IMG/VR virus record: IMGVR_UViG_3300030339_000003
Span: 1-64,000 of that record
DNA: 64,000 nt
Strand: one strand, 5' to 3'
In this document: piece by piece, positions 1 to 64,000 of the stretch
How the letters are laid out: every line of letters starts with the position of its first letter
How positions within the stretch are numbered: the first letter of the stretch is position 1
The notes under the pieces: model-generated
What the model saw: the letters and a program-made list of their open reading frames with translations, nothing else
Databases searched by the model: none
Told to the model about the DNA's origin: nothing
Program-made: the position numbers and the translations under genes

Positions 1-480
1 CGTACCAATGCCCGAACTTCCAGACCCAAATAAACTATTATAAGAATAGTAGTTATTTGGAATAAAAATAATGCGACCGTTAACAACCCATTTCAGCCAT
101 GTATCCATTGTACCGATTTGGTTTATAACCGCCTGAACCTTAGCAGTGATATCACTATAAAGGAACAATTGACTGGCAGGAATTTCACCAAAGAATCCGA
201 ACTCCCAATCACCACGAGTTAATGTGGTGGGCCCTGGACCTGTGTCAGGATAGAAGCCTAACGGGAATTCAATTGAGTCGGAAAACTGTTCACCTTTAAT
301 AAAACGAACAGTATAGAAGTAAGTTGCGTTAGATGTTACGTTCTCATCTAAGTAACCCAGTGTATCTTTATCTAAGGTGGCGATAAGCGCTTTAACACCC
401 CCTCTGGTTGCTGTACGATAAATTTCAATGGAATCCATAACTACATCATTAGGATTTATCCAGCTCACTTGTATGGTCAT
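1..480 (-). CDS. Virion structural protein, paralog family (3' end runs off the window)
   Basis: Manual translation MTIQVSWINPND...FYPDTGPGPTTLTRGDWEFGFFGEIP...KWVVNGRIIFIP; same motif as the next genes; not in the ORF track. Confidence 0.85.
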   Translation of the reverse strand, partial: MTIQVSWINPNDVVMDSIEIYRTATRGGVKALIATLDKDTLGYLDENVTSNATYFYTVRFIKGEQFSDSIEFPLGFYPDTGPGPTTLTRGDWEFGFFGEIPASQLFLYSDITAKVQAVINQIGTMDTWLKWVVNGRIIFIPNNYYSYNSLFGSGSSGIGT

Positions 481-489
481 TTGGAAGCC

Positions 490-1404
490 TTAGAGTTGAA
501 GTTCAAAAATGGGGAATAGAGTAGAATTTACTGTGATCTGATTAGCCACTAACCCCATAGGCGTACCAGCCGGTTTATAAGCAACAGAGCGATTACTTGC
601 CAAATATGTATTGGTTATAATCTGTTCAACACTCGCATCATACATATAAAGTGCTTGGTCATTTACACTATTAAAAGATAATAATGGATCACGACTTGTT
701 GCATTAAAACTTGCCAATAATGCCGCCAATTCAGATTTATTTAAAGTAGAATCCATTTGAGACATTGTTCGATAAGACCCATTATAATAAATATCGGCTA
801 ATTCATTATTAGGGTTTTGTTCTGTAGTAAATTTAGTTGTAGCGTATGGAGCACGAACTAAATAACTGTTGGAATCTTTGGTCATAAACAAACCATATGT
901 TATTCTGTCTCGACCTGGAGGGTAAACAAACATTTTACCCATTCCATCATACGTCCGGACATTGCGAACAAACATAGTCCCGCTAATAAAAATAATCCGC
1001 CCACCCACAATCCATTTGTGGTAATACTGTAATGTGGCTTGGTTTTGTTTAGTTATACCAGATGCTGTAGCAATTTCGTCTTGATTAAAAAATAATGAGG
1101 CACTTATACTTCCGAAATAACCAAATTCCCAATCGCCTTTATTAATGGTAGTTGGTCCTGGTCCAGTATTAGGAAAATCTGCAAAAGGAATAATCTGCGA
1201 TTGCCCGGTATCCGTTCCGACTACAGTGTCGATCCGATAAAAATAAAGGGTATTGATATCCGTCGTTGTATCGGTATATGTTAATTGATCACCAGCAATT
1301 GTGTCAATTAAAACAAATGTACCAGTTCTACTGTTTGATCGCAGTATTTGAATTTGATCTGGCACAATACCATGGAAATTAGCCCAGCTCAAAACGATTG
1401 ACAT
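490..1404 (-). CDS. Virion structural protein (FN3-like N-terminus; baseplate/tail-tip paralog family)
   Basis: FN3-like LSW..YTD..YFYRI, then NTGPGPTT..GDWEFGYFG; C-terminal PIFEL. Confidence 0.8.
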   Translation of the reverse strand: MSIVLSWANFHGIVPDQIQILRSNSRTGTFVLIDTIAGDQLTYTDTTTDINTLYFYRIDTVVGTDTGQSQIIPFADFPNTGPGPTTINKGDWEFGYFGSISASLFFNQDEIATASGITKQNQATLQYYHKWIVGGRIIFISGTMFVRNVRTYDGMGKMFVYPPGRDRITYGLFMTKDSNSYLVRAPYATTKFTTEQNPNNELADIYYNGSYRTMSQMDSTLNKSELAALLASFNATSRDPLLSFNSVNDQALYMYDASVEQIITNTYLASNRSVAYKPAGTPMGLVANQITVNSTLFPIFELQL

Positions 1405-1424
1405 AAATGTACCTTGCTTTGGAA

Positions 1425-1452
1425 GTAGCAGTGAGCGCTAGCCCACCGCTAC
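1425..1452 (-). terminator. Intergenic stem-loop (terminator or processing/stability hairpin)
   Basis: Minus strand GUAGCGGUGGGC-UAGC-GCUCACUGCUAC, 12 bp with G-U pairs that form only on -. Confidence 0.6.
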
Positions 1453-1469
1453 GATTATTTACGGTTATG

Positions 1470-2369
1470 TTACAGCAGTAATTCCAATACAGGAACAACG
1501 TAAATCGTACCAGTTGTAATAGAAGTAATCACCCCTGTTGCGCTGTATACCGCCATAGAGTTCGCATTAGCTGCTAATCCTAAACCAATGGCGGTGTTAG
1601 CTTGGACAGTGGTGTCACCCAAATGGTAATACACGCCAGGTAATGACGAATCGTTTTGTGCAGTTAAGCCTGGTTTAACTGCCGTGGTGTTACCCAGAGA
1701 CGAGATCATTGCAGCTTCTGATTTAAGGAAGTCCAATGAAGTCGTGTCAACAGTTTGCGCCGTCAAGTAATTCGCGTCAACCAAAGACAGTGCCGGTAAG
1801 CGATAATGGAAATCATAACCATTTTTGCTTAATGTCAAACCAGCACTGATAGGCGGAGCAAAGCCAAGACCCGCCAACACTGGTAATTGCGCAACGTTAC
1901 TGATCCCGATATTTTGACGATAGGAATCAGGAATGAACAAAATACGTCCATTACAAACCACTTTGAAATACTTACCAATTTCGGTAGCATTCTTTGAACC
2001 AGTCACGTTAGCTGTGGTCAGCATGACGTTAATTTCTGATGCTGAGAACAAACTCGCGATAGGAACTTCACCAAAGAACCCGAACTCCCAGTCGCCACGT
2101 AACAATGATGTAGGACCGGGACCCGTGTCAGGGAAATAACCGACAGTAAAGACATTACCGTAAGTTTCAATGCCGCCGGAATCGACAGAAGAGATCATAA
2201 AGAAATATACTGTATTACTTACCACGTCAGTAAATTCTTTACTTACCGCAGGCGCAGCAACCGTAGTTGGGCTTGCAGGCAGATTCCCTTTATTAAACGT
2301 TGTGGTGGAACGGTAGATCTTGTAATTAGCTGCGCCATTGGCGGCATTCCAATTCAGAGTTAAAGACAT
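1470..2369 (-). CDS. Virion structural protein, paralog family
   Basis: FN3-like start; DTGPGPTSLLRGDWEFGFFGEV; C-terminal PVLELL. Confidence 0.8.
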   Translation of the reverse strand: MSLTLNWNAANGAANYKIYRSTTTFNKGNLPASPTTVAAPAVSKEFTDVVSNTVYFFMISSVDSGGIETYGNVFTVGYFPDTGPGPTSLLRGDWEFGFFGEVPIASLFSASEINVMLTTANVTGSKNATEIGKYFKVVCNGRILFIPDSYRQNIGISNVAQLPVLAGLGFAPPISAGLTLSKNGYDFHYRLPALSLVDANYLTAQTVDTTSLDFLKSEAAMISSLGNTTAVKPGLTAQNDSSLPGVYYHLGDTTVQANTAIGLGLAANANSMAVYSATGVITSITTGTIYVVPVLELLL

Positions 2370-2372
2370 TTA

Positions 2373-3287
2373 TTAATTCTCCACCAGTTCTAACACAGGC
2401 CACCAAAGGTTTGTAGCTGCCGCAGTCGCAATGGCAACATGAGAACCAGCAACTAAACCTGCACGCGCAGTAATGTTACCCAGCCCACGAGCTTGACCGT
2501 ATGCCGCGTTACTGGTTAACTCGGCAGTTAAAACGGTTTGGTTGGCAGAACCCATTGCCATTTGTGCACCGGTCTGTTGTACGATGTTTGGTAGTTTCTG
2601 ACCATTTGGCGTCCAAATAGATAACGGATAAACCAGATCATTGAATTCACAGGTATTGGCCAACACATCAGAGTCAGTAGCCGTAGCACTGTAAGTAGGT
2701 ACTGCGCCAGTGTCACTGAAACCAGACATCAAACGAACTTTGTATGCGTTACCGTTGTAGTTATATACCAACGTGCCATCAATCGCACCAGCGTTAGCTA
2801 ATTGCGAACGGTTCAGTGTTGTGCCCACTGCGGAGTTCGGGACAAACAGAACTTTACCTTTACGGCTGAATTTATGCCAGAACGTAGGGACTGCAGAAGA
2901 AGCCACGATACCAGTAGCTTGGCTAGAAACCAATGAACGTAAACCAGCAGCATTGATTAAACCATCAATAACGACGCTACCGAAGTAACCGAGGTTATCG
3001 TCACCCATCTGAAGGTTGTTAGGACCTTCACCGCGTGTACGAGTTGCTTGGGTATAAAAGTTACGACTGATTTGACGGTCTTTAGAACCGATGGTTTCAA
3101 AGACGTAGTAATACCAGGCATCTTGAACAGCAGTGGTATCATTGAATACCAGAGTAGATGCAGTCTGCTGGGTCAGCGTACCAATTGGGGTTCCCAAGTT
3201 AGTACGATCGATTACCGTGGCAGAACGATAGATATTAACATCCACCGCCTCGGTATTCGTGTTTTGCATCTGTAACTGTACAGTCAT
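2373..3287 (-). CDS. Virion structural protein, paralog family
   Basis: GEGPNNLQMGDDNLGYFG, WHKFSRKGKVLFVP, WWPVLELV. Confidence 0.8.
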   Translation of the reverse strand: MTVQLQMQNTNTEAVDVNIYRSATVIDRTNLGTPIGTLTQQTASTLVFNDTTAVQDAWYYYVFETIGSKDRQISRNFYTQATRTRGEGPNNLQMGDDNLGYFGSVVIDGLINAAGLRSLVSSQATGIVASSAVPTFWHKFSRKGKVLFVPNSAVGTTLNRSQLANAGAIDGTLVYNYNGNAYKVRLMSGFSDTGAVPTYSATATDSDVLANTCEFNDLVYPLSIWTPNGQKLPNIVQQTGAQMAMGSANQTVLTAELTSNAAYGQARGLGNITARAGLVAGSHVAIATAAATNLWWPVLELVEN

Positions 3288-3296
3288 GTTAAATCC

Positions 3297-4964
3297 TTAA
3301 TGAAGTAAACTTAATGGAATAGGGATTGGGAAAGCAGAAGGTTTTCTGATTGTTTTAACCGTGGCCATCGTGTAACCGGTATAAACAACTTTGTCAGGCA
3401 CGCCAACTGTTTTAAAGTTGATAGACTTAATCGTCTTAACAACATTAAAGGTTGTAGGAAGCACAACAACTGGAGTAGAACTACCACCAGGATAGGCGTG
3501 CAATAAACGAACCCCTTTAACCGTATTAGTTAAGGCATAAGTTGCAGACGTAATTTGACGCGGAATAACATCAACTTTAAATTGCAGAATTTTCTTTAAA
3601 GCATTCTGAATAGTTGAATAACTGAATACCGGAGCTAAAGCGGCACCGCCTTGATACAGCGAACCAGTCGCACGCACGGCCCTTACAACATCTGTTAAGG
3701 CAAACGTAGCTGATGTGACTTTATCAGGGCTTAGTGACGCTTTGATGCCCATCATTTTACGCACCGCGCCTTGTGTTAACGACGTGTGGTTAATGACTGG
3801 AACCGGATGACCTAATTCTAAATTCACTACATTTAATGAATTTAAATTCTTAACACCAATTAGAATCAATAAAGGACGCCATGCAACGTAGTTGTCAACA
3901 CCTCCCGCGCCAATGACTTCTTTTGATGTTAAAGCAGTAGCGCCACGACTGTAGATCAATCCATCGGTATCTGAAACAATCGTCTGGTCACCAATGATCG
4001 GGTCACCGTTACCGTCTAACCCAATGTTCATGTTCGCATTAGTAAAGACTTCCCAATGCGTATTTGTTGGGTCATCACGATGCACACGATAAATCAGATC
4101 TTCCCACTCATTACTACCCAGGTCACCCAATCCCCTCGGTGTCCCAACATAATAACGGCTTTTCCCGATGGTTGCTAACTTAGTACGGTTAATTAAACCC
4201 GCTGTGACTAAGTTATTATAACTGATTTGGTTAACAACAGTTTTCTGAGCAATATACATGATCTGCCCATAATAACTAAACTTTAACCAAATGCTATCAG
4301 GTGTAATAGTGTGTGCTGTACCTAATCCGACTAATGAAGCCAATGACCCTGTCGTGATAAGATCTTTACCCAACACTTGTCCAAGGTAACCTAACGTCCA
4401 ATTACCTTTAATAATTTTAGATTCGTCAAAACGAACAAGTAACATTTCGCCGGATAAATAGTTACTGTTAATCTTTACAACCCAACCATTGTCAGTTGTA
4501 TCGACTAAAGAAACATCATCTGCGCTAATTCGGTAGTTAGAAATGTCCTCGAGTTGGTCTAACGCGGCATTCAAAACCCCAGTGTAATCTACAAAGTTAG
4601 TTAAAACAATTTGTGCAACTTTAACGTTCTCGCCGTCATTATACTTGTAAACACCCTTAGCATTAAGATTCAATAATGTCGTTAGGTCTTCAATCGTATC
4701 ATCAACGGTAAAATTCAGAACAACCGGGCCTAACAACGTTGCGCATTCCCATTCCTGGTCTACTGCATCGATCTTTAAAGATTGTGATTCTAAACGTGCA
4801 ATACGTTTATTCTCATTTTCCGGAACGATATCAATAGAAACGACTTCGATGTTATCCACAGTAACTTGATCTAAGCGTTCTACCGCCGAAGGACGATCTT
4901 GATAAGTTACTTTGTTAATTGCTATGAATTTGTCGAGTAACAGTTGCATGGCGTTAGGACCCAT
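3297..4964 (-). CDS. Virion/tail-associated protein carrying the family domain plus C-terminal repeats
   Basis: GNWTLGYLG..WLKFSYYG..WRPLLIL; start moved to ATG 4964 (SD AGAGGA) because ATG 5021 lies in a terminator tail. Confidence 0.75.
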   Translation of the reverse strand: MGPNAMQLLLDKFIAINKVTYQDRPSAVERLDQVTVDNIEVVSIDIVPENENKRIARLESQSLKIDAVDQEWECATLLGPVVLNFTVDDTIEDLTTLLNLNAKGVYKYNDGENVKVAQIVLTNFVDYTGVLNAALDQLEDISNYRISADDVSLVDTTDNGWVVKINSNYLSGEMLLVRFDESKIIKGNWTLGYLGQVLGKDLITTGSLASLVGLGTAHTITPDSIWLKFSYYGQIMYIAQKTVVNQISYNNLVTAGLINRTKLATIGKSRYYVGTPRGLGDLGSNEWEDLIYRVHRDDPTNTHWEVFTNANMNIGLDGNGDPIIGDQTIVSDTDGLIYSRGATALTSKEVIGAGGVDNYVAWRPLLILIGVKNLNSLNVVNLELGHPVPVINHTSLTQGAVRKMMGIKASLSPDKVTSATFALTDVVRAVRATGSLYQGGAALAPVFSYSTIQNALKKILQFKVDVIPRQITSATYALTNTVKGVRLLHAYPGGSSTPVVVLPTTFNVVKTIKSINFKTVGVPDKVVYTGYTMATVKTIRKPSAFPIPIPLSLLH

Positions 4965-5002
4965 ATCTTTGTTCCTCTTAGTGTTAAGCATAAAATCAGA
5001 AA

Positions 5003-5053
5003 TAAAAAATAAAGCATACATATAGCAGACCTAGAGGGTTTCCCCTCTAAGTC
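5003..5053 (-). terminator. Hairpin terminator with GAAA loop
   Basis: GACUUAGAGGG-GAAA-CCCUCUAGGUC, then spacer and CUUUAUUUUUU. Confidence 0.75.
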
Positions 5054-5205
5054 CGCAAGTATCATTGTTTGAGTTGTTTTTGTTTAAATTAAACGGGCCT
5101 GTGTTAACCCAATCGTTGGAACGAAAGAACACCGATATCGAGTATCGATCTTTTAATTTGTAACTTTGTTTATTCTTCCGTATATACTATTATTTATAGT
5201 AAATA
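5028..5205 (-). ncRNA. Candidate structured non-coding RNA
   Basis: Interval with no credible ORF between two terminators; 74-nt multi-stem fold at 5086-5159 with minus-specific G-U pairs. Confidence 0.4.
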
Positions 5206-5248
5206 AAAAAATAAAGAAATAGCTGGCAAGGAGCCGAAGCTCCTCACC
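5203..5248 (-). terminator. Hairpin terminator with UUCG loop
   Basis: GGUGAGGAGC-UUCG-GCUCCUUGCC, then AGCUAUUUCUUUAUUUUUUU. Confidence 0.8.
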
Positions 5249-5255
5249 ATATAGG

Positions 5256-5555
5256 TTAAAAGATCAGTTGACCTAAACGAATGATTTCATCATAATCCAT
5301 GATAACCGTTTGGCGATTGTCAATAGACACTTTGAAAGAGTGTTTGTTCACTAATCCGTTGTAATGGATGGCAATAGGTGTTTCACCGATGACACCGGTA
5401 GCGATACCCGTTACACCGATAAACATAGTTGATAATTCCGAGTCTTGCCCGTGGATAGTGCCTTTACGAATGGTAGCACCATGAGAAGGAATACCGTCGA
5501 CCTGGGTTAACGACAAGAAATGTTTCAGTGTTTGTTCTAACAAGTTGTCATCCAT
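5256..5555 (-). CDS. Hypothetical protein
   Basis: 99-aa ORF with SD GAGG. Confidence 0.75.
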   Translation of the reverse strand: MDDNLLEQTLKHFLSLTQVDGIPSHGATIRKGTIHGQDSELSTMFIGVTGIATGVIGETPIAIHYNGLVNKHSFKVSIDNRQTVIMDYDEIIRLGQLIF

Positions 5556-5572
5556 TTGCTTACCTCATCGGT

Positions 5573-6067
5573 TTATGTTCTAAAGGTTCGGTAAGAACCG
5601 TCAATAATTTCTTCATGACTTACTAAACGATAACCCGCCGCTTCCATGCTGACATTAATATACCGTGTATCGGGTATGATCTTTTCGTGTAAATGGCCGT
5701 GAATGTTTAGTCGTTGACGTAACGCCATTTCGTGTACCGGAAAGTGACTTACTAAGAAGGGATGACGAGGCCAACGCCAACTCCCTTCAATGTGATCTAA
5801 GATCCCATCAAAGTCTCTGTAATGAAGCTTTCTTTCAAAGTCATGGTTACCCACAACTAAACGTTTCTTAAAAGAAAACTTTCTTAATATATCCGGACAC
5901 TCTGCACCAACAAAACAATCCCCAACAAAAGTGACTTCATCGTTTGCTTTAACATCAGCTAATAGGTTCCACATGAACTCGTCATGGTATCCCAATGTCA
6001 CAAATTGGGGACGTTGTTTCAAGATGCTTTTATCGCCGTTGTGCATGTCTGCACAGAAATAATGCAT
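5573..6067 (-). CDS. Calcineurin-like metallophosphoesterase
   Basis: Motifs DMH, GD, GNHD, SH, HGHLH. Confidence 0.9.
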   Translation of the reverse strand: MHYFCADMHNGDKSILKQRPQFVTLGYHDEFMWNLLADVKANDEVTFVGDCFVGAECPDILRKFSFKKRLVVGNHDFERKLHYRDFDGILDHIEGSWRWPRHPFLVSHFPVHEMALRQRLNIHGHLHEKIIPDTRYINVSMEAAGYRLVSHEEIIDGSYRTFRT

Positions 6068-6153
6068 AATAACCTCTAGTCTAAAAATACGTTTATATAC
6101 ATAGAGATCACATAGAGGTTAAAAAATAATAGACAAAAATTAAAGGGCAGATC

Positions 6154-6177
6154 GGTAGAGAGCGAAAGCTCTCTACC
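6154..6177. terminator. Hairpin terminator
   Basis: Perfect stem GGTAGAGAGC-GAAA-GCTCTCTACC. Confidence 0.75.
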
Positions 6178-6196
6178 ATAAAATATATGTAATATG

Positions 6197-6466
6197 TTAT
6201 TTAAATGCTAATAACTTACGATAATCAATTGTTTCTGCTTCTAAACTAATCAAAGCTCGCTTATAATCTTCGATTTGTTTAGGGTTGGTTTCGTGGTCTG
6301 CTCTCTTTTGAAGTGCAGTTAATGAAACGGCAAAAGCGTTGTATTGCGCTTGTAACCAGGATTCATTAAGTTGGTTAGTTTCTTTCTTACGATCCAGTAG
6401 ACGTTGTTTGAACGTGTTACTTTCAGCAAGATCTTTACTGCTTGTCATTACACCGTCTACGACCAT
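6197..6466 (-). CDS. Hypothetical coiled-coil protein
   Basis: 89-aa helical ORF, SD AGGTGG. Confidence 0.7.
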   Translation of the reverse strand: MVVDGVMTSSKDLAESNTFKQRLLDRKKETNQLNESWLQAQYNAFAVSLTALQKRADHETNPKQIEDYKRALISLEAETIDYRKLLAFK

Positions 6467-6477
6467 AATAAGCCACC

Positions 6478-6942
6478 TTATTGGTAAATAGCAATACCTG
6501 TAGGATTGCGGGCTAATAAAACTTTGTTTGTTTCAAAACACAATCGAGCGTCATCATAAGAATCGCTAACACGCAAGACCATAATAGGTGGCATGTGCTC
6601 ATCCGGAACTGTGCCGTTTTTCATTTGTAATAAAGATTCGGATTCTTGGAATCGACGACTAAACATATCAGAGACAACATTGATTTCCAATGAATCTATA
6701 AACTCTTTACTTAATCCTTCTAAATACGTTCTTTTCCAGATGGTTAATTTTGAAAGAATAACGTCACCGAATGCTTCAGGTGAAAGAGATGGAGAAACAT
6801 TATTAGTCAATTCTTCCATTAAGTTTGCATAGTTTATTTTGTTAGCATTAATAAAGAAATGCTTACTTAAAACTAATGAACATTCTTTACGTTCTTCTTC
6901 GGACAACGGTGGAACATATTGTTTAATATTAACGATACCCAT
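6478..6942 (-). CDS. Hypothetical protein, PL[ST]xE paralog family
   Basis: KQYVPPLSEEERKEC; start probably ATG 6942, just after the upstream stop. Confidence 0.7.
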   Translation of the reverse strand: MGIVNIKQYVPPLSEEERKECSLVLSKHFFINANKINYANLMEELTNNVSPSLSPEAFGDVILSKLTIWKRTYLEGLSKEFIDSLEINVVSDMFSRRFQESESLLQMKNGTVPDEHMPPIMVLRVSDSYDDARLCFETNKVLLARNPTGIAIYQ

Positions 6943-6944
6943 AA

Positions 6945-7073
6945 TTACATCCACCCTAATACTTTACCGATGATGATACCAATACCTGCAATACCAAAAG
7001 AGGCAAGGATAACAAAAACCCAAAATAATGCTTTAATGCCGTCTTCAAATGCTTTAGTTACAGGGTTGCTCAT
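6945..7073 (-). CDS. Small membrane protein (42 aa)
   Basis: Manual: MSNPVTKAFEDGIKALFWVFVILASFGIAGIGIIIGKVLGWM; TAATG-coupled to the upstream gene, SD AAGGA. Confidence 0.7.
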   Translation of the reverse strand: MSNPVTKAFEDGIKALFWVFVILASFGIAGIGIIIGKVLGWM

Positions 7074-7654
7074 TACGCGTCCTTAAACTTGTTATCGAAA
7101 ATAGATTGTATTTCAGATATCCAGTTATTGATAATATCACGGTCAGTTTCGCTAAATTTATTAACATCCAACGGGAATGTCGGCAATTTATAAACTGCCG
7201 GCGCAGATGAAGGATGAACAATTTCTGTAGCGCGAGCAAGCAATAATTCATCTGGAATATTTTTGTAATATGCCGGATAAATGATAGTATCTAATTCACC
7301 TAACAAAAGTTTATTAGTAAAGGAATTAAAACAGATTTTCCACAATTGTTCATCATTGGTATCTTGAATCTCGAAATTTAATTTATTTACGAAATCAAGA
7401 GAACAAAGATTAAAATATTGTGTTTTCCAATTATTAAATACTTCGGATACCGCATGAGCATAATAAATTTTCATTGCGTGAATTGATAAATTGTTGGCGT
7501 CTGACATTTTGATTTGTGCAAGCGCTTTAGTTAATGCCTTACCAGCTCTGAGTTGATCTTGTTTATTCCCTGCGGTTGATACCAACCAATAGCACTGTTC
7601 GCGTTCATGTGGAGTTAACGGTAAAGTGCATAAATTAAATTTAGACGTATCCAT
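7073..7654 (-). CDS. Hypothetical protein, PL[ST]xE paralog family
   Basis: LCTLPLTPHEREQC; WKTQY..S.DFV segment shared with the 6478 ORF. Confidence 0.75.
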   Translation of the reverse strand: MDTSKFNLCTLPLTPHEREQCYWLVSTAGNKQDQLRAGKALTKALAQIKMSDANNLSIHAMKIYYAHAVSEVFNNWKTQYFNLCSLDFVNKLNFEIQDTNDEQLWKICFNSFTNKLLLGELDTIIYPAYYKNIPDELLLARATEIVHPSSAPAVYKLPTFPLDVNKFSETDRDIINNWISEIQSIFDNKFKDA

Positions 7655-7662
7655 AGGTCACC

Positions 7663-7794
7663 TTATTTTAAACAATATTCAAAAAAAGTATTGTTATTAC
7701 TAAACAGTTTATTAATGGCGTGTTGATAACGAATACCATGTTCAGCAGTCAATGGAGGGAAAAATTGATTAACATTAATCGATACTTTAGACAT
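7663..7794 (-). CDS. Small protein (43 aa), PL[ST]xE family fragment
   Basis: Manual: MSKVSINVNQFFPPLTAEHGIRYQHAINKLFSNNNTFFEYCLK; SD AAGGA; first gene after the early promoter. Confidence 0.65.
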   Translation of the reverse strand: MSKVSINVNQFFPPLTAEHGIRYQHAINKLFSNNNTFFEYCLK

Positions 7795-7810
7795 TACATA
7801 TTCCTTATTA

Positions 7811-7862
7811 ACTAGAGTAAATTAAGATGGGATTAATCTACTCTAGTAATGTAGGGTTGAGA
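7811..7862 (-). promoter_or_regulatory. phiKZ-type early promoter plus 5' hairpin
   Basis: TCAACCC-TACATTAC (core 7846-7853); 15-bp stem at 7811-7847. Confidence 0.7.
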
Positions 7863-7885
7863 TCTTTTGTATTACAACGTTTTAA

Positions 7886-8446
7886 TTATTTTGAATAAGG
7901 AAAATCATTCTTTTTGATTTTAACCATACGGCCATCGGGATGATGCCAAACGATACCTTCGATGTCACTATCTTTAAGGTATTCCATTATACCTTCGTAA
8001 TCACGCGGACCGTGCATTAACCAATGAGCGCCATGACGATAAAGAACATGCTCAGTTAAGTTTTCAGGATTAGGACCATGCCGCGTACCAATTTTTGGGC
8101 CGCATACTTCATACGTTCCATCTTCCGGATAATCGGACAGAGCTGCGATAGCTTCTTTAATAAACTTATCTTGACCTTTGGTAGGTAACACCCAGCCAGG
8201 CCAATGCCCAGTAACTGGATCTGGTTCAGGTTGCGCAGGAATAAAATCAGGTGGTGGTGTGCGACCAGTTTTTGCATCATAACGAATATAGACAATACCT
8301 TTTTCTATCAATATCGCCATACCATCGTATTTGCGCGTGGCAGTTCCTTCCCCGGCAATAACCCACTCGGCACCTTCACTGATTTCGTTATAAACTTTAC
8401 GATTACCTTCATAACTTCTTTTAAATAAAGATAAAATCTTTTTCAT
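7886..8446 (-). CDS. ATP-dependent RNA ligase-like nucleotidyltransferase (DUF5565/Rlig1-like)
   Basis: WVIAGEGTATRKYDG (motif I KxDG), GTYEVCG, EGIVW, KIK. Confidence 0.7.
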   Translation of the reverse strand: MKKILSLFKRSYEGNRKVYNEISEGAEWVIAGEGTATRKYDGMAILIEKGIVYIRYDAKTGRTPPPDFIPAQPEPDPVTGHWPGWVLPTKGQDKFIKEAIAALSDYPEDGTYEVCGPKIGTRHGPNPENLTEHVLYRHGAHWLMHGPRDYEGIMEYLKDSDIEGIVWHHPDGRMVKIKKNDFPYSK

Positions 8447-8455
8447 AACTGGCCC

Positions 8456-9502
8456 TTAAATAGCTACTGGTGCTTTGATAGGATCGTGATGGTTATAATT
8501 GATCAACTCAAAATCATCAATCGTGTAATCGAAGATAGAATCCTTTTTCTTAATATACATAAGCGGCTTTGCATATGGTTCACGAGTTAATTGCAACTTA
8601 ACTTGTTCCAGATGGTTTTGATAGATGTGCACATCAACACCATTGTAAACAAGTTCACCTGGCACCATGTTAACTTGCTGGGCAATCATTTGCGTAAGCA
8701 AAGCATATGAAGCGATGTTAAACGGTAAACCTAAGAAAGTGTCCGAACTACGCATGAGGAAGAAGCAGTTTAGTCGACGAGTGGGGATACCAGCGTCATC
8801 AAACTGTTTCTTTAATTTCTCAGGTTCTGCTATCTCGCCGTTTTCTGGATTAAGAAGCAACATGTGAACCACACCGAATTGATATTTTTTATGACGAAAC
8901 AGTTCAAAACGTTCGTACAATGACAATTCGGTAGTAGTGAACTGGAAATAGTTGTGACAAGGTTCTAATGCCATTTGATCTAACTGACCCACATTAATAG
9001 CACTGACATAAATACGACGGTTATCGGGATCGTTCTTTAACAAGTCAATTACTTTTTGAATCTGATTAGTGGAACGACGATAAACACACGCAGGAGGGTT
9101 GCCATTATCTTTCTGCATGTAACCTTCAAAATGGTAACCTTTGGATTCCAAATGGCATCTGATACGGTGTCCGGTATCATGTGTTATATAAGTGTCAACC
9201 CAATCGGTCCATTGTTTACCATAGACTGGACCCAAGTCACCATTTTTATCAGCCCATTCTCGCCAGATCTTAACCCCATTATCTTCCAGGTACTCAATGT
9301 TGGTTTCGCCTTTAAGGAACCAAAGCAGTTCATGGATGATTGAACGCAAATGAGTTTTCTTGGTAGTAACCAAAGGGAAACCATCTGCCAGATTAAAACG
9401 TAACATACGACCAAATACAGATAACGTGCCAGTACCAGTACGATCTGATTTAGGAGTACCGCTCGTTAATACATCTTCGAGTAATGCCAAATAGTTTTTC
9501 AT
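8456..9502 (-). CDS. thyA: Thymidylate synthase
   Basis: [49 protein letters not shown]. Confidence 0.97.
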
Positions 9503-9519
9503 TTTAAAGGTTTCCTTAA

Positions 9520-9822
9520 TTAAGCAATCATTGTTCCGAGAATATCTTTACGCAAACCCGTGGTGATTTTAAATTCACTCAGCTCATCTTTTTCTTGGTC
9601 GTAAACAAATTGTACTACTTTGATCAAAGCGTTAGGCGGGAATTTGCGTAACACATTATCAGAAATGAATTTATAATTTAAACATTTGGTTTTGGGTGTT
9701 GCTCTAAAGCGTTGGCTTATATTAACTCCTTTTGTATCTCGGATGATGATACCGGCCATATCCTTGGTAACAGAAAGATCTAATATAAGCTCAATTTCCA
9801 TTTTCTTTTTAAACATGATCAC
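9520..9822 (-). CDS. Hypothetical protein
   Basis: 100-aa ORF within the operon. Confidence 0.7.
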
Positions 9823-9823
9823 C

Positions 9824-10375
9824 TTAAAAGATTAAATTATTGCCTGGAGTGGGTTCGGGTGTCGCATCTTTAAACCCTTCCATACCTTTATTAAACAATA
9901 GTTCATTATAGGCAGTGATCTTTTGTTGGATGGATGGATAGATTTCATCCAGGTTAATGTCCATGTAAAGTTTGCCTTCCTGCAAAGCGATTAACGTTGG
10001 ACCTAATTCCATATCAATCAACAATTGGCCTTTTGGTGTACCATCGTGGTTTTTAGACGAACCCGTAGTAATTTTAACAAAGACACCTTCAATTTGTTCT
10101 GGTGTCAATTGAACTGTTTTTAAGAAATCATCAACAAGGTTATCAGCTCCTGCTTGAACTTTAGCAATGCTTTCCTCAATACGCATTACGTCAAAATCAT
10201 TATGAATGCCAAAACCCAAACACGTTGCTAAAGTAAATTCATTATTAAACTTTTTAAATGAATCTTTATTAAGTTCTAACAATTCATGTTCTGCAAGTTC
10301 AACATTCATTTGCTCGATTTCTTCGGGTGTTAACGGCAGGGCAACCTGCCGTATTAAACGTTTCTTAGTTACCAT
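9824..10375 (-). CDS. Hypothetical protein, PL[ST]xE paralog family
   Basis: RQVALPLTPEEIEQM. Confidence 0.75.
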   Translation of the reverse strand: MVTKKRLIRQVALPLTPEEIEQMNVELAEHELLELNKDSFKKFNNEFTLATCLGFGIHNDFDVMRIEESIAKVQAGADNLVDDFLKTVQLTPEQIEGVFVKITTGSSKNHDGTPKGQLLIDMELGPTLIALQEGKLYMDINLDEIYPSIQQKITAYNELLFNKGMEGFKDATPEPTPGNNLIF

Positions 10376-10376
10376 A

Positions 10377-10703
10377 TTAACTTAACCACCTTTCAAGGTC
10401 ACTTTCTTTGCGACAAACTAGCGTCTCAAAGATTTCAATTTCGTTGTAATAGTCTTCACTATCAACGCCGTGTTTACAACGATCGTAAATAGAGCCTTCG
10501 CTCATTTCTTCCCACGGAGTCCAAGGGTGTTTGGTTCCCCACTTGGGTTTGGTGTGAGTACGAGCCATGATGTTTTTATCGTGCTTACGAGCAAAAAGAA
10601 CTTTAGTAATCAGCTCTTTGGTTTTCTCATCAGCAGTAATAAACAGAACTTCAAGCTGTTCATCACTCATGTATTCTTTATCATTTAGTTTCATAATGAT
10701 CAC
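10377..10703 (-). CDS. Hypothetical protein
   Basis: 108-aa tightly packed ORF. Confidence 0.7.
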   Translation of the reverse strand: MIIMKLNDKEYMSDEQLEVLFITADEKTKELITKVLFARKHDKNIMARTHTKPKWGTKHPWTPWEEMSEGSIYDRCKHGVDSEDYYNEIEIFETLVCRKESDLERWLS

Positions 10704-11108
10704 CTAAGGTTTAATCATACGCTGCATTATTTTTACAGCCAATTGTTTATTGATAAGAGAATCCGACCCAGTATTTGAATGAGCCGTGAATTCTACTACG
10801 ATATTTTTTTGTGGATTAGGGTTAGGGTTACGTTGGACCTTTGCGCCTAAAACAATATCGGCATTTATAATCTCGTCGCCATCAACAGTGACTTTTAAGA
10901 AATTAACGTGTCGTTCACCAGTTGTCAAAAGATGAATATCTTCAAAAGTAACGGGAGGAAGATTATTAGTGCCGCTAAATTGATCGCTAATACAGTGACC
11001 GTCTTTATCGATATACAACACACCGGCGAGCTGAACACTAGCGTCAACACCTTTATATGCGCCAGCAATATCGATATCAGGTATCCCGCTTAAGTCTAAA
11101 GTTTTCAT
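10704..11108 (-). CDS. Hypothetical protein
   Basis: Start moved to ATG 11108 (MKTLDL), which abuts the exonuclease stop; the longer call overlaps that gene. Confidence 0.7.
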   Translation of the reverse strand: MKTLDLSGIPDIDIAGAYKGVDASVQLAGVLYIDKDGHCISDQFSGTNNLPPVTFEDIHLLTTGERHVNFLKVTVDGDEIINADIVLGAKVQRNPNPNPQKNIVVEFTAHSNTGSDSLINKQLAVKIMQRMIKP

Positions 11109-11109
11109 A

Positions 11110-11727
11110 TTAACGCTCGATGATTTGTTCAGTGGTGAGTTTGGCATTAGGGTCAGTAATGAACGCAAGTTGCAATCCATCACGTTGACAATCACCCAAT
11201 GCATTATGGTTAGCGAACTCCATACCGGTTTTAATGTAACCTTTGATTTCACCCGTTGCTTGGAAAATAGCAGTAGGGACGTCAAGGATTTCATTATAAC
11301 CAATTGGGTTCTTGATCTTTAATAACTTGCACGCATTATTCGTCCAAACATAATCAGCATGTGTACGACGACAGAACACGATAGGTTTGTTCGACATAAG
11401 CCATTTAAAGAACTCAGGTAATGACTTAGAAATACTGGTCGGGTTTTTTAATACTTCTGCAATTTGAGAAGCATTACGTTCACGCCACCACTTGCCTGTT
11501 GCTTTGTCAATATCAAACCCTAAGAAAAACTGCTCAGTTAAATCCAGATTAACATAGAAGTTAAGGTCAGGAATTTCCATCGCCAATTTAGTTTCTTCCA
11601 CACTGAAACGGTTAAACTTAAACCCGCCAAAGCTTAACAGACCAGCATCAGGTTGTAGAGATGCAGATTCGTAATCGATCACAGCAGTGTTCGCATTAGC
11701 AATAACTTGTTCTGTAGAAATAGACAT
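11110..11727 (-). CDS. DEDDh 3'-5' exo(ribo)nuclease (Rv2179c/DUF5051-like)
   Basis: VIDYES, WW, HAD, HNALGDC motifs. Confidence 0.8.
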   Translation of the reverse strand: MSISTEQVIANANTAVIDYESASLQPDAGLLSFGGFKFNRFSVEETKLAMEIPDLNFYVNLDLTEQFFLGFDIDKATGKWWRERNASQIAEVLKNPTSISKSLPEFFKWLMSNKPIVFCRRTHADYVWTNNACKLLKIKNPIGYNEILDVPTAIFQATGEIKGYIKTGMEFANHNALGDCQRDGLQLAFITDPNAKLTTEQIIER

Positions 11728-11765
11728 AAAGATCCTTAATAAAAGAAAGTTGCACCATATTAATA

Positions 11766-11782
11766 ATAATACAGTGTAAAAG
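11766..11782 (-). promoter_or_regulatory. Possible early promoter variant
   Basis: TTTTACAC-TGTATTAT just downstream of a terminator, as at the other early promoters. Confidence 0.4.
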
Positions 11783-11802
11783 TGTTAAAATAAAGTTTAT
11801 AC

Positions 11803-11832
11803 TAATACTCCTACCGTGAGGTAGGAGTATTA
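11803..11832. terminator. Hairpin terminator
   Basis: TAATACTCCTACC-GTGA-GGTAGGAGTATTA. Confidence 0.8.
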
Positions 11833-11844
11833 AAGTATGATCAA

Positions 11845-12270
11845 TTATTCAAAACGAGCTTTACTGTCACTCGTGTAGATTGTACCGAATTTGGTAAGCA
11901 ATTCCGTAATAGCATGAAACACATCCATGTTATCTTTGAAATTCCATTTATTGTGTTTTGCAAAATACATTACAAAGTTATCGACGTTATGGACATCATA
12001 AGTGCCGCAAATATGCCTAACGGTTTGTTCAATAACCTTTTTAACTGTGTCACGATAACCGTACACATGGTTCTTCACTTTTAAGTATTCAGAAACCAAG
12101 CACGTAATAATAGTCGGAAGACAACGCAAATCCATGTTGTCATTTTTAACTTTATCAAAGATGGTAACAATACGATCATCATTGATAGGGATATTTAATT
12201 CCATTTTGTTATTGTAATAACGGAACTTAAATTTAAAGTTGTGTAATTTACTCATAAAGCTTAACCCCAT
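11845..12270 (-). CDS. Hypothetical protein
   Basis: 141-aa ORF; start uncertain. Confidence 0.65.
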   Translation of the reverse strand: MGLSFMSKLHNFKFKFRYYNNKMELNIPINDDRIVTIFDKVKNDNMDLRCLPTIITCLVSEYLKVKNHVYGYRDTVKKVIEQTVRHICGTYDVHNVDNFVMYFAKHNKWNFKDNMDVFHAITELLTKFGTIYTSDSKARFE

Positions 12271-12278
12271 GAAAATAA

Positions 12279-12300
12279 AAGGGTAGGAAAGTCTACCCTT
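12279..12300 (-). terminator. Hairpin terminator
   Basis: AAGGGUAG-ACUUUC-CUACCCUU, then UUAUUUU. Confidence 0.65.
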
Positions 12301-12308
12301 ATTATCTG

Positions 12309-12623
12309 TTACTTATTACATGTGTTTGGTAATAAAACATAACTTGTTTGTGAATCAGTCTTAGCGATAAATGAACACCCCGTTAACTTATCATTAACTA
12401 AAACAAGATTAACATTATTACCTTTAATTTCTTCAAAACGCTGATCAACCAAATTGTCAGTTTGTTGTCGAGCTTTGTTTTCCATCGAAATTGGGTCATT
12501 ACCTTGAGACGCCCATAATACACCCATAATGATCATCGCAACCATAGTAAACATTACAATTGCTTGACGACGTACGATTAACAATCTTGCAATCCATTTC
12601 ATAGAACGATAAAATACAGACAT
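12309..12623 (-). CDS. Membrane-anchored protein with a DUF6440-like DxxTGC motif
   Basis: N-terminal TM helix AIVMFTMVAMIIMGVLW; VNDKLTGCSFI. Confidence 0.6.
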   Translation of the reverse strand: MSVFYRSMKWIARLLIVRRQAIVMFTMVAMIIMGVLWASQGNDPISMENKARQQTDNLVDQRFEEIKGNNVNLVLVNDKLTGCSFIAKTDSQTSYVLLPNTCNK

Positions 12624-12630
12624 TTAAAAC

Positions 12631-12774
12631 CTACTTAGCAAAGTTAGGAGCAAACCCATCAACCAGTTTAAAGGTCACTGCAACGACTGCTGCAATAACT
12701 GCCATAGTCACCAGAAAGTCTTGGTTTTCTTTTGGTGTTTTATTAAGTGAATTAATAATATCTTTATCGAACAT
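12631..12774 (-). CDS. Small membrane protein (47 aa)
   Basis: Manual: MFDKDIINSLNKTPKENQDFLVTMAVIAAVVAVTFKLVDGFAPNFAK; SD GGGAG; fills the gap. Confidence 0.65.
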   Translation of the reverse strand: MFDKDIINSLNKTPKENQDFLVTMAVIAAVVAVTFKLVDGFAPNFAK

Positions 12775-13318
12775 GTACAATTCTCCCTACGCCTTGTTCA
12801 TAAAGGAAATCTTCAATACGCGCATTTAGTGATTCAATCTTTTCTAAATAAGCGCCATGATCTTTAACGCGATAAATAAACCCGAATTCCCAAACTGGAT
12901 AAACTTGGAATCCTGGTGGCGCATTAAAGTTTGGTGAACCATCTTCATTAAAACACCAGTTAAGCGTTTTGGCGGCTAATGAATAACCATGGAATCCACT
13001 TTCTTTTAATAACTTACTTAAGAAATTAAAGAATGGATCGGCATTTCTCCCAGCTGCAAAGATAAAGTAAAAAGCATCATTGCGAGGTTCTAGAAACTCT
13101 TCTCTTTTATTATTTGCTGGCGCGTTCAACCATTTTTGATATTGCTCAACGATAGTGTGTCCAGAACAACTCCAAACGGTCTGAATTCCATCAATGTTAT
13201 TTAATAAACGTAAAGTGTTAATCATGCGTTCATCAATACCACGATAACCACCATCGATGATCTTTTGATTACGTAACTTTAAAATACGATACTTTTTATC
13301 ACTTACTGTATGAAACAT
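12764..13318 (-). CDS. TYW3-like protein
   Basis: IDERMINTLRLLNNIDGIQTVWSCSGH resembles TYW3 D..I..l..iN....T.sSCsGr. Confidence 0.55.
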   Translation of the reverse strand: MFHTVSDKKYRILKLRNQKIIDGGYRGIDERMINTLRLLNNIDGIQTVWSCSGHTIVEQYQKWLNAPANNKREEFLEPRNDAFYFIFAAGRNADPFFNFLSKLLKESGFHGYSLAAKTLNWCFNEDGSPNFNAPPGFQVYPVWEFGFIYRVKDHGAYLEKIESLNARIEDFLYEQGVGRIVHVR

Positions 13319-13590
13319 TAAGGGCGCTCCATTTTAAAACAAGTCCATGAATTAATAATGTGTTTGCGTACTTTATTTAATTCTTTATCTACTGATTTCC
13401 AAGAAACACCATTAGCTAATGGTTCTTGAGGAGCACCCCAGATTGTTCCCTGCGTATTATTTTGAAAAATAATATCAAAATGTTCGCAACGGTCTTCATT
13501 GGAGCGTATGATGGGTTCAATCATAACAATACTACCAAGATCAATAACAATTTCACCAATAACCGTATCGAATCCTTTAATTTGATTCAT
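13318..13590 (-). CDS. Hypothetical protein
   Basis: 90-aa ORF, TAATG-coupled. Confidence 0.7.
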   Translation of the reverse strand: MNQIKGFDTVIGEIVIDLGSIVMIEPIIRSNEDRCEHFDIIFQNNTQGTIWGAPQEPLANGVSWKSVDKELNKVRKHIINSWTCFKMERP

Positions 13591-13593
13591 AGC

Positions 13594-14223
13594 TTAATAT
13601 CCTTTCTTTGCAGGAGGAACCGGTAATGAAGAATCGAAGTTTACTGTTCTTTTACCAGCAGGCATTTCACCATCGGTATTAAACTTAACAGTATCGTTAT
13701 CAGTCGGTGGTGTGACGTTATAAGTAATACTAATATAACGTTTGTATTCCGTATCCAGGAACTTATTCAGGTCACCGGTATATGGGACAGTCACGTCTAC
13801 GTTTTCATACTTAGCGAGACGCCCACGCGCTACGGAGAGCAACTTTAAAACAGTAGTGAGTGATCTGCTCAACCAACGAATGCGGTCCTTACCGGCCGTT
13901 AAGAGCGCAATAGTGGATACGCCGCGCATGTAACCATCACCACCCATAAACAATGCATTGGCCATTGCGTCATCTGACAGATTACCATAAGCAATACGTG
14001 CACGTTCTTCATTGTACATTTCTTTGTGGGGATCGGATTCACCTTCACCAAACCAATTGTTAGCCGGCGTCCACGGACGGTTAAAGGTAAAGTTCCTTAA
14101 AGTAAATGCCAGCAATTGACGACACTCGGTGTTATCCAGGTCATTCAAATTTGTTAAGATACTTTTAGCGCCATCGTAAGTAATGATTTCGCTTTCTAAT
14201 TCTTTCATGCTTTTAGTTGACAT
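13594..14223 (-). CDS. Hypothetical phage protein
   Basis: 209 aa; motif-like segment W..EGESDPH..Y..ERA...SDD.MAN...AGKDRIRWLSRSL. Confidence 0.75.
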   Translation of the reverse strand: MSTKSMKELESEIITYDGAKSILTNLNDLDNTECRQLLAFTLRNFTFNRPWTPANNWFGEGESDPHKEMYNEERARIAYGNLSDDAMANALFMGGDGYMRGVSTIALLTAGKDRIRWLSRSLTTVLKLLSVARGRLAKYENVDVTVPYTGDLNKFLDTEYKRYISITYNVTPPTDNDTVKFNTDGEMPAGKRTVNFDSSLPVPPAKKGY

Positions 14224-14235
14224 ATCGATACCCCA

Positions 14236-14400
14236 TTATTTGTTTGCGGTATTGACCATTAACATGGTGCTTACCAAAAGTGCAATAAACCAGCACATGA
14301 TTTTAAACTTATATTTAGAACGACTCTTTTCTGCCGTCAAAGCGGTTTCTAAAGAAAACCAAAAAGAAATCATCCAACAAACAAACCAGACAATAAACAT
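14236..14400 (-). CDS. Small two-TM membrane protein (54 aa)
   Basis: Manual: MFIVWFVCWMISFWFSLETALTAEKSRSKYKFKIMCWFIALLVSTMLMVNTANK. Confidence 0.65.
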   Translation of the reverse strand: MFIVWFVCWMISFWFSLETALTAEKSRSKYKFKIMCWFIALLVSTMLMVNTANK

Positions 14401-14411
14401 ATTTGCCCCAA

Positions 14412-14738
14412 TTAAAAAATCAAACTACGTTTAATACGTTGGATGTCTTTATAGATAGTCCCGCTAGACATTTTAAACAGTTCCTGAAACACCGCAGGCT
14501 CAAACCGTGGGATATTACGAGTAACCAACAACTCGTTATAAAAGTCCGCACGTTCTTTTTGAGTAGGTGCTTTCCTTAGCTTTAACAATTTAAGTTCACG
14601 TGTTGTTTTATCATACAACTCGAATTGAACATAGATATGATGCACACCAGTTCGAAATACTTTAACCTTACTTTGAACGGGCTGCGTACAGATATCTAAA
14701 CGTATGCTCGTTAATAACTTTAATAAATCGTAATTCAT
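14412..14738 (-). CDS. Helix-turn-helix DNA-binding protein
   Basis: C-terminal FQELFKMSSGTIYKDIQRI HTH pattern. Confidence 0.6.
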   Translation of the reverse strand: MNYDLLKLLTSIRLDICTQPVQSKVKVFRTGVHHIYVQFELYDKTTRELKLLKLRKAPTQKERADFYNELLVTRNIPRFEPAVFQELFKMSSGTIYKDIQRIKRSLIF

Positions 14739-14750
14739 ACTGCCCCCAAT

Positions 14751-15143
14751 TTATTGTAAACATTTCTCAAAATAACTTAGTAAATCTTTTTTCCAACCCA
14801 ATTGATGTGGGTCAACATGTTGTTCAATAGATAGTCCCGACTTTCCGTATTTATTTCTACTTATATCCAAACAAAAGTGAGTCAATAAATCTTGACTTAC
14901 TGTCATTTCAACTTGACAAGAAAGTTCTGTATTAGAAATAAATCTTTTGTCACTTAAAAGTAATGCACGATATTTAGTGCGGGACGATTTAACAATGGTA
15001 GTAAACAATCCATCTTTTTCTGGCAAAGACAGAGAATTGAAAGTAGGGTCTTCTTCCCAATGTTTACTTAAATTAGGAACCGATTCAATTAATTGCTTAA
15101 TTGCAGCAAGCAATGCTTCTTTGTAGTTCTCTGCATTTAACAT
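14751..15143 (-). CDS. Hypothetical protein
   Basis: 130-aa ORF, SD GAGG. Confidence 0.7.
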   Translation of the reverse strand: MLNAENYKEALLAAIKQLIESVPNLSKHWEEDPTFNSLSLPEKDGLFTTIVKSSRTKYRALLLSDKRFISNTELSCQVEMTVSQDLLTHFCLDISRNKYGKSGLSIEQHVDPHQLGWKKDLLSYFEKCLQ

Positions 15144-15164
15144 AGTAATACCTCGACAGTTAAG

Positions 15165-15350
15165 TTATTTGTTTTCTTTCCATGCAAGCTTAGCCAACAA
15201 AATGGCAACAGATTTATTGTGGCCTGCAGCACGGAATGTTCTAACCTTATTTTTCATAAAGTCAGCTTTCTTTTGTTTAGCCGAACGGATGTCAATAGCA
15301 AATTTGGTGCGATCAACATTATCGAGCGTTTGGGTAGTTTTTTCGTTCAT
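15165..15350 (-). CDS. Small basic protein
   Basis: 61 aa, K/R-rich, SD AGGA. Confidence 0.65.
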   Translation of the reverse strand: MNEKTTQTLDNVDRTKFAIDIRSAKQKKADFMKNKVRTFRAAGHNKSVAILLAKLAWKENK

Positions 15351-15361
15351 AACAAAATCCT

Positions 15362-15811
15362 ATGCTGAATAACAAAATGGAAATACAGAAAATGATTGAG
15401 AAGTTTTTAAGCCGTTTCTTTAAAACACAGCTTACACCGTTTGACTATCCCGACATGCCGTTACAATTCTTAGTAAAGGAAGATAAGTTTCAGTTTACGG
15501 AAGATTATACGACGCCCGATACTGTTATCCCAAAAGGCTTTATAACAGACGGTGCGAGTACTCCACGTTTACTGCAAGGATTGTATCCAGGTTATTACAA
15601 ATACTTTCCAGCAGCTGCTGTGCATGATTTCTTGTACGGTGAAGGTGAACTGTCCAGAAAAGATTGTGATGCAGCTTTACGTGACATCATTCGTTGCCGT
15701 TTAAAGATGGGATGGGAATACTGGTTTATTATGTGGCTAGTGGTTCGCATGTTTGGTGCAAGTCATTATATCAAACGTAATGATCAAGGTAACACAATTA
15801 AGCCAGTTTAA
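15362..15811 (+). CDS. DUF1353 family protein
   Basis: IPKGFITDGASTP..AAAVHDFLY..VRMFG signature; true start may be downstream. Confidence 0.85.
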   Translation: MLNNKMEIQKMIEKFLSRFFKTQLTPFDYPDMPLQFLVKEDKFQFTEDYTTPDTVIPKGFITDGASTPRLLQGLYPGYYKYFPAAAVHDFLYGEGELSRKDCDAALRDIIRCRLKMGWEYWFIMWLVVRMFGASHYIKRNDQGNTIKPV

Positions 15812-15822
15812 AATATACAAAA

Positions 15823-15840
15823 GCAATATATACTAAAACA
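15823..15840 (-). promoter_or_regulatory. Possible early promoter variant
   Basis: TTTTAGTA-TATATTGC immediately downstream of the 15851-15878 terminator. Confidence 0.4.
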
Positions 15841-15850
15841 AATACAAAAA

Positions 15851-15878
15851 TAATAAGGGAGCGCAAGCTCCCTTATTA
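15851..15878. terminator. Bidirectional terminator between convergent genes
   Basis: TAATAAGGGAGC-GCAA-GCTCCCTTATTA. Confidence 0.85.
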
Positions 15879-15888
15879 GATGTGTTTA

Positions 15889-16473
15889 TTAAAACCGATC
15901 TTGGTATTTACCAACTGCAATACGAGCAACTGCATCACTTAATTGATCGTGTTCCAACAACACCGGATTGTAGATCACTTTGTTAACAATATCACCACAA
16001 GTGATTACAACATCTTTCCAACCTTCTGGAGTAGGTTCACTTGGAAGTACGACATTAAACACAAATACTTCCGAACCACCAGACGTTGACACACCGTAAA
16101 CACCACCTGATCTTTCGACCAGACCGGCAAACTGAACTAAATCAAAGACTTTGTATTTCAAGTCAAAGTTAGTTAAAAACATATGGGTGTTTTCGGCTTT
16201 TAATAATGCTAAGCGTTTGCCCATACGTTTCTTTAGTTCGATTTGAATATAACGATCAATAAACTCTTGCACCGTTTCCATGCGTTGACGCGTTAATGGA
16301 ATGTCCGCAATAAACTGTTTGATATCTTCCAGGTTAAAGCGGTAATCCATACTTTGAGCGATACTTGACATGGACCAAAGTGCAATCATGTCATGGGTAA
16401 GTTTATAAGAAGCTTCAACACGAGAACCTTTCTTATAATAGCTAACATCTAAAACATGTGTTGATTTAACCAT
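15889..16473 (-). CDS. Hypothetical protein (paralog of 16497)
   Basis: MVKSTH..W..SS..R.ETVQEFIDRY..GD.V..V.YN. Confidence 0.75.
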   Translation of the reverse strand: MVKSTHVLDVSYYKKGSRVEASYKLTHDMIALWSMSSIAQSMDYRFNLEDIKQFIADIPLTRQRMETVQEFIDRYIQIELKKRMGKRLALLKAENTHMFLTNFDLKYKVFDLVQFAGLVERSGGVYGVSTSGGSEVFVFNVVLPSEPTPEGWKDVVITCGDIVNKVIYNPVLLEHDQLSDAVARIAVGKYQDRF

Positions 16474-16496
16474 TATTCAATTACCCCCGGTCAAAG

Positions 16497-17105
16497 TTAT
16501 TTATGTTGTGTTATTGTATTCAAAAGAGCATTGCCTACAGTCATCTTAACGGCACGAACTGTTTCAGCCATTTTACGAAGAACCGCTGCTGACAAGTATT
16601 TATGGTTATAAGTAACATACCCAATGTTATCGCCATGACGTAATGTAATATCACGATGACCTGCGCGACCACAATACTGATGCGAAACATCCATAATGAA
16701 CTCTTTCTTGTTTCCGCTAAGGATGCCATAACAACCTAACGGCTGAACAACGATTTGTTCAAACTTGCCCGGGAATTTCTTATTAATGTGCGCTGTGACC
16801 AGATCTTTGAAATTAGACGTGTCCAGCGCCAGGAACCCTTCCGCATAACGCGCGTTTTGGAAACGGTAGTTAAGCTCAACAAACATATAACGGTCGATGT
16901 ATTCCTGCGGGGATTCTTTACGACGGTTATAAACTTGAACGGATTCAACAAAACGTTTTACTTCCTGGATTGCCATCATGTGCGTGACGTTACGAGGAAG
17001 TGAACTGGTTTTCCAAAGTTCCAGGATTTCTGGACGAATCAAATAGCTAACGTCTTTACCTGTTTCAATTTCGACAATGGATGCTGCGTGTGTTGCTTTG
17101 ATCAT
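16497..17105 (-). CDS. Hypothetical protein (paralog of 15889)
   Basis: MIKATH..W..SS..RKESPQEYIDRY..GD.I..V.YN. Confidence 0.75.
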   Translation of the reverse strand: MIKATHAASIVEIETGKDVSYLIRPEILELWKTSSLPRNVTHMMAIQEVKRFVESVQVYNRRKESPQEYIDRYMFVELNYRFQNARYAEGFLALDTSNFKDLVTAHINKKFPGKFEQIVVQPLGCYGILSGNKKEFIMDVSHQYCGRAGHRDITLRHGDNIGYVTYNHKYLSAAVLRKMAETVRAVKMTVGNALLNTITQHK

Positions 17106-17135
17106 TGAATATACCTTTTAAATAAAGTTGCTAAT

Positions 17136-17762
17136 TTAAGTGGTTTGTTGGTAGTCAATAGTAAGTGCGTTACTATTGACCAAATGGAACTTATCAATAT
17201 TTAACGCATTATGCAAACGTTCTAATGTGATAGTTATTGTATCGGGGCGAATCTCTTCTAACGATCGAGTAGTTTTCAAGAAAGTTTCAGCTAACTGATT
17301 TTCCACACTATCGATATTAAGATCTTTGCCGTAGGTCAGGTAATAACCATAAAACGCAAGCTCATCACGTTGTAGGGTTGAGTCTTCCTTACATACTTGT
17401 TCGGCCATACTTTTAATGTATGATTCACCACATGTCCCGAAGTGCTCCAACGTAACATCTTCTTTTACGGTTACGGCTATGGAGACTTCGACTTTATCGT
17501 CGGATTTAAAATAATAAATCCCCATCATTGTCCAGGGTTGTTTCTTTTCTAACAAAAATTCCCTGGCGTATTCTTGTGCGATTTTAAGGTCGCCTCCCTT
17601 TAGGTGTAAGCTCAGGTCAGCGTAGTGGAAAGCAGTTGGTAGATGATTCATATCCCCGATAATGTGAAACTTAGCTAAGCAACGTTCAAGTACTGCATTG
17701 ATATGATTAGCCTTGTTACGGATAAGACTGATTTTCTTCCGTGGCTTTTTATTCTGTCCCAC
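17136..17762 (-). CDS. Hypothetical protein
   Basis: 208 aa, GTG start, basic N-terminus KKPRKK. Confidence 0.75.
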   Translation of the reverse strand: MGQNKKPRKKISLIRNKANHINAVLERCLAKFHIIGDMNHLPTAFHYADLSLHLKGGDLKIAQEYAREFLLEKKQPWTMMGIYYFKSDDKVEVSIAVTVKEDVTLEHFGTCGESYIKSMAEQVCKEDSTLQRDELAFYGYYLTYGKDLNIDSVENQLAETFLKTTRSLEEIRPDTITITLERLHNALNIDKFHLVNSNALTIDYQQTT

Positions 17763-17790
17763 AATTTACCCCTTTTAAAAAATGTTTAAG

Positions 17791-18456
17791 TTAGTCGCGT
17801 GAATAAGGAGAATTAATATCATAAGGATGTTGATATTGTGGTCTGTTATAATTTGGCCCTTGCATTTGTTGGTTGGGTTGACCACCGCCATAAACATTTT
17901 GCGCAAACCCTGGTCCCATTGGCGCACCTTGATACGCTTGCTCTGTTTGTTGACCCCATACAACCATGTCACGAATTACAAAAGCAGAAATTTCAACCAG
18001 AGGCTCATCTACTTTGCCAGATGTGAATTCAAAATTAAATGAATTGATATAAGCTTCAACATCGACTTTATTAAAGAACCAATGAATCCTTTTGAATTCG
18101 ACAACTCGGTCAAACTTTTCTTCGAGTGCGGTAAAAATATTACGAGTTGTTAACGGCTCGCCAAACATATTTTGGTCTATAATCAAGAAAGACGACATTA
18201 ATTTAACCGGTGGCATATATGTCGGAAGTGGCGAGTGTAAACAAATTGCTGACAAGGTTGAAACTACCTCAACACCTGTTAACAATTCAAGAATACGTTT
18301 GTCATCCCAACCCATATTTGCATCAAGCTCTGCAACACAATATATGGCATCTTTACGGTTATCGATATCTGCGAATTCCATTACCAAAGTTTTGTTTAAT
18401 TGGAGATTTAGATCACCCAACTCGGGAACAGTACCCCATGAATTATTGTCAGTCAT
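17791..18456 (-). CDS. Hypothetical protein with Q/N/G/P/Y-rich C-terminal tail
   Basis: Overlaps the AAA gene by 8 nt; SD AAGGAG. Confidence 0.75.
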   Translation of the reverse strand: MTDNNSWGTVPELGDLNLQLNKTLVMEFADIDNRKDAIYCVAELDANMGWDDKRILELLTGVEVVSTLSAICLHSPLPTYMPPVKLMSSFLIIDQNMFGEPLTTRNIFTALEEKFDRVVEFKRIHWFFNKVDVEAYINSFNFEFTSGKVDEPLVEISAFVIRDMVVWGQQTEQAYQGAPMGPGFAQNVYGGGQPNQQMQGPNYNRPQYQHPYDINSPYSRD

Positions 18457-19681
18457 TTTTAATAAACTCCTTTAATGCTAAGTTAAATTGATTGAAGTCC
18501 CATTTGTTTGCAATAACCAATTCTTGTAATTCACCACCGGTAATCTTCACACCGGCAGGTAATTCGAATTGTGCATCTGGGTACATCATGGTAATGTATT
18601 CTTTAATTTCAACATCAGTAAAGGCAGGGATAAAGATTTTCTTATCCACACGACCCGGACGTGTTAATGCTTTAGACAATTTATCGGCGATGTTAGTAGT
18701 AATGAAAATGATTTCACCACTCAATTCTTTTAACCCGTCTAATGTATTTAAAATAGTAACGATAGACACTTCATCGGTATCTACAGGTTTTTCATCTTCA
18801 ACTTTTTGTGCTCGAGTTTGTGCCCCCTTACAACTTTCAATATCTTCCAAGGTAATAATACTGTTCTTGGGTGCGCTGTAAAACGCTGCAGCGAATGTAA
18901 GATTAGTCATGGTAGATATATTTAACATAGCAATTTCACGATCGTATTCGTGCGCTACGGCTTTAATAATACTGGTCTTACCCGTTCCAGGAGGCCCATA
19001 CAAAAGAATCGTCAATTTGTATGGGATGCCGCGATCAACGTACCATTGTTTATTATTTAAAAACTTATCAATAGTTTCGATGATTTCAGCTTTAGCTGTT
19101 TTGTTAATAATAACGGAACTTAATTTACGTTTAGGCGCGGCACCTAATAAACTCCAACACACGTCTTTACCTGCAAAGGTAAATATTTCACGTTCATCGG
19201 GTAAACGCTTTTCACTAAACTCATTAAAGAAATTAACCATGATTCTTTTATTTAAAGAAACGGTTGATATGGTGATCTTTAATTTTTCTTTTGTAGATGC
19301 TTGTGATTCTAATCGACTTATGACAACACGGTACAAACGCTTTTTATAAATCATCCAATGGGTGCCTACTCCTGGGCCTAGTGCGCCAAAAGCTGACCAA
19401 GAACTATTCACTAAGCCAACGGATTTTGTAAACTTAAAACATTCTACTTTTTCAAACCATTCTAAAAAGTTCTTAAAGTTTTTGTCTGAATTACCTTCCC
19501 CGCTATTATCCATAGAAAGACGAACAACAAACATATCTTCAAATCTATTTTGAAGATATTTCGGACCTTTCCAAAAAGCACCTACAACACCAGCAGCCAA
19601 CGTGATACTAATTGTGCTACCTATTAATGGTAGTTCTTTAGCAAGTTCGTTAAACTTAGTAAACATATCAAGCAACAACAT
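18449..19681 (-). CDS. BCS1-like membrane-anchored AAA+ ATPase
   Basis: N-terminal TM; BCS1_N-like GPGVGTHWMIY; WYVDRGIPYK..LLYGPPGTGKTS; LEDIE; LNTLDG; TTN; RPGRVD. Confidence 0.85.
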   Translation of the reverse strand: MLLLDMFTKFNELAKELPLIGSTISITLAAGVVGAFWKGPKYLQNRFEDMFVVRLSMDNSGEGNSDKNFKNFLEWFEKVECFKFTKSVGLVNSSWSAFGALGPGVGTHWMIYKKRLYRVVISRLESQASTKEKLKITISTVSLNKRIMVNFFNEFSEKRLPDEREIFTFAGKDVCWSLLGAAPKRKLSSVIINKTAKAEIIETIDKFLNNKQWYVDRGIPYKLTILLYGPPGTGKTSIIKAVAHEYDREIAMLNISTMTNLTFAAAFYSAPKNSIITLEDIESCKGAQTRAQKVEDEKPVDTDEVSIVTILNTLDGLKELSGEIIFITTNIADKLSKALTRPGRVDKKIFIPAFTDVEIKEYITMMYPDAQFELPAGVKITGGELQELVIANKWDFNQFNLALKEFIKND

Positions 19682-19691
19682 GATTTATCCT

Positions 19692-19735
19692 TTAAATAGA
19701 GTGGTTAACTACTTAAGTAATATAGGTTTAAAAAT
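19692..19735 (-). promoter_or_regulatory. phiKZ-type early promoter plus 5' hairpin
   Basis: TTTTTAAACC-TATATTAC (core 19717-19724) followed by the stem TTAAGTAG/CTATTTAA. Confidence 0.75.
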
Positions 19736-19738
19736 ATA

Positions 19739-19768
19739 TACTACTATCTCCTAACGGAGATAGTAGTA
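19739..19768. terminator. Hairpin terminator
   Basis: TACTACTATCTCC-TAAC-GGAGATAGTAGTA. Confidence 0.8.
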
Positions 19769-19780
19769 GCTTATTATGTT

Positions 19781-20143
19781 TTATTTTTTACCAGACATCC
19801 AGAATATTAAATGCAGCACTATCTCTATGCCGACCACATAGGCTAATGCTTCTAAATAATTCGGGAATAGGAATGAATCATTTAAGAACGACATACATGA
19901 GAAAAATAACACTGCATCGAACAATCGTTCTCTATGATCAAACCACGGATTAACTTTTAGCTTAAAGGCATACATAATTGCCATAGCTAATCCACCAGAA
20001 ACAATAGCAAGTGCTAAAGAAAAAACGAAATAGCTGATTTTGTTACTGTTTGACACGTCAAGTAAAATATAAGTTTCTACTACGGTAGCAAACAAAATAA
20101 TTATGCTGGTGTAAAATTTATTGTAACTTGATACCTTTTCCAC
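19781..20143 (-). CDS. Four-TM membrane protein
   Basis: Four hydrophobic segments in 120 aa. Confidence 0.7.
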   Translation of the reverse strand: MEKVSSYNKFYTSIIILFATVVETYILLDVSNSNKISYFVFSLALAIVSGGLAMAIMYAFKLKVNPWFDHRERLFDAVLFFSCMSFLNDSFLFPNYLEALAYVVGIEIVLHLIFWMSGKK

Positions 20144-20408
20144 TTTTCGTCTCCTGTTTAGGAAGCGGTTGTAATTGTTCTAACATAATAGGGTAATGCG
20201 CAGGACACCCCATACGAGCAGTGCAGTTGTCCAATACATCCAATTCACCATTAATTTTAACAATTGCTAAATTAACGGGATAAGGAACATTAATGTCATT
20301 AACTGAATTAATACGAGTGTAACCTTCAGCACTGACTTTTGCAGACTTGCGAACGGGTTTTAATCTTTCGCCTACAAAGATAACAAAGTTCTCATATTCT
20401 TTTACCAT
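20118..20408 (-). CDS. Hypothetical protein
   Basis: 96 aa, SD GAGG. Confidence 0.7.
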   Translation of the reverse strand: MVKEYENFVIFVGERLKPVRKSAKVSAEGYTRINSVNDINVPYPVNLAIVKINGELDVLDNCTARMGCPAHYPIMLEQLQPLPKQETKSGKGIKLQ

Positions 20409-20460
20409 TTTAAAAAATACCTCAAATTAACATAATAATAGATGTGCTACTTATTTTTTA

Positions 20461-20482
20461 TTGTGGGGATCGCTCCCCACAA
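20461..20482. terminator. Hairpin terminator
   Basis: TTGTGGGGA-TCGC-TCCCCACAA (GCGA loop on -). Confidence 0.7.
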
Positions 20483-20487
20483 CTTAT

Positions 20488-20610
20488 TTAATCTTCAAAA
20501 ATATTGCGGAGTAAAATACTCACACTCGCAAGTTTAATAAATAATTCTACCAAAAAGGGAATAACCAATATGAAACCAAACAAGCATAATAATTTATCTT
20601 CTACGGACAT
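20488..20610 (-). CDS. Small membrane protein (40 aa)
   Basis: Manual: MSVEDKLLCLFGFILVIPFLVELFIKLASVSILLRNIFED. Confidence 0.55.
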   Translation of the reverse strand: MSVEDKLLCLFGFILVIPFLVELFIKLASVSILLRNIFED

Positions 20611-20657
20611 TTACTTTTAATACCCCTAATAAAAATAACAAACAATAAGTATAAGAT

Positions 20658-21080
20658 CTACACGGTACTGTACAAGCGGACATAGTCTAATGATTTTAAC
20701 AAATAAGGAATTTCTTTGGTCAAAGTCCCTACCATTTTAACATTGATTGGGTAATCAGAATCCGCGAACATATATTTAACTACCCGTTCTTTTTTACCTT
20801 TAGGAATGATACGCGCATAGATGCCATCTTTCTTTTCGTACACTTCAATAATTTCTGCGCATTTGTTTGAAGCGATTGTTTCATCGCTCATACACGGTGT
20901 TGCCAATAAAGGAACATCCTTGTTTTTAAACATGTTAAGCAACTTTGCTTTTAAGGCAGCAGTAACTAATAACGTACTGTAATCTACAACTTTTAATTCT
21001 AACGAACCTCCAGACCCGATACCTGTCAAGACTTTGGGAATGGAGATTGCGTTATTGTTGGTATATTGTTTCTTAGACAT
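20658..21080 (-). CDS. Hypothetical protein, possible degenerate prohead-protease-like fold
   Basis: IASNKCAEIIEV..IYARIIPKG pattern; no catalytic His recognisable. Confidence 0.6.
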   Translation of the reverse strand: MSKKQYTNNNAISIPKVLTGIGSGGSLELKVVDYSTLLVTAALKAKLLNMFKNKDVPLLATPCMSDETIASNKCAEIIEVYEKKDGIYARIIPKGKKERVVKYMFADSDYPINVKMVGTLTKEIPYLLKSLDYVRLYSTV

Positions 21081-21624
21081 TTCTTTTCCTGAATACTAAT
21101 ACGGGTGATTGAGTTAACGCCGGAATAAACAACGGCGGGCCTACAAGTGCACTATAGTCATCGCGTAAGTGTATGTTGCTAACAAATACAGCAATACGTT
21201 TACCCTTGGTCATAGCGCGTTTAATTTGGTAAATCATTTCTGTTTCACGAATCACTGTAGAATGTACTTGATTAATCCCCGGTGTATCACAACTATGGAT
21301 ATTAGGTTGCCACGTATCCATTCCGATAAAAGGAATACGTTTGGTTTCGCACAACACTAATACACGTCTTTGTAAAAATACCATTTCATTAACCGTAGTT
21401 GGGTTAATCATTTCTTTATCGTCGTAACGATAAGGATTAGCAATTTCAACAAAGATCTGGTCAAACTTTTTTATTTCGTGGTGTTTTAAAAACAAAGTAC
21501 GTGATTGCTGCATATTGCGAAGTACATCATCGACGCCGTAAATAATACAATTGTAGCCTTTTACATCAATATTTTTATTATCTCTTTGACCATAAGCTGC
21601 AAGGTGAAATGGTAAAGCCGTCAT
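21073..21624 (-). CDS. EreA/ChaN/TIKI-like fold protein
   Basis: IFVE, FIGMD, RETEM..I, RIAVFVSNIHL pattern. Confidence 0.5.
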   Translation of the reverse strand: MTALPFHLAAYGQRDNKNIDVKGYNCIIYGVDDVLRNMQQSRTLFLKHHEIKKFDQIFVEIANPYRYDDKEMINPTTVNEMVFLQRRVLVLCETKRIPFIGMDTWQPNIHSCDTPGINQVHSTVIRETEMIYQIKRAMTKGKRIAVFVSNIHLRDDYSALVGPPLFIPALTQSPVLVFRKRNV

Positions 21625-21633
21625 AATGTTTCC

Positions 21634-22089
21634 TTAGAAACGAAAATCAACATTATCCTTATTAATTAAAGGCAATGCATCGATAATCGCCTGGCGGTTA
21701 AATAATTGATAGCTGACGCCAATACGTGCGACAGCTGCCCGGTTTAAAAAGTCTTGTACAGTGCATTTGTTTTTAGCAAAGTCTGCACGCAACAAATAAG
21801 CAAAGTGTTGATCCCAATCATTGTACCCATGACAAAAGCTTGGTGTTACTAATGGCAATGGATAAAATTCTTTAAGGTTCCCACTTTCTACTATTACATT
21901 TACAGGACGATTAGATTTCCCGATCATGACATAGTTTTGTTGCATTAGCTCCGGGGATTCATCCACAAGAAACCCATAAACAAAATCTTTACGGAATTGC
22001 ATTTTGATCATGCTATCTTGAATTTCGTACGTTCTGGAGCGCCTTGCTATTTTAACGCACGCCAAATGACCAGGGTCAAGAATTATCAT
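21634..22089 (-). CDS. Hypothetical protein
   Basis: 151 aa, ATGA-coupled to the HslV-like gene. Confidence 0.7.
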   Translation of the reverse strand: MIILDPGHLACVKIARRSRTYEIQDSMIKMQFRKDFVYGFLVDESPELMQQNYVMIGKSNRPVNVIVESGNLKEFYPLPLVTPSFCHGYNDWDQHFAYLLRADFAKNKCTVQDFLNRAAVARIGVSYQLFNRQAIIDALPLINKDNVDFRF

Positions 22090-22607
22090 TTCTTTTTCCT
22101 TTTAGAGATCAATGTTAAAGAACGCCGATCAAAAGCGATACTTTCATTGTTTATATGATATTGTTTGTTTATCGCCAAGCAATCAAAGATTTCTTGTGCA
22201 GACAAATTAATACAATCGTAGAATTCAAAAGAAGTATCAGGGGAAACATACGTTAAATCACGATGGATTATAATTTCAAATGTTTCCCCATCTCCTATAA
22301 CCGTATATGCGTTACGCTTAGTTAAAAACAATGCTTTGAATTTCTCAGTTGTCTTTTCACCAATGTTAAGGAATTCCCCTTTCATACCGCCCAATTCAAA
22401 CAACGTTATGACCAAGCACAATGGCTCGGTCATGATTACCGATTGATCATTGTCATAGATCCACGCGATTGTGTTGTCCGCATTGACATGATGTTTAGGT
22501 TCTTTTAGTTCGTGGTAAATTTCTGCAAATACCCCTACTTTAGGTTTCTTTACAACTACTCGTGTATCTGCTACTAACACGTTATCACGGTAAACAATTA
22601 AAGTCAT
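22086..22607 (-). CDS. HslV/proteasome-like Ntn hydrolase
   Basis: (M)TLIVYRDNVLVADTR with N-terminal Thr and ADxR; SD spacing favours ATG 22607. Confidence 0.6.
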   Translation of the reverse strand: MTLIVYRDNVLVADTRVVVKKPKVGVFAEIYHELKEPKHHVNADNTIAWIYDNDQSVIMTEPLCLVITLFELGGMKGEFLNIGEKTTEKFKALFLTKRNAYTVIGDGETFEIIIHRDLTYVSPDTSFEFYDCINLSAQEIFDCLAINKQYHINNESIAFDRRSLTLISKRKKK

Positions 22608-22619
22608 ATCCATTCCTAC

Positions 22620-22645
22620 ATGAATGGAGCCGAAGCCCCATTCAT
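22620..22645 (-). terminator. Hairpin with UUCG loop
   Basis: AUGAAUGGGGC-UUCG-GCUCCAUUCAU. Confidence 0.7.
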
Positions 22646-22662
22646 TATTTTAATTTAAACGA

Positions 22663-22938
22663 TTACAGACTAGGCCACATGCCTGCGCGCGGCGATGTTG
22701 CTGGATTAGATTTAGTATCTTTGCTAACTTTAACAGGCTTGGTAGTTAATACATTACCATCGACCAACAAAGTGTTACCCATTTTGAATTCACCCACCTG
22801 AGTAGGTTCCAGCAACACTTTGACGATAGTAGTACCGTGACCAGCATACAGTGTGTTACCGTTAACACCAGTAACAACAACTTGATCTACGCCTTCCAGG
22901 TCTTTAGCTTGCTGGTCGCTCAATTGTAATACGGTCAT
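22663..22938 (-). CDS. Hypothetical protein
   Basis: 91 aa, coupled to the upstream gene. Confidence 0.7.
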   Translation of the reverse strand: MTVLQLSDQQAKDLEGVDQVVVTGVNGNTLYAGHGTTIVKVLLEPTQVGEFKMGNTLLVDGNVLTTKPVKVSKDTKSNPATSPRAGMWPSL

Positions 22939-23372
22939 TTCATTTCCTTAGTTGCAATATAGTGTTTAGTTGAAAGGTCCGGTTTAAAAGAAGCCCAATC
23001 AAATTCAACCGGTGTTCTTTTAAATCCACGGTTACTGCGACGGACATACCATTTATTCAATAACTGTCCAGCGTAACATAACTCGTAATTGGAATAAAGA
23101 TCAGGGCTGTTATACAGCTCGACCGATAATTCATTGGTTTTGTTGTGTTTCTTTAACTGCAGCTTAGTGACTTTACCAACTGGTTGATGAACATTCGGGG
23201 CATAGGTATCGTAAACTGCTAACGTACCTTCGCTAATCATCTTATCCAAATTACGGATAACTGATTTGGTCAAACGATTGATCATGTAGCCTAAACGCAT
23301 TACACCTTTAGACTGATAAACATTGTTAGGTGTAAACCCTACAATTACGGCATCTACAATTTCGTTTTCCAT
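22935..23372 (-). CDS. Hypothetical protein (paralog of 23382)
   Basis: I.EGTLAV..VGKVTKLQL..TNELSVEL. Confidence 0.75.
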   Translation of the reverse strand: MENEIVDAVIVGFTPNNVYQSKGVMRLGYMINRLTKSVIRNLDKMISEGTLAVYDTYAPNVHQPVGKVTKLQLKKHNKTNELSVELYNSPDLYSNYELCYAGQLLNKWYVRRSNRGFKRTPVEFDWASFKPDLSTKHYIATKEMK

Positions 23373-23381
23373 CGTATTACC

Positions 23382-23678
23382 TTAATAGATCCAAACGTAC
23401 CATTTATGAGGAGCATCGTAAGCCGTATTTCGTTCTAAGTTGAACGATGGTTTCCAACCAGGATGACGGTCTAATTCCATCCCTAGTGTGTTCGTGTTCT
23501 TATGGAGACGTAGGGTTTTTACTTTCCCAACAACGTCGTGTTCAACACCCCAACCTGCGTGCACTAATAATGTGCCTGCATCAATTTGTTCTTGGAGTTC
23601 TTTTGTCACAGACCGTTTAAGTTTGTGTGGACCAACGAACAATACGTTTTTGTAACTGATTACTTCTTTACCGGACAT
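23382..23678 (-). CDS. Hypothetical protein (paralog of 22935)
   Basis: IDAGTLLV..VGKVKTLRL..TNTLGMEL. Confidence 0.75.
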   Translation of the reverse strand: MSGKEVISYKNVLFVGPHKLKRSVTKELQEQIDAGTLLVHAGWGVEHDVVGKVKTLRLHKNTNTLGMELDRHPGWKPSFNLERNTAYDAPHKWYVWIY

Positions 23679-23688
23679 TTTACTACCC

Positions 23689-23738
23689 CTATGAAAATAT
23701 ATCGTGAGCTATACTTATAGATAATGTAGAACTAAAAT
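23689..23738 (-). promoter_or_regulatory. phiKZ-type early promoter plus 5' hairpin
   Basis: TTTTAGTTC-TACATTAT (core 23721-23728), then CTAT-AAGTATA/TATATTT-ATAG stem. Confidence 0.65.
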
Positions 23739-23755
23739 ACTTTATACATTAACAT

Positions 23756-23785
23756 TATACTACTAGGGTTGCCCCTAGTAGTATA
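23756..23785. terminator. Hairpin terminator
   Basis: TATACTACTAGGG-TTGC-CCCTAGTAGTATA. Confidence 0.8.
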
Positions 23786-23796
23786 TGTATTTTTTA

Positions 23797-24243
23797 TTAT
23801 GGCGCTGTGGTAGTCTTTGCTTTAGAGCTTTTTGTACGTGGAACGACTTTCTTCTTAGCTTTGATGGCTTCGAGTTCAGCCGGAAGTTTTCCTAATTCAA
23901 CTTTAATTTGTTTCAGCAAAGAGCTGTTACTAAAGTCTAGGTCTTCCTGTACCTTTGTTGTGAGCTTAGTACTTTGATTGTCGATATCATCCAAAATGAA
24001 GCGGATGTTTTCATTAAGTCGGTCAATCTTTTCATCAGTTGCAACTGATTGGGTATCAATGGCACTCAAATAGATTTCCAATTGATCCAAACGTGTTGCG
24101 ATACTTCCAAACTTGCGTTCAAACATCCTTTCAAAATCATAAGGCGTCATGAACATACAGACGTACTTATTCCAAAGTACAAACAAGATGAGTACTGACA
24201 AACCCCCCGTTAAAACTTGTAAATAAATCATACAATACTCCAT
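23797..24243 (-). CDS. Membrane-anchored coiled-coil protein
   Basis: N-terminal TM, heptad region, basic tail. Confidence 0.7.
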   Translation of the reverse strand: MEYCMIYLQVLTGGLSVLILFVLWNKYVCMFMTPYDFERMFERKFGSIATRLDQLEIYLSAIDTQSVATDEKIDRLNENIRFILDDIDNQSTKLTTKVQEDLDFSNSSLLKQIKVELGKLPAELEAIKAKKKVVPRTKSSKAKTTTAP

Positions 24244-24263
24244 GCTCGGTTATAAACATAATA

Positions 24264-24443
24264 TTAGTTAGATGAGCTGGTTGTATATACAATACGATAA
24301 AGTACTTCAAACATTTCTAAACTTAAATGAGGAAGAAATACTGGTACGCTATTAATGTTAAAAGTATAATCTCTAACTTGTGATACTACATTACACATCA
24401 ATGTTGGACCAAAGACACATATCGGTAATTTTTTATTATTCAT
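24264..24443 (-). CDS. Hypothetical protein (59 aa)
   Basis: Start moved to ATG 24443; the longer call crosses a terminator. Confidence 0.5.
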   Translation of the reverse strand: MNNKKLPICVFGPTLMCNVVSQVRDYTFNINSVPVFLPHLSLEMFEVLYRIVYTTSSSN

Positions 24444-24452
24444 TATTTTAAC

Positions 24453-24494
24453 CAAAAAATAAAAGAAGGAGGTCATCCCTCCTTTCGGAGGGGT
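24453..24494 (-). terminator. Hairpin terminator with GAAA loop
   Basis: CCCUCC-GAAA-GGAGGG, then spacer and CUUUUAUUUUUU. Confidence 0.7.
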
Positions 24495-24495
24495 A

Positions 24496-24924
24496 TTAAA
24501 GTGATTGACAGTTAACGTGTGTGACATAAGTTAACTTAGATTGGTCGGCAATTGTTTTCAATTCAAAGGTACGATTACAAGTAGGTCCTCTTAATGCGTA
24601 CAACATCCTTGGAGCGTAGTTAGGTTCTGGAGTTAAGATAGCACAGACTTTTCCATGATAACCGTCAGCACCGTTTGATGTCGTTACGCGTACGTTTTTA
24701 AAGCGACCACAGACTAATGACTCATCCGGGATCTGACATTGTAATAAAGGACCTTCTTCATTTAACGTAACCCAACCTGCATTGCGTATAAATCTATTGA
24801 ATACTTTATTTACATTCTGGTTTAATTTTACATTACAGTCTTTACCTATTTTGGTGTTATCAAAGATAGTAACGTGAAAAGCTTTGGGATCGTCTAGACA
24901 TCTCCCGTCTATTTGAATATACAT
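24496..24924 (-). CDS. Hypothetical protein, possible degenerate prohead-protease-like fold
   Basis: PDESLVCGRFKNVRV..VCAILTP. Confidence 0.6.
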   Translation of the reverse strand: MYIQIDGRCLDDPKAFHVTIFDNTKIGKDCNVKLNQNVNKVFNRFIRNAGWVTLNEEGPLLQCQIPDESLVCGRFKNVRVTTSNGADGYHGKVCAILTPEPNYAPRMLYALRGPTCNRTFELKTIADQSKLTYVTHVNCQSL

Positions 24925-24943
24925 TGGTTCTTTCCTTTAAGTT

Positions 24944-24998
24944 AAATCATTAAGAATAATTTTCTTTATTATTAATGACTCATAAATTAGGCAAAAAA
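24944..24998 (-). promoter_or_regulatory. Possible TATG-type promoter followed by a leader hairpin
   Basis: TATG at 24981-24984, then GAGTCATTAA-TAATAA/TTATT-C-TTAATGATTT stem. Confidence 0.4.
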
Positions 24999-25038
24999 TA
25001 AAGCACATAAAAAAGAACCCCTCCGGTTAAGGAGAGGT
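24993..25038 (-). terminator. Intrinsic terminator
   Basis: ACCUCUCC-UUAACC-GGAGGGGU followed by UCUUUUUU and CUUUAUUUUUU. Confidence 0.8.
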
Positions 25039-25126
25039 GGGGCAATAACTTCCCCGGGGGTAATTTATCCCTTTCTTATTTATGCGCTTTAATAACCGGT
25101 AGTGTTACCTACCGGTTTGATGATGA

Positions 25127-25972
25127 TTACATCCAGGCAGTCAGTTCAGCAGTCGCCGCAGGAATAGCTGACACTTCGGCATCAGCAATATCTACGTTAC
25201 CATTGTTTGACCAGCTTTTGTAGAACGCCGCACCCTGAGTTGCACCGACACCAACGCCCATACCCAGGGCAGAAGCAACCACGTTAGCGATCAACGGGTT
25301 CAGTGTTTTCAGGAACGCAACTTTGTCGAACAGGTAATCGGTACCGAAGTACGCCACAGCGACGCCACCAATACCAGCGCCTACAGTTTCATACGATACA
25401 CCCGCAGATGTATAGATAGAAATACCGGCACCCAGCGCAGCAGAAACAGATGCGATAACTTTAGGTTGCAGCCAGTTGTTTTCTTCACCAGTGAAGGTTT
25501 CAGTTGGAGCTTCTACATTGGAGATTGCGTGTTTGCTACTGTTGAGGCCCAGCGCGTTCAGCAGACGGATTTCTGCTTCGGTACGTGAGGTGCCAGCTTT
25601 CAGATCTTTTTCGTATTGGGAAAATTGTGTATTCAGCATATCGACGCTCTGCATTTCTTCAGGAGTTAAGACTTCGCCATTGGCGATGCGATTATTAATT
25701 GAAGCTTGACCGGAACGAAGCGCTTTAACTTGCGCCGATGATGTTGACGTTGCTTCTTTGGCATAAAGTGCTTTCAGCGCTTTAACTGTATATTTGGTGC
25801 CCAACGCCGAATTGATTTTGTTGATGAATTCGCCATGGTGCTGAGTTTCAACATCTTCGACTAATGATGTTGCGACACTGGTATCAATAGATGCGTCGTC
25901 GATATTTTCAGCGCGCATACGAGTTACTACTGCAACAGTTTCGTTGATGATCAGTTCGAGTGGAGTTGTCAT
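25127..25972 (-). CDS. Early membrane protein with three Gly/Ala-rich hydrophobic helices
   Basis: Own early promoter and terminator; VSAALGAGISIY, VGAGIGGVAVAYF, ALGMGVGVGA. Confidence 0.75.
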   Translation of the reverse strand: MTTPLELIINETVAVVTRMRAENIDDASIDTSVATSLVEDVETQHHGEFINKINSALGTKYTVKALKALYAKEATSTSSAQVKALRSGQASINNRIANGEVLTPEEMQSVDMLNTQFSQYEKDLKAGTSRTEAEIRLLNALGLNSSKHAISNVEAPTETFTGEENNWLQPKVIASVSAALGAGISIYTSAGVSYETVGAGIGGVAVAYFGTDYLFDKVAFLKTLNPLIANVVASALGMGVGVGATQGAAFYKSWSNNGNVDIADAEVSAIPAATAELTAWM

Positions 25973-26006
25973 TACAATATCCTTAAAAAAGTGAAATAAG
26001 TTAATT

Positions 26007-26063
26007 GATAAATAAAGATAAATACTGCATCTTTATACACCTAAGTAATGTAGATCTGAAAAT
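26007..26063 (-). promoter_or_regulatory. phiKZ-type early promoter plus 5' hairpin
   Basis: TTTTCAGATC-TACATTAC (core 26045-26052), then GGTG-T-ATAAAGAT/ATCTTTAT-T-TATC. Confidence 0.7.
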
Positions 26064-26101
26064 AACTATAATCTAATTTTAAACAAATATAATAAGACGT
26101 T

Positions 26102-26133
26102 TATTATCCCTATCCTCACGGATAGGGATAATA
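26102..26133. terminator. Hairpin terminator
   Basis: TATTATCCCTATCC-TCAC-GGATAGGGATAATA. Confidence 0.8.
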
Positions 26134-26145
26134 GTAAGTTAAAAT

Positions 26146-26724
26146 TTAAAGATCTATGTCGACAATCAAAGCCATAACCCTTTTGGGAGACAACGGCCCA
26201 TATTTGTTATCCCGGTCACCCAAATAATAAACCGCTTCTGTTTGACGCAACCAATTACTATCAAATTTCTCAATAGTGATTCGCAAGTTGTGAAGTTTAG
26301 ATGTTTTAGCAATACTTAAATGTGCGTGATTATTTTTATCGATATATTTAAATGAACCATCTTCAAAACATGTTTCATGATAGATCATGGCACCGGGTGT
26401 AGTTGGGTGCTCGTCATCATGATAAACTGAAAGATACTGTTGACCGCCAATGCCGCGTAACAAATGATTAAGATTATCTTTTAGATTATTGTCGGCTTTA
26501 AGCATATCAGGAATAGCTAAAGCATCTAATTCTAAATGATTTAAGAAATGCTCTAATAGTGTGCTGAGTAACCCATTCCTTAATCCAGTTTCAATAAAGA
26601 TTCTTGAAGCGGGATGCTCTTGCAGGTAAATATAAGCTTTATCATCGTCAGCCGAAATAATGTATTGACGACCATTAACTTTTGCATTCCAAAGACCTGC
26701 GCTATTGAATTTTAATTCAATCAT
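26146..26724 (-). CDS. Hypothetical protein
   Basis: 192-aa ORF. Confidence 0.7.
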   Translation of the reverse strand: MIELKFNSAGLWNAKVNGRQYIISADDDKAYIYLQEHPASRIFIETGLRNGLLSTLLEHFLNHLELDALAIPDMLKADNNLKDNLNHLLRGIGGQQYLSVYHDDEHPTTPGAMIYHETCFEDGSFKYIDKNNHAHLSIAKTSKLHNLRITIEKFDSNWLRQTEAVYYLGDRDNKYGPLSPKRVMALIVDIDL

Positions 26725-26728
26725 TGTG

Positions 26729-27442
26729 TTAACCTTTAATTAATTGTTGGAAACGTGTTGAGATAATTGCATAATACAAATAAGGTGGGACGTTCTCATA
26801 AGCGCCTAATGAGAAACCTTCATTAACTTCTACCAACCCCCACTGACCGTTGATTAATCCCATATCAAAACTTCCTACGGTATAACCCCTTACCCGTAAT
26901 AACGTCATGATATCTTTAATAATAGGAATTAATTCTTTTGATCCATCAGAACAATAAAACGTATCGTTTTTGTAATACACTCGGCACTCGTCGGTAATGC
27001 TAGCTACGGCAGCAGAATAGATTTCAACCTTTGGACTAAATGCATCAAAGTAAAGGTTAGAAGTCGAATGCGCAATGTAACCGGTAAACAGTTTTAACAC
27101 TTTCACTGGCTTAATAAAACGAGGCAAAGTGGATTCGTCTAACTTACCCATCGTTGTTTTAATGATATCGCGGTGTAAATATTGCTTGAGGTAATCGGGA
27201 TAGTCGTTAGGGATAGGTAAATCTTTCTTATACTTTCTTAACGTGTGTTTAACAAAGTCAATATCGCCTGCCGCAAAAGCTAATTTATCAGGCAAAGACT
27301 TCCGAATGATTTCTTTACTCCCCACTAATTCAACAATAAGTTTTAATTCAGCAACATGAGCTTGGATATAATCCTTTAGTATTTGTTCTTCTTTATCTAA
27401 CTTACCTGTACCATGTTGTTCTAACCAAACCATTTTCCACAT
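26729..27442 (-). CDS. ATP-grasp domain protein (DUF4343/R2K-like)
   Basis: DYP..L..YLHR, FIKP...KLFTG, ECRVY, FDMG..W.LVEVNEGFSLGAY. Confidence 0.8.
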   Translation of the reverse strand: MWKMVWLEQHGTGKLDKEEQILKDYIQAHVAELKLIVELVGSKEIIRKSLPDKLAFAAGDIDFVKHTLRKYKKDLPIPNDYPDYLKQYLHRDIIKTTMGKLDESTLPRFIKPVKVLKLFTGYIAHSTSNLYFDAFSPKVEIYSAAVASITDECRVYYKNDTFYCSDGSKELIPIIKDIMTLLRVRGYTVGSFDMGLINGQWGLVEVNEGFSLGAYENVPPYLYYAIISTRFQQLIKG

Positions 27443-27452
27443 ACATAACTCC

Positions 27453-27479
27453 TTACCTTACCCACTTAGGGTAAGGTAA
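27453..27479. other. Intergenic hairpin abutting the SD of the ATP-grasp gene
   Basis: TTACCTTACCC-ACTTA-GGGTAAGGTAA; no U tract. Confidence 0.6.
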
Positions 27480-27484
27480 TATGT

Positions 27485-27916
27485 TTATTCGCAATCACGA
27501 ACGTGTTCGTAAGTAAAGATGACTTCTTTACCAAGCCAATTAGCCAACTCAGTATTAATCTTAATTAAATCAAAACGAGTAGGGTCGTACACCAAAGACA
27601 TGTGCAATAACAACGTAGAATAAGAATGAGTATAACCTGCGTCTGTTAAGCGTCTGAATTCCTGTTGTAAGCCCACGCTATGCAGTTCTGCTACAATTGC
27701 ATCGCCCAGTTCTTTAAACCCAATGATGGTGGCTTTAAAGAGCACGTGCGAGTTAATATCACAACGTGGTTCATCACATTCTGATTTATCATACATCAGC
27801 GTAATATGAAACGGATAAGTGGTAGCGGGCTGTATGCTCAGATCGGTTAATGCTGTTTTTAATTGCTTTTCGGTTTCTTCAAGTAGGTTAACCGATATGT
27901 ACCCCAGCTTTGGCAT
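27485..27916 (-). CDS. 2H phosphodiesterase, anti-CBASS Acb1 (T4 gp57B)-like
   Basis: Two Hx[T/S] motifs, FHITLMY and LHMSL; 143 aa. Confidence 0.7.
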   Translation of the reverse strand: MPKLGYISVNLLEETEKQLKTALTDLSIQPATTYPFHITLMYDKSECDEPRCDINSHVLFKATIIGFKELGDAIVAELHSVGLQQEFRRLTDAGYTHSYSTLLLHMSLVYDPTRFDLIKINTELANWLGKEVIFTYEHVRDCE

Positions 27917-28463
27917 GTTGGTTCCTCAAATGTTTAATGGTCTTATACATAACATTTTGATTACGCTTTTGCTTACGGTACTTTGAACTTACCTTTAAAT
28001 ACTTACGCAATCCAACAGGTAACACCAGGCCATGTTTCTTTAACACATAGTCAATAAAGATGGATCTTGACGGAGCATTATTAAAGTAACCTGTTAAACT
28101 TAAATAAGAATTAAAAGGATTACCCGAATAAAAGGTGGGCTCTTCATCAGCCACTTTATTAACTTTCAGTTCCTCAACATCAAATGCAGTAATGCCGTCG
28201 GGGAAATAAGCATCGTGTATGTAACCATCGTCAGTAATATACACGTGGAAAGGACCCACATTAATCGTGGGCGTTAATCCATAGCCAATCGCAATACGTT
28301 CTACTAATAAAGCCATGACATGACAATCCCCACTGTTAATGATTCCAGGGATTGAAAGTTTCGACTTATTACCCTCAGCGATATACAATAATTCAAATTC
28401 TTGAATTAAGCTATCAATGATCGATTTGTATAACTTTCTTTTAGGGCTCATATCCTGCGTCAA
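27888..28463 (-). CDS. Transglutaminase/papain-like Cys-His-Asp protein
   Basis: INSGDC..MA, FHVYI, IHDAYFPDG. Confidence 0.5.
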   Translation of the reverse strand: MTQDMSPKRKLYKSIIDSLIQEFELLYIAEGNKSKLSIPGIINSGDCHVMALLVERIAIGYGLTPTINVGPFHVYITDDGYIHDAYFPDGITAFDVEELKVNKVADEEPTFYSGNPFNSYLSLTGYFNNAPSRSIFIDYVLKKHGLVLPVGLRKYLKVSSKYRKQKRNQNVMYKTIKHLRNQHAKAGVHIG

Positions 28464-28947
28464 TCTCCGTTACACCAACACTTGCCGCTTTAGCAAGAAC
28501 GTCAACCATTTCATTATACTTATCGCCTGTGTGTGCTTTGACTTTGTGGAAATAGATTTTGTTTTCCTTAATCAAAGGATAAGCACGTTGCCACAAGTCC
28601 AAGTTCTTGATAGGTTTCTCTGCACCTGTTTCCCAATCAACACGTACCCAATTCTTACGCTTCCATCCATGAATCCATTTCATCAATCCATCTTTGGCGT
28701 AATTGGAATCAATATAGATGTCAAAGGTTTTGTTAGGACCAAATTCCTCTAAAGCTTTAATAACAGCTAAAAGCTCCATACGGTTATTGGTTGTCTTAAT
28801 AAACCCACCGCTTAATTTAAGTTCGGTGTTTTCATCGATAGGGATAACACAGCCCCAACCACCAGGCCCAGGATTAGGTGAAGCACTACCATCGGTATAA
28901 ACTACGATAGACTTATCTTTAGCAGGCTCTTCATATTTAGCCGTCAT
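28441..28947 (-). CDS. rnhA: Ribonuclease HI
   Basis: YTDGS..NPGPGGWG, TTNNRMEL, DS.Y, KN.DLW, VKAH..NE.VD. Confidence 0.97.
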   Translation of the reverse strand: MTAKYEEPAKDKSIVVYTDGSASPNPGPGGWGCVIPIDENTELKLSGGFIKTTNNRMELLAVIKALEEFGPNKTFDIYIDSNYAKDGLMKWIHGWKRKNWVRVDWETGAEKPIKNLDLWQRAYPLIKENKIYFHKVKAHTGDKYNEMVDVLAKAASVGVTEIDAGYEP

Positions 28948-28962
28948 AACGATCCTTATAGT

Positions 28963-28984
28963 TTAGGGGGCTTTCACCCCCTAA
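28963..28984 (-). terminator. Hairpin with GAAA loop
   Basis: UUAGGGGGU-GAAA-GCCCCCUAA. Confidence 0.65.
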
Positions 28985-28993
28985 GTTTATTGA

Positions 28994-30598
28994 TTAAAAA
29001 TCAAAACCATCTTCGCTATATGGGTGACAAACAGAATTTGCCATATGCGCAAAACGATTTTCAGGTGGTAACATCAAACGGATTTGGCGAGCATGTTCTG
29101 AAATATCAAAACGACGACCAATTGTTGAAACAACATCATCCAGAATTTGATCAGCCATCGTACCTTGAATACGGCCTTTAAACAAATCTATATTGAGGTT
29201 CTCAATAATTTGTGTGCGTAAAGTATAAAAATCGCTAGCTGGGCGAGAAGCTAATGGGGGTGGAGTCATAAATGGTCGTGGACCATTGTTGTATGGGTGA
29301 TTAATGCCCGACCCGTTATCTGGTTTATAAACAAAGATTTTGTCACCTGGGGTGTAATTAGATTTCATTACAAACCCTTCGGTACTGCGAACCGCGGTAA
29401 TTTCTTGGTTATCCGTTACGCGGAATAAGTTGATGTCAAACATAGATTGAATATCGAAATCGTACGCACCATTTAAATAAATGGCACTGTTATCAGCGGT
29501 ACGATAAGACGTGTCTTTAACCGTCAAACTTTTCGCGTCTGAATTTAACGTAATCCCTTTAAGAGAAGAATTTTGAACATCAAATAAATTCAAGAACCCT
29601 TGATAGTTAAAATAGTTAAAATTGACCACATTAGAACCAATAACGCGGAACTGATGCGTATTGATATTCACGTTTTCTAATACTGAATTTTTAATAGTGC
29701 CTTGGTGTCTTGAGTTTTCAATATTACACCCAAACAGCATACTGTTAATGATATTCAAATTCTTTACAGTATGCATTGTGTGACCAAAACGGAAATTATT
29801 TTCTTTTGGTAAACGCAAGCTGCTGTTAACTAAAAGACATTTATTTACTTTCTGATGTTCGATTGAGTTATTGCCTTTAAATGCGACGTTAACCAATTCA
29901 CTATTAACTGCCCACGTTATATTAGCAATACGGCCAGCCAACAAATCGACATCAAAATAATTCCATTTATCATGACCTTCGGTGTCAATAGTCATGGACG
30001 AGTCATTGTCTAATAAAAGAATCTGATAAACAACTTTTTGGTCGCCATCAATTTTTTGTTTTAGATTATCAACCAGAGCCGACCCTGTGTCTCTGCCGAT
30101 ACCTGGAATGGTAATGGAATAGACGTACAGATCAAATTTGCATTTGAGCGGTTGTGTGTCTTTTGGGGAATATTTTTCCCGAGCGGTTTTACTGTTTGCC
30201 AGGGATTCAAATGTCCCGAACAATCTAATAAAACTGTAGAATTCCATTCCCATCTCAATGCCGCTAACAATTGGGGTAATGGTTGCACCATTGATGACAA
30301 GTTTACTTGATTTTTCATTTTCATTCAAACGTTTTTTACGCATCCAGCCTTCGGGCATTCTGAATGATAACACTTTATCCAGTTCGAGTTCGGAAATAGC
30401 TTTGAAATTGAGTTTAGCTGTTTTGATTGACTCTTCAATAACGCCCATATCGGCTATTTTATTTTCACCAAACTTTGGTTCTGCGGTTACTTTAATTTCA
30501 GTAACAGTTTCAGCAGCAACTACTTCAACTACTGGTGAGTCAATAGTAACCTTAACTTCTTTGTCAGCAACTTTAACGATTTCTTTAGACTTAGCCAT
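28994..30598 (-). CDS. Hypothetical protein with a beta-helix-like repeat region
   Basis: Repeated I.NS.L pattern (LVNSSL, IINSML, IKNSVL, VQNSSL). Confidence 0.75.
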   Translation of the reverse strand: MAKSKEIVKVADKEVKVTIDSPVVEVVAAETVTEIKVTAEPKFGENKIADMGVIEESIKTAKLNFKAISELELDKVLSFRMPEGWMRKKRLNENEKSSKLVINGATITPIVSGIEMGMEFYSFIRLFGTFESLANSKTAREKYSPKDTQPLKCKFDLYVYSITIPGIGRDTGSALVDNLKQKIDGDQKVVYQILLLDNDSSMTIDTEGHDKWNYFDVDLLAGRIANITWAVNSELVNVAFKGNNSIEHQKVNKCLLVNSSLRLPKENNFRFGHTMHTVKNLNIINSMLFGCNIENSRHQGTIKNSVLENVNINTHQFRVIGSNVVNFNYFNYQGFLNLFDVQNSSLKGITLNSDAKSLTVKDTSYRTADNSAIYLNGAYDFDIQSMFDINLFRVTDNQEITAVRSTEGFVMKSNYTPGDKIFVYKPDNGSGINHPYNNGPRPFMTPPPLASRPASDFYTLRTQIIENLNIDLFKGRIQGTMADQILDDVVSTIGRRFDISEHARQIRLMLPPENRFAHMANSVCHPYSEDGFDF

Positions 30599-30629
30599 TT
30601 AAAAACATCCTATAAAAGTATAGTGGGTA

Positions 30630-30657
30630 ATAGGCAAGAGGTTACCCTCCCACCTAT
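30630..30657 (-). terminator. Hairpin with GUAA loop
   Basis: AUAGGUGGGAGG-GUAA-CCUCUUGCCUAU with G-U pairs on -. Confidence 0.65.
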
Positions 30658-30683
30658 AATTTTGGGTTATTAGTTTATTAAAA

Positions 30684-30938
30684 CTACGCGAAATCGCCCA
30701 GGCGCAAACCGGCATTTAGATTAGGACTTTGAAGGAAGATGTATACCTTTTCATCACCCACGGTGCGGTAATCGTGAGGGATTTCATCCAACCATTTCAT
30801 TTCCGCTCTGCTTGAAACAACAACCAAACGGGTCAATGTTTCAAAGGTAATGAATTTAGCCACAGTACCCAACTTAGAACGAACTAAATTGATATCGGCT
30901 TCTTTACCAACAAAATGAACTTCAAAATGACTACCCAT
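30684..30938 (-). CDS. Hypothetical protein
   Basis: 84 aa, overlaps the ligase stop. Confidence 0.65.
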   Translation of the reverse strand: MGSHFEVHFVGKEADINLVRSKLGTVAKFITFETLTRLVVVSSRAEMKWLDEIPHDYRTVGDEKVYIFLQSPNLNAGLRLGDFA

Positions 30939-32817
30939 TGATCTTCCTTACTATATCGTTGATGGAGATTTCATTGTTTACATAATAAACAGGAATATTT
31001 AACTTTAATGCCTGCGTAGTGGATGCAGTTTCTGTGTCACTAAACCCTACAATAACACACTCTACACCTTTAACTACTCGAGGCAGTACTTCGATATCAC
31101 TTTTCAGTAACTGCTCTGCAATGAAGTTACGCGGCGCTTCAAACTTACCCGTTAATACGACTTTCTTATAACCACGAATGAACGTATCAGGACGAATCAC
31201 TAAAGCTGTCGCAAAGCGTTCAATATAACGCACACGCTTTTTATCTGTAAATGCTTTTAACAGATACATTGTTTTAGCAGGAGTGAATGTTTTCTTAATA
31301 AGTTCATGGTCTTTAATGAACTCTAAGAACTTTTCGATATTAACACAAAGATGACTGATTTCGTCTGCGGTTGATTTGCCCACTTCTTCGATATTTAACG
31401 CGTAGATAAATTGACTCAACGTCTTTTTACGGTTTTGACGAATGATCTCGTAAAAACGTGGACCGACTTGTTCCAATTCTAAACTATAAATATCTAAAGC
31501 AGTTTTAATGAACCCACGACCAGCCCACTCGGTAATGGTTTCACGACCTACGTCTTTAATATCCAACCCTTCTTTGCCTGTTGCACGAACAATGTCATTA
31601 ATGAATTGATCCGCACAATCAGCGGTATTGTTACAGGTTAATGTTGGACCAATCAAAGACACCGGACCACCACAACACGGACATACTTCAGGTAAACGCA
31701 TGCGTGGTGTGTCGGTACGATCAATGACTTCATCCAGATGCGGAACAGAGTCGCCAGACATAACAATACGGATACGATCACCTGCACCAATCTGCAAGCC
31801 TAACAACTTACCTGCGTTAAATCCATTGGCACGTTGGCATTTAGACCCAGCAATCATTACTGGTTCGTAAATAAGAGTAGGGGTAATGCGACAACGGGTT
31901 ACAGACCATTCAACATCTTTAAACCGCGTTACACCAAACAACGTATTGTATTTAAAAGCAATAGACCATTTCATTTCATCGCCCAAACGCTGACGAGTAG
32001 ACAGTTTGTTTGCTTTCATGACATAACCATCAAAAGGTTCAACCGTATTGGGTGCTTGAGTTAACAATTCTTTTTCTGTTACCAGGCGAGGAATGTCAAA
32101 CCCTTGATCGGCAAACCAATTACGAAGTTGTACACCGCTTTCAATTTTCAATAGCGGTAACACTTTAGGGTCGATCGCATAAACACTGCACGTAATCTTA
32201 CCCTTAACGCTAAAACGATTATTTAAACTACTGCGTAACCAGCCACTGATTTGATTACGTTGTTTAAAGTCTGGAGTATTCGTTGATTCTTTAAGATCTT
32301 CGATATCCAGATAAGTAAGGTGTGCTTCTGCACGAATATCAAACTTATCTACATCTTTAAGTTGTTCAATAAAAGGCGGGATATGTTTGAAGTAACTTAA
32401 CTGATGCGTGATGTTTTCACCTTCAGTTAATGTACCTTTGGTGACCAGGTGTTTTAACTTACCGAATTCATATTGAAGTTCAAGAGCCATACCGTCTAAC
32501 TTTGTTTCAATATAAACATCATTGTCAAAAGAAGCTTTTAATTCATCGTAAGCACCAAAGTCGTACGTACGATTCAAAGAAGGAAAAGGTCTAAAATGCG
32601 GAACTCTTTTCAATTCTGCTTTATTGGAAAACACAACGGTCGCTTTTTGATCTAAGTTGTATTCCCAATTAGGGTGTTCGGCCGCTAACGTATCAAAGCG
32701 GTTCTTTAACAGATCGTATTCGGAATCACTGATGATGCTTTTGTTCTCACCCCAAAACAATCCATTGTGGTAATCCAATTGCTCTTTTAAATCTGCTAAT
32801 GTGGTAAATGTGCTCAT
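30931..32817 (-). CDS. ligA: NAD-dependent DNA ligase
   Basis: ISDSEYD, KLDG adenylation motif, DG..K, AFKY, Zn finger CPCC..C..C, C-terminal BRCT VVLTG. Confidence 0.92.
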   Translation of the reverse strand: MSTFTTLADLKEQLDYHNGLFWGENKSIISDSEYDLLKNRFDTLAAEHPNWEYNLDQKATVVFSNKAELKRVPHFRPFPSLNRTYDFGAYDELKASFDNDVYIETKLDGMALELQYEFGKLKHLVTKGTLTEGENITHQLSYFKHIPPFIEQLKDVDKFDIRAEAHLTYLDIEDLKESTNTPDFKQRNQISGWLRSSLNNRFSVKGKITCSVYAIDPKVLPLLKIESGVQLRNWFADQGFDIPRLVTEKELLTQAPNTVEPFDGYVMKANKLSTRQRLGDEMKWSIAFKYNTLFGVTRFKDVEWSVTRCRITPTLIYEPVMIAGSKCQRANGFNAGKLLGLQIGAGDRIRIVMSGDSVPHLDEVIDRTDTPRMRLPEVCPCCGGPVSLIGPTLTCNNTADCADQFINDIVRATGKEGLDIKDVGRETITEWAGRGFIKTALDIYSLELEQVGPRFYEIIRQNRKKTLSQFIYALNIEEVGKSTADEISHLCVNIEKFLEFIKDHELIKKTFTPAKTMYLLKAFTDKKRVRYIERFATALVIRPDTFIRGYKKVVLTGKFEAPRNFIAEQLLKSDIEVLPRVVKGVECVIVGFSDTETASTTQALKLNIPVYYVNNEISINDIVRKING

Positions 32818-32825
32818 GCCAACCC

Positions 32826-33482
32826 CTAGACTAACTTTTTAATATAATTATTAATATGTTCATTCAGTTTTAAAACATCTCTTGCAATGTTTTGCAAATA
32901 GAACTGAGGGAACTGATGATGCTTATCCCAAACAATCAAGTGGTCATTTTTAGGGATGACTTCTGTTTGATGGATTGGAAAGTCGTCTACCAACACATAA
33001 TGTTTATACCCTTGTGCATTCAGGTAGTCTACTTTACTTGGGTGTTCTTTAGAATTAATAACGTGAATAGATTTCCAATCAATGTCATTAAAATGTTTAT
33101 CTAAAGAATGCTTCGTGTAACGCTCACCATTGATACTGTATCCTCGATGGGTGCATACGTTCAGATTAAAGCGTGGGTCCTTGTTAATAGCCCGTAGCCA
33201 TGGCTTAAGTGCCTCATCTGGTTCTACAGTCAACATAAAGCGATCGTATTGTAAACCGTGTTCAAATACGCGCGCTTCTACTAATTTGGCGTCTTTCCCT
33301 TCAAGTGTTTTAACCGCTTTCAGGAAAGTAACATCACGGTTCATTGCGATGCCAAGAATCAAATGGTCAATCGAATCCCAAGAACTTTTGTGTTCGAGGT
33401 AATTCAACATATTGTTTCTAACATGCTTATGTGTTAAAAAAGTAAAATCATCCAGATCACAAAAGATATCAATGGGTTTCAT
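32826..33482 (-). CDS. HAD-superfamily hydrolase (5'-nucleotidase-like)
   Basis: IFCDLDD motif I, CTHRG, K, LVDD motif IV. Confidence 0.7.
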   Translation of the reverse strand: MKPIDIFCDLDDFTFLTHKHVRNNMLNYLEHKSSWDSIDHLILGIAMNRDVTFLKAVKTLEGKDAKLVEARVFEHGLQYDRFMLTVEPDEALKPWLRAINKDPRFNLNVCTHRGYSINGERYTKHSLDKHFNDIDWKSIHVINSKEHPSKVDYLNAQGYKHYVLVDDFPIHQTEVIPKNDHLIVWDKHHQFPQFYLQNIARDVLKLNEHINNYIKKLV

Positions 33483-33512
33483 AAAAAGTCCTTAAATAAA
33501 AAGACAGCATAA

Positions 33513-33542
33513 TAAGTAAAGGGGCGGCCGCCCCTTTACTTA
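33513..33542. terminator. Perfect 30-bp palindrome, probable terminator
   Basis: TAAGTAAAGGGGCGGCCGCCCCTTTACTTA. Confidence 0.75.
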
Positions 33543-33552
33543 GTGCTTAACG

Positions 33553-33819
33553 TTATTTGATTTGTTTTAACAAAGCAGGCATAATGTTTTCAACTGATGT
33601 TTGGTAGTCTATTAAAGTATTGGTAGACAGCAGACGGTAACTTACATCGTCTGGTTTAACAATAATGGAAGCAAAAATAGAGCCCATGTGTTTTAAAGAA
33701 TAAACAACCGAACCATCACCGGTGTCTTTATTTTTATAACCGGTGACCAAAGTTGTTTGACCTTCTACTAAATTCAGAGAGTCGTCTTTAAAATAGCATA
33801 GCAGTTTCAGTTCTGGCAT
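33553..33819 (-). CDS. Hypothetical protein
   Basis: 88-aa ORF. Confidence 0.65.
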   Translation of the reverse strand: MPELKLLCYFKDDSLNLVEGQTTLVTGYKNKDTGDGSVVYSLKHMGSIFASIIVKPDDVSYRLLSTNTLIDYQTSVENIMPALLKQIK

Positions 33820-34507
33820 GAGTATTACCTACTTGAAGCTTAAAGATAAGGTTGTCCATCTTAGACTGGTTCACTAAGTATGAAACTTTCTTTTTGTTGT
33901 TGTTTACCAATTGGTTCATTTTGTTACGGAATTGTTTGACAGTAGCCACTTTCCCGTTAACAGTGTACATGTTCCAATTGCCTTTGGTAAGCTTAACGTA
34001 TTTGCTAATTTTTGCGTTGTCGTTACCTTTCAATATCTTTTCGGCACCATACAAGCCAACGAACCAACTCATATACACATCGCCGTCTGATACTGCCCTT
34101 TTGGTTTTCCTTTCAAGGTAACTGCGATTTTCTGCTAAACCTGCTGCTCCGATTAATATATTGGCTCGCTTATCGTGAACAGAACTCTTAGCAGACAATC
34201 CTAAGCGCTTAGCGTGTAATTGCACATCGTTACGCCATTGGCGGTTTGTGTATTGCATTGCCCCTTTAACATTAGAATGAGGATTAATAGTGTTTTGCCC
34301 AAAACGAGATTCTTTAAGCAAAACTGCACTTACAAGTTCGGCGGATTCACCGGTGAGACTTTCGGCCTCAATAACATATTTTTCTATTTTTGCATAAGCC
34401 TTTGCATCGGCTTTTGAAAGTGGTTGAACAGAATAGCTGGCTAGTGCAGCGCCCATCCCCACCATCATTATTAACATTCCCAAAATAAAAGATTTGATCG
34501 TAGACAT
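33788..34507 (-). CDS. Lytic transglycosylase (SLT, phiKZ gp144-like catalytic domain) with signal peptide
   Basis: Sec-type N-terminus ending ALA-S; KESRF catalytic Glu, GAMQ, DVYMSWFVG. Confidence 0.8.
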   Translation of the reverse strand: MSTIKSFILGMLIMMVGMGAALASYSVQPLSKADAKAYAKIEKYVIEAESLTGESAELVSAVLLKESRFGQNTINPHSNVKGAMQYTNRQWRNDVQLHAKRLGLSAKSSVHDKRANILIGAAGLAENRSYLERKTKRAVSDGDVYMSWFVGLYGAEKILKGNDNAKISKYVKLTKGNWNMYTVNGKVATVKQFRNKMNQLVNNNKKKVSYLVNQSKMDNLIFKLQVGNTHARTETAMLF

Positions 34508-34525
34508 ACGTCCTCCGTTGTTTGA

Positions 34526-34575
34526 CCAGGTGTAACATCATAACTACTGTTACACCTAGATAATATAGGTTTATT
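34526..34575 (-). promoter_or_regulatory. phiKZ-type early promoter plus 5' hairpin
   Basis: TAAACC-TATATTAT (core 34560-34567), then 12-bp stem CTAGGTGTAACA/TGTTACACCTGG. Confidence 0.7.
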
Positions 34576-37042
34576 AATGTATTGACGTATTCGTATTCAC
34601 TTCTCCACTAATAGTAAGACCGTCATAACGAATACCAATGATGTTCGGGTTAGGGAACATATTGGTCTGTGATGCATAATGCGAAACCATGATTAACTGT
34701 TGATGGTCTTTATTAACCATTAACTGTTGCACGTAATTAAAGAAACGACTGCGGTTAATTTCATCTAAGTAAACACCCACTTCGTCCATAATTAAAGGGA
34801 ACCAGTCAGGTTTATAACGCATGCCAACTTTACGGCTTACGAAATTGATTATCTCGGATTCACCCGCACTACATTCTGATGCATCGCTGTTAGAGGTATT
34901 CAAACCATTAATGACAGGAAACTTGTACGTCAGATCGCCATTGGCCTTATTACAGGGTTTGAGTAATAAGGGTATGTTGCTGAATTCCTTAATGTTAGCG
35001 TTAACATTACCGCAAAAAGTTTTAATGAAATCTAGCATGAGTTTTCCGATTAGCCCTTTATTCGGACAAAGCCCATCCATTGATAATTTCACCACTTTAA
35101 TACGACGTTTTAAACGTTTGATATCCGCATCGATTGACTCAACAACACTGGTCAATGATTTGTTACGGATGATCTCCGACATGATGTTATTCTTTTCTTT
35201 GGTACGTTCACTCACACCTATGTTGATGTGGTTTTTCAAACGGTAACGGTATTGGTCTTTAACGCACACACGGTAATTATTTAACAGCGCCTGGATCGAA
35301 GTACGTGTTTGTTCGTATTGTTCGATTTGTGTTAACAATAATTTTTGACGTGTAAGTTTACGTGTAAATAGACGTAAAGATTCGTTGTACCATATAACCT
35401 TACCTTCGGTGTGTTTAATCTTTTCGATTATCCCACCCATATAATTTTGGTTTATAACGTTTAAGCGTTCTAACAAACCTTCCTTTTCATCCATTAAAGG
35501 ATTGATTGCTTGTAAAGTTTGGTTATAAGTTAACAGTAAATTGATACCATTCATTAACCCACTTGATTCAACTTTACCAATTTCGTACTCTTTAACAATA
35601 TCAAACAGGGGTGCCGATGTACTACGTTGTTGTCTAATAAACGACATGATAGACTGCATCGTATTAAACCATTCGGCATCGTTCTCAATTAACTTGGTAT
35701 ACTTTTCAATGTCAGTATCGTATTGTTCCATTGAACGAGTTAATCCAGTGATATCAATTTGTAGATCTTTGATATCTTTAGGACTGATGCCCACTTTAAA
35801 GACGTGTGTGCAATCAGGACACGTTATATCAGTAGCCCCCAAGTAATGCTTCAACTTATGTTGCTTGGCTTCTAACAGCGCGCGAGTCTTGTGTTGTTCG
35901 TTAGACAACTTATCACGTAACTCGATATACTTGGTATAAGCGCCCCCAGTTAATTCAGGTGTTGAAGATATTTCTACACGGTACAAGTATTGTTTGAATT
36001 CATCCAATGCATTGACGTAACCTTTATAAAGATTAAATTGCTCCATCAACACGGGGTGTTCTGCTAACAGTGACTTTAACTGGTCGGCTTTGGTATTGTG
36101 ACGTTTAAGTTCAGACATAATCAAACTGAGACGTTTTTCAATTTGTTTAGGGTCTTGCTTAATATCTTGCATTGAAACATGTTCACTCAATTCAGCCATT
36201 AAGCCGGAATAGTAAGATTGCTTTTCTTTAACAATCACTAATGAACGTTCATTAATTTCAATGGTTTGACGTAATGAACTTAACGTGTAGCCTTCTGGGT
36301 TAGCGATAGATGTTTTTAATGCAGAGCCTAACAACGTTAACAGTTGTTGACGCATATCCAATAATCCAGGTTGCTCTAATGAACTTGACAGTTCGCCCAA
36401 CAATACCAGCCCTTGGCGTATTTCGTCATCAAGTTTGTTTGCATTAAGTAACAAATCAGTTTCACTCATGGATTGTAAATTTTCTAAATTAACCTTTTCC
36501 ATTGTGTAACGACCAATCTGATTTTTCAATGCTCCACGTAAAGAGTTATACTCGTCTTTTAGTTTATAGAACACTCCCATAACGTAATCGACATTATTTG
36601 GGTACAATGACATAATGTATTCTTTACGACGAGCTGGAGACATATTTGTAAACAAATCAATAGGGAACATGCCACTCAAAGTACGACACGTTGTTTGGTC
36701 AACACCAAAATGTGTTTCTGCTAACATCTTTTGTGCTGTTGCGGTTCCGCCCTTATTAAGGTTCTCGCCGTCTATCTCAAATTTGTGAATAGCTTCTTTA
36801 CCCATAATAGAAGTCATCACGTATTCTTTACCTTGCCACCGTATCGTAATTTGTTTACGACCACCGTCTTCAAACTTACTGGTTTCTGGTGGGAACGGAT
36901 GCATTTCTTTAATTGTTGTACTTTTACCGCTTCCGTTTGTACTGATGAATAAATTAACATCAGTAAGCTTTTTAAGTTCTAATAAGTGCACACCTGACGT
37001 TTTTAAAGGAATAAATCCTTCGAGTAAAAATGATGTAATCAT
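34574..37042 (-). CDS. sbcC: SbcC/Rad50-like ATPase (phiKZ gp165-like)
   Basis: NGSGKS Walker A, coiled coils, CPDC zinc hook, SAGE signature, MDE Walker B, VSH. Confidence 0.85.
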   Translation of the reverse strand: MITSFLLEGFIPLKTSGVHLLELKKLTDVNLFISTNGSGKSTTIKEMHPFPPETSKFEDGGRKQITIRWQGKEYVMTSIMGKEAIHKFEIDGENLNKGGTATAQKMLAETHFGVDQTTCRTLSGMFPIDLFTNMSPARRKEYIMSLYPNNVDYVMGVFYKLKDEYNSLRGALKNQIGRYTMEKVNLENLQSMSETDLLLNANKLDDEIRQGLVLLGELSSSLEQPGLLDMRQQLLTLLGSALKTSIANPEGYTLSSLRQTIEINERSLVIVKEKQSYYSGLMAELSEHVSMQDIKQDPKQIEKRLSLIMSELKRHNTKADQLKSLLAEHPVLMEQFNLYKGYVNALDEFKQYLYRVEISSTPELTGGAYTKYIELRDKLSNEQHKTRALLEAKQHKLKHYLGATDITCPDCTHVFKVGISPKDIKDLQIDITGLTRSMEQYDTDIEKYTKLIENDAEWFNTMQSIMSFIRQQRSTSAPLFDIVKEYEIGKVESSGLMNGINLLLTYNQTLQAINPLMDEKEGLLERLNVINQNYMGGIIEKIKHTEGKVIWYNESLRLFTRKLTRQKLLLTQIEQYEQTRTSIQALLNNYRVCVKDQYRYRLKNHINIGVSERTKEKNNIMSEIIRNKSLTSVVESIDADIKRLKRRIKVVKLSMDGLCPNKGLIGKLMLDFIKTFCGNVNANIKEFSNIPLLLKPCNKANGDLTYKFPVINGLNTSNSDASECSAGESEIINFVSRKVGMRYKPDWFPLIMDEVGVYLDEINRSRFFNYVQQLMVNKDHQQLIMVSHYASQTNMFPNPNIIGIRYDGLTISGEVNTNTSIH

Positions 37043-37121
37043 CTGCTCGCCTAATCGTATGTAAATTTAATTAACTGGACTATTAAATAGTCGCTGCAGT
37101 ATCAAATTATGGTGGGGCCTT

Positions 37122-38069
37122 ATGAACGTTTTACAATGTGTCGGTACGGGTACTGTTTCGAATACTAAGAATACAAACACAAAAGAAATATTTGTGTATT
37201 TACCTTTAAATAACCCAACTGCCGAAGGGGGTGTTCAACTCGATGTTAAACAAGTTGAAAACACCGCTCAAGACTCGGAAGGTAAACCTGTTACTACCAA
37301 TGTACTCAAATCTAACAAAATGGTACCAGCTACTTGGATAGCATTAGGTGAACCTAACCGCTTAACACCCCCAGACGTTCGTGAAGGTACACAGGTCGCA
37401 CTGTATAACGTTACCGGGTCTTCTGACTACTACTGGACTACTTTTGGTTTTGCTGCCGAAACCATGCGTTTAGAAACAGTTATATTCGGTTGGAACGGTG
37501 ACCCTAATATCAGTAAAGATTCTACCTTTGATATTAGTAAGTATTATCAGTTTACAATTGATACTCGTAGTGGCGTAGTGAGTTTCCGTAACAGTAATGC
37601 TAATGGTGAAGCAACTATTTTAGATTTGACCTTTAACTATATGGCGGGTCATCTTTCTTTGTCAGGTGCTCAGAAAAGTCAATTAATCTTTGATGATGTG
37701 GAACATTCAATAACTTACATCAATGCCGAAGAATCCATATTTTCAATCAATAAAGAAAAAGCATTAATTTACACCAAAGATTCAATTGTGATGCATGCAG
37801 AAAAGCTTATGCAATTTGAGACAAAGCAATTCTTTTTAACAGCAGAGCAAACAGTCATTGAATCTACTGTCGGTACTCGCATTACAAGTCCAATCACAGA
37901 GCACATTGGGGATTTTAATGTAACTGGTGGCATTACTGCCAGTAAAGATATTGAAGCAAAAGGGATGGTCAAAGGTCTTAAAGGCGTTGGAAGTTCTACC
38001 ATTGATCTGGATAAACACGTCCATGGTAATGGTAACGATGGTAACGATACAAACATTCCACACATGTAA
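37122..38069 (+). CDS. Baseplate central spike (phiKZ gp164-like)
   Basis: NRLTPPDVREG, beta-rich C-terminus, tip motif LDKHVH (HxH). Confidence 0.75.
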   Translation: MNVLQCVGTGTVSNTKNTNTKEIFVYLPLNNPTAEGGVQLDVKQVENTAQDSEGKPVTTNVLKSNKMVPATWIALGEPNRLTPPDVREGTQVALYNVTGSSDYYWTTFGFAAETMRLETVIFGWNGDPNISKDSTFDISKYYQFTIDTRSGVVSFRNSNANGEATILDLTFNYMAGHLSLSGAQKSQLIFDDVEHSITYINAEESIFSINKEKALIYTKDSIVMHAEKLMQFETKQFFLTAEQTVIESTVGTRITSPITEHIGDFNVTGGITASKDIEAKGMVKGLKGVGSSTIDLDKHVHGNGNDGNDTNIPHM

Positions 38070-38072
38070 ATA

Positions 38073-38104
38073 TAACTACTACTCCCGCAAGGGAGTAGTA
38101 GTTA
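38073..38104. terminator. Bidirectional terminator
   Basis: TAACTACTACTCCC-GCAA-GGGAGTAGTAGTTA between convergent genes. Confidence 0.85.
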
Positions 38105-38110
38105 GTATTA

Positions 38111-39694
38111 TTAATAAGCGTTTGTATTGATGTTAAACGTATAGTTAGCCGCGCCACTTGCTTTCTCACGAATATGTACAATAACAGTAAAGTCATTTGC
38201 AGCAGATGGCATTTGAGTAATAGAAACAGTCCCACGTCCTACTACATTGGACAATGATGCTGTAACCGTACCCGCTTGAGCAATGTTGGCATTTGCTTGG
38301 TTAGGGAATGTTTGTGTTGCACTAATATAAGTATTAATGTCACCACCGCCACCAACCCACGCTAAGCCAGTATCCCATTGTTCCCCACCTACGTAGAATG
38401 TACCCGCTGATGAGTTTTGGCCTGTATTCACACGAACAGTACATTGACCTGTACGCATGTTGTAATACACGTCACCTTGGTCATCTGGTGTCACGTTACA
38501 TTGAACTACAACCGCTTTAACATAAGGCACTTGAGATACGACAGCACCATAAGGAATACTGGTTTGTTGCCCCAAGTTAGTGCCGCTGACCAAGAGCTGA
38601 GCAGTAACACGTCTTACACCACTTTGGTTATCATTAAAGCGAACGTACACACGAGCAGATGTTACATTACTAATGCTAAGGTTGTCCTGCCAGTTTGCAT
38701 TATCAAAACTGTACTGGAAGAAGTTCCCATTGTTTGATGAAGGTTCGGCATCACTGATATTAAACGTATTATTCGGTGATGAATCACTAATAGGTAACGT
38801 TAAATCAATGAACCCAATGGTGTAGTTATTAATGAGATAACCACGTTCAGTACCGGTATTATCATAATAACGGAAACCAAATCCTTGGGATATATTCGCG
38901 CCGTATACTGCCGAAGTTAAACTACGCGCTTGTCCTGCAATAGAACCGTTTGTAACCAACTGAGACGTTACACGCCGCCAACCTGCGCCCGTGTCATTAA
39001 AGCGCACATAGACACGTACGGCTGAACCGTTTTGAACAGTACCGGGATTCCATGTTAATGAATCGGCCCAACTGGCGTTATCAAAACTGTATTGGAAATA
39101 ATTACCGCCATTAGACCCGGGTTCGGCGTCACTAATGTTAAAACTGGCATTAGGGAAACTAAATGGAAGATCCAATACAAGATCGATGAAACCGATACGG
39201 TAATTATTAATATCTCCTGCTGAACGTTCGACACCATTAGAATCATAATAACGATAACGTAACGCATTGGCAGGAACTGCATACAAATCATAACCGTAAG
39301 TCGTTGAAGTCCAAGTCGGTGGATTCCATTGCCCAACAGGTGTTAGAACGAATTTAGCTTTGACGTGTTTGGTTTCATTATAGTTATCCACACACTTGAT
39401 ATAAACACGGATTGTTCCATTGGCTGGAATTGACACGTAATCAAATGTTAATGAATTGCTATAAGTTCCGTTTTGGGTAGTAGAATAAGTGAAATAATTA
39501 CCTCCGTTACCGCCGTCTTCCACATCAGTTAACGTAAAGAACAAATAGTTAACGTCCTTCGTATTAAACTTAATATCCATCGATTTAATACGACCGGTTG
39601 AAGACGTGTCTTGTGGAAGATCGTTAACGTTGTATTGTGCGTAACTCAGACTACCATTTAAGAGAGTCTGAATCCATCCATAATCAACTATCAT
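38111..39694 (-). CDS. Tail-associated/adhesin-like protein with three internal repeats
   Basis: Repeats containing D.E..[GS]N[GN]GN[YF]F.YS..RVY; lies at the end of the tail-fibre operon. Confidence 0.7.
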   Translation of the reverse strand: MIVDYGWIQTLLNGSLSYAQYNVNDLPQDTSSTGRIKSMDIKFNTKDVNYLFFTLTDVEDGGNGGNYFTYSTTQNGTYSNSLTFDYVSIPANGTIRVYIKCVDNYNETKHVKAKFVLTPVGQWNPPTWTSTTYGYDLYAVPANALRYRYYDSNGVERSAGDINNYRIGFIDLVLDLPFSFPNASFNISDAEPGSNGGNYFQYSFDNASWADSLTWNPGTVQNGSAVRVYVRFNDTGAGWRRVTSQLVTNGSIAGQARSLTSAVYGANISQGFGFRYYDNTGTERGYLINNYTIGFIDLTLPISDSSPNNTFNISDAEPSSNNGNFFQYSFDNANWQDNLSISNVTSARVYVRFNDNQSGVRRVTAQLLVSGTNLGQQTSIPYGAVVSQVPYVKAVVVQCNVTPDDQGDVYYNMRTGQCTVRVNTGQNSSAGTFYVGGEQWDTGLAWVGGGGDINTYISATQTFPNQANANIAQAGTVTASLSNVVGRGTVSITQMPSAANDFTVIVHIREKASGAANYTFNINTNAY

Positions 39695-39703
39695 ACTGAA
39701 TCC

Positions 39704-42577
39704 TTATCGATCACGAATAACGTCAACGTACTGGAAGAAGTCCGTAGAACCACGAACTGACCCGTCATCCACCACCATCGGAATCGTACGACCATGACGT
39801 TCACTGGAAATCAAATGTTTATCCAACACGATATAACTACGCGTATAAACAACACCAGTACCGTCCAAGTCTTGAGCAATCAATAACGCATTGTTGTCCG
39901 GAGGCAACATCACGTTGGAAGCAGTTAACTCAACCACACCAAAGTTTTCTTCTAAATAGAAGTAAGCTGGAGATGTAGTATAACTGACTTCCATAGCTTC
40001 TGCTATTTTAATCGCTAATCCGTTAATGACACAACGATAACCTTCCGGGATAATAACAAACTTTGCAGCCGCTGGCCGGTATGGGTCAAAATATGGTGCG
40101 GCGTTTGGAGAAGTCATCAGTGTTTCGGTAATGGAATTAGAACGGTTTTGGAAGATACCCACTTTAGGGATGACTACAGGCGGATATAATTCCTTGGCTA
40201 CATCGAATGAAGCACTACCATTATAAAGCTGAGCTGGAATGGTGTAAGTCCGATTAAACCCTGGAGCAGTGGCAGTGTAATCAGATAACCAAAACGAAAC
40301 ATCACCAGCCACTTTACCAAATGCTCGGTTCAGTACAAATTTCATTCCGTTACCCGCTTGGTAAACTAACAAATCAGAATGATAAGAATAAAGATTATCA
40401 TTTGATTTAGAAGTACGGGTTCCTGAATTAATTTGAGTTGCGTTACTGATGGTGTAACGAGTATCCGAACTTGACAAATTCAATGTAAATACATTTGCCG
40501 CTAACGTATAAGTGGTGAGAGCCGCCTCTAAATAAACCAGACCGTCAGACCAAATACACAAAGCTCGGTTGTTAGGAAGTGCAAATATAGATTGACTAAA
40601 TTCACGAGGATAATTATCCGCATTCCCGCCGTAAAGTCCAAGCGCGCTACTGTTACGCTTAAAGGAAGCCATATGCAAATTCATAACCAATTGCGATACA
40701 GCATCCAATGTGACTTTAGCGCCTAAAACCCAAGCACCGTTATTGTACGCGACAGACGCATAACCGGTAAACTGATTAGCATCTGTAAAGCACAACCCAT
40801 TCAAACTGACTTCACCTGTCATTTGTGAAATAGACACTAATGACTTAGGTGTAGTAACCGAAATGTCTCGCTCAGTAATACTGTCTGGTGTATTCACACC
40901 ATAACGTGTAGCCGGGTTCCCCACAACGGTATGAATCAGTGAATTGTTCCAATTCAATTCCTTATAGATATAACTGCCTTTATCATTTGCCAAACAATAA
41001 CTTAACATTACTGTACGGTTTGCAGTTCCACTGATAGGAATAACGCGTTCTGACAAATCACCAAAACTAAAGTGACGAGTTGGTGTAAAGATTTGGGTAT
41101 TCGCATCAGAAGCAGGGTAAGTGATCGTAGGGTCTTCCAATAAAGGAATAACACCTTCGTATTCTGTTTGGATTAATTTCATCCGCAAAGAGTTACGAGT
41201 AGCAAAAGCATTGACGACCAAACCGTTTTCATTGATAACGCCAGGCGCGCTAACCAAGTCTAACAAGTTATCGTCCACCACATCCACTAACCATTTGCAA
41301 TTAGCCAGATCATCAACCGTAGTGATGCTATCAACAGTAAATGGAATTAGTGATGCAATTGACCCGACGTCATTAATAACCAATTTGCCCGGATGGACAG
41401 ATTCGGTAAACGTTAAGATTTTGTTTACTACTGTTGTTCCAATCGTAATCTTAACAGGTAAAGAAACGCTCATTAAGAACTCTTTATCCTGTACGCGCCA
41501 ATCTGCCGTAATGGTTGGATTATCACCTGCTGCTAAAGCAGACTCAATAATGACACCAGGACCCGTTGTGAAGAAATCCAGTAAACGAATAGAACGTGTT
41601 TTCTGGATAGCATCGGTAACGTTAGACATATTAACCGTGTTGTACACAGCTTTATAAGCAGTGGTTACAATCTGGGATAATGTTGGATTGTTTTCAGGGT
41701 CGTTAACACCAAAGAAATAATGACCTAAAGACAACACGTTGTTAGCAATGCTGCAACTGATCAAACAACCTTTATGTGTAATGTCACCAAAAGTCGAAGA
41801 CAGCACCACGTACGTGTTACCACTGGACGGAATAGTAGAAGCATAGTCGTACACCCCTTTATTCGCCAATGGTCTGAAAATGCCAATTTGACCAGCAGAA
41901 TTCATCGCTCCCTTCATGTTCCAACCGGTGCCAGTATAATAATTCGCAATCATGCGTTCTTCACTTAAAGATAATGCATTGAGCGACTTAACCGTATCTG
42001 AATAGAACATCGAGTACGGTCCGGCAAAAGATGATTCATAACCAGGAGAAACAATCACGCGGTCAGAGTTCATGATTAACGTACAAGGACCCGGTTTAAA
42101 ATAAGGAACCGTCCATGGGTCTTTAGCCGCACGTTTGAATTGATCGATGTGATGTAAGAATGCAAAAGGTAACCGCACGTTCTGCTGATAAATAGACGTG
42201 TCATATCCAATCAAAGAAGTTTGGATTTTGCTTTTCATCCCAGCTGGGGTAACAAAAGCATTAGATACGTTATTATTGTAATCAGTAGGAATAACCGCAG
42301 TACGGAAGTTATCAACTTTTTCCAGTTTAACTGTTTGAGTTGTTTCACCGTGTACCAATCCTACTTGTGCGATATGTTGGTCTGTGGGTGTTTGGTGTAA
42401 TGTTACCCATGAAGCTATTACGCCGGCTAAGTAATTTAAGTTATCTTGGATAACGCCATTATCTTCATTAATAGTGTTTTCCAATTTATAACGTAATGCA
42501 TTCAAAGAACTCAATAAACCCCCAAGGTGGGGGTCTTTGTTTTCTTCTACAGGAGGCTCTCCGCCCAAAATGATCAT
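39704..42577 (-). CDS. Tail fibre-like virion protein
   Basis: HI....VHGET..V.L.KVDNF motif; C-terminal ..S.ERHG..IP shared with paralogs. Confidence 0.7.
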   Translation of the reverse strand: MIILGGEPPVEENKDPHLGGLLSSLNALRYKLENTINEDNGVIQDNLNYLAGVIASWVTLHQTPTDQHIAQVGLVHGETTQTVKLEKVDNFRTAVIPTDYNNNVSNAFVTPAGMKSKIQTSLIGYDTSIYQQNVRLPFAFLHHIDQFKRAAKDPWTVPYFKPGPCTLIMNSDRVIVSPGYESSFAGPYSMFYSDTVKSLNALSLSEERMIANYYTGTGWNMKGAMNSAGQIGIFRPLANKGVYDYASTIPSSGNTYVVLSSTFGDITHKGCLISCSIANNVLSLGHYFFGVNDPENNPTLSQIVTTAYKAVYNTVNMSNVTDAIQKTRSIRLLDFFTTGPGVIIESALAAGDNPTITADWRVQDKEFLMSVSLPVKITIGTTVVNKILTFTESVHPGKLVINDVGSIASLIPFTVDSITTVDDLANCKWLVDVVDDNLLDLVSAPGVINENGLVVNAFATRNSLRMKLIQTEYEGVIPLLEDPTITYPASDANTQIFTPTRHFSFGDLSERVIPISGTANRTVMLSYCLANDKGSYIYKELNWNNSLIHTVVGNPATRYGVNTPDSITERDISVTTPKSLVSISQMTGEVSLNGLCFTDANQFTGYASVAYNNGAWVLGAKVTLDAVSQLVMNLHMASFKRNSSALGLYGGNADNYPREFSQSIFALPNNRALCIWSDGLVYLEAALTTYTLAANVFTLNLSSSDTRYTISNATQINSGTRTSKSNDNLYSYHSDLLVYQAGNGMKFVLNRAFGKVAGDVSFWLSDYTATAPGFNRTYTIPAQLYNGSASFDVAKELYPPVVIPKVGIFQNRSNSITETLMTSPNAAPYFDPYRPAAAKFVIIPEGYRCVINGLAIKIAEAMEVSYTTSPAYFYLEENFGVVELTASNVMLPPDNNALLIAQDLDGTGVVYTRSYIVLDKHLISSERHGRTIPMVVDDGSVRGSTDFFQYVDVIRDR

Positions 42578-42585
42578 GGTTGCTC

Positions 42586-45500
42586 CTAGAGATTGGAACC
42601 CGTCGGTAAATCTGATTGATAGATGTAATCCAATACACCTGCATCCATTGGTAGACCGATAGACACTGGGACTGAACCCGCAATACGTGCTGTAGACAAT
42701 ATTGCGTCACCAATCATAAACGTTGATTTCCGATTGATTAACAGAATTTGCAAAGCATTGGTAATAACTTCAGCAGCAGGAATTAAAGACAGATTATGTC
42801 TGATCTTTTTACCCGATACAATAAAGTAAGCTTTGTCACCGTAACACGTTGCATAAACATAAAACGTTTTGTTACCCGGGGATGGATCGATATCACGTAA
42901 ATCAACTGTGCCTGTTGGGGCGTCGTATTGAGTTCCGTTGATAACTAACTTAGTCCCTGCTTTGAAATAGATAATCCAACCTGAGTCAGGATAGCAACTG
43001 GATAACAAATAAGGGCCATCAGTTGTGTTAGCGATACAACATGCTTGTCCTGTATAGGTTTGGTCGTACAAAGCAGCAAAACCTACTTTAGGAATCATTG
43101 CAATAGAACCACTTGGTGTATAGCTTCCTGAGGTAACCACACTACGGGTAAACTTATTCGTACTCAGATTATAATCGTAATCCGGATAGAATGCCGTACT
43201 ACCACCTGAAACTTTACCCAGTAAACCAGAACTTCCTTTTACAGTAATAACGTTTCCATTTTTGTAACTTTGGAAATGTCCTGTTGTCCCACCTACTTGA
43301 ACATAGAAACTAGGACTTGCTGTGTCCCCGCCACCCATTGTTAAAATAGTAGAAGCATCAAGGAAAACTGGAGCAGTGATTGGGTATACACCATTGACAG
43401 GCGCGCCTACAGTAAAGTTAATTGCCAACACTTGAAGACGGATAGTTGACGGGCTGCTCGGCGAGTACCAATGAACATTAACAAACATTGGTTGGTTAGC
43501 TGATAGCCCGGCGTTGGAGATATCCCGCTGAGGAATACTAACACGTAATCCCATAACAGTAGCGGTAGATCCATCTGACTGCACCATAGACTTGATTTGG
43601 TTCAGTACGCTTGCCGTCATACCGTAATAATTATTAGCGACAACATTTAACGTCATGTCATCATCTTTAAATGTTTTAGTCACTGACCGTGGGCAAACAT
43701 AATAATTATCCAAAACGGTAGCCATATTACCGACTTGACGTGAAACATTATTCCATGCACCATTAACCAACAACAGTCCCATTCCTGACAATGTTGTTAC
43801 GCCCATCTCGACACCAGCTGCTGCTAATTCGGCTGCTGTTCCGCTATATGCGTTAAACAATTGCCCGTTATGAAGGTTACTACGATAAACGGTATTTACT
43901 AAAGGGCGCGCTTTCATATTACTAAGTTTAATGTTAGTAATGCCCGCTCTCAAAGCAAAAGCACCGGTTACTTTGCGGAAACCCATAATGGAGTTTTGTG
44001 CATTAATGTCTAACCCAGGAATCCATTCTCCATCGATATCATTGGCTGGAACGTTAGAACCTCCACCAATTTGTAAAGGCGCTGGAGTTTTAATTGCGAT
44101 GTTAAATGAAGTCCAATTATTCGCCGCAAGTGTTGCATTAGCTGTTGATTTTAACAAAGCGTCAGCTGCAGTGGTATTACCGCCTTTAAGCCCTATGAAC
44201 CCGGTAGGCACATAAACGTGGTCACCGTTATCACGAAGTACCAACAAGTCACCAGTACGCGTTACAATCCCGCCATAAGGTCCCCAGTTATATCCCGCCA
44301 CGTTAGCCGCAAAATCGCTCAATACAAATTTACTTGAACCCGACAAACCATCATTCGCATTTAACGCATTAATGGGTTGTTGCGCCGCAATAGTAATTGC
44401 CCCACTGATACAATTTATACGAATAGTCATTTCAAAACTGACGTATTGGAACCAGTTCAAATCAGCATTACGATACAAAGGACGATGCACAACTTTCATC
44501 AACATGACGTCAGGTGATTCTTCGGCAAAGAAAATAGCCGCATTATAACGTCTAACAATGTCGGTTGCATAAGGTGTGATTGTATTAATAAAACGAGTAA
44601 TGTGACCTTGCGCATCTGTTACCGTAGCATCAGGAATCCAATATGCCGAATTAGTATATTGATTACCTGTCAGATCTTTAAAGGTCACCGGCACCGCTGT
44701 AAAAGTCACAACAGTTTTAGTCGTCAAATCACTGACTAATGCGCGATAGAAATAAACTTTAAGATCGTCTGGCTGGCTTACAATGTAAATGTAAGTTTTT
44801 GTCTTAAAGCAATGACAAAACGTTGGGTCGGTTAAAGAAGCGCCAGGGATATTACTTAAATCAAATTCTTTATAGTTGTGTGTGTCAGGATTTAACGTGC
44901 CGTTAGTTAAAGCACCAAACCATTTCCCTTTAACTGAGTCACCCGCAACCATAACCCCAGGGCCTGAGCCTAACATAACTGTATCTAAAGCATATCCCTG
45001 AGCTGTTAAAGCAGCGTTGGCATATTTAAACCCGGTAAAATAATAAGGTTTAGTCGCGTCTTTATAATCGTCAATAAAACTAAAGTACAAACCTTTTACA
45101 CGACCGTCATAATGACGTTTAACGGAAACCAAACGACCATTGTTTTCAAGACACATAGCAGCGCAGTTGTTGTCAGTCCCTAAACCTTCAAAAGAGCCAT
45201 CGATGACAGGTGGCAAATAATCATCAGCTGTTAAAGAAGAAATTGGTAGTAGACCGTTATTTAATAAACCTGATGTATCAGGAACAGCTGCTTTAATGGC
45301 TGCTAATGCACCGGCGCTGGTAGAAAACAAATTAGTTGTTGTACCTAGAACATCTTGCGCTACAGTAGCAGTAGCAAAGTTATCGATGTTTTGTAATAAC
45401 AACATGGCTGCTGTAACTTTGTGGGGGTTACCACTATTCCGACCATGATTAATTAAATTGGTATTAACTAGATTATATTTAGCAATCAAGTTTTTAAGTG

Positions 45501-46065
45501 TTGTATCAACCAACGCAAAGATTTGAGTAATAGTTTGGCTTTTACTTACTTTGTTCTGATAAACACCTACCAGGTATTTAACGTACAGAACCAGTTCAGA
45601 CCAATCCATTAATTCTTCTTTTGAATGCCAGTGATAAGAAGATGGCAACGTTGGAGGAATTTGAATTACCTTAGACCATGGGATAGGTTCAGACCCATGC
45701 GAAATAGCATCGAGTTGGTCTTCCAAGCTACTACGCGGAATAAAGGAAGCGCCGACTGAATGATAGCTAATGGTCAACTCGTCGTAAGACTGTAATAAAA
45801 CGTCATCCAATTCGATAAACGTATTAATGTCCAATCCGGTCATTTCAATTAATGGCATGGGTTTAAAGACTTCTTTCCAACCCGTTTTAATTGATTGCCC
45901 ACTGGCGTCTTTGATCTTAACTGAACCTGCTTTAAAGGGCGCGCCGTTAGGAACAATCCAAGGACACTGTTTATCGCTCAGTTTTTGTACTTCGTCTTTA
46001 ATGTCGTTAACGGGGTTAGTCCCTGCCGGATCAAACTGCAAAGCCGGCCACATTTCAATTAACAT
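42586..46065 (-). CDS. Tail fibre protein (phiKZ gp145/146-like)
   Basis: NPHKVTA..L.NIDNFATA, PPVIDGSFEGLG, DLR.I..SPGNKTFYVY. Confidence 0.75.
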   Translation of the reverse strand: MLIEMWPALQFDPAGTNPVNDIKDEVQKLSDKQCPWIVPNGAPFKAGSVKIKDASGQSIKTGWKEVFKPMPLIEMTGLDINTFIELDDVLLQSYDELTISYHSVGASFIPRSSLEDQLDAISHGSEPIPWSKVIQIPPTLPSSYHWHSKEELMDWSELVLYVKYLVGVYQNKVSKSQTITQIFALVDTTLKNLIAKYNLVNTNLINHGRNSGNPHKVTAAMLLLQNIDNFATATVAQDVLGTTTNLFSTSAGALAAIKAAVPDTSGLLNNGLLPISSLTADDYLPPVIDGSFEGLGTDNNCAAMCLENNGRLVSVKRHYDGRVKGLYFSFIDDYKDATKPYYFTGFKYANAALTAQGYALDTVMLGSGPGVMVAGDSVKGKWFGALTNGTLNPDTHNYKEFDLSNIPGASLTDPTFCHCFKTKTYIYIVSQPDDLKVYFYRALVSDLTTKTVVTFTAVPVTFKDLTGNQYTNSAYWIPDATVTDAQGHITRFINTITPYATDIVRRYNAAIFFAEESPDVMLMKVVHRPLYRNADLNWFQYVSFEMTIRINCISGAITIAAQQPINALNANDGLSGSSKFVLSDFAANVAGYNWGPYGGIVTRTGDLLVLRDNGDHVYVPTGFIGLKGGNTTAADALLKSTANATLAANNWTSFNIAIKTPAPLQIGGGSNVPANDIDGEWIPGLDINAQNSIMGFRKVTGAFALRAGITNIKLSNMKARPLVNTVYRSNLHNGQLFNAYSGTAAELAAAGVEMGVTTLSGMGLLLVNGAWNNVSRQVGNMATVLDNYYVCPRSVTKTFKDDDMTLNVVANNYYGMTASVLNQIKSMVQSDGSTATVMGLRVSIPQRDISNAGLSANQPMFVNVHWYSPSSPSTIRLQVLAINFTVGAPVNGVYPITAPVFLDASTILTMGGGDTASPSFYVQVGGTTGHFQSYKNGNVITVKGSSGLLGKVSGGSTAFYPDYDYNLSTNKFTRSVVTSGSYTPSGSIAMIPKVGFAALYDQTYTGQACCIANTTDGPYLLSSCYPDSGWIIYFKAGTKLVINGTQYDAPTGTVDLRDIDPSPGNKTFYVYATCYGDKAYFIVSGKKIRHNLSLIPAAEVITNALQILLINRKSTFMIGDAILSTARIAGSVPVSIGLPMDAGVLDYIYQSDLPTGSNL

Positions 46066-46080
46066 AAAAAACTCCTAATG

Positions 46081-46100
46081 GGGGAGGTAACTACCTCCCC
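46081..46100. other. Intergenic hairpin
   Basis: GGGGAGGT-AACT-ACCTCCCC between the two long fibre genes. Confidence 0.6.
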
Positions 46101-46107
46101 ACATGGT

Positions 46108-49100
46108 TTAGCTTTGTATAATTTCAGATGGATATGCCCAATGCATTACACCGGTTTCATCAATGTTACCCGTGACCGCAGGAATAGCTCCACCACGTTT
46201 TGTTTCTGATACACGTTTGCCGTTTAACAAAAGAACATTTGAACGGGCAATGTTTAATATTTGGTTAGCATTCGTTGTCACTGTCCCAATCCAAATATTA
46301 AATGAAGTATCATAACGTTTTGATTCTGAGATTTCGTAACCCGCTATACCGTCTGTTACTGACGCGTAAATATAGAAAGTCGAATTACCCGGGTTTGCCT
46401 TAACTGTACGCAAATCAATAACACCCGCTGGAATGGTGTAAGTCTTACCATTGAACATTGGATACGTTGTTGATTGGAAGAACACAGACCAAGCCGGGTC
46501 AGGATAACAAGAGCTTAACCCAACTGCCTGAGAGCCCACTTTAACTAAGTTAGCGGCACCACCTGAATATTGCTGGTCATACTTCAACCCTTTACCCACT
46601 TTAGGTACGTACGATATATTGTTAACACCTAAAATATTTTGCATATAAACAGAAGTACGTTTAATCAGTTTATCACTAATGCCTACATCCCAATCAGAAC
46701 CACAATGAGAAGCATTGCCAGTGTATGAGGTACGTAAATAACTGTTAAACGCGATAGACATCAAAGATCCGTTAAAATAGATATTTGATACGTTTTCAAC
46801 CAAATTATTTATAGCATAAGTGAAAGGATAAGCAGTGGCAGTCAGTGCGTTTTGACGAGTCATATCGTTGATGTCACTTTTCGATATAACGGTATATCCT
46901 GTTACTGTGCGGTCATTACCACTCGTACTGTAAGTAACAGACAACACGCCCAATGCCGTACGACGTGTACGGTTTGCAACATCACCATAAGACACTTGAA
47001 CCAATACAGGTTTAGACGTGATCGCTGCATTAGGAACAAATGTTAAATCAATAATGATCGCTGCATAGTTTGGTGTATTTTGATATTGCGCTGGAATTAA
47101 TTCTGCTGCAATCGCGTCGACAATTGCTTTCGGGTAAGTAATATAACCCGACGGGGTAATGTTTAATACGTTATTTGACCCATTTGATAACGTAACACCA
47201 ATCGGCATTAAAATGGATTCATCTTTAACCGGAACACGCCATCCCGGATTACCTCCGGCATAATACTTGCCTTGTAGCCCAATAGACCACACTGTCAATC
47301 CTAAACCAGTAATCCCGAAAGCACTAATTGCCGCGGCATCGCCTGTCAAGTTAACGCGTGGAGTCAATGGAGAAATATTTGTTTTACGCACATTATTAGA
47401 CAAAGGTCGTGATAATACCGATGCAAAATTAATGTTCTTAAAACTATCCCTTACCGCATAATCACCTGTTACGTCACGATGGAATACACCTAATGCTGAA
47501 TTAGACGACTGTCCAATTGCATTATAAAACTCACCTGAAATATCGTACGATACAGATGAGCTAAAAGTTGAACTCAATATTGGTGATACAATAACTTCAA
47601 CACTTGATTTGTAATTGAAGTTAGGGTAATTCACTTTATTAAAGTTCTTAGCAATTGCATCGTAAGGTGATGTAGCGCCGGTAGTAATCAACTGAACGTA
47701 ATGTGGTGTGTTGGTATTGTTAACTGTAGCTGTTATCAGCATATTGCCGTCAGGCATTAAAGACCAACCGTTCTCATTACGTGCGCCGTTAGACCAAGGT
47801 AAGTTAGCCCCACCATTCGGACGATTATAATACGCATTTAACACTGCACCGGGATTAGCAGAACTACTAGGATCAATAGTTGGGGGTTCCAAGTAATCAA
47901 CCATAGTCATAATGCCTGTTGCAGGGTCAAACTTATAATTATTTTCAGGTGTAAATGCAAATGATGAGTTGTCAGTGTCGTTCACAATGTTGACGTTAAG
48001 AAACCCAAATATTTTAATCAACCATGTGTTTGTATCGCCTTCTGTTTTGGTACAAAAGTTAAGCATTGCACGATAAAACGTTTGCATCGTTAACGTGTTA
48101 ACGAGCGGTGGATTAAATTTAACATATGAACTTAAATAATTACCGTTTGCATCAGTTTTATTTTTAGCCCAAAGGAACGTATCACTGTTTGTAAAGGAAT
48201 CTCCGTCCGCATTGGTATAAGTCAGGTTCATTCGTGTAGGAATAACTTTCGCACCTGTTACTAATGCCGAAGTTGGCATGCGATAAAATGCACGCGCATT
48301 AACACCTGTATTATCTGCTGCAAAAGCCTGGATAATAACAACGTAAGCTCCCATTAAGTGAATGCTCATTACTTGGCCAGTTAAATTGGCTTGAATTAAT
48401 GCACTTAAATCAACTTCCACCACGGTGTGGTAGGCTGGGTTCAACGTTCCGTTAGTAAATACAACGAACCATCTGGAACCCGACCCAATGAGCATAATGT
48501 CTCGCCCTTCGGATTGAGCAATTGTATCAACCACTACACCTGCTGCGGTTAATACTGGGTGCGTGTAACGATAAGACTGATAATTAACCGTTAGTGTGTT
48601 GGGGTAACCTGTGATGATCGAGAAAAACAAACCTGATGTTTGTCCGTCAAAATGGTTACTCAACATACTGATCGTGCCGTCTGTTTCGGTACAAAAAACC
48701 GCACACTCAGATAATGAACCCAGCCCTTCAAATGAACCACCAATAGTTGGTGGAATAAATGAAGTGTTACCGTAAAAGGATATTGGCAATACGTCGGCTT
48801 TAAGATAAGCATCACCATTGAATCCGTAACGCTCAATCAGTTTGTCTAATCCGTTTGGCGTAAGGCGTTGGTTAGGAACACCCCGTAATACTTCAGCAAT
48901 GGAGGACGTTGGGATGTTATCAACTAAACCTTTACCGATTTGTGCTTTAGTTAATCCATGCGCATCAATAGCTGTTTTATGGCGCGCTAAAGCATAATCA
49001 ATGAAAGCACCATTACGTTCAAAATACTTACGGACTAATGCAGTTTGTGTTTCAACTGCTATGCGTCCATAGTTCTGTTCGGTTTGTTGCAACATGGATG

Positions 49101-49590
49101 ACCATTCATTAATCATGTCTACGACATCACCAAAAGTCGTGATTTCGTAAGTCAATGAATGTGTGTGCCAAATCGGATCAAACACAACGGGCTTGTTTTT
49201 AATATTGGACCATTTAATTAAACGCTGATCATTTGCTGCGTTATTAATCAGTTCAATAAAGGAAGCATCAAACAAAGTAGAAGAACCTGTTTGATGATAA
49301 TCCATAACGACTTGTTTAATATCAGGGTTGGTCATTTCAATTAAACAAGCGACAGGTGCAGCGCACAATGCAGATAACGACCCCATCATGCGATAAATAC
49401 GATAATCGTTTTTGGTTAACAGATTACCATCAAGATCATAGACCTTAAGAGACTCTACGAAAAAAGGCGCATAACGAGGTACGAATACGTTTTGGTTATC
49501 GTCTAATACGTATGACTCGTCATAGACTTTGTTTTCGGTAAACTCTTGATACAGATCAAGTTTAAAACCAGGAATGATGGGATAGTTCAT
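46108..49590 (-). CDS. Tail fibre protein (paralog of 42586)
   Basis: DAHGLTKAQIG..VDN, PPTIGGSFEGLG, DLR.V..NPGNSTFYIY. Confidence 0.75.
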   Translation of the reverse strand: MNYPIIPGFKLDLYQEFTENKVYDESYVLDDNQNVFVPRYAPFFVESLKVYDLDGNLLTKNDYRIYRMMGSLSALCAAPVACLIEMTNPDIKQVVMDYHQTGSSTLFDASFIELINNAANDQRLIKWSNIKNKPVVFDPIWHTHSLTYEITTFGDVVDMINEWSSMLQQTEQNYGRIAVETQTALVRKYFERNGAFIDYALARHKTAIDAHGLTKAQIGKGLVDNIPTSSIAEVLRGVPNQRLTPNGLDKLIERYGFNGDAYLKADVLPISFYGNTSFIPPTIGGSFEGLGSLSECAVFCTETDGTISMLSNHFDGQTSGLFFSIITGYPNTLTVNYQSYRYTHPVLTAAGVVVDTIAQSEGRDIMLIGSGSRWFVVFTNGTLNPAYHTVVEVDLSALIQANLTGQVMSIHLMGAYVVIIQAFAADNTGVNARAFYRMPTSALVTGAKVIPTRMNLTYTNADGDSFTNSDTFLWAKNKTDANGNYLSSYVKFNPPLVNTLTMQTFYRAMLNFCTKTEGDTNTWLIKIFGFLNVNIVNDTDNSSFAFTPENNYKFDPATGIMTMVDYLEPPTIDPSSSANPGAVLNAYYNRPNGGANLPWSNGARNENGWSLMPDGNMLITATVNNTNTPHYVQLITTGATSPYDAIAKNFNKVNYPNFNYKSSVEVIVSPILSSTFSSSVSYDISGEFYNAIGQSSNSALGVFHRDVTGDYAVRDSFKNINFASVLSRPLSNNVRKTNISPLTPRVNLTGDAAAISAFGITGLGLTVWSIGLQGKYYAGGNPGWRVPVKDESILMPIGVTLSNGSNNVLNITPSGYITYPKAIVDAIAAELIPAQYQNTPNYAAIIIDLTFVPNAAITSKPVLVQVSYGDVANRTRRTALGVLSVTYSTSGNDRTVTGYTVISKSDINDMTRQNALTATAYPFTYAINNLVENVSNIYFNGSLMSIAFNSYLRTSYTGNASHCGSDWDVGISDKLIKRTSVYMQNILGVNNISYVPKVGKGLKYDQQYSGGAANLVKVGSQAVGLSSCYPDPAWSVFFQSTTYPMFNGKTYTIPAGVIDLRTVKANPGNSTFYIYASVTDGIAGYEISESKRYDTSFNIWIGTVTTNANQILNIARSNVLLLNGKRVSETKRGGAIPAVTGNIDETGVMHWAYPSEIIQS

Positions 49591-49600
49591 GTCATGACCT

Positions 49601-50347
49601 TTATTTAAGAATTAACGTCCCGTTAACCAACTGAGTCAATATTGTTTTCAATACACCAATCGTAACAAACATGTTGGGGTTGGTACCCGTAATATCTGTA
49701 GCGGCGGCAGTTGGGAAGTTATCGACGTTGTTTAACCCAACCATGGATTTATCTGCTGAGTGTGCATGTGCCAGATCAGCCAACAAGTGAGCAGCCAACA
49801 ATGCCGATGCTTGGTTAGGGTCGGTGACTTTGGTTAACAGTAATTGACGGATTTGTACCATCAGGTCTGTAACGTTATAAACCATGTTCACAGGGTGATC
49901 ATGCGGGTCAGAAGGCCATTCTGTAGGAACATTGATAAAGTCTTCCCAGAACGCTTCACGGTCGTGATTTAAGATGTTTGCTACGAGTGTTGCATAAGCA
50001 GCGTCATCTAAAACGAACGGACCACCAACTGTGTTGTAACGTACAACGTAATTACCAGTACCAGGATCAGGAACAACAAGGCTACTGAAAATGTTTTTAT
50101 TATATTTTTGAGTAAAGACATCAAAAGTATTTGCCAACGCATATTGCTGTCCTGCGTTTATTAATGTCCCCGTAATGGTTTTATCTGCATTAATAACAGC
50201 ATTACGGTACAACTGAATTCCATCAAAAAAGAAAGGTGTAGCGCGAGGGAAATAAACGGTATTACCACCGCTGAATTTGAAAGATTCCGTAACGACACAA
50301 TTAAGATTATCGTTAAACGGGTTAAACGGATATACAGGCTGAGCCAT
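49601..50347 (-). CDS. Virion protein sharing the tail-fibre N-terminal module
   Basis: PRATPFF, WEDFINVP..PHDH, VGLNNVDNFPTA. Confidence 0.7.
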   Translation of the reverse strand: MAQPVYPFNPFNDNLNCVVTESFKFSGGNTVYFPRATPFFFDGIQLYRNAVINADKTITGTLINAGQQYALANTFDVFTQKYNKNIFSSLVVPDPGTGNYVVRYNTVGGPFVLDDAAYATLVANILNHDREAFWEDFINVPTEWPSDPHDHPVNMVYNVTDLMVQIRQLLLTKVTDPNQASALLAAHLLADLAHAHSADKSMVGLNNVDNFPTAAATDITGTNPNMFVTIGVLKTILTQLVNGTLILK

Positions 50348-50425
50348 AATTGTAGTCCTTAATAAATTCTATGTTACTATGACTAAAGGGGTGAGTTCAT
50401 AAAATCTCACTTTGGGAGCCAATAC

Positions 50426-51655
50426 ATGTACACTTATGTAAGAGGTATTGTCCGTTGGGCTACTGGTCCTACGGGTTATAAGCCTTATGATGTTTCTAAT
50501 ATTCCGCTGAATGCTTTCTATAAATATTTTAAAGAAGCACTTATTGTCATTGAAGATTCATTATATCAGACGAAAGTCGCGATTAAGTTCCAAGATTACC
50601 AAGCGGTCTTTGGTTCTTATACCGGAACAATTCAACAATGGTTAAATGACAACGCTGCCAACCCATTGATAACCTATAGCGAATACCCTTCTGATGTTTA
50701 TCGTTCTGCGACATTACACGATATCCAATATGAATGGTTTACGTTGTTACCAGGTGATCTGCGCAAGTCTTCTGCGGATCAAGATAAAATACGTGTAGGT
50801 AATGGTCCTGACATCCGTGTACATAAAACGGATAACAGTTCAGTTGACTATAACAAACTGAATGCTTGTACTTTGTGGTTAGTCAATAATCATTTTGTAC
50901 GACATATCACGGACGGGACTGACATCTACTTAATTAATGCCGGTAAGCATTATGCGGTAAATAGTCGTACTCATGCGTGTTGCATTAACTTTAACGGTAT
51001 TGGAACTATTCAAACAGCTCCTATATTAAAAGACGATATCCATTATACCATCGATGGTTCATCGCCCCACGTTAAAGTCAAGACTACCATGGATTTAAAT
51101 AACCAAACGGTATGGATGGTTATTGGTGGTCGCTTATACATGGATGATGTTGTACGTGTTACCGGGGACAATACTGTAACGTTAAATGTTACACAGGTAG
51201 ATTGGTTCGATAAGATCTTTACCAGTCGTAACTTCATTGATCTTACAAATGTTATTGGTTCGGAAGTTAAGATGGTAGCAAGTGATTTCTTCAGTAATGA
51301 AGCATTCTTTACTAACTTATTAACTGACCCTTCTTCTTTCTTTGTATTGATCGACAACACCACTTTAGTTGTTTCTTTGATACCGACAACGGAATACTTA
51401 TATCCGTTCACGTACCATACAGAACGTATCGAAAAATTACCACTGCTCTTGAACAATGGGCTTATGCCTAAGTACTTCACTCGTAAATTCAACAATCGAC
51501 GTTTATTGGACATTGATGCCGGTACGCATAAACGTTATGTCTATCCTTCTGCTGGGAGTAATAATGGTGGTGGAATTTTTCATGGGGAAATTAACCTTGG
51601 TTTTCCTGAAAGATATAATCGTGGATATCTTCTCGAAATTAAAGCCCTGGTCTAA
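50426..51655 (+). CDS. Virion structural protein (putative)
   Basis: 409 aa; location in the structural block; TATG late-type motifs upstream. Confidence 0.6.
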   Translation: MYTYVRGIVRWATGPTGYKPYDVSNIPLNAFYKYFKEALIVIEDSLYQTKVAIKFQDYQAVFGSYTGTIQQWLNDNAANPLITYSEYPSDVYRSATLHDIQYEWFTLLPGDLRKSSADQDKIRVGNGPDIRVHKTDNSSVDYNKLNACTLWLVNNHFVRHITDGTDIYLINAGKHYAVNSRTHACCINFNGIGTIQTAPILKDDIHYTIDGSSPHVKVKTTMDLNNQTVWMVIGGRLYMDDVVRVTGDNTVTLNVTQVDWFDKIFTSRNFIDLTNVIGSEVKMVASDFFSNEAFFTNLLTDPSSFFVLIDNTTLVVSLIPTTEYLYPFTYHTERIEKLPLLLNNGLMPKYFTRKFNNRRLLDIDAGTHKRYVYPSAGSNNGGGIFHGEINLGFPERYNRGYLLEIKALV

Positions 51656-51668
51656 AGGAGTACATACT

Positions 51669-52106
51669 GTGACTGATATTAAATCAACTGCTGAAGCAGC
51701 ACCCGAAGAAGTCAGAACTGTAATTGAAAGTAAACTGTCTACTTTTCATTATGTCATTTGGGCTGCTGTAATTATTTTGACTATCGCAAGTGTGTCAATC
51801 AGCTACGTTGCATTGAAACGCAGTACACTTGATAACGAGTCCATCCGATCTCTTAATGAAATATCATTAAGAATGAAAACATCGCTGGACACGCTGACCA
51901 AACTCAATAAAGACAACCTTGAGTTTAACGCCAACAAAAATGCGTATATTGCTCAGCAAAATACTCAGACGGATTTTAATTATGATGACTTGGTTAAAAA
52001 GTACGGCGCTCCTTCCACTGCTCTTAATCCTGATGACGGCAGTAATAAGTGGCTGTTCTCACAACCCGACGATCAACGAAGCAACAAACCGACTGGAGAT
52101 AAATAA
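51669..52106 (+). CDS. Inner-membrane spanin (Rz-like)
   Basis: GTG start after AAGGAG; one TM followed by a coiled coil; overlaps the lipoprotein gene. Confidence 0.7.
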   Translation: MTDIKSTAEAAPEEVRTVIESKLSTFHYVIWAAVIILTIASVSISYVALKRSTLDNESIRSLNEISLRMKTSLDTLTKLNKDNLEFNANKNAYIAQQNTQTDFNYDDLVKKYGAPSTALNPDDGSNKWLFSQPDDQRSNKPTGDK

Positions 52107-52455
52107 ACAACAAATCGTTATCGGAACATACGTGGACCAAATGACTAACCTTACCGATTCCATGTCGGCAATCCCTGTTCAATTGGATATTGACAATAAC
52201 CCACCGCCTACTCCGGTTCAAACCGATTTGGATGCCTTTCTAAAAGAGAACGATTGCACGGTAGTACCGACCGATCAAAAGGACGGGTGTTATGTGCGTA
52301 CGCGTTTAGTGTTAATTAAAATGGCGAGACGTATTGATTATTTGAGTACCAATAATTATGTCGCCAAAGATACCATTAAACATTTACAAACTAACGTTAA
52401 ATCTATCATCACAGGTTTACAAGATTTAAAGACCGGTGCAGCGTTAGCAAAATAA
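51982..52455 (+). CDS. Outer-membrane lipoprotein spanin (Rz1-like)
   Basis: MMTWLKSTALLPLLLILMTAVISG-C lipobox; Pro-rich stretch; starts in the +1 frame inside the i-spanin. Confidence 0.75.
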   Translation: MMTWLKSTALLPLLLILMTAVISGCSHNPTINEATNRLEINKQQIVIGTYVDQMTNLTDSMSAIPVQLDIDNNPPPTPVQTDLDAFLKENDCTVVPTDQKDGCYVRTRLVLIKMARRIDYLSTNNYVAKDTIKHLQTNVKSIITGLQDLKTGAALAK

Positions 52456-52472
52456 AAATAAAGCATACATAA

Positions 52473-52502
52473 CCTAATCCTACCCGAAAGGGTAGGATTA
52501 GG
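52473..52502. terminator. Bidirectional terminator
   Basis: CCTAATCCTACCC-GAAA-GGGTAGGATTAGG. Confidence 0.85.
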
Positions 52503-52563
52503 AATTATGATTTATGCTCTCTTATTTAAGAGAAATCACCCAACTTATATGACGTGGGAGGAA

Positions 52564-53106
52564 TTACTTTACTTCTGCAGTCGTTACCCACATTTGTTCC
52601 ACAGGATCCCATGTACTGGACTCAGTAGGACGTTTAGAAGGCACACGAACATAACCTGCTGCTGTAAGGTCGGTAGTATCAACAAGTGTTACAAAAGAAC
52701 CACTGGCGGAATTCCACCAAAAATAACTTGTACCGTCGGCACTCATTCCGCTACCCGAGATCTTTGATAACAACAGATCTTTAGCACGGTCTTTTAATGT
52801 AGTCGTAGAAAGAATGGTACTAATGGTTTTGTTGGCATTAGAGAAAGACATAGCGCAAATAGTAACGCCCACAGTCATAATAAAGAAATGCCACTCACTA
52901 GGCCACCCAGTTCCACGTTCAATTGAAATACGAACAGTAACCGCATCCATGTAAGCAATGTAACACATTGTAAACACCGATACGACACCGCTGATGTAAC
53001 GAATGATGTTACCCCAAATACCAAATACGCGAGCTTCAAACCCCGGCTCTCTTGAACTTAAAGGAGCCGTGGGTGAATCGTCAGGTGTGTCTTGTTCAGT
53101 TGTCAT
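52564..53106 (-). CDS. Two-TM membrane protein, putative holin
   Basis: Two TM helices; adjacent to spanins; TAATG-coupled to RuvC at 53106. Confidence 0.5.
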   Translation of the reverse strand: MTTEQDTPDDSPTAPLSSREPGFEARVFGIWGNIIRYISGVVSVFTMCYIAYMDAVTVRISIERGTGWPSEWHFFIMTVGVTICAMSFSNANKTISTILSTTTLKDRAKDLLLSKISGSGMSADGTSYFWWNSASGSFVTLVDTTDLTAAGYVRVPSKRPTESSTWDPVEQMWVTTAEVK

Positions 53107-53711
53107 TATATTCTTAGTCCGGTTTTCCAATCTATAAGGATAATTTCGGCCTGGTATAACCCAATAGCGACTGAGTCAATAGAGTGTTCATCTAACTGAG
53201 ACAAATCGATTCCATTAGCATCCAGGTTCTCATAAGCCATGACTCCTATTTTTACATCTTCTTTCTGCGTACCAGAGAAATCAGCACCAACAGTTGCTTT
53301 AGCTAACTTAGGTAATACGTAGGAAAGATGTAAAGGTCGTTCAGCTTTGTTACAAGCTTCTCTTAATAATGCAACGGCTTGTATAAGTTGCTTAAACGTA
53401 CCAGGAGATACACCCAGAAAGTTATCTTCACAAATAGCCACATCCGGCTCATAAATGTTAGCAATACTTTTTAATGCACGAGCAAGTCCATAAGTGCGCG
53501 CTAAAACTCCAGTACCATTTATAGTGTCGTCAAATTGTTCAGGAATGTCAAATTTAACTTGTTCACCAAAAATGGTATTAGAATAAATCAATTTAGGTTT
53601 AACATCTTTAATGACGTCAACATCAATGATGCTAACGCCCATATTAGTGGTAGAAGGGTCAACGCTCATGACCCTTATTTTACCGTCGTTTACTGCATAA
53701 CGAGAAAACAT
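53106..53711 (-). CDS. ruvC: Holliday junction resolvase
   Basis: SVDPS..NMG, ICE, K..V, DEHSIDSVAIG. Confidence 0.8.
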   Translation of the reverse strand: MFSRYAVNDGKIRVMSVDPSTTNMGVSIIDVDVIKDVKPKLIYSNTIFGEQVKFDIPEQFDDTINGTGVLARTYGLARALKSIANIYEPDVAICEDNFLGVSPGTFKQLIQAVALLREACNKAERPLHLSYVLPKLAKATVGADFSGTQKEDVKIGVMAYENLDANGIDLSQLDEHSIDSVAIGLYQAEIILIDWKTGLRI

Positions 53712-54307
53712 ATCAAGCCTTGATTTTTACCGGCTTGTATATCGACGACTAAACAACGTACACCTGTTTTGCCTAAGCGTAATTCAGCAGGTGCGTCATC
53801 TGTTAATCCTTGGTAAACTAACGTAAATGCCGATGTGGAATAATCAGCATAGCTGCTCATTTTCCATGAACCGGTCAACGTGTAGTCATTAAGTAATGTA
53901 GCCAGTGTATAAGCCCAATCACCCAGTGATGTCATCGCGTCGTATACAAAACCATTGGATAACACAGCAAATGGATTCAACAATACCTCGTCGGGCAATG
54001 TGACTTGTTTTGCCAACCATGTTAATTCTTTTAAAGTCAATGTTTGTAACACAGGCGAATCGGTAGCAGTAACAGTTAATGACGCACGGTTTTTAAATGA
54101 AGTCAATGCGTTACGGTTAAGATCTTGTAAGTCAAAGTAAACATATCCGTCATCACCTTTATAAGCTTGTGATTCAAAATAGTTAGCTTTGTCTAAATCA
54201 TAACCGTAAACGATTGCTACCAAACCGACAACGTCACTTAACAACATACCTTCTTTAATAGGAAGGTGTGGGCTGTTTAACAGATAGTCAGGTAAGGTAG
54301 TCATCAT
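53690..54307 (-). CDS. Hypothetical (probable virion) protein
   Basis: 205 aa in the structural operon. Confidence 0.65.
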   Translation of the reverse strand: MMTTLPDYLLNSPHLPIKEGMLLSDVVGLVAIVYGYDLDKANYFESQAYKGDDGYVYFDLQDLNRNALTSFKNRASLTVTATDSPVLQTLTLKELTWLAKQVTLPDEVLLNPFAVLSNGFVYDAMTSLGDWAYTLATLLNDYTLTGSWKMSSYADYSTSAFTLVYQGLTDDAPAELRLGKTGVRCLVVDIQAGKNQGLICFLVMQ

Positions 54308-55245
54308 TAACTCCCAGTGGTGCTAGAAGCAGGCGCGCCGGCTACCAACATAGGGTCACTGTTACCGTGGTCGAAGCGCAGAGTAACTACACTGTTAGAC
54401 TGTGCGTTACGGCCGTCACGTTCGCTTAAGAAGTGTGCAATATTCAAAGACAGCGCTTCTTTATAACTGATTGTTGCGTCACCAATACTACCGCGTTGAT
54501 CGGTGTCAATGCCCCAAAGAATGCCTACTTCATTAATAGCAGTTTTGGAAGCGTCACCTTTAACAATACGTGCAGCATTAACAATTTCAGCCAGATCGTT
54601 GGCATCTAAAGAACAGTCCAAAATAGCCGAACCGTTAACGTAAGTATTAGACGCTTGGATAGTGCCATCGGAACCATAAATGACAGGCTCTGGATTAAAG
54701 AGATCATCTTTCTGGTGGATCAATGGATCTGGAATTTCGTTGTTGGTGTTAGGATCGCGCACTACAACCAGCTCTTGTGGATTGTAGTTAGTGAAGTCGA
54801 TAAGCTTCACGTAATAAACAGCATACTGAATACCGTTATAAGTGGCAACAATACGCAGGCGATATTTGGCACGGGTTACATCGTCCAGGTCATTGCTTAA
54901 CGGACGAGCAATCAGTGGGATCATTGTAAACAGGGATTGGTCGATAGGCTGGTGCGCATTGACACGCATGTTAGAAACACCATCGCCATCAGTACCTGCG
55001 CAGTTCGAACCACGAATACCTAAACAGAAGTATTTAAGCTCAAAGTCACGGGCTGCTTTTTGACCCAAAGATTCATCACCAAACAAAGACATCAACTCAT
55101 TAAGAGTGGTGTACTTAGGAACAGTGATTGGGCGATTGGTCGCCACGCATTTATAAAGTAAACCGCCAAACGAAGTATTCGCGTACACTTGTGCGGGATT
55201 ATCAGACCTGGCTTGGTCTTGTAATTCCGTGTTGGATAAAGCCAT
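54307..55245 (-). CDS. Virion structural (baseplate-region) protein
   Basis: TTLNE, YFCLG, H.P.D..LF..IP, KYRLR..Y..YY.K; typical of phiKZ-like structural genes. Confidence 0.7.
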   Translation of the reverse strand: MALSNTELQDQARSDNPAQVYANTSFGGLLYKCVATNRPITVPKYTTLNELMSLFGDESLGQKAARDFELKYFCLGIRGSNCAGTDGDGVSNMRVNAHQPIDQSLFTMIPLIARPLSNDLDDVTRAKYRLRIVATYNGIQYAVYYVKLIDFTNYNPQELVVVRDPNTNNEIPDPLIHQKDDLFNPEPVIYGSDGTIQASNTYVNGSAILDCSLDANDLAEIVNAARIVKGDASKTAINEVGILWGIDTDQRGSIGDATISYKEALSLNIAHFLSERDGRNAQSNSVVTLRFDHGNSDPMLVAGAPASSTTGS

Positions 55246-55255
55246 TTAAAACTCC

Positions 55256-55645
55256 TTAAGCGGTATACATAATGAAATAGTTTGTAAAATACATAGAATC
55301 CACAGACATCATCACTTGGTATTTCTTTGACGTGAGTTCGTGTATAAATTCAATGTCATCGTATTTCATTCCAATACCGCTTTTATTATTAATGAAATTG
55401 GCAACAGATAATGGGTTTATTGTGACACCGACTGGAAACTTAAATGTTTCATAACCGGCCACATCAATTTTTGTTAATGCCCACGTAATGGGTGTAGCTC
55501 CAGGTGAAAGATACACTTCAAAAATAGCTTGGTTCTTTTTATCAATTCCGCTAAATTGCAAATTGATCTTTGCTATTTCTGCTGGGCTAGTAATCTTTTT
55601 CTCAATGCAATAAACTTTTTTAGCTAATCCCAAATCGACATTCAT
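55256..55645 (-). CDS. Hypothetical (probable virion) protein
   Basis: 129 aa in the operon. Confidence 0.65.
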   Translation of the reverse strand: MNVDLGLAKKVYCIEKKITSPAEIAKINLQFSGIDKKNQAIFEVYLSPGATPITWALTKIDVAGYETFKFPVGVTINPLSVANFINNKSGIGMKYDDIEFIHELTSKKYQVMMSVDSMYFTNYFIMYTA

Positions 55646-55652
55646 AAATCAC

Positions 55653-57980
55653 CTATAACAGTTCGGCGTACATTGCGTTACTAAAGTTTATTGTGGATTT
55701 ATTAGGTGCGCTAACAAACACAGTACCGTAATACGTAGGAGGGATAATCAGCTCGACAATGTCTTTACCTTGCAATACACCATAATACGTTGGTGGTATT
55801 AACAAAGTAGTAGATTGACCGTCTTTACCGATGTTTCCGTAATACGTGCCAGGTAACACTAAACCGTCGCTTGGAACGCTACTAACTTCAGCTGCAATAT
55901 AACTACTGTTCGGGATTTTGAATACATCTTTAAGTCTATCGTCCGCAGTAATCACACGTCTAAAGTTTGTTGAATCAGGGAGGCGACCAACAATAGTCGT
56001 ACTGGTTTCAAGACGTAAACGATCACGATGATTAAAGACAACAGTTGTTTCAGTATTGGCGTATAAACGTGGATCCCATTTTTGTTTAAATTGAACCCCG
56101 CTAAAGTCCCCTACTTCTCCATGTCCTAATCCTATCCAATCTGAATTACCTATCATGTTGTTAACAGGCATTTCAGTAACGTCTACGCCATCATCAATGG
56201 TTTTAACGGTATGAATAGTGTAAGAACTTAACGTCATCATTAAGTCGATTAAATCGGATTGTATCGACCGCATAGTTGGGTTAGAAGCCAAATCCCAACC
56301 TGTTGCTGTTTTAAAGATAGTCCAGGCAAAGTCAATCATTTCGCTAGAAGTATATTCAGCAAAATCTAACGCATAACGACCTAAGAAAGTATCGTATGAT
56401 GTTTCATCGGTTATTTTTGCTAACCCGGTTTGATACATAAGCGTTGTAGCGGTCTTCACGCAACTGCGTTGGGTTACGTCACCGTATTGACTGTAAAGCT
56501 TTTTATGCTGCCACATTGCGTTGTAGACGTCAAGAGCATAGGACATCAGTTCTTCCGCAGAAGTTACGGAAGTTACTGTAACAAATTGCTCACGAATAGT
56601 TTCAGCAATTTTGTCTGTCACATACTTAACACCCCCACCAATGTCTTGTAGTCCCTTTATAGACGGTGGACTTAAACGCATAACGTTTTGATAATAAGGT
56701 GCTTCAATAACAAGCAAATTATTACCTTGTGCAGCTTGTGTCAAATAACGCCACAATACAAAAGCATCATTCGCATTCATACGAAGAACACGACCATCTT
56801 TTGGATTGGAGACACTGACACTGATATTGTAGATTCCTTGACTTGCCAAATAAATCCATTCATTAAACGCAACGGTCATAGAAGAATCATTGTGACGGTT
56901 AGTAAAGTCAGCAACTTGTGATTCTAATACTTTGGTTGGTATATCCGTGTGAAGTGAATGTGTGGCTTTATAGTCAGCATCGTTTTCGTAAATAGAGAAC
57001 ATTAAACGGTTATCAGTCGCTAATGAAGCTTCTTTAGTAATCAACTGTTCCGTCGAAAAGAATTCAGGTTCGTATTGATTATTATCGTTTAAGTTTTTAC
57101 GGGTACGACGCCAGGAAGGTGTTGGGTACAAGTCTTTAATTTGAGACTCTGTGTTTAACACCAAATCGTATTCCATGATAGGAATATTACGGGGCGTTAA
57201 CAAGTTTACTATCATACGTTCTAACGTATAAGACTGTCCCGCATTCCTTGACAGCCATTCAATGTTTTTATGTAACCACATTGTTTGGGTGTTGGTCAAA
57301 GAAGACTTATAAATACTAAAGTTCCCGTACGAATCGATATGACTCCAAATATAAAAGTCATGTGCGTATCGTGTTTTAATGGCCTGGAAACGAGTTAAGT
57401 GTAAACACTTTAATATCCCTGCTGACAACTCTACCACCATCTGGTGGAGCATGAGGTCTTCAGTAACATGGTACTCGCTTTCAAACATTGCAGGGGCTTC
57501 TGCATTAATATATTGCTGCACTGCCGGAATGAGTTGTTCTTCATTCCACAAAACATAATCTTGGTTGTAACGCAGAATCTTATAGTTCTTAGCATTAATG
57601 GACACGTCATATGCTATCGGAAACAAAATACCATTAATCAATACTGATTGAGAAGGGTATTGGGCCACGAGTCTTTTATAAAGATCTCCACCCTTTAAGT
57701 ATCCACGACGCGTTAACAAATGGGTGGTCAAATTTTCTTTATTAAAGACAATGAGTTTCCCAGTGTCCAATGATATAACTGACATTTCGCTATCTGTGGC
57801 ATGGTAATCGCCAGCCAGATTCATGTAATAGCGCCAAGTCGTTTTATCTAATCCTACTTCATATCCTGCGGCTTCCAAGGTATCGTTATCGCGTTGAGCG
57901 ATAGCCTCTAGTTTCACCACCATTGTGCGTGCTAACTGAGAAGTCACAGAATAAAAATTGTCTAGATCAATTCTATTCAT
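55653..57980 (-). CDS. Virion structural protein (phiKZ gp128-like)
   Basis: TWRYYMNLAGDYH..D..M.V.SLDT; divergent from the portal. Confidence 0.7.
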   Translation of the reverse strand: MNRIDLDNFYSVTSQLARTMVVKLEAIAQRDNDTLEAAGYEVGLDKTTWRYYMNLAGDYHATDSEMSVISLDTGKLIVFNKENLTTHLLTRRGYLKGGDLYKRLVAQYPSQSVLINGILFPIAYDVSINAKNYKILRYNQDYVLWNEEQLIPAVQQYINAEAPAMFESEYHVTEDLMLHQMVVELSAGILKCLHLTRFQAIKTRYAHDFYIWSHIDSYGNFSIYKSSLTNTQTMWLHKNIEWLSRNAGQSYTLERMIVNLLTPRNIPIMEYDLVLNTESQIKDLYPTPSWRRTRKNLNDNNQYEPEFFSTEQLITKEASLATDNRLMFSIYENDADYKATHSLHTDIPTKVLESQVADFTNRHNDSSMTVAFNEWIYLASQGIYNISVSVSNPKDGRVLRMNANDAFVLWRYLTQAAQGNNLLVIEAPYYQNVMRLSPPSIKGLQDIGGGVKYVTDKIAETIREQFVTVTSVTSAEELMSYALDVYNAMWQHKKLYSQYGDVTQRSCVKTATTLMYQTGLAKITDETSYDTFLGRYALDFAEYTSSEMIDFAWTIFKTATGWDLASNPTMRSIQSDLIDLMMTLSSYTIHTVKTIDDGVDVTEMPVNNMIGNSDWIGLGHGEVGDFSGVQFKQKWDPRLYANTETTVVFNHRDRLRLETSTTIVGRLPDSTNFRRVITADDRLKDVFKIPNSSYIAAEVSSVPSDGLVLPGTYYGNIGKDGQSTTLLIPPTYYGVLQGKDIVELIIPPTYYGTVFVSAPNKSTINFSNAMYAELL

Positions 57981-58007
57981 TTTATTTTTCCATAATCGAG
58001 GTTAATA

Positions 58008-61000
58008 ATGGCTCAAACGCGAAGTATGACACGGGGGAATGACCGTGCACAACTTTCCCAACTTCGGGAAAGTATCACATCTACTAACCCCTTGGCTGCA
58101 GCTACCCTTCGTAATGCTGTTGCGCGAAATGGTCGTGGACCAGAGTCGGACGAATTAACAGCTGGAAGACAACGTAATAACATATACCCGCATAAGTTGG
58201 AGAAGCTGAGTAACATCTTAGCTAACAACATTAATGCGGCTCATGACCTTCGTGCTATTACACCCTACATAGACCGAGCGGAGCTGATTTGGTCGTCTCT
58301 GTTACTTTACCCGAATGGTGAACAAACAGATATTTTACGCTACGACACAAAGAAATCTCGTCACAAAAGTACGGCGATGCATAACGCCCTTATAAAAATC
58401 TGGAAAGATTATTATACAAACGACTATAAAATCGAGGATGAACTCCGAGATATGATAAATGACATATTGTGGAATACAGGTTCCCACATTACGTTGTCCT
58501 TATCTCGTGTAGCAATCGATTATTTGATCAACGGTATGGAAGTGGTTAATCGCGAAGGTAATGAAGCGTTTGATCCAGAAAAAGTTTATCAAGCATCAAA
58601 CGGTAACATGACATATGATGTTAACAAAAAAGGCTTCCGTGCGATTAACAAAGGCATTTATGTTGCCTCTCCTGTAAAGGAAGAAGTCAGCACTTTAAGC
58701 ATTAATGGTTTGGAATCATTCTTAACTCGCAAGCAAGGGACTAACCAAACTGAATTTGATATTTTGGCGGGTTCTAAATTAGCGGGTACGGGCTTTGAAA
58801 TTACAATGACGGATAACCCTGTCATCTTAGCATCCAAGTATATTGAGGATAAACGTAAAACTTTTAACCAGCAGAACTATGCAGGTAATGAATCTTTTTC
58901 GAGCATCATTCAAACTACGGTCAGCAATAACCAACAGCGTTCTATTGCTGAAATGGAAGCTGACGATGGTAAGTCTAACCCAGAAGGGAAACACGCTAAA
59001 GGGCCTAAAGATCCTAAAGCCAAAACACTTAACTTGGATTTGTCTCAGTTGAATTCAATCCAAAATGAGTTATTCCCGAACCGTCGTGCAAGTAGTCAAT
59101 TCGTTCAGTTTGTTAAGCAAGACACCGACCTGGGTGTTGAGAACTACGGCGCACCAATTGAATTTAACGTTCCTTCTACCGCGTGTATTCCGATCCATAT
59201 TAACGGTAACACTAAGAAGAAGAAAGACTACATTCTTTTAATCGACCCAGACACAGGCGAATTCCTAAACTCTGCTCAAGACTATAATTTCTATCAGTCA
59301 CCTAAATCCCAAGATGATAAAATCCGTAATAAGAATCAACAAGGCAGTACTAACTCCTTGATTGATAATTTACGTACTTTGCAAGAAGGGAAAGAGTGTC
59401 AGACGGATATGACTGAATTTGCTGAACTCAGTAGCGGTATCGTTATTGAACAGTTTATGAAATCGATTATCAGTGGTCGTGGTGGCTCTATTTCGATTGA
59501 GCTAGATGAAGAAGTTAACAAAATCTTCCTATCTCGTATGTTCCGGGGTCAATCAATTCGTTGTCTGTATGTCCCAGGTGAATGTATTACTTATTCGGCG
59601 TTTAAGTACAGTCGTTTAGGTTTGGGTCAATCGCTCACACAAGCTGCTAAAATGCCTATCGCGCGTTTAGCCGCATTAGACTTGGCAGATGCCATGGCTA
59701 ACATGGAAATGGCTCAGAACACCAACAAAATGCGTGTTGTGATCGATAAGGATGACCCTACGCCAGAAGTCACTATTGCCATGGCTCGTGAGGTCTTCTT
59801 CCGTGCTAACCCACGTTTCTATAACGTGTTGGCTTCAAGTCAGATGTCTATTCCGGTATTAGTTGATGCGTTCAAAGAACTGTCATTAACTATGGAAATC
59901 GATGCGAGTGATAACCCACACTTACCTGTACCATCGGTAGAAATATCGCCAATGGAAAAACAGACATTCCGTCGTGTGGATCCTGAGTCACGCAATGAAG
60001 TGCTGAACAAAATCGCCAACTACTTTATGTTACCTAAGGGTTGGTTGGATGTTGCTGATGAAAACAACAACTTCCAAATTGAAGCATTGACTGAACACCG
60101 TTTAGTTTATAACCAAACCATTAACTGGCAGTTGTTGTTGTGTAAGACAGTAATGGAGCGTGAGATTAAACACGTTAAAGGTAACCGTCCACTTTTAACT
60201 ACTTTAATCCAATGCATCAATGATAATAAAGCACATTGGCAAACCGATTCAAAAGAAGATATTCCGGGTAAGACTGATGCTGAAAAGATTGAATCAATCT
60301 TGGAAGACTTCTTAAACAATCTGTTCTGTAATCTTCCTGTTCCTGCTGCAATGGAAAAAGCAGCTAAGATCAAAGAAGGTTTAGCCGCAACTAAAGAATT
60401 GGTAGATCAGTGGTATGAGTCAAGTGGTAAGTCCGCATTAATGACAAAAGCCATGCAGGCATTGAATGTTTCTGGCATGTATGAAGACTCCGATATGGAA
60501 GGTATGATTAAAGCTTATCTGTACACGCGTGCTCATAAGTTATTGAACATTCCTAGTCCATTTGACGAAGCTGTTGACGACCCTACTAGTGGCGGTATTG
60601 CTGGTGCGGTTGAAAGTATTGCTCTTCAGAATGCGGGCGTCTATAAATTCATTTCTGAATTGGTCCAACGTGATCTTAAAGATCGTACGGACATCGTTAA
60701 GAAAGCATCACCGAAAATTGAGAAGTTGATGACTAAATATCAATCTGTCGATAACAGTGATAATCCTGACGAGAACGCAAATGAATTTGGGGGTGGTGGC
60801 ATGCCACCGGATGAATCAGGTGAACAAACTACTGATGAGAACCTGGAAGAAACCAAAACTACTGACGCAGTTACGACCGATGAAAATGGTGAAGAAACTG
60901 AAACTGAAACCACTACAGATGAAAATGTAGATGATGACGGCGAGCCTAAAGTAAAAGAAGGCGGGGAAGAAGCTGGAGCAGAACCTAAACCAGGTGATGT

Positions 61001-61037
61001 TGCATCTGACGCATCTCAAGTTAAAGATCCATTTTAA
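58008..61037 (+). CDS. Portal protein (phiKZ gp129-like)
   Basis: About 1000 aa; LYVP..Y.AF.Y..G.G.SL; acidic tail; synteny with the gp128-like gene. Confidence 0.65.
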   Translation: MAQTRSMTRGNDRAQLSQLRESITSTNPLAAATLRNAVARNGRGPESDELTAGRQRNNIYPHKLEKLSNILANNINAAHDLRAITPYIDRAELIWSSLLLYPNGEQTDILRYDTKKSRHKSTAMHNALIKIWKDYYTNDYKIEDELRDMINDILWNTGSHITLSLSRVAIDYLINGMEVVNREGNEAFDPEKVYQASNGNMTYDVNKKGFRAINKGIYVASPVKEEVSTLSINGLESFLTRKQGTNQTEFDILAGSKLAGTGFEITMTDNPVILASKYIEDKRKTFNQQNYAGNESFSSIIQTTVSNNQQRSIAEMEADDGKSNPEGKHAKGPKDPKAKTLNLDLSQLNSIQNELFPNRRASSQFVQFVKQDTDLGVENYGAPIEFNVPSTACIPIHINGNTKKKKDYILLIDPDTGEFLNSAQDYNFYQSPKSQDDKIRNKNQQGSTNSLIDNLRTLQEGKECQTDMTEFAELSSGIVIEQFMKSIISGRGGSISIELDEEVNKIFLSRMFRGQSIRCLYVPGECITYSAFKYSRLGLGQSLTQAAKMPIARLAALDLADAMANMEMAQNTNKMRVVIDKDDPTPEVTIAMAREVFFRANPRFYNVLASSQMSIPVLVDAFKELSLTMEIDASDNPHLPVPSVEISPMEKQTFRRVDPESRNEVLNKIANYFMLPKGWLDVADENNNFQIEALTEHRLVYNQTINWQLLLCKTVMEREIKHVKGNRPLLTTLIQCINDNKAHWQTDSKEDIPGKTDAEKIESILEDFLNNLFCNLPVPAAMEKAAKIKEGLAATKELVDQWYESSGKSALMTKAMQALNVSGMYEDSDMEGMIKAYLYTRAHKLLNIPSPFDEAVDDPTSGGIAGAVESIALQNAGVYKFISELVQRDLKDRTDIVKKASPKIEKLMTKYQSVDNSDNPDENANEFGGGGMPPDESGEQTTDENLEETKTTDAVTTDENGEETETETTTDENVDDDGEPKVKEGGEEAGAEPKPGDVASDASQVKDPF

Positions 61038-61057
61038 ACAAAAATAAAAAGACAACT

Positions 61058-61089
61058 TATAACTCCTACCCGCAAGGGTAGGAGTTATA
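61058..61089. terminator. Bidirectional terminator
   Basis: TATAACTCCTACCC-GCAA-GGGTAGGAGTTATA. Confidence 0.85.
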
Positions 61090-61103
61090 GTTTATTATGT
61101 TGT

Positions 61104-63422
61104 TTATCCGTATAACGGATTCAATAATGTACGACGCGGAATGATAGAACGTAAAGTAACTACATTCGGATCATAGACGCTATTAGAAACTAAGAACAGG
61201 CTACCCCCCATATCAAATCGGATAATGATGTTTGTGTCGGTAAGCGTTTTATCTTTCTTATTAAGAACTTTGTCAAGTTCATCCAACAATAAGAACATTT
61301 CTGGTTTGTTACTGCGGCGAACAACAATTGGTTCATTGTTCGTTAAGCCAGGCCCACGTTCGTTGCAGATAGTGATGTAATGATAATTTTTACTTCTATC
61401 CAGTGTCATGTCATATTCTTTTGCTGTGATTGGGTCAGCGCCATCAGGTAGATCTTTAATGGCATCAAACAAACACAACTGCTGAGTAATCACTAATGAT
61501 TCGCCAACACGATTCAGCTTATCATAAATGACTTTATCATTTTTCAGTAACCAACCTTTCAAGTCCTGAACATCTTCAATGATATCTCCTACATCAAGAT
61601 GCGGGCCAGAAATCTCCCGTGGAACATAACCGCAGCTATGAACCAGCCAGTTGTTGAGATCGTTTGTCAGACGATTACGTAAATATGTTTCAAATCTATC
61701 ATCGCCAGGGCTGTCTTGGTCATCAAAGATTGTACCTGCGAGAATGCGTTTGATTTCTTCAATAGCGTTAAAGTATGAACGTTCTTCTAATAATGAATTA
61801 CCTGAGAACAAAATAGGGAGCTTGCGAGCTATCAGGTCACGCTTTTCACGATCTGATACCATATAACGATCTTTGATATTAAAGCTACCCATGAGTGCTA
61901 CAGGACGGTCTGTGTCTTTAGAATATACATTAGCACTGATGATCATACGTTCAATGATTTCTTTAGAATTGGAAGATTCCATTTCATCAGTATCAGTGAT
62001 CACATGATAGTTATAATACGCTTCGCGTAATTGAGCAAACGCATCGTCCACGTTACGCATGTTTTCTTCATCTTTGTCACGGTTGAAGAAAGCTTTAGCA
62101 TCTAATACAGAAACCTTTTCAGTACCTTCCTCGATAATTTCATCTTCTAACAAAGGAATCAGTTTAGTAGGATCAGATAAGATCATTTCTTTATCCACAT
62201 CTTTAAAACGAATTGAACGAGACGTCCAACCAGCAAATGAAGATTCATTATCAAAGTCATATTGCACTAAGCGCACACAACCACTGAATAATGTTTCTTC
62301 TGAACGTTGACTTGGATTTCTTTTTAATACATGTTTAATATATTTCCAGTTGGATTCATCAATGGTAAACCAATTAGACAAACACGTTTTACGGAAATAA
62401 CCTTTGATATTAAACATCTGAACATTATCTGGTTTAATATTTTCCAGATCTTCACGGTAACTACCATTAGGACCATAATACGTTTTAGCATACCCATCAT
62501 TAACAGGTGGCGCCGCATTATAATCAATAGGCTGATGACGTGATGATTGCGCCATACGTAAAGGAATTTCATACAGCTCTTGGTCACCACGGTATTGTGA
62601 CTCAGGACTGTCGATTACTTGAGGCATACCAAATGCTACCAGTTCTGGGAACACTTGAGCACCATTGAGTGAACTTTCTCCTTTATTAGTAAAGTCCATA
62701 CGATCGTACGGAGATTGCTCGTCAAACACAGCCCAGATTGCAGAAGCAATTTCTTTCTTCTGTTGGAACTTAGACAACAGTTGAATGATATCTGGGGTTT
62801 GGTTATATAAATAATGCTTGGCCTTACTAAAGCCATGCAACCAGGCAATAATTTCAATATTTAAAATATTGACGACTGCTATGTCTAATGCATTAAACAT
62901 CTCATTAGGATTGACCGTCATGTTGCCATTCGTTTGGCCTTTCTTTATAATCTCCATCATTAAACGACTGAACCAAAAAGAAGCGTTAGTCATAATGTTG
63001 TTTGAAAAGTCAATGCGCTTTAAAATGAATTGCGCAAATTCTTGTTTGGCTTGAGAGTTCTCATTACCCATACGCCCGTAGTTATTTAAGATCTGATAAA
63101 AACGGGAATGGAAGCGACCTATACGTGATATCTTAGCTTCTTCTAAGAAAGCAATACCATAACGCGCTGCGTGATCGCGATAATAGTTGGTAGTCTCTTT
63201 TGAATTAGCACCACGAGCTTCTTCCAATTGCTGAAGAGTTACGTCTTCATACATATTGTTATATTGTGGATCGTACTCGATAGTTTGCTGCGCCGTGCGA
63301 CGCAGCTCACCACGTAGAGCATTGGTGTAACTATTTTGTTGGGCCATTCCTTGACCCGGTTCGGCACCCGCTCCCGCATTTGGCTGACCAACTGTTGCGG
63401 TGTATTTATTAGGAGCTAACAT
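61104..63422 (-). CDS. Hypothetical protein
   Basis: 772 aa, low-complexity N-terminus. Confidence 0.75.
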   Translation of the reverse strand: MLAPNKYTATVGQPNAGAGAEPGQGMAQQNSYTNALRGELRRTAQQTIEYDPQYNNMYEDVTLQQLEEARGANSKETTNYYRDHAARYGIAFLEEAKISRIGRFHSRFYQILNNYGRMGNENSQAKQEFAQFILKRIDFSNNIMTNASFWFSRLMMEIIKKGQTNGNMTVNPNEMFNALDIAVVNILNIEIIAWLHGFSKAKHYLYNQTPDIIQLLSKFQQKKEIASAIWAVFDEQSPYDRMDFTNKGESSLNGAQVFPELVAFGMPQVIDSPESQYRGDQELYEIPLRMAQSSRHQPIDYNAAPPVNDGYAKTYYGPNGSYREDLENIKPDNVQMFNIKGYFRKTCLSNWFTIDESNWKYIKHVLKRNPSQRSEETLFSGCVRLVQYDFDNESSFAGWTSRSIRFKDVDKEMILSDPTKLIPLLEDEIIEEGTEKVSVLDAKAFFNRDKDEENMRNVDDAFAQLREAYYNYHVITDTDEMESSNSKEIIERMIISANVYSKDTDRPVALMGSFNIKDRYMVSDREKRDLIARKLPILFSGNSLLEERSYFNAIEEIKRILAGTIFDDQDSPGDDRFETYLRNRLTNDLNNWLVHSCGYVPREISGPHLDVGDIIEDVQDLKGWLLKNDKVIYDKLNRVGESLVITQQLCLFDAIKDLPDGADPITAKEYDMTLDRSKNYHYITICNERGPGLTNNEPIVVRRSNKPEMFLLLDELDKVLNKKDKTLTDTNIIIRFDMGGSLFLVSNSVYDPNVVTLRSIIPRRTLLNPLYG

Positions 63423-63428
63423 TATTAA

Positions 63429-64000
63429 TTATTCCTGTGAATCGATGGTTCTTATTTCCCTGAACTTTAATCGCTTCTCCATTGACTCAAGTAACTCAAG
63501 TCTTTCCGGCCGCACCCCTGTCAAATTACCGCTGACGGTGTACACACATGGGGCCAGATAACCACTAGCATTCGGGTAAGGTTTGGTTACACGCTGATAG
63601 CTATTGATAAAGGCTTGTGTTGCGTTGGTCAAATTGGCTGTGTCATGAACATCGAAATCCCCAGACGACTGCTTCCTTTTACCCGTGAATACTTTATGCT
63701 GAGGCATGCAACCCAGCATATATTCCGAAAAAGGATTATCTGTTGGTGTGGGTTCCAATATCATATTCGATATACGCGCGTTATCGATTGACCGCAGCTT
63801 AAAGCTATTATTAGTCAAGAACTGTTTAAGTTTGTGGTAACTTAATTCGGAATTATTTTTGATATAATGTTTAAATTGGTTTGCTAATGTGATCATACAG
63901 TCGAACGTGAATTCCAACGAAGCAAGCTCTTTATGCAACATTGAACTACGATCGGTAGTTTGAACAATTTCAGAACGGTTGGCAATGATGTAGTTGAATA
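63429..64000 (-). CDS. Non-virion RNA polymerase beta subunit (phiKZ gp123-like), C-terminal part
   Basis: Frame stays open to the window edge (FNYIIANRSEIVQTTDRSSMLHKEL); C-terminal SYQRVTKPYPNASGYLAPCV; synteny. Confidence 0.6.
   Translation of the reverse strand, partial: FNYIIANRSEIVQTTDRSSMLHKELASLEFTFDCMITLANQFKHYIKNNSELSYHKLKQFLTNNSFKLRSIDNARISNMILEPTPTDNPFSEYMLGCMPQHKVFTGKRKQSSGDFDVHDTANLTNATQAFINSYQRVTKPYPNASGYLAPCVYTVSGNLTGVRPERLELLESMEKRLKFREIRTIDSQE

What the first reader, a model, noticed from the sequence alone, without database searches (positions are those of the whole stretch)
5028..5205. Terminator-bounded, ORF-less unit folding into a tRNA-sized multi-stem RNA: candidate novel phage ncRNA
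Seen: about 150 nt between two strong terminators (5225-5248 and 5028-5053) with no credible ORF, in an otherwise dense genome. On the minus strand, 5159-5086 (74 nt) forms a closing stem AAAUUAAA/UUUAAUUU around three hairpins: AUCGAUA/UAUCGGU, UCG-UUCCAA-CGA and GGGUU-AACACA-GGCCC. The G-U pairs work only on -. The GUGUU segment can pair with loop AACAC (pseudoknot or alternative fold), the middle loop contains U-CCA-A like a Trp anticodon loop, and an A/C-rich single strand precedes the terminator. Inference: a tRNA mimic or anticodon-nuclease decoy, an antitoxin-like pseudoknot RNA, or a small ribozyme. It is not a canonical tRNA.
Basis: partly seen in the sequence, partly recalled or inferred. 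Interest (0 to 1): 0.7.

Follow-up and report, generated by a model that had tools for sequence, protein, structure and literature searches.

The report
Conserved small RNA in jumbo phage
A gene-free stretch of about 160 bases in a giant phage genome very likely encodes a small folded RNA that at least six related uncultivated phages keep, with matching base-pair changes; it is not the tRNA-like molecule first proposed, and its job is unknown.

Summary
The window is the start of a 231-kb jumbo phage of the phiKZ/RisingSun type that encodes its own RNA polymerase. The two terminators, the lack of an ORF and the minus-strand specificity are real. The proposed 74-nt tRNA-sized cloverleaf is not supported. 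It folds no better than shuffled sequence (z -0.88). Its closing stem and middle 'CCA' hairpin are absent from relatives and are hit by strain polymorphisms. ARAGORN and Rfam find nothing.

A different fold is conserved in six lineages whose neighbouring virion protein is only 30-62% identical. A 9-bp helix P1 (5180-5172/5130-5122) encloses an A-rich 5' bulge and hairpin H1 (5149-5131). Hairpin H3 (5110-5095), an A/C-rich linker and terminator 2 (5056-5025) follow. On a hand-made structural alignment, 97.5% of cells pair, 17 of 21 pairs show compensatory double changes, and 0 of 2000 shuffles match this.

A conserved T-run plus TTAC block sits about 22-26 nt upstream of P1, like phiKZ middle promoters. 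The downstream virion gene has its own TATG-type promoter after terminator 2.

Best reading: a self-contained small-RNA gene of about 160 nt, of the kind seen as short promoter-proximal RNAs in phiKZ. It is a new RNA family. No transcript data exist and the function is unknown.

The parts
5224..5249 (-). Terminator 1. An 11-bp GC-rich hairpin with a UUCG loop, then a U-rich run. It ends the phosphoesterase / 99-aa gene unit.
   Evidence: Present in window, L003, L006, L169, L178. Absent in L004 and L168, where the element follows the upstream gene directly.
5181..5210 (-). Promoter-like block: T-run, TTTACT, AT-only inverted repeat TACTAT/ATAGTA (5201-5196 / 5190-5185), then the palindrome GTATATAC. 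The TTAC core lies about 22 nt upstream of the P1 5' end. The TSS is inferred within about 5187-5176.
   Evidence: 80-83% identical to L006 and L004, against 64-74% for flanking genes. Core invariant in alignment A1. T-run plus TTAC(T) (TTCAC in L169) is present 22-26 nt upstream of P1 in all six lineages. Resembles the phiKZ middle-promoter motif AAanTTACc centred near -24 (PMC4666361). The extended 24-nt block and its 13-nt core TAATAGTATATAC (no other match at <=1 mismatch) occur once in this genome.
5172..5180 (-). P1, 5' strand (CGGAAGAAU).
   Evidence: Pairs with 5130-5122. It is the MFE and centroid in every lineage. 8 of 9 pairs show double compensatory changes.
5150..5171 (-). J1: an A-rich 5'-side bulge of 22 nt (9-23 nt in relatives).
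   Evidence: Always unpaired in the per-lineage folds of window, L169 and L168.
5131..5149 (-). H1 hairpin: AUCGAUA / CUCGA loop / UAUCGGU. It abuts the P1 3' strand with no spacer.
   Evidence: 7 of 7 pairs covary across lineages. Four double changes between window and L006 in the tool count. Strain SNP 5132 turns U.G into U-A.
5122..5130 (-). P1, 3' strand (GUUCUUUCG).
5095..5121 (-). J3 plus hairpin H3 (GGGUU / AACACA / GGCCC, 5110-5095). It holds the best-conserved primary sequence, AACGAUUGGGUUAAC.
   Evidence: Alignment A1. H3 is paired in 100% of cells, mostly through one-sided G-U changes. The ACGAUU..GGUUAA motif recurs in L006 and L178.
5057..5094 (-). A/C-rich, G-poor single-stranded linker with AAN repeats (AACAAAAACAAC..AACAAU).
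   Evidence: AAnAAnAA density is 1.9 per 100 nt, against 0.12 in the genome's other minus-strand gaps. It is similarly raised in 4 further lineages and is zero in L168.
5025..5056 (-). Terminator 2: a 14-bp hairpin with a GAAA loop, the inferred 3' end of the RNA.
   Evidence: The stem is entirely different in sequence but kept in all lineages. Strain SNP 5054 turns G.U into A-U.
5014..5024 (-). Post-terminator motif UAUAUGUAUGC, which contains TATG. It recurs after many terminators of this genome.
   Evidence: An AUAUG or close variant follows term2 in all six lineages.
4962..4996 (-). TATG-type late promoter ATTTTATG (G at 4989), a 25-nt 5'UTR with SD AAGAGGA, and the ATG (4964-4962) of the 555-aa virion structural protein. 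This is the neighbour of the RNA, not part of it.
   Evidence: Invariant block in A1. TTTTATG is enriched upstream of genes. phiKZ late promoters are T(-3)ATG(+1) (PMC4666361). Protein family phrog_21620.

Best explanation
The gap holds a self-contained gene for a non-coding RNA of about 160 nt on the minus strand (roughly 5187/5176 to about 5020).

Shown:
- The sequence is conserved and has no ORF.
- It folds, in six phage lineages, into the same architecture. A 7-11-bp helix P1 closes around an A-rich 5' bulge and a hairpin H1, and H1 stacks directly on the P1 3' strand. A short hairpin H3, an A/C-rich single strand and a strong terminator hairpin follow.

Inferred:
- The phage's own multisubunit RNA polymerase starts the RNA just upstream of P1. 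It would use the conserved T-run plus TTAC block, which looks like a phiKZ middle-class promoter.
- Most transcripts stop at terminator 2.
- The virion-protein gene downstream is driven separately by its own TATG-type late promoter.
- The RNA acts as a riboregulator. Its conserved unpaired segments (AACGAUUGGGUUAAC and the A/C-rich linker) would contact a partner RNA or protein, and P1/H1 would give shape and stability.

It is the same kind of object as the short promoter-proximal RNAs detected in phiKZ, but it is an unrelated new RNA family.
For: Structure:
- Each lineage's own MFE and centroid gives P1 + bulge + H1 (z -1.7 to -4.4). The full-length MFE of the window shows the same fold.
- On the hand-made structural alignment of six lineages, 97.5% of cells pair. 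17 of 21 pairs have double compensatory changes, and 0 of 2000 column shuffles reach this.
- The tool count on a CM-made alignment (window, L003, L006) gives 100% paired and 5 double changes. Slid controls give 41-52% paired and 0 double changes.
- Strain SNPs 5132 and 5054 convert G.U to A-U.
- G.U pairs exist only on the minus strand.

Conservation:
- The RNA body is 64-66% identical to L006 and L004, like the flanking genes (64-74%). The promoter-like block is 80-83% identical.
- In close strains there are 2 SNPs and 2 indels in 178 nt of RNA, against about 12 SNPs in 145 nt of the upstream gene.

Non-coding: no conserved frame or start codon, and frameshift indels occur in close strains.

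Autonomy:
- The upstream context differs between lineages. It is the 99-aa gene plus term1, or the phosphoesterase gene directly, or an unrelated gene. The promoter-like block is always there.
- The downstream gene has its own invariant TATG promoter and 5'UTR after term2.
- Related lineages without the element have only a terminator plus TTATG.

Promoter analogy:
- phiKZ middle promoters carry AAanTTACc at about -24 (PMC4666361).
- The neighbouring phosphoesterase gene has TTTTTTA(A)CC plus TATG.
- The genome encodes RNAP beta'/beta-like pieces.

Precedent: phiKZ makes abundant short RNAs (71 nt and 141 nt, confirmed by Northern blot) that end at terminators just downstream of promoters (PMC10914365).
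Against: - No transcript evidence. The only 'RNA-Seq' run holding the sequence is flagged as probably DNA, and it has three low-depth contigs.
- The promoter is inferred by analogy only. The extended motif occurs once in the genome, it lacks TATG, and the TSS is not mapped.
- In L004 and L168 no terminator separates the element from the upstream gene, so it could also be made as a 3'UTR.
- The element always sits next to the same downstream gene, which also fits a role in cis.
- The six-lineage alignment was fitted by hand to the structure.
- Covariance models built from the close lineages find L178 (E 0.009). They find L004 and L169 only weakly (E 0.39 and 5.2) and miss L168. Homology of the distant lineages therefore rests on synteny plus architecture.
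- No target or partner was found. The best complementarity hit is not conserved.
Confidence: 0.6

Rival explanations
1. It is a cis-acting leader (5'UTR element) of the virion structural gene cluster. Transcripts from the upstream promoter either stop at terminator 2 or read through it. The structured 5' domain would set how many read through, by attenuation or anti-termination. The short RNA would then be a by-product or a secondary product.
For: The element lies directly upstream of the same orthologous gene in all six lineages, while the upstream neighbour changes. In phiKZ, 34 of 42 terminators inside 5'UTRs give both a short RNA and a long mRNA with the same 5' end (PMC10914365).
Against: The gene has its own invariant TATG promoter and 5'UTR downstream of term2. 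Term2 is a very stable 14-bp hairpin. No alternative anti-terminator pairing conserved across lineages was seen on manual inspection. No Rfam riboswitch or leader matches.
Confidence: 0.2
2. It is a processed 3'UTR-derived RNA with no promoter of its own. Transcription from the upstream operon runs through (or past a leaky term1), and nucleases trim the transcript to the stable structured core.
For: In L004 and L168 the element follows the upstream stop codon with no terminator between. PAK_P3 ncRNA1 and ncRNA2 arise this way (PMC10914365). The AT hairpin plus UAUAC just upstream resembles the base of this genome's terminators.
Against: Four lineages have a strong terminator (term1) between the upstream gene and the element. 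The most conserved non-coding block (80-83%) lies just upstream of P1 and carries a TTAC motif at promoter-like spacing in all six lineages.
Confidence: 0.1
3. One reading: a tRNA mimic or anticodon-nuclease decoy, a type III antitoxin-like pseudoknot RNA, or a small self-cleaving ribozyme.
For: The excised 74-nt piece does fold into a four-way junction as its MFE. The 8-nt closing complementarity exists in this genome.
Against: The fold is no better than shuffles, is not the MFE in context and is not conserved. The 'CCA' loop is polymorphic or deleted. ARAGORN and Rfam are negative, including tRNA, ToxI and ribozyme models at E<=10. There are no ToxI-type tandem repeats and no adjacent toxin gene.
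Confidence: 0.03
4. It is not a functional RNA. It would be a DNA-level element (a protein-binding palindrome, or a remnant of a decayed gene or terminator) or a tiny protein-coding gene.
For: The upstream block contains two DNA palindromes (TACTAT/ATAGTA and GTATATAC). A 33-aa GTG frame exists in the window.
Against: Helices are kept through compensatory changes and through G.U pairs that work on only one strand. Conservation equals that of coding DNA across lineages with 30-62% protein identity. No frame or start codon is conserved.
Confidence: 0.05

Closest known systems
Short promoter-proximal ('5'UTR-derived') ncRNA candidates of Pseudomonas phage phiKZ, e.g. the 141-nt RNA upstream of PHIKZ302 and the 71-nt RNA upstream of PHIKZ221 (Putzeys et al. 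2024, PMC10914365)
   Same: Both come from a jumbo phage with its own multisubunit RNAPs. Both are ORF-less stretches of less than 250 nt between a phage promoter and a hairpin terminator, just upstream of a gene, and both are conserved in relatives. The terminators share a hairpin followed by a TTAT/TATG-like motif.
   Different: There is no sequence or structural homology. The covariance models give nothing in the PHIKZ302 region, and that RNA folds as a row of simple hairpins. Here the RNA has not been observed experimentally, whereas the secondary structure has covariation support that the phiKZ candidates, as far as the paper states, lack.
put RNAs of phage HK022 (cis-acting anti-termination RNAs; from general knowledge, not tested)
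   Same: Both are promoter-proximal two-stem-loop RNA domains lying upstream of terminators and a long phage operon.
   Different: put acts on host RNAP and has two stems separated by one nucleotide. Here the polymerase would be a non-canonical phage enzyme, the stems are 10-17 nt apart, and the downstream gene has its own promoter. No functional evidence exists.
CrcZ/CrcY-type Hfq-titrating sRNAs of Pseudomonas (AAnAAnAA 'CA motifs'; general knowledge; Rfam RF01675)
   Same: Several AAnAAnAA motifs lie in unpaired A/C-rich segments, enriched over the genome's other gaps in 5 of 6 lineages.
   Different: There is no Rfam match to the RNA body. The only CrcZ hit is E=7.2 on terminator 1. The motif is absent in L168, the 3' tail is UAUAUGUAUGC rather than a U-run, and the host is unknown.
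tRNA and tRNA-like structures
   Same: The size of the excised 74-nt piece, and a four-way junction in its isolated MFE.
   Different: There is no acceptor, D or T-arm signature. It is not detected by ARAGORN or Rfam, and the junction is neither conserved nor better than shuffles.

Membership tests
tRNA / tRNA mimic | Cloverleaf with a 7-bp acceptor stem, a 5-bp anticodon stem with a 7-nt loop, and a T-arm with a conserved loop; detectable by ARAGORN or Rfam tRNA models | tested here: not met
   ARAGORN finds 0 genes in 64 kb. Rfam gives no match at gathering thresholds or at E<=10. The fold has z -0.88.
tRNA / tRNA mimic | The anticodon-like loop is conserved among relatives | tested here: not met
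   The 'CCA' loop is UCA in L003, X6 and X14, and is deleted in L006. Its stem shares bases with the conserved helix P1.
Type III toxin-antitoxin RNA antitoxin (ToxI-like) | Tandem direct repeats of about 34-36 nt, followed by a terminator and an endoribonuclease toxin gene | tested here: not met
   Only A/T-rich micro-repeats are found. The downstream gene is a virion structural protein, phrog_21620.
Small self-cleaving ribozymes (hammerhead, twister, pistol, hatchet, HDV-like) | A match to the family covariance model | tested here: not met
   cmscan of 4900-5350 at E<=10 gives only snoRNA, miRNA, pemK and CrcZ noise. The relatives are also negative.
phiKZ-type short promoter-proximal ncRNA (Putzeys 2024) | A terminator within 250 nt downstream of a phage promoter and upstream of the next gene's start | tested here: met
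   Term2 ends about 160 nt after the promoter-like block and 60 nt before the ATG.
phiKZ-type short promoter-proximal ncRNA (Putzeys 2024) | A phage-RNAP promoter or TSS at the 5' end | tested here: inconclusive
   T-run plus TTAC lies 22-26 nt upstream of P1 in six lineages, like the phiKZ middle motif at -24. No TSS data exist, and the extended motif occurs once in the genome.
phiKZ-type short promoter-proximal ncRNA (Putzeys 2024) | No ORF of 10 aa or more preceded by a Shine-Dalgarno sequence; sequence conserved in relatives | tested here: met
   No conserved frame or start codon. Conserved in six lineages.
phiKZ-type short promoter-proximal ncRNA (Putzeys 2024) | A discrete short transcript seen by RNA-seq or Northern blot | not testable with these tools
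   No usable RNA run. X23 is probably DNA.
Hfq-binding / CrcZ-like sponge | Multiple AAnAAnAA motifs in all members, plus a U-rich 3' tail | tested here: inconclusive
   The motif is enriched in 5 of 6 lineages and is zero in L168. The tail after term2 is UAUAUGUAUGCUUU, not a plain U-run.
6S RNA | A match to the Rfam 6S models; a long closed helix with a two-sided central bubble | tested here: not met
   No Rfam match. The bulge is one-sided.

The most novel reading that the evidence does not exclude
The 5' domain (P1/bulge/H1 plus H3) could be a protein-directed RNA rather than a base-pairing one. One version is a put-like element acting in cis on the phage's non-canonical multisubunit RNA polymerase. 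Transcripts from the middle-type promoter would then pass terminator 2 and run into the virion gene cluster. The other version is a decoy that titrates a host or phage RNA-binding protein, for example Hfq through the AAN repeats, and so helps to time the middle-to-late switch.
Probability: 0.1. Interest if true: 0.8.

Novelty: new member of a known kind. Interest (0 to 1): 0.5.

Why it matters
Nucleus-forming and related jumbo phages transcribe their genomes with their own unusual polymerases. phiKZ is known to make many short RNAs of unknown role. Those candidates rest on transcript data from a single phage.

This element has the complementary kind of support. Its fold is preserved by compensatory evolution across lineages whose proteins have diverged to 30% identity, so selection acts on the RNA itself. 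That gives a defined structure, P1/H1/H3, for mutational tests. It also gives a first covariance-model seed for a jumbo-phage RNA family absent from Rfam. The conserved promoter-like block could help to define middle-class promoters outside phiKZ.

Tried and rejected
- Known RNA families and tRNAs: Rfam at gathering thresholds and at E<=10, on the window and on relatives, gave nothing. ARAGORN found none.
- Early-promoter reading of CCTATAT at 5255: the site lacks the TAC core and is not conserved.
- Sigma-70 promoter: none at 9 of 12 matches or better in front of the RNA.
- Paralogues: CM R1 finds no second copy in the 231-kb genome. There is no hit in phiKZ, RisingSun or the Salmonella-assembly jumbo phage.
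- Target prediction: duplex scan against all phage translation-initiation regions. The best hit is an 11-nt match near gene 1470-2369. It is not conserved in L006 or L004, so it is chance. A 10-nt complementarity between the RNA and the end of the 99-aa gene (I5) is also not conserved.
- H3 plus GUUUAAUUU as an internal terminator: the U-rich tail is not conserved (L169, L178).
- RNA evidence: the one 'RNA-Seq' run is probably DNA.
- Collection scans: 17-mer scans of viral and metagenome contigs returned almost only chance hits, and only L087, which is the same phage. The 15-mer AACGATTGGGTTAAC scan also returned chance hits.
- MAFFT could not align the distant lineages structurally, so the six-lineage alignment was made by hand.

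Full report
**Context.** The window is the first 64 kb of a 231,366-bp IMG/VR virus record with 39.5% G+C. Its virion proteins resemble those of Erwinia phages RisingSun and Joad and of the phiKZ/phiPA3/201phi2-1 group. The genome encodes beta'-like and beta-like RNA-polymerase pieces. It is therefore a jumbo phage that transcribes with its own polymerases.

A crude ORF map gives about 93.5% coding and a median gap of 27 nt. K-mer enrichment upstream of genes recovers three things:
- An early-type promoter, tttcaRaCCTATATTACTTAGGTGTA, with about 28 copies, all on the minus strand.
- A TATG-type motif, TTTTATG, 30-50 nt upstream of many starts.
- A family of strong tetraloop terminators, often followed by TATATGT(A/T)TGCTTT.

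**The observation.** On the minus strand the order is as follows:
- Stop codon of a 99-aa gene (5256).
- Terminator 1 (5249-5224).
- An AT-rich block.
- About 160 nt without a gene.
- Terminator 2 (5056-5025).
- UAUAUGUAUGC.
- ATTTTATG (G at 4989), a Shine-Dalgarno sequence, and the ATG (4964) of a 555-aa virion structural protein.

The long-ORF start at 5021 is an artefact, because orthologues align from the ATG at 4964. The gap is 291 nt, among the half-dozen largest in the genome.

It is no more stable than shuffles (z -0.88). The full-length MFE is a different structure. ARAGORN and Rfam find nothing, even at E<=10.

**Relatives.** Searches with the neighbouring virion protein and contig look-ups gave these members:
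- The same species: L003 (94% aa) and L087.
- Five further lineages carrying an element at the same place: L004/L005 (62%), L006 (56%), L168 (35%), L169/L176/L177/L179/L180 (32-36%) and L178 (30%).

Other relatives have only a terminator plus a TTATG promoter at this spot, or a different gene order. These are L167, L171/L172, RisingSun and a jumbo phage in a Salmonella assembly.

The upstream neighbour varies. It is the 99-aa gene plus terminator 1 in window, L006 and L169. It is the phosphoesterase gene directly in L004, and an unrelated gene in L168. In L178 only terminator 1 is visible, because the contig ends there. The downstream neighbour is always the orthologous virion gene with its own promoter.

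**Not coding.** No reading frame or start codon is shared. L006 has a 20-codon stop-to-stop frame without a start. A 1-nt indel in the A-run (5077) in near-identical strains shifts the window's 33-aa GTG frame.

**The conserved structure.** Folding the 5' domain of each lineage alone gives the same MFE and centroid architecture every time (z -1.7 to -4.4). The window's antisense strand does not form it.

| Part | Window coordinates | Range in relatives |
|---|---|---|
| P1 helix | 5180-5172 with 5130-5122 (9 bp) | 7-11 bp |
| A-rich 5' bulge (J1) | 5171-5150 (22 nt) | 9-23 nt |
| Hairpin H1, abutting the P1 3' strand | 5149-5131 (7 bp) | 5-7 bp |
| Hairpin H3 | 5110-5095 | 4-5 bp |

After H3 come an A/C-rich linker and terminator 2.

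The helices differ almost completely in sequence between lineages. For P1, for example:
- CGGAAGAAU/GUUCUUUCG (window)
- CAGAAGAAU/GUUCUUCUG (L006)
- GUGGUAAAC/GUUUAUCAC (L169)
- GAUAGUGGU/GCCACUAUC (L168)

On a hand-made structural alignment of six lineages, 97.5% of cells are standard pairs. 17 of 21 pairs show double compensatory changes, and none of 2000 column shuffles reaches any measure.

A tool count on an Infernal-made alignment of window, L003 and L006 gives 100% paired and 5 double changes. Partners slid by 1-3 columns give 41-52% paired and no double change.

Two polymorphisms in close strains convert G.U to A-U: 5132 in H1 and 5054 in terminator 2.

The caveat is that the six-lineage alignment is fitted to the structure. 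Covariance models from the close lineages reach L178 (E 0.009). They reach L004 and L169 only weakly and miss L168. Homology of the distant members therefore rests on synteny plus architecture.

**Conservation.** Against L006 and L004 the RNA body is 64-66% identical, like the flanking genes at 64-74%. The 30 nt upstream of P1 are 80-83% identical.

**Promoter inference.** All six lineages have a T-run followed by TTAC(T) (TTCAC in L169), whose first T lies 22-26 nt upstream of the P1 5' end. A TATATA(C/G)G-like stretch then runs up to P1. L168 has TTATG there instead.

phiKZ middle promoters carry AAanTTACc centred at about -24, sometimes with TATG at the start site. Late promoters are T(-3)ATG(+1) (PMC4666361; PMC7598289; PMC8244752).

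The neighbouring phosphoesterase gene has TTTTTTA(A)CC plus TATG-TATATAAAC in the window and in L004. I therefore infer a middle-type promoter with a start within about 5187-5176.

This is analogy, not proof. The extended block occurs once in the genome and no 5'-end data exist.

**Expression data.** None are usable. The single 'RNA-Seq' metagenome run that holds the sequence is flagged as probably DNA. It contributes three low-depth read-length contigs.

**Function.** This is unknown.
- A duplex scan against all phage translation-initiation regions gave one 11-nt match. It is not conserved in L006 or L004, so it is taken as chance.
- AAnAAnAA motifs are about 5-27-fold denser than in the genome's other gaps in five lineages, but absent in L168.
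- There is no paralogue in the genome, and no similarity to the phiKZ PHIKZ302-upstream RNA.

**Comparison with known systems.** The closest known kind is the set of short RNAs of phiKZ and other virulent phages. They end at terminators just downstream of promoters, and two were confirmed by Northern blot. Their roles are unknown (PMC10914365).

The present element meets the sequence-level criteria of that kind. Its promoter criterion is inconclusive and its transcript criterion cannot be tested here. It is not homologous to the phiKZ RNAs and is absent from Rfam. I therefore file it as a new member (a new RNA family) of a known kind.

**Verdict.**
- The proposed fold and the tRNA, antitoxin and ribozyme readings are rejected.
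- The core claim, a novel structured phage ncRNA, is well supported by comparative evidence (about 0.8 that it is a selected RNA structure).
- The reading as an autonomous small-RNA gene gets about 0.6.
- Interest is 0.5.

Noticed in passing
window 7854, 19725, 23729, 26053, 34568 (minus strand); about 28 sites genome-wide: A long early-type promoter consensus, tttcaRaCCTA(T/C)ATTA(C/T)TTAGGTGTA. All copies are on the minus strand and almost all lie in intergenic DNA. The relative L006 has the same motif (L006 about 1850). It is analogous to the AT-rich early promoters of phiKZ-like phages.
   Followed up: partly
window 5014-5024, 52470-52480, 23790-23800, 19730-19745 and many sites outside the window: Strong tetraloop terminators, several with near-identical stems such as TAACTACTACTCCC-loop-GGGAGTAGTAGTTA. 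They are typically followed by TATATGT(A/T)TGCTTT. That motif contains TATG, the phiKZ late start-site motif. phiKZ terminators likewise carry a TTAT(G/T) after the hairpin. Terminator and late promoter may be coupled modules.
   Followed up: partly
window 490-4964 (minus strand): A run of paralogous virion structural protein genes (phrog_1062/21620/16120/3589). The same array of 4-6 paralogues of about 300 aa follows the 555-aa gene in all relatives and in RisingSun gp198-204.
   Followed up: no
window 6473-7659: One related strain (run X13) has a contig that skips 1185 bp here, removing the 158-aa and 193-aa early genes (6478-6954 and 7073-7654). This is a strain-level deletion or insertion.
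   Followed up: no
window 6094-6110 (minus strand); L006 about 2865; L004 about 65: The promoter of the phosphoesterase gene: TTTTTTA(A)CC, about 15 nt, then TATG-TATATAAAC. It is conserved in three lineages and combines a middle-type TTAC element with a TATG start.
   Followed up: partly
window 7800-7847 (minus strand): A 15-bp AT-rich hairpin starts inside the early promoter at 7854. A small unannotated ORF of about 45 aa lies in the 231-nt gap 7655-7885.
   Followed up: no
window 5256-5555 (minus strand): The 99-aa protein has no Pfam or PHROG match. It is conserved (31% identity) next to the element in L169 and is also present in L006, but it is absent in L004 and L168.
   Followed up: partly
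genome 1-127 and 231240-231366: The 'direct terminal repeat' is about 127 bp, the size of an assembler k-mer overlap. The record may be a circularly closed assembly rather than one that shows the true physical ends.
   Followed up: no

What the first reader, a model, noticed from the sequence alone, without database searches (positions are those of the whole stretch)
7811..34575. Every clear early promoter is followed immediately by a sequence-variable 5' stem-loop
Seen on -: five cores at 7846-53 TACATTAC, 19717-24 TATATTAC, 23721-28 TACATTAT, 26045-52 TACATTAC and 34560-67 TATATTAT, all preceded by ANNYC. In all five a stem of about 8-15 bp overlaps or starts within 3 nt of the core end, with unrelated arm sequences and G-U pairs valid only on the transcribed strand, so structure is conserved while sequence is not. 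Known: TATATTAC is the phiKZ early promoter core read by virion RNAP, 5'-terminal hairpins block RppH/RNase E decay, and early transcription in these phages occurs inside a membrane-bound compartment. Inference: a systematic 5' structural tag for stabilising, exporting or self-marking early mRNA, or a structural promoter element.
Basis: partly seen in the sequence, partly recalled or inferred. Interest (0 to 1): 0.75.

Follow-up and report, generated by a model that had tools for sequence, protein, structure and literature searches.

The report
Terminator hairpins overlapping phage early promoters
The five early promoters of this giant phage are real, but only two or three are followed by a real hairpin, and the two strongest look like stop signals for the preceding gene built partly out of the promoter itself, not a tag on every early message.

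Summary
The window is the first 64 kb of a complete 231-kb jumbo phage that encodes multisubunit RNA polymerase homologues. A weight-matrix scan finds exactly 26 phiKZ-type early promoters, all on the minus strand. "Every promoter has a stem-loop" fails. Against shuffles, 7853 (z -6.3) and 34567 (z -3.6) are strong, 26052 is borderline (z -2.0), and 19724 and 23728 are at chance. The 5' arms are not unrelated: positions +1 to +9 are conserved promoter sequence. By homology with AR9 and phiKZ (start 6 nt after the element; position +7 is a purine in 206 of 207 promoters), transcription starts inside the 5' arm of the two strong stems. Folded from that start they vanish (-0.9 and -5.1 kcal/mol). 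Across 11 genomes and 207 promoters, pairing that uses core plus spacer occurs in 14 of 53 promoters that abut the upstream gene without a terminator, against 8 of 154 others (p = 7e-5). Best reading: these are the upstream unit's terminator or 3' hairpin, with the promoter nested in it. Separately, about 15% of early transcripts in the family carry a hairpin near the 5' end. No RNA data exist for this phage.

The parts
7839..7878 (-). Early promoter 1: -35-like element, T-rich element, core 7846-7853, 6-nt spacer, predicted start at 7839 (A).
   Evidence: PWM score 38.2. Start site predicted by homology (PMC5312081) and by the invariant purine at +7.
7811..7847 (-). Promoter-overlapping hairpin: 15-bp stem, 7-nt loop. 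The 5' arm is the last 2 nt of the core, the spacer and +7..+13. Proposed terminator or 3' hairpin of the upstream RNA-ligase-like gene.
   Evidence: -16.1 kcal/mol, z -6.3 with the core included. -0.9 kcal/mol, z +0.1 from the predicted start. Complementarity of core plus spacer to the downstream sequence: p = 0.003.
7886..8446 (-). Upstream gene (186 aa, RNA-ligase family). Its stop codon lies 32 nt before the core and no terminator lies between.
   Evidence: phrog_14301, E 5e-78.
19710..19749 (-). Early promoter 2 (core 19717-19724, predicted start 19710).
   Evidence: PWM score 34.7.
19692..19716 (-). Claimed stem 2: 8 A/U-rich pairs. Not distinguishable from chance.
   Evidence: -4.8 kcal/mol, z -0.7, 43 of 200 shuffles as good. 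No structure from the predicted start.
19739..19768 (-). Canonical terminator-like hairpin upstream of promoter 2 (13-bp perfect stem, tetraloop).
   Evidence: -20.8 kcal/mol, z -6.9.
23714..23753 (-). Early promoter 3 (core 23721-23728, predicted start 23714).
   Evidence: PWM score 32.2.
23688..23721 (-). Claimed stem 3. Not distinguishable from chance.
   Evidence: -6.3 kcal/mol, z -0.9, 36 of 200 shuffles as good.
23752..23788 (-). Canonical terminator-like hairpin upstream of promoter 3 (GCAA tetraloop).
   Evidence: -22.1 kcal/mol, z -5.7.
26038..26077 (-). Early promoter 4 (core 26045-26052, predicted start 26038).
   Evidence: PWM score 43.7.
26012..26036 (-). 5'-UTR hairpin: 9 A/U-rich pairs, nt 3-27 of the predicted transcript. 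The only candidate in the window for a genuine hairpin near the 5' end of an early mRNA.
   Evidence: -5.0 kcal/mol, z -1.8 (10 of 200 shuffles as good) from the predicted start. -8.8 kcal/mol, z -2.0 with the core included.
26102..26133 (-). Canonical terminator-like hairpin upstream of promoter 4 (14-bp stem, GUGA tetraloop).
   Evidence: -22.1 kcal/mol, z -6.5.
34553..34592 (-). Early promoter 5 (core 34560-34567, predicted start 34553). Its upstream elements lie inside the end of the SbcC/Rad50-like gene.
   Evidence: PWM score 31.4. The stop codon lies 6 nt before the core.
34526..34559 (-). Promoter-overlapping hairpin: 12-bp stem, 10-nt loop. The 5' arm runs from +1 to +12 after the core. 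Proposed terminator or 3' hairpin of the SbcC/Rad50-like gene.
   Evidence: -16.9 kcal/mol, z -3.6 with the core included. -5.1 kcal/mol, z -0.1 from the predicted start. Complementarity p = 0.01. A hairpin with different arms sits at the orthologous junction in relatives.
34574..37042 (-). Upstream gene: SbcC/Rad50-like ATPase (822 aa).
   Evidence: phrog_77, E 4e-56. Orthologues in Joad, EL and pTD1.
33788..34507 (-). First gene of the unit driven by promoter 5 (239 aa, transglycosylase-like). The same gene order is found in Erwinia phage Joad.
   Evidence: (phrog_4067, E 3e-37).

Best explanation
The finding merges three different things.

(1) The two long stems, at 7811-7847 and 34526-34559.
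- Their 5' arm is made of the end of the promoter core plus the 6-nt spacer, which lie upstream of the predicted transcription start.
- Such a hairpin can form only in RNA that reads in from the upstream gene. Those genes are RNA-ligase-like and SbcC/Rad50-like, and their stop codons lie 32 and 6 nt before the core, leaving no room for the usual terminator.
- I propose that the hairpin is the terminator, or at least the 3'-end hairpin, of the upstream transcription unit, with the early promoter nested in its 5' arm.
- Incoming polymerases transcribe both arms and stop, or leave a protected 3' end. Virion-polymerase transcripts that start at +7 lack most of the 5' arm, stay unstructured and run on.
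- The other three promoters in the window have a separate canonical terminator hairpin (-21 to -22 kcal/mol) just upstream instead.

(2) The 9-bp A/U stem after promoter 26052 lies inside the predicted transcript (nt 3-27).
- It belongs to a weaker, family-wide tendency for early transcripts to carry a hairpin in their first 1-6 nt.
- Its likely role is 5'-end protection or attenuation. This is inferred, not shown.

(3) The stems at 19724 and 23728 are chance-level.

Shown here: promoter identity, folding statistics, the association with a missing upstream terminator, and conservation of the hairpin at one junction across lineages.
Inferred: the start-site position (by homology and conservation) and the termination function.
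For: Promoter set. 26 sites with a clean score gap, all on one strand. The same extended consensus is found in EL, OBP, pTD1 and IMG/VR jumbo phages.

Start site.
- In AR9 the early element is followed by 6 N and then G(+1).
- phiKZ and phiR1-37 have a conserved start 6 nt after the element (PMC5312081).
- The element is centred near -10 (PMC7598289).
- Position +7 is G 179 / A 27 / C 1 in 207 promoters.

Folding. 7853: -16.1 (z -6.3) with the core against -0.9 (z +0.1) from +7. 34567: -16.9 (z -3.6) against -5.1 (z -0.1).

Positional profile over 156 promoters. The z-score dips only for windows starting at -6..0. Part of the signal is lost once the window starts at +6.

Association. Complementarity between core plus spacer (-7..+6) and the next 44 nt, tested against shuffles of those 44 nt, is significant in:
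- 14 of 53 promoters whose co-directional upstream gene abuts them without a terminator;
- 2 of 89 promoters with an upstream terminator;
- 6 of 65 promoters with no co-directional upstream gene.
Fisher odds ratio 6.6, p = 7e-5. Without this genome: odds ratio 6.0, p = 4e-4.
Hairpins lying wholly inside the transcript are equally frequent in all three classes, 13-15%.

Extreme cases in pTD1. The 5' arm is the core itself, with 11-12 perfect pairs from -6/-5 to +5/+6.

Within the window the split is 5 of 5. Three promoters have upstream terminators. The two without have overlapping hairpins.

The orthologous junction (SbcC/Rad50-like gene, then early promoter):
- stem from +1 here;
- stem from +1 with different arms, one compensatory pair and G-U pairs in two IMG/VR relatives;
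- stem from position 0 in pTD1 and EL;
- stem from +9 in Joad;
- a canonical terminator upstream of the promoter in FishSpeaker.

Strand. The sense strand folds better than the antisense strand, as expected for an RNA-level element.

Experiments in relatives. Termination sites immediately downstream of start sites were seen by ONT-cappable-seq in phiKZ and 201phi2-1 (PMC10914365, PMC11512511).
Against: - No transcript ends have been mapped for this phage. The only run that holds it is DNA of a 98-99% identical phage. The start site and the termination are therefore both inferred.
- The overlapping hairpins differ from the canonical terminators here. They lack a GNRA-type tetraloop, have lower G+C, and share no common 3' tail.
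- 39 of 53 abutting promoters have no such hairpin, including 141736 in this genome, so it is not obligatory.
- In Joad the hairpin at the orthologous junction lies wholly inside the predicted transcript. It would also be present in the promoter's own RNA.
- My gene calls for the relatives are simple ORF calls, so some promoters may be put in the wrong class.
Confidence: 0.6

Rival explanations
1. Every early mRNA starts with a sequence-variable stem-loop that stabilises it, marks it as self, or helps export it from the early infection compartment.
For: - Structure is enriched from the predicted start site across the family: 30 of 207 promoters at p<=0.05, binomial 2e-7.
- 25 of 26 significant hairpins begin 0-5 nt from the predicted +1, and 12 begin at nt 1.
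- Stem starts are in excess at +7..+12: 49 observed against 19 expected.
- In two relatives (G007, G008), about 40-55% of early leaders (about 10 of 18 and 8-10 of 22, by eye) show GAAUAG followed by a variable hairpin.
- The sense strand folds better than the antisense strand.
- 5' stem-loops are known to protect bacterial and T7 mRNAs (general knowledge).
Against: - The feature is not systematic: 2 of 26 promoters in this genome (Fisher 0.13-0.21), 1 of 32 in phiKZ, 1 of 16 in EL.
- The two flagship stems need nucleotides upstream of the predicted start and vanish without them.
- Their occurrence tracks the absence of an upstream terminator, which a 5' tag does not predict.
- Several leader hairpins leave 5 unpaired nucleotides at the 5' end.
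Confidence: 0.12
2. The hairpins that lie inside the leader are conditional (premature) terminators of the promoter's own transcripts. They would give short 5'-UTR RNAs, as reported for phiKZ and 201phi2-1.
For: Termination sites immediately downstream of start sites, and short 5'-UTR-derived RNAs, are reported in PMC10914365 and PMC11512511. Leader hairpins such as 26012-36 lie between the start site and the ribosome-binding site.
Against: - This cannot apply to 7853 or 34567 if transcription starts at +7, because the 5' arm would be missing from the RNA.
- The leader stems in this genome are weak, -2 to -7 kcal/mol.
- No U-tract or TTAT tail is evident.
Confidence: 0.1
3. A DNA-level element. 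The dyad symmetry spanning the start site extrudes as a hairpin or cruciform and helps the virion polymerase melt or recognise the promoter, by analogy with N4. Alternatively it is an operator for a dimeric regulator.
For: - The 5' arms coincide with the region expected to melt (core end to +2 of the start site).
- The antisense strand also folds better than shuffles (Fisher 2e-9).
- Some stems are perfect Watson-Crick (pTD1).
- The consensus itself has a weak internal dyad.
Against: - The sense strand is significantly more stable than the antisense strand, and G-U pairs sit in the stems.
- Most promoters, including the highest-scoring ones, have no such dyad.
- Loops of 7-36 nt and variable arm lengths do not suit an operator.
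- The element appears only where an upstream terminator is missing, which a promoter element would not explain.
Confidence: 0.07
4. Chance. A/T-rich leaders next to a partly palindromic consensus give occasional stems with no function.
For: Two of the five claimed stems are at chance level. The consensus TAC-YTAR-GTA is itself palindromic. Median z-scores are modest.
Against: - 0 of 200 and 1 of 200 shuffles match the two strong stems.
- Combined Fisher p = 2e-17 over 156 promoters.
- The dip in z-score is confined to one position range.
- The class-specific association holds.
- The hairpin is conserved with changed arms at an orthologous junction.
Confidence: 0.05

Closest known systems
phiKZ / AR9-type early promoters read by the virion multisubunit RNA polymerase (Ceyssens 2014 as cited in PMC8244752; PMC5312081; PMC7598289)
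   Same: - The TATATTAC-type A/T-rich element near -10 and T-rich and further elements near -20 and -30.
- A conserved purine 7 nt after the element.
- About 20-30 copies per genome, on one strand, in front of operons of small genes.
- The genome encodes multisubunit polymerase homologues.
   Different: Here, and in the EL, pTD1 and OBP group, the spacer and the first transcribed bases (YTARGT-GTA) are also conserved. No transcript mapping exists for this phage.
Stem-loop terminators of phiKZ-like phages, and termination sites found immediately downstream of promoters (PMC10914365, PMC11512511)
   Same: A stable RNA hairpin at the end of a co-directional gene, without a long U-tract. In those phages, termination sites were mapped right after start sites.
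   Different: Those sites were read as premature termination of the promoter's own transcript. Here the 5' arm is the promoter itself, so the hairpin should form only in read-through RNA from upstream. Loop type and G+C content also differ from the canonical terminators of this genome.
5'-terminal stabilising stem-loops (E. coli ompA leader, T7 gene 10 leader; general knowledge)
   Same: A hairpin at or within a few nucleotides of the 5' end of an mRNA, variable in sequence. This fits 26012-26036 and about 15% of early leaders in the family.
   Different: It is present on a minority of transcripts, is often weak, and sometimes follows 5 unpaired nucleotides. It is absent from the predicted transcripts of the two strongest sites.
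Lambda sib retroregulation (general knowledge)
   Same: The logic is the same: one hairpin is complete in transcripts from one origin and incomplete in transcripts from another, so the two RNAs have different fates.
   Different: In lambda the difference lies at the 3' end (termination against read-through), and the complete hairpin is an RNase III site. Here the difference lies at the 5' end, set by where transcription starts. No nuclease is implicated.
N4 virion RNA polymerase hairpin promoters (PMC4496689)
   Same: A virion-carried polymerase, with early promoters associated with inverted repeats.
   Different: N4 uses a 5-7 bp stem with a 3-nt loop in DNA upstream of the start site, read by a single-subunit enzyme. 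Here the stems are 9-15 bp with 7-10 nt loops, span or follow the start site, show sense-strand G-U pairs, and are absent from most promoters.

Membership tests
phiKZ-type (virion polymerase) early promoter | Conserved A/T-rich element of TATATTAC type, with further conserved blocks about 10 and 20 nt upstream. | tested here: met
   PWM consensus ATTACA .. TTTCAgaCC TATATTAC. 26 sites score 26-49 and the next best scores 8.
phiKZ-type (virion polymerase) early promoter | Conserved purine start site 6 nt downstream of the element. | tested here: inconclusive
   The sequence requirement is met: +7 is G20/A6 here and G179/A27/C1 in 207 promoters. The 5' ends themselves could not be mapped, because no RNA run exists.
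phiKZ-type (virion polymerase) early promoter | The genome encodes multisubunit RNA polymerase homologues. | tested here: met
   PF00623 match above the cut-off at 125193-125372. Weak PF00562 match at 111616-111726.
phiKZ-type (virion polymerase) early promoter | Transcribed early, independently of protein synthesis, by the virion enzyme. | not testable with these tools
   Needs infection time-course RNA data.
5'-terminal stabilising stem-loop | The whole stem lies inside the transcript, within about 0-4 nt of its 5' end. | tested here: not met
   This applies to 7853 and 34567 with the predicted start site. 6-8 nt of the 5' arm are upstream of +7, and the truncated RNA folds at -0.9 and -5.1 kcal/mol, z about 0. 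The feature is met for 26052, whose stem starts at nt 3.
5'-terminal stabilising stem-loop | Present on the class of mRNAs as a rule. | tested here: not met
   2 of 26 here, 30 of 207 in the family, 1 of 32 in phiKZ.
5'-terminal stabilising stem-loop | Lengthens the mRNA half-life. | not testable with these tools
   Needs decay measurements with stem mutants.
Hairpin terminator of the upstream transcription unit | A stable RNA hairpin shortly after the stop codon of a co-directional gene. | tested here: met
   The hairpins begin 38 nt (7853) and 14 nt (34567) after the stop codons. Energies are -16.1 and -16.9 kcal/mol.
Hairpin terminator of the upstream transcription unit | Mutually exclusive with a separate terminator at the same junction. 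| tested here: met
   14 of 53 against 2 of 89 and 6 of 65; p = 7e-5. The split is 5 of 5 in the window.
Hairpin terminator of the upstream transcription unit | The same hairpin style and 3' tail as the canonical terminators of this genome (G+C-rich stem, tetraloop, TA-rich tail). | tested here: not met
   Loops are 7 and 10 nt, the stems are A/T-rich, and the tails (taataagg, tcaaacaa) share no motif.
Hairpin terminator of the upstream transcription unit | Transcript 3' ends map to the hairpin. | not testable with these tools
   No RNA data exist for this phage.
N4-type DNA hairpin promoter | A short stem (5-7 bp) with a 3-nt loop upstream of the start site, required at every early promoter. 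| tested here: not met
   Stems are 9-15 bp with 7-10 nt loops, span or follow the start site, and are absent from most promoters.

The most novel reading that the evidence does not exclude
Two linked readings remain open.

(a) In this phage family an early promoter can be written into the 5' arm of the preceding unit's terminator. One stretch of DNA would then say 'stop' to polymerases arriving from upstream and 'start' to the virion polymerase. The hairpin would exist only in read-through RNA. It might also mark late read-through copies of early genes for a different fate.

(b) The hairpins that begin exactly at the predicted +1 on a third or more of early leaders in some genera (the GAAUAG-plus-hairpin leaders of G007 and G008) would be a real, lineage-variable 5' tag of virion-polymerase transcripts. 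It would serve stability or passage out of the early infection vesicle.

The probability given is for (b), the more novel of the two.
Probability: 0.2. Interest if true: 0.65.

Novelty: new variant of a known kind. Interest (0 to 1): 0.4.

Why it matters
Early transcription of nucleus-forming jumbo phages is carried out by an injected polymerase whose promoter rules are known only as a sequence logo.

- If terminator hairpins are routinely built from the promoter core and spacer, termination sites mapped "just downstream of promoters" in phiKZ and 201phi2-1 may have been misread. They may belong to upstream transcripts, not to premature termination of the promoter's own RNA.
- Operon maps and 5'-UTR small-RNA lists for these phages would then need rechecking.
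- The arrangement is also a compact design: an insulator that the promoter's own transcripts do not see.
- The weaker signal of hairpins at the 5' end gives a defined set of leaders for testing mRNA protection in a system where the phage also interferes with the host degradosome.
- For the scan itself, the lesson is that a striking stem next to a promoter has to be placed relative to the start site and to the neighbouring gene before it is called a 5' tag.

Tried and rejected
RNA evidence.
- Two searches for sequencing runs found only DNA holders (peat, biofilm and food metagenomes).
- One run of unknown kind, X3, proved on laying to be DNA of a 98-99% identical phage, with flat depth and no transcript ends.

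Literature.
- Supplementary start-site tables of the phiKZ and 201phi2-1 papers are not held.
- The original phiKZ transcription paper is not held.
- The start-site offset therefore rests on PMC5312081 and PMC7598289.

Other searches.
- Megablast of the window against phage records found no match.
- Rfam gave no hit in the window.
- A relative search with the 193-aa early protein found nothing.

Analyses I discarded.
- A first test for an upstream terminator used the best hairpin in 120 nt upstream. It flagged 137 of 156 promoters because it included coding sequence. I replaced it with the gap between the stop codon and the promoter.
- A comparison of hairpin frequency at junctions with and without promoters was contaminated by uncalled small ORFs in long gaps. 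I do not use it.
- In the histogram of stem starts, the peaks at -7 and -5 reflect the conserved consensus pairing with itself. I do not count them as independent events.
- PWM training for phiKZ and Joad drifted at a low threshold. I kept only the top, single-strand sets of 32 and 19 promoters.

Full report
WHAT THE WINDOW IS.
The window is bases 1-64000 of a complete 231,366-bp virus genome with direct terminal repeats and 39.5% G+C. Of 242 simple ORF calls, 206 are on the minus strand.
- It encodes homologues of multisubunit RNA polymerase subunits (PF00623 above the cut-off, a weak PF00562 match).
- Its SbcC/Rad50-like protein is 31-38% identical to those of Erwinia phages Joad and RisingSun, Shewanella phage FishSpeaker, Pseudomonas phage EL and Vibrio phage pTD1.
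- It is therefore a jumbo phage of the phiKZ/EL kind, with no close relative among deposited phages.

THE PROMOTERS ARE REAL.
The bare 8-mer TAYATTAY is no more frequent than chance (18 matches against 21 expected). The extended motif is what defines the class.
- A weight matrix trained on the sites converges on exactly 26 sites in the genome, all on the minus strand. They score 26-49 and the next best site scores 8.
- The consensus runs from an ATTACA block and a T-rich block, through CC-TATATTAC, into conserved downstream bases: YTARGT, then a purine, then TA.
- The same extended motif is found in EL, OBP, pTD1 and many uncultured jumbo-phage contigs. Each of ten further genomes has its own clean set of 5 to 32 such promoters.

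WHERE TRANSCRIPTION STARTS.
No RNA data exist for this phage. Public runs that hold it are DNA, and the one ambiguous run is DNA of a 98-99% identical phage. The start site therefore rests on three lines of evidence.
- In AR9 the early element is followed by six bases and then G(+1). phiKZ and phiR1-37 have a conserved start 6 nt after the element (PMC5312081).
- The A/T-rich element is centred near -10 (PMC7598289). Further conserved blocks lie near -20 and -30 (PMC11512511), which is where the T-rich and ATTACA blocks fall here.
- The seventh base after the core is G in 20 and A in 6 of the 26 promoters. It is G179/A27/C1 in 207 promoters from 11 genomes, phiKZ included.
The predicted starts in the window are 7839, 19710, 23714, 26038 and 34553.

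THE FIVE STEMS, ONE BY ONE.

| Promoter | Folded with the core | Folded from the predicted start |
|---|---|---|
| 7853 | 15-bp stem, -16.1 kcal/mol, z -6.3 | -0.9 kcal/mol, z +0.1 |
| 34567 | 12-bp stem, -16.9 kcal/mol, z -3.6 | -5.1 kcal/mol, z -0.1 |
| 26052 | 9 A/U-rich pairs starting 9 nt after the core, -8.8 kcal/mol, z -2.0 | -5.0 kcal/mol, z -1.8 |
| 19724 | -4.8 kcal/mol, z -0.7 | no structure |
| 23728 | -6.3 kcal/mol, z -0.9 | -2.4 kcal/mol, z +0.2 |

So two stems are strong, one is borderline and two are chance-level. The two strong ones depend on bases upstream of the predicted start.

- In this genome, 7-8 of 26 promoters have a significant fold in the window -3..+42 (Fisher 1e-4 to 3e-4). 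From the predicted start only 2 of 26 do, which is not significant.
- Over 156 promoters of nine genomes, the mean z-score dips only for windows starting at -6..0 from the core end (mean z about -1; 22-27% of promoters below -2). It is back at baseline (about 4% below -2) by +18.
- Over 207 promoters, 43 are significant from -3 and 30 from the predicted start.
- phiKZ shows essentially nothing from the start site (1 of 32).
- The sense strand folds better than the antisense strand (paired p = 8e-4). The signal therefore behaves like RNA structure.
The enrichment is real but covers a fifth to a third of promoters.

WHAT THE CORE-OVERLAPPING STEMS ARE.
For each promoter I tested whether core plus spacer (-7..+6) is complementary to the next 44 nt, shuffling only those 44 nt. 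I split the promoters by what lies upstream.

| What lies upstream | Significant promoters |
|---|---|
| Co-directional gene, with a terminator-like hairpin in the gap | 2 of 89 |
| No co-directional gene nearby | 6 of 65 |
| Co-directional gene ending next to the promoter (median gap 14 nt), no hairpin between | 14 of 53 |

- Fisher odds ratio 6.6, p = 7e-5. Leaving this genome out gives odds ratio 6.0, p = 4e-4.
- Hairpins lying wholly inside the predicted transcript are equally common in the three classes (13-15%).
- In pTD1 two such stems use almost the whole core as the 5' arm (11-12 perfect pairs). They cannot be in the promoter's own RNA.
- In the window the rule holds 5 of 5. Promoters 19724, 23728 and 26052 each have a canonical hairpin (-20.8 to -22.1 kcal/mol, tetraloop) just upstream. 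7853 and 34567 have stop codons 32 and 6 nt before the core, no upstream hairpin, and the overlapping stem instead.

ONE JUNCTION FOLLOWED ACROSS LINEAGES.
The junction is the SbcC/Rad50-like gene, then an early promoter, then (here and in Joad) a transglycosylase-like gene. The other lineages were matched by the SbcC/Rad50-like gene and the promoter.

| Genome | Hairpin at the junction |
|---|---|
| This genome | Stem from +1 |
| Two IMG/VR relatives (about 63% protein identity) | 14-bp stem from +1, different arms, one compensatory pair, G-U pairs |
| pTD1 | Stem from position 0 |
| EL | Stem from position 0 (weak in EL) |
| Joad | 11-bp stem from +9 |
| FishSpeaker | Ordinary terminator in front of the promoter |

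The hairpin belongs to the gene junction, and its position relative to the promoter floats.

MECHANISM PROPOSED.
- RNA arriving from the upstream gene contains both arms and folds. The polymerase then terminates, or the 3' end is protected.
- RNA started by the virion polymerase at +7 lacks most of the 5' arm, does not fold, and continues into the early operon.
- Shown here: the statistics, the association and the conservation.
- Inferred: the start site and the act of termination.
- Against it: these stems do not look like the genome's canonical terminators (longer loops, lower G+C, no shared tail). Most abutting promoters have none. The Joad stem lies wholly inside the transcript.

THE SECOND, WEAKER PHENOMENON.
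- Hairpins inside the predicted transcript are modestly enriched: 30 of 207 promoters, binomial 2e-7.
- They sit at its very beginning. 25 of 26 significant ones start 0-5 nt from +1, and 12 start at nt 1.
- Stem starts at +7..+12 number 49 against 19 expected.
- In two uncultured relatives, about 40-55% of leaders by eye read GAAUAG followed by a variable 6-9 bp hairpin.
- In this genome about nine leaders have small A/U-rich stems of this kind, 26012-26036 among them. Individually they are weak.
The function could be 5'-end protection, or attenuation as proposed for 5'-UTR termination in phiKZ and 201phi2-1 (PMC10914365, PMC11512511). It is untested.

WHAT IS KNOWN.
- The papers I could search describe the early promoter logos, stem-loop terminators, and termination sites immediately after start sites (PMC8244752, PMC10914365, PMC11512511, PMC5312081, PMC7598289).
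- A 2026 review (PMC13282480) contains neither 'hairpin' nor 'stem-loop' anywhere in its text.
- I found no description of terminators built from the promoter core, nor of an enrichment of 5'-terminal hairpins on early leaders.
- That is an absence in a limited library, not proof of novelty.

VERDICT.
The interpretation as a universal 5' tag is not.
- The most likely reading of the two striking stems is a terminator of the upstream unit with the promoter nested in it (confidence about 0.6).
- This is a new variant of known parts, of moderate interest. It can be tested with existing long-read transcript data from related phages.

Noticed in passing
window 19739-19768, 23752-23788, 26102-26133; genome 142702-142740, 170074-170130 and others: Canonical terminator-like hairpins have long perfect stems (13-16 bp) with GNRA-like tetraloops (GCAA, GUGA, GAAA). 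They sit 15-50 nt upstream of early promoters. One version (ACTCCTACCC-loop-GGGTAGGAGT) recurs at several places in the genome. The T-rich tail of the terminator often runs into the T-rich block of the promoter, forming compact terminator-promoter modules.
   Followed up: partly
genome 122982, 142651, 220003 (outside the window, minus strand): Three early leaders share nearly the same small hairpin (AAUAAACA, 4-nt loop, UGUUUAUU) at nt 4-25 of the predicted transcript, upstream of ORFs of 115-145 aa. This is probably a duplicated promoter-leader-gene cassette, so these are not independent examples.
   Followed up: no
all 207 promoters; window cores 7846-53, 19717-24, 23721-28, 26045-52, 34560-67: The promoter consensus is weakly self-complementary. 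TATATT of the core can pair with the conserved RGTGTA at +4..+9, and TAC-YTAR-GTA is palindromic. This gives spurious peaks of 6-bp stems starting at core positions 1 and 3 (27 and 18 promoters against 3 expected).
   Followed up: partly
IMG/VR genomes G007 (222,670 bp) and G008 (238,014 bp): Early leaders begin with a conserved GAAUAG followed by a compact hairpin whose stem sequence varies from promoter to promoter. This holds for about 10 of 18 and 8-10 of 22 promoters (judged by eye). It is the clearest case in the family of a sequence-variable hairpin near the 5' end.
   Followed up: partly
window 32500-37500: A public 2025 run (coded X3, organism A) holds DNA of a phage 98-99% identical to this one. 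Differences are mostly transitions, and many of the listed ones are spaced at multiples of three within the SbcC/Rad50-like gene. Peat, biofilm and food metagenomes also hold parts of the genome.
   Followed up: partly
window 33788-34507 and 7886-8446: The first gene behind early promoter 5 is transglycosylase-like (phrog_4067). The same gene order, SbcC/Rad50-like gene then transglycosylase, is found in Erwinia phage Joad. The gene ending just before promoter 1 belongs to an RNA-ligase family (phrog_14301).
   Followed up: partly
genome 112990 (minus strand): One early promoter lies in front of a 699-aa ORF that carries the weak RNA polymerase beta-type match (PF00562, 111616-111726). This fits the rule that non-virion polymerase subunits are early genes.
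   Followed up: no

What the first reader, a model, noticed from the sequence alone, without database searches (positions are those of the whole stretch)
7886..8446. Minimal Rlig1 (C12orf29/DUF5565)-like RNA ligase within a dispersed RNA heal-and-seal kit
Seen: a 186-aa nucleotidyltransferase core (KYDG, E, EGIVW, KIK) with no OB domain. The window also has a metallophosphoesterase (5573), a DEDDh exonuclease (11110), a 2H phosphodiesterase (27485) and a HAD hydrolase (32826). Known: phages repair tRNA cut by host anticodon nucleases (T4 Pnkp/Rnl1), and human Rlig1 is a 5'-3' RNA ligase. Inference: a non-Rnl1/Rnl2 repair route against RNA-targeting immunity, to which nucleus-forming phages remain vulnerable.
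Basis: partly seen in the sequence, partly recalled or inferred. Interest (0 to 1): 0.62.

Follow-up and report, generated by a model that had tools for sequence, protein, structure and literature searches.

The report
Stand-alone RLIG1-type phage RNA ligase
A peat jumbo phage that builds a nucleus-like shell carries an intact 186-residue RNA-joining enzyme of the RLIG1 family already known from humans, bacteria and viruses, but it stands alone: the proposed RNA "heal-and-seal kit" around it does not hold up.

Summary
The ORF is real: window 7886-8446, minus strand, 186 aa. It is a clear RLIG1 (C12orf29/DUF5565) family ligase. An AlphaFold model (pLDDT 93) superposes on the Yasminevirus RLIG1 crystal structure (Z 17.2, 177 of 186 residues, rmsd 2.5 A). 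All seven residues shown by mutation to matter there are present: K39, D41, R55, E113, H138, E163 and K176. It belongs to a short (~188 aa) bacterial and phage clade with more than 3,600 members. This clade is already PHROG 14301 and is labelled "RNA ligase" in RefSeq phages. A 2024 PNAS paper assayed bacterial and phage homologues on tRNA halves and already proposed an anti-immunity role.

The phage is phiKZ-like, with a chimallin homologue, a PhuZ-like tubulin and split RNA polymerases. The "kit" is not supported:
- The 2H enzyme is an Acb1 (anti-CBASS) family member.
- The HAD looks like an NT5C nucleotidase.
- The metallophosphoesterase and the 2H enzyme occur in many phages that lack the ligase.
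- The genome shows no polynucleotide 5'-kinase, RtcB, Rnl1, Rnl2, RlaP or CCA-adding enzyme.

Without a kinase, HEPN-type cuts (PrrC, RloC, Cas13, Csm6) cannot be sealed. The gene is best read as a seal-only ligase for 5'-phosphate/3'-hydroxyl RNA breaks. It is a new member of a known kind, of modest interest.

The parts
7886..8446 (-). RLIG1-family (short bacterial/phage clade) ATP-dependent RNA ligase, 186 aa. The stop codon is 7886-7888. The gene starts 9 nt after the stop of thymidylate synthase.
8321..8332 (-). Motif I, K39-Y-D-G42. K39 is the predicted AMP-accepting lysine (Yasminevirus K73) and D41 corresponds to D75.
   Evidence: Alignment; invariant in A1; mutational data in PMC11494293
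8282..8284 (-). Motif Ia arginine R55 (Yasminevirus R89, which contacts the ribose 3'-OH).
8108..8110 (-). Motif III glutamate E113 (Yasminevirus E174).
8033..8035 (-). Motif IIIa histidine H138 (Yasminevirus H195).
7946..7960 (-). Motif IV, E163-G-I-V-W167 (E163 corresponds to Yasminevirus E240).
7913..7921 (-). Motif V, K176-I-K178 (K176 corresponds to Yasminevirus K253).
8192..8209 (-). Clade-invariant G80-H-W-P-G-W85 block. It is partly shared with Yasminevirus RLIG1 (GH..G) and lies outside the classical ligase motifs. Its function is untested; an RNA-binding surface is a guess.
5573..6067 (-). Metallophosphoesterase (PHROG 547). Assessed as a kit member and not linked: homologues occur in 1,246 phage records, mostly without the ligase.
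11110..11727 (-). Rv2179c-like DEDDh 3'-5' exoribonuclease. No link to the ligase beyond sitting in the same genome region.
27485..27916 (-). 2H phosphoesterase of the Acb1 (anti-CBASS) family, with H37-I-T and H105-M-S motifs. Best read as a degrader of cyclic-nucleotide signals, not an RNA end-healing enzyme.
32826..33482 (-). Probable HAD-fold hydrolase nearest to NT5C 5'(3')-deoxyribonucleotidases. There is no Pfam hit, so this is a lead only.
30931..32817 (-). NAD-dependent DNA ligase (adenylation and OB domains). It shows that DNA sealing is already covered by another gene.

Best explanation
The gene encodes a single-domain, ATP-dependent 5'-PO4/3'-OH RNA ligase of the RLIG1 family, in the short (~188 aa) clade found in bacteria and phages. 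Inferred mechanism, by homology: (1) K39 attacks the alpha-phosphate of ATP to give ligase-AMP; (2) AMP passes to a 5'-phosphate RNA end; (3) a 3'-OH attacks the adenylylated end to close the break. The likely substrates are breaks in loops of folded RNAs such as tRNA anticodon loops, as assayed for family members. In this phiKZ-like, chimallin-encoding jumbo phage it is an accessory gene that works alone as a sealing-only enzyme. It can rejoin 5'-P/3'-OH ends, the kind left by metal-dependent RNases. It cannot rejoin the 2',3'-cyclic-P/5'-OH ends left by HEPN-type nucleases, because the phage shows no 5'-kinase. Shown here: fold, family, catalytic residues, conservation, genome context, and absence of recognisable partner enzymes. 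Inferred: activity, RNA specificity, and the biological role as counter-defence or RNA maintenance.
For: The AF2 model has pLDDT 93. The best structural match is Yasminevirus RLIG1, 9c6l: Foldseek E 8e-10 and TMq 0.76; VIA Z 17.2, 177 residues aligned, rmsd 2.5 A, against Z 8.5 for T4 Rnl1 and 8.0 for NgrRnl. The family profile hits 9c6l at E 2e-10. Pfam RLIG1 gives E 7e-5, and most close homologues carry PF17720. PHROG 14301 'RNA ligase' matches full length. The seven catalytic residues line up and are invariant in 39 homologues. Family biochemistry: auto-adenylylation on the motif I lysine, and ligation of 5'-P/3'-OH RNA and tRNA halves, including unnamed bacterial and phage homologues (PMC11494293; PMC9931718). 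A separate NAD-dependent DNA ligase sits in the window. The genome has no match to Rnl1, Rnl2, RtcB, AAA_33 kinase, tRNA-ligase kinase, RlaP or CCA-adding enzyme. No ORF has an N-terminal P-loop. No partner is conserved next to the gene in 80 viral or 18 bacterial loci. Some link to RNA repair exists elsewhere: RtcB lies next to it in L088/L089 and L059. An identical copy sits in a second peat sample, and a variant in another run carries one synonymous change and G146S at a variable position.
Against: No assay has been done on this protein. Pfam RLIG1 scores just under its gathering cut-off (22.2 vs 25 bits). I could not establish which homologues were active in the PNAS assay ('C. phage', 'R. 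bacterium'), so activity of the ~186 aa form itself is not documented here. A very divergent or non-P-loop kinase could have been missed. A host kinase could supply 5'-phosphates. The biological substrate is unknown.
Confidence: 0.75

Rival explanations
1. The ligase is the sealing arm of a dispersed heal-and-seal kit (MPE, 2H, HAD, DEDDh) that repairs tRNA or mRNA cut by PrrC/RloC, Cas13 or type III systems.
For: All five genes exist in the window. Calcineurin-like, 2H and HAD enzymes do serve as end-healing enzymes in some jumbo phages (PMC7824862). The MPE and the ligase stay about 3 kb apart in two close relatives.
Against: No 5'-kinase is detectable, yet HEPN cuts need one. The 2H enzyme is in the Acb1 family, above cut-off, with no LigT hit. 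The HAD is nearest to NT5C nucleotidases. Homologues of the MPE (1,246 records) and the 2H enzyme (93 records) are found in phages such as RisingSun, EL, Klebsiella Miami and T5-likes, none of which is among the 25 ligase-bearing records. The MPE-ligase proximity is seen only in close relatives, so it reflects shared ancestry.
Confidence: 0.08
2. The enzyme mainly stops at step 2 and 5'-adenylylates RNAs (App-RNA or Ap2N 'caps'). This would change the stability or recognition of phage or host RNAs rather than repair breaks.
For: Human RLIG1 converts 5'-p-RNA to Ap2N-RNA in vitro and accounts for about 20% of such caps in cells (PMC13598233). The protein is a minimal domain with no extra RNA-binding module to hold a 3'-OH end.
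Against: Family members, including viral and bacterial ones, complete ligation on tRNA halves. There are no data for phage homologues.
Confidence: 0.07
3. It acts on DNA, or on RNA-DNA junctions, in replication or repair. It sits directly downstream of thymidylate synthase.
For: The gene follows thyA by 9 nt. The fold is shared with DNA ligases.
Against: A full NAD-dependent DNA ligase is encoded nearby. Human RLIG1 did not seal DNA-splinted nicks. Placement next to thyA is not conserved outside close relatives. DNA ligases score only Z 6-7 against 17 for RLIG1.
Confidence: 0.05

Closest known systems
Yasminevirus RLIG1 (PDB 9c6l/9c6m) and human RLIG1/C12orf29 (Pfam PF17720, formerly DUF5565)
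   Same: Same fold (Z 17.2, 177 residues). Same seven catalytic residues. One-domain architecture without an OB or Rnl1-type RNA-binding domain. Expected 5'-P/3'-OH RNA ligation through a lysyl-AMP intermediate.
   Different: About 90 residues shorter than the Yasminevirus enzyme (277 aa) and about 140 shorter than the human one. It lacks roughly 35 N-terminal residues and a roughly 29-residue insert between motifs Ia and III. It has a 4-residue GTRH insertion. Sequence identity is only about 22-27%, and the Pfam score falls just below the cut-off.
PHROG 14301 'RNA ligase': Ralstonia jumbo phages RP12/RP31/FLC, Burkholderia phage FLC9, mycobacteriophages (Paola, Gengar and others), Cellulophaga phage phi10:1
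   Same: Same length and same motifs, 44-65% identity. A stand-alone accessory gene with no conserved neighbour. Ten of the 14 big contigs holding the closest homologues, RP12 among them, carry a phiKZ-type RNA polymerase subunit.
   Different: This copy is in a new peat phage lineage whose chimallin is only about 30% identical to that of any isolate. None of these phage proteins is identifiably characterised in the literature I could read.
T4 Rnl1 with Pnkp (tRNA repair against PrrC)
   Same: ATP-dependent 5'-P/3'-OH ligase chemistry. A phage-borne accessory gene. A plausible tRNA-loop substrate.
   Different: No Rnl1 C-terminal tRNA-binding domain. No Pnkp or any kinase-phosphatase partner in the genome. 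Structural similarity is limited to the core (Z 8.5).
T4 Acb1 (for the 2H gene at 27485)
   Same: Similar size (143 aa), two HxT/S motifs, and a Pfam Acb1 match above cut-off.
   Different: Too divergent for a direct sequence hit to any solved structure. Activity is untested. RefSeq and PHROG 755 label its homologues 'RNA ligase', which looks like a legacy LigT-type name.

Membership tests
RLIG1 (PF17720) | Sequence match to the family model | tested here: inconclusive
   Pfam E 7e-5 at 22.2 bits against a cut-off of 25, covering only residues 126-180. However, most homologues at 60-68% identity carry PF17720, and the clade profile hits the RLIG1 crystal-structure sequence at E 2e-10 over positions 35-184.
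RLIG1 (PF17720) | RLIG1 fold: a single nucleotidyltransferase/ATP-grasp-like domain without an appended RNA-binding or OB domain | tested here: met
   The model (pLDDT 93) aligns to 9c6l with Z 17.2, rmsd 2.5 A, over 177 of 186 residues. The next-best families score Z 8.5 or less.
RLIG1 (PF17720) | Catalytic residues of motifs I, Ia, III, IIIa, IV and V (Yasminevirus K73, D75, R89, E174, H195, E240, K253) | tested here: met
   K39, D41, R55, E113, H138, E163 and K176 align to them and are invariant in 39 homologues.
RLIG1 (PF17720) | ATP-dependent auto-adenylylation and ligation of 5'-PO4/3'-OH RNA | not testable with these tools
   Needs biochemistry. It has been shown for human, Yasminevirus and unnamed bacterial and phage homologues (PMC11494293, PMC9931718).
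T4-type heal-and-seal RNA repair system | A polynucleotide 5'-OH kinase encoded with the ligase | tested here: not met
   No AAA_33 or tRNA_lig_kinase match at E<=1. No ORF has an N-terminal Walker A motif.
T4-type heal-and-seal RNA repair system | A 2',3'-cyclic phosphodiesterase or 3'-phosphatase dedicated to RNA ends and linked to the ligase | tested here: inconclusive
   MPE, 2H and HAD genes exist. They assign best to PHROG 547, Acb1 and NT5C-like families, and they do not co-occur with the ligase across phages. Activity on RNA ends was not tested.
T4-type heal-and-seal RNA repair system | Gene linkage or co-occurrence of the components | tested here: not met
   The components are spread over 27 kb. 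No partner is conserved in 80 viral and 18 bacterial neighbourhoods.
Rnl1 / Rnl2 RNA ligases | Match to PF09511 or PF09414 | tested here: not met
   No match in the genome at E<=1. Only the structural core is similar.
Chimalliviridae-type nucleus-forming phage (the genome) | Chimallin (nuclear shell protein), PhuZ-like tubulin, split multisubunit RNA polymerases | tested here: met
   Genome 126786-128744 (-) hits annotated nuclear shell proteins at E 1e-85. Gene order matches phiKZ gp50-gp77. Tubulin and TubZ_C-like hits lie at 135215-136198. Actual nucleus formation is not testable here.
Acb1 (PF23474), for ORF 27485 | Family model match and the two HxT/S motifs of the 2H fold | tested here: met
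   E 8e-11 at 42.2 bits against a cut-off of 27. H37-I-T and H105-M-S are present. Cleavage of cyclic oligonucleotides was not tested.

The most novel reading that the evidence does not exclude
The ~186 aa clade may be the smallest self-sufficient polynucleotide ligase. In phiKZ-like phages, whose DNA is shielded but whose tRNAs and mRNAs are exposed in the cytoplasm, it may act as a seal-only counter-defence. On this reading it reverses 5'-P/3'-OH cuts made by metal-dependent defence RNases (PIN/VapC-like or Toprim/PARIS-like enzymes, for example) without any end-healing step. That route would be distinct from T4 Pnkp-Rnl1 and from RtcB.
Probability: 0.2. Interest if true: 0.6.

Novelty: new member of a known kind. 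Interest (0 to 1): 0.3.

Why it matters
The gene adds a well-preserved RLIG1-type ligase to a new chimallin-phage lineage. The closest copies of this gene recur in phiKZ-like jumbo phages: 10 of the 14 largest contigs carrying it have the phiKZ-type polymerase. This phage has no kinase I could recognise; in those contigs the only kinase-family matches above cut-off were in two non-phiKZ megaphages. If the 186-residue form is active alone, it would be an unusually small RNA ligase for tool use. It would also point to phage repair of a different class of RNA cuts than the classic T4 pathway. The analysis also corrects three labels: the nearby 2H enzyme is Acb1-like (anti-CBASS), not an RNA ligase or healing enzyme; the HAD looks like a nucleotidase; and the "kit" is a coincidence of common jumbo-phage genes.

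Tried and rejected
- Megablast of the region against phage records found nothing.
- NCBIfam gave no family.
- A direct search with phiKZ gp54 found no chimallin in this genome. This was resolved by gene order and by tblastn of the syntenic ORF.
- Using this phage's chimallin on 14 ligase-bearing big contigs gave no hits, even in RP12. That test was insensitive and I discarded it. A polymerase subunit worked instead.
- A single-protein chimallin scan of viral contigs found only near-identical fragments.
- Neighbourhood clustering for conserved partners in viral loci and bacterial loci found none. The recurrent neighbours were head-morphogenesis genes in small phages and lineage synteny in Massilia.
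- tRNA genes lie within 6 kb in only 5 of 60 viral loci. The phage's own two tRNAs lie about 130 kb away.
- The promoter and terminator scan found nothing above shuffled controls.
- Sequence searches of solved structures with the 2H and DEDDh proteins gave no useful hit.
- I could not identify the 'C. phage' and 'R. bacterium' homologues assayed in PMC11494293.
- No RNA run holds the region, so expression is unknown.
- No alternative genetic code was used.

Full report
**Observation**

The window has an ATG-initiated ORF at 7886-8446 on the minus strand, 186 aa long. The N-terminus (MKKI.SLF) matches its homologues, so the start codon is right. The gene begins 9 nt after the stop of a thymidylate synthase gene at 8456-9502.

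**Family**

- Pfam RLIG1 (PF17720, formerly DUF5565) is the only Pfam hit. It scores E 7e-5 at 22.2 bits, just under the 25-bit cut-off, and covers only the C-terminal third.
- PHROG 14301 'RNA ligase' matches residues 1-185 of a 186-position profile at E 5e-78.
- NCBIfam has no model for it.
- The word search returned 3,612 homologues. Nearly all are 184-205 aa long, and most carry a precomputed PF17720 hit.
- An alignment of 39 of them (A1) has 41 invariant columns. These include K39, D41, G42, R55, E113, H138, E163, G164, K176 and K178. Two further invariant stretches are clade blocks: H81-W85 of the GHWPGW block (G80 is nearly invariant) and R122/H123/G124/N126/P127/E128 of the GTRHG.NPE block.
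- A phmmer search of solved structures found only Yasminevirus RLIG1 (9c6l/9c6m), in three collinear pieces. The A1 profile raises this to E 2e-10 over positions 35-184.

**Structure**

AlphaFold2 with A1 gave mean pLDDT 93 and pTM 0.86. Foldseek's top ten hits are all chains of 9c6l/9c6m (E 8e-10, TMq 0.76). Next come Naegleria RNA ligase and T4 Rnl1, at E above 5e-3. VIA-align results:

| Match | Z | Notes |
|---|---|---|
| Yasminevirus RLIG1 (9c6l) | 17.2 | rmsd 2.5 A, 177 of 186 residues |
| T4 Rnl1 | 8.5 | core only |
| Naegleria NgrRnl | 8.0 | core only |
| T4 Rnl2 | 7.2 | core only |
| DNA ligases | 6-7 | core only |

The protein is therefore one nucleotidyltransferase domain of the RLIG1 type with nothing appended. 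[quoted passage not shown] This clade is about 90 residues shorter still.

**Catalytic residues**

In PMC11494293, mutating Yasminevirus K73, D75, R89, E174, H195, E240 or K253 reduced adenylylation and ligation. Using the alignment (chain index = native number + 1), these correspond to K39, D41, R55, E113, H138, E163 and K176. All seven are invariant in A1.

**What is already known**

- Human RLIG1 auto-AMPylates on the motif I lysine. It joins 5'-P/3'-OH single-stranded or hairpin RNA, but did not seal DNA-splinted nicks (PMC9931718).
- PMC11494293 states that RLIG1 homologues occur in some bacteria and viruses. The authors purified 'R. bacterium' and 'C. phage' homologues and report that several homologues ligate tRNA halves.
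[quoted passage not shown] I could not find out which species those two homologues were.
- A neighbourhood study of bacterial DUF5565 reported enrichment of RNA-related domains and tRNA genes (PMC10364804).
- RefSeq already labels the phage homologues 'RNA ligase'.

**The genome**

- The window is the first 64 kb of a complete 231,366 bp virus record with 39.5% GC. Its first 30 bases recur 127 bp from the end, which looks like an assembly overlap.
- It comes from peat metagenomes. An identical copy of the gene lies in a second peat sample. A variant in another run carries one synonymous change (G172) and G146S, at a variable column.
- BLASTP of phiKZ proteins shows collinear homologues of gp50, gp55, gp65, gp68, gp70, gp71/73, gp74, gp75 and gp77.
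- The 652 aa ORF in the gp54 position (genome 126786-128744, minus strand) hits annotated nuclear shell proteins of Erwinia phage RisingSun, Pseudomonas phage EL and Vibrio phages, at up to E 1e-85.
- A 327 aa ORF has weak Tubulin and phage TubZ_C matches.
- The 'nucleus-forming' label is therefore supported by gene content.

**The proposed kit**

Family scans give the following.

- **5573:** a small metallophosphoesterase (PHROG 547, E 2e-38; Pfam borderline). Its homologues occur in 1,246 phage records, including T5-like, Staphylococcus and Listeria phages and chimallin phages such as RisingSun.
- **11110:** an Rv2179c-like DEDDh exoribonuclease.
- **27485:** matches Pfam Acb1 (anti-CBASS protein 1) above cut-off and has both HxT/S motifs. 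It has no LigT-type hit. Its homologues occur in 93 records, including RisingSun, EL and Klebsiella Miami.
- **32826:** no Pfam hit. It shows DxD, T and DD motifs. Its nearest language-model clusters are NT5C 5'(3')-deoxyribonucleotidases.

None of the organism groups that hold the MPE or the 2H enzyme overlaps the 25 ligase-bearing phage records, which are Ralstonia, Burkholderia, Mycobacterium, Cellulophaga and Nocardia phages plus two uncultured phage records.

The genome also lacks the enzyme a heal-and-seal pathway cannot do without. There is no AAA_33 (PNK-type) or tRNA-ligase-kinase match at E<=1. No ORF has an N-terminal Walker A motif. There is also no Rnl1, Rnl2, RtcB, RlaP or CCA-adding enzyme.

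HEPN nucleases (PrrC, RloC, Cas13, Csm6) leave 2',3'-cyclic phosphate and 5'-OH ends; this is established knowledge. The ligase therefore could not reverse them unaided.

**Context elsewhere**

- In 80 viral loci no protein family is consistently adjacent. In small phages the gene sits beside head-morphogenesis genes.
- RtcB lies immediately downstream in L088/L089 and about 2 kb away in L059.
- In one 523 kb megaphage the next genes are a CoaE-like P-loop kinase and a cytidylyltransferase-like protein.
- These few cases tie the family to RNA repair in some genomes, but not in this one.
- Bacterial copies, mainly in Oxalobacteraceae and Sphaerotilaceae, are solitary genes.
- Of the 14 largest viral contigs with the closest homologues, 10 carry a phiKZ-type RNA polymerase subunit. 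A PNK-type kinase above cut-off appears in only two of the 14, both non-phiKZ megaphages.
- A quick maximum-likelihood tree places the window protein with two close relatives (L010, L012; SH-aLRT support 99). They sit inside a clade that mixes jumbo phages and Burkholderiales genomes, separate from a clade of 60 smaller viral contigs.
- In L010 and L012 the region is syntenic, including the MPE. This explains their proximity as shared ancestry.

**Conclusion**

The observation and the family assignment are right, and so is the phage type. The enzyme is best read as a stand-alone sealing ligase for 5'-P/3'-OH RNA breaks. A nearby NAD-dependent DNA ligase (30931-32817) makes a DNA role unnecessary.

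The kit and the specific link to PrrC, Cas13 or type III systems are not supported. The general anti-immunity idea is already published.

What remains open and mildly interesting:
- whether a 186-residue domain is a complete ligase on its own;
- which cuts it repairs in shielded-genome phages;
- whether it caps RNA with AMP instead of ligating it (PMC13598233).

Noticed in passing
window 27485-27916 (-): An Acb1-family 2H phosphoesterase (anti-CBASS type). Its homologues in RefSeq phage records and PHROG 755 are labelled 'RNA ligase'. In RisingSun, Joad, CBB and XbC2 they are labelled 'structural protein', which hints that the protein might be packaged in the virion.
   Followed up: partly
window 26729-27442 (-): An ATP-grasp protein of the R2K clade (PF18299, E 4e-13) lies immediately downstream of the Acb1-like gene. 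Its function is unknown.
   Followed up: no
window 8456-9502 (-): The thymidylate synthase is 348 aa, against a 266-position Pfam model, and matches in two stretches. It therefore carries sizeable insertions.
   Followed up: no
window 28441-28947 (-), 30931-32817 (-), 18449-19681 (-): RNase H (E 2e-40), an NAD-dependent DNA ligase (adenylation and OB domains), and a BCS1-like AAA+ ATPase lie in the same stretch.
   Followed up: partly
window 6478-6954, 7073-7654, 7666-7794, 9824-10375 (all -): Four ORFs with no family hits flank the ligase and share an N-terminal 'LP(P)L(T/S)xEE' motif. Pairwise BLASTP gives only E 0.004-0.012, so they may be a diverged paralogue family, but this is weak.
   Followed up: partly
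genome G000:C1 137993-138427; loci L015 3089-3171 and L016 2334-3209: The phage encodes only two tRNAs, Leu(TAA) and Asn(GTT). In two other phiKZ-type contigs, tRNAs of the same specificities (Leu-TAA in L015; Asn-GTT plus Gln-TTG in L016) lie about 3 kb upstream of their RLIG1-like gene.
   Followed up: no
window 7741 and below, in run X3: In a 2025 run of 'organism A', a contig keeps the ligase gene (two substitutions) but diverges from the window just downstream of it. A related phage therefore has different flanks.
   Followed up: no
window 7800-7850 (-): A 9 bp inverted repeat (ACTAGAGTA ... TACTCTAGT, with a loop of about 21 nt) lies just after the ligase stop codon and before a 43-codon ORF. 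It was not picked up by the terminator scan.
   Followed up: no
L007 6743-8490: In a 523 kb megaphage contig the RLIG1-like gene is followed by a 411 aa CoaE-like P-loop kinase (with a faint tRNA-ligase-kinase similarity) and a cytidylyltransferase-like gene. This is a possible true heal-and-seal or NAD-related module in that phage.
   Followed up: partly
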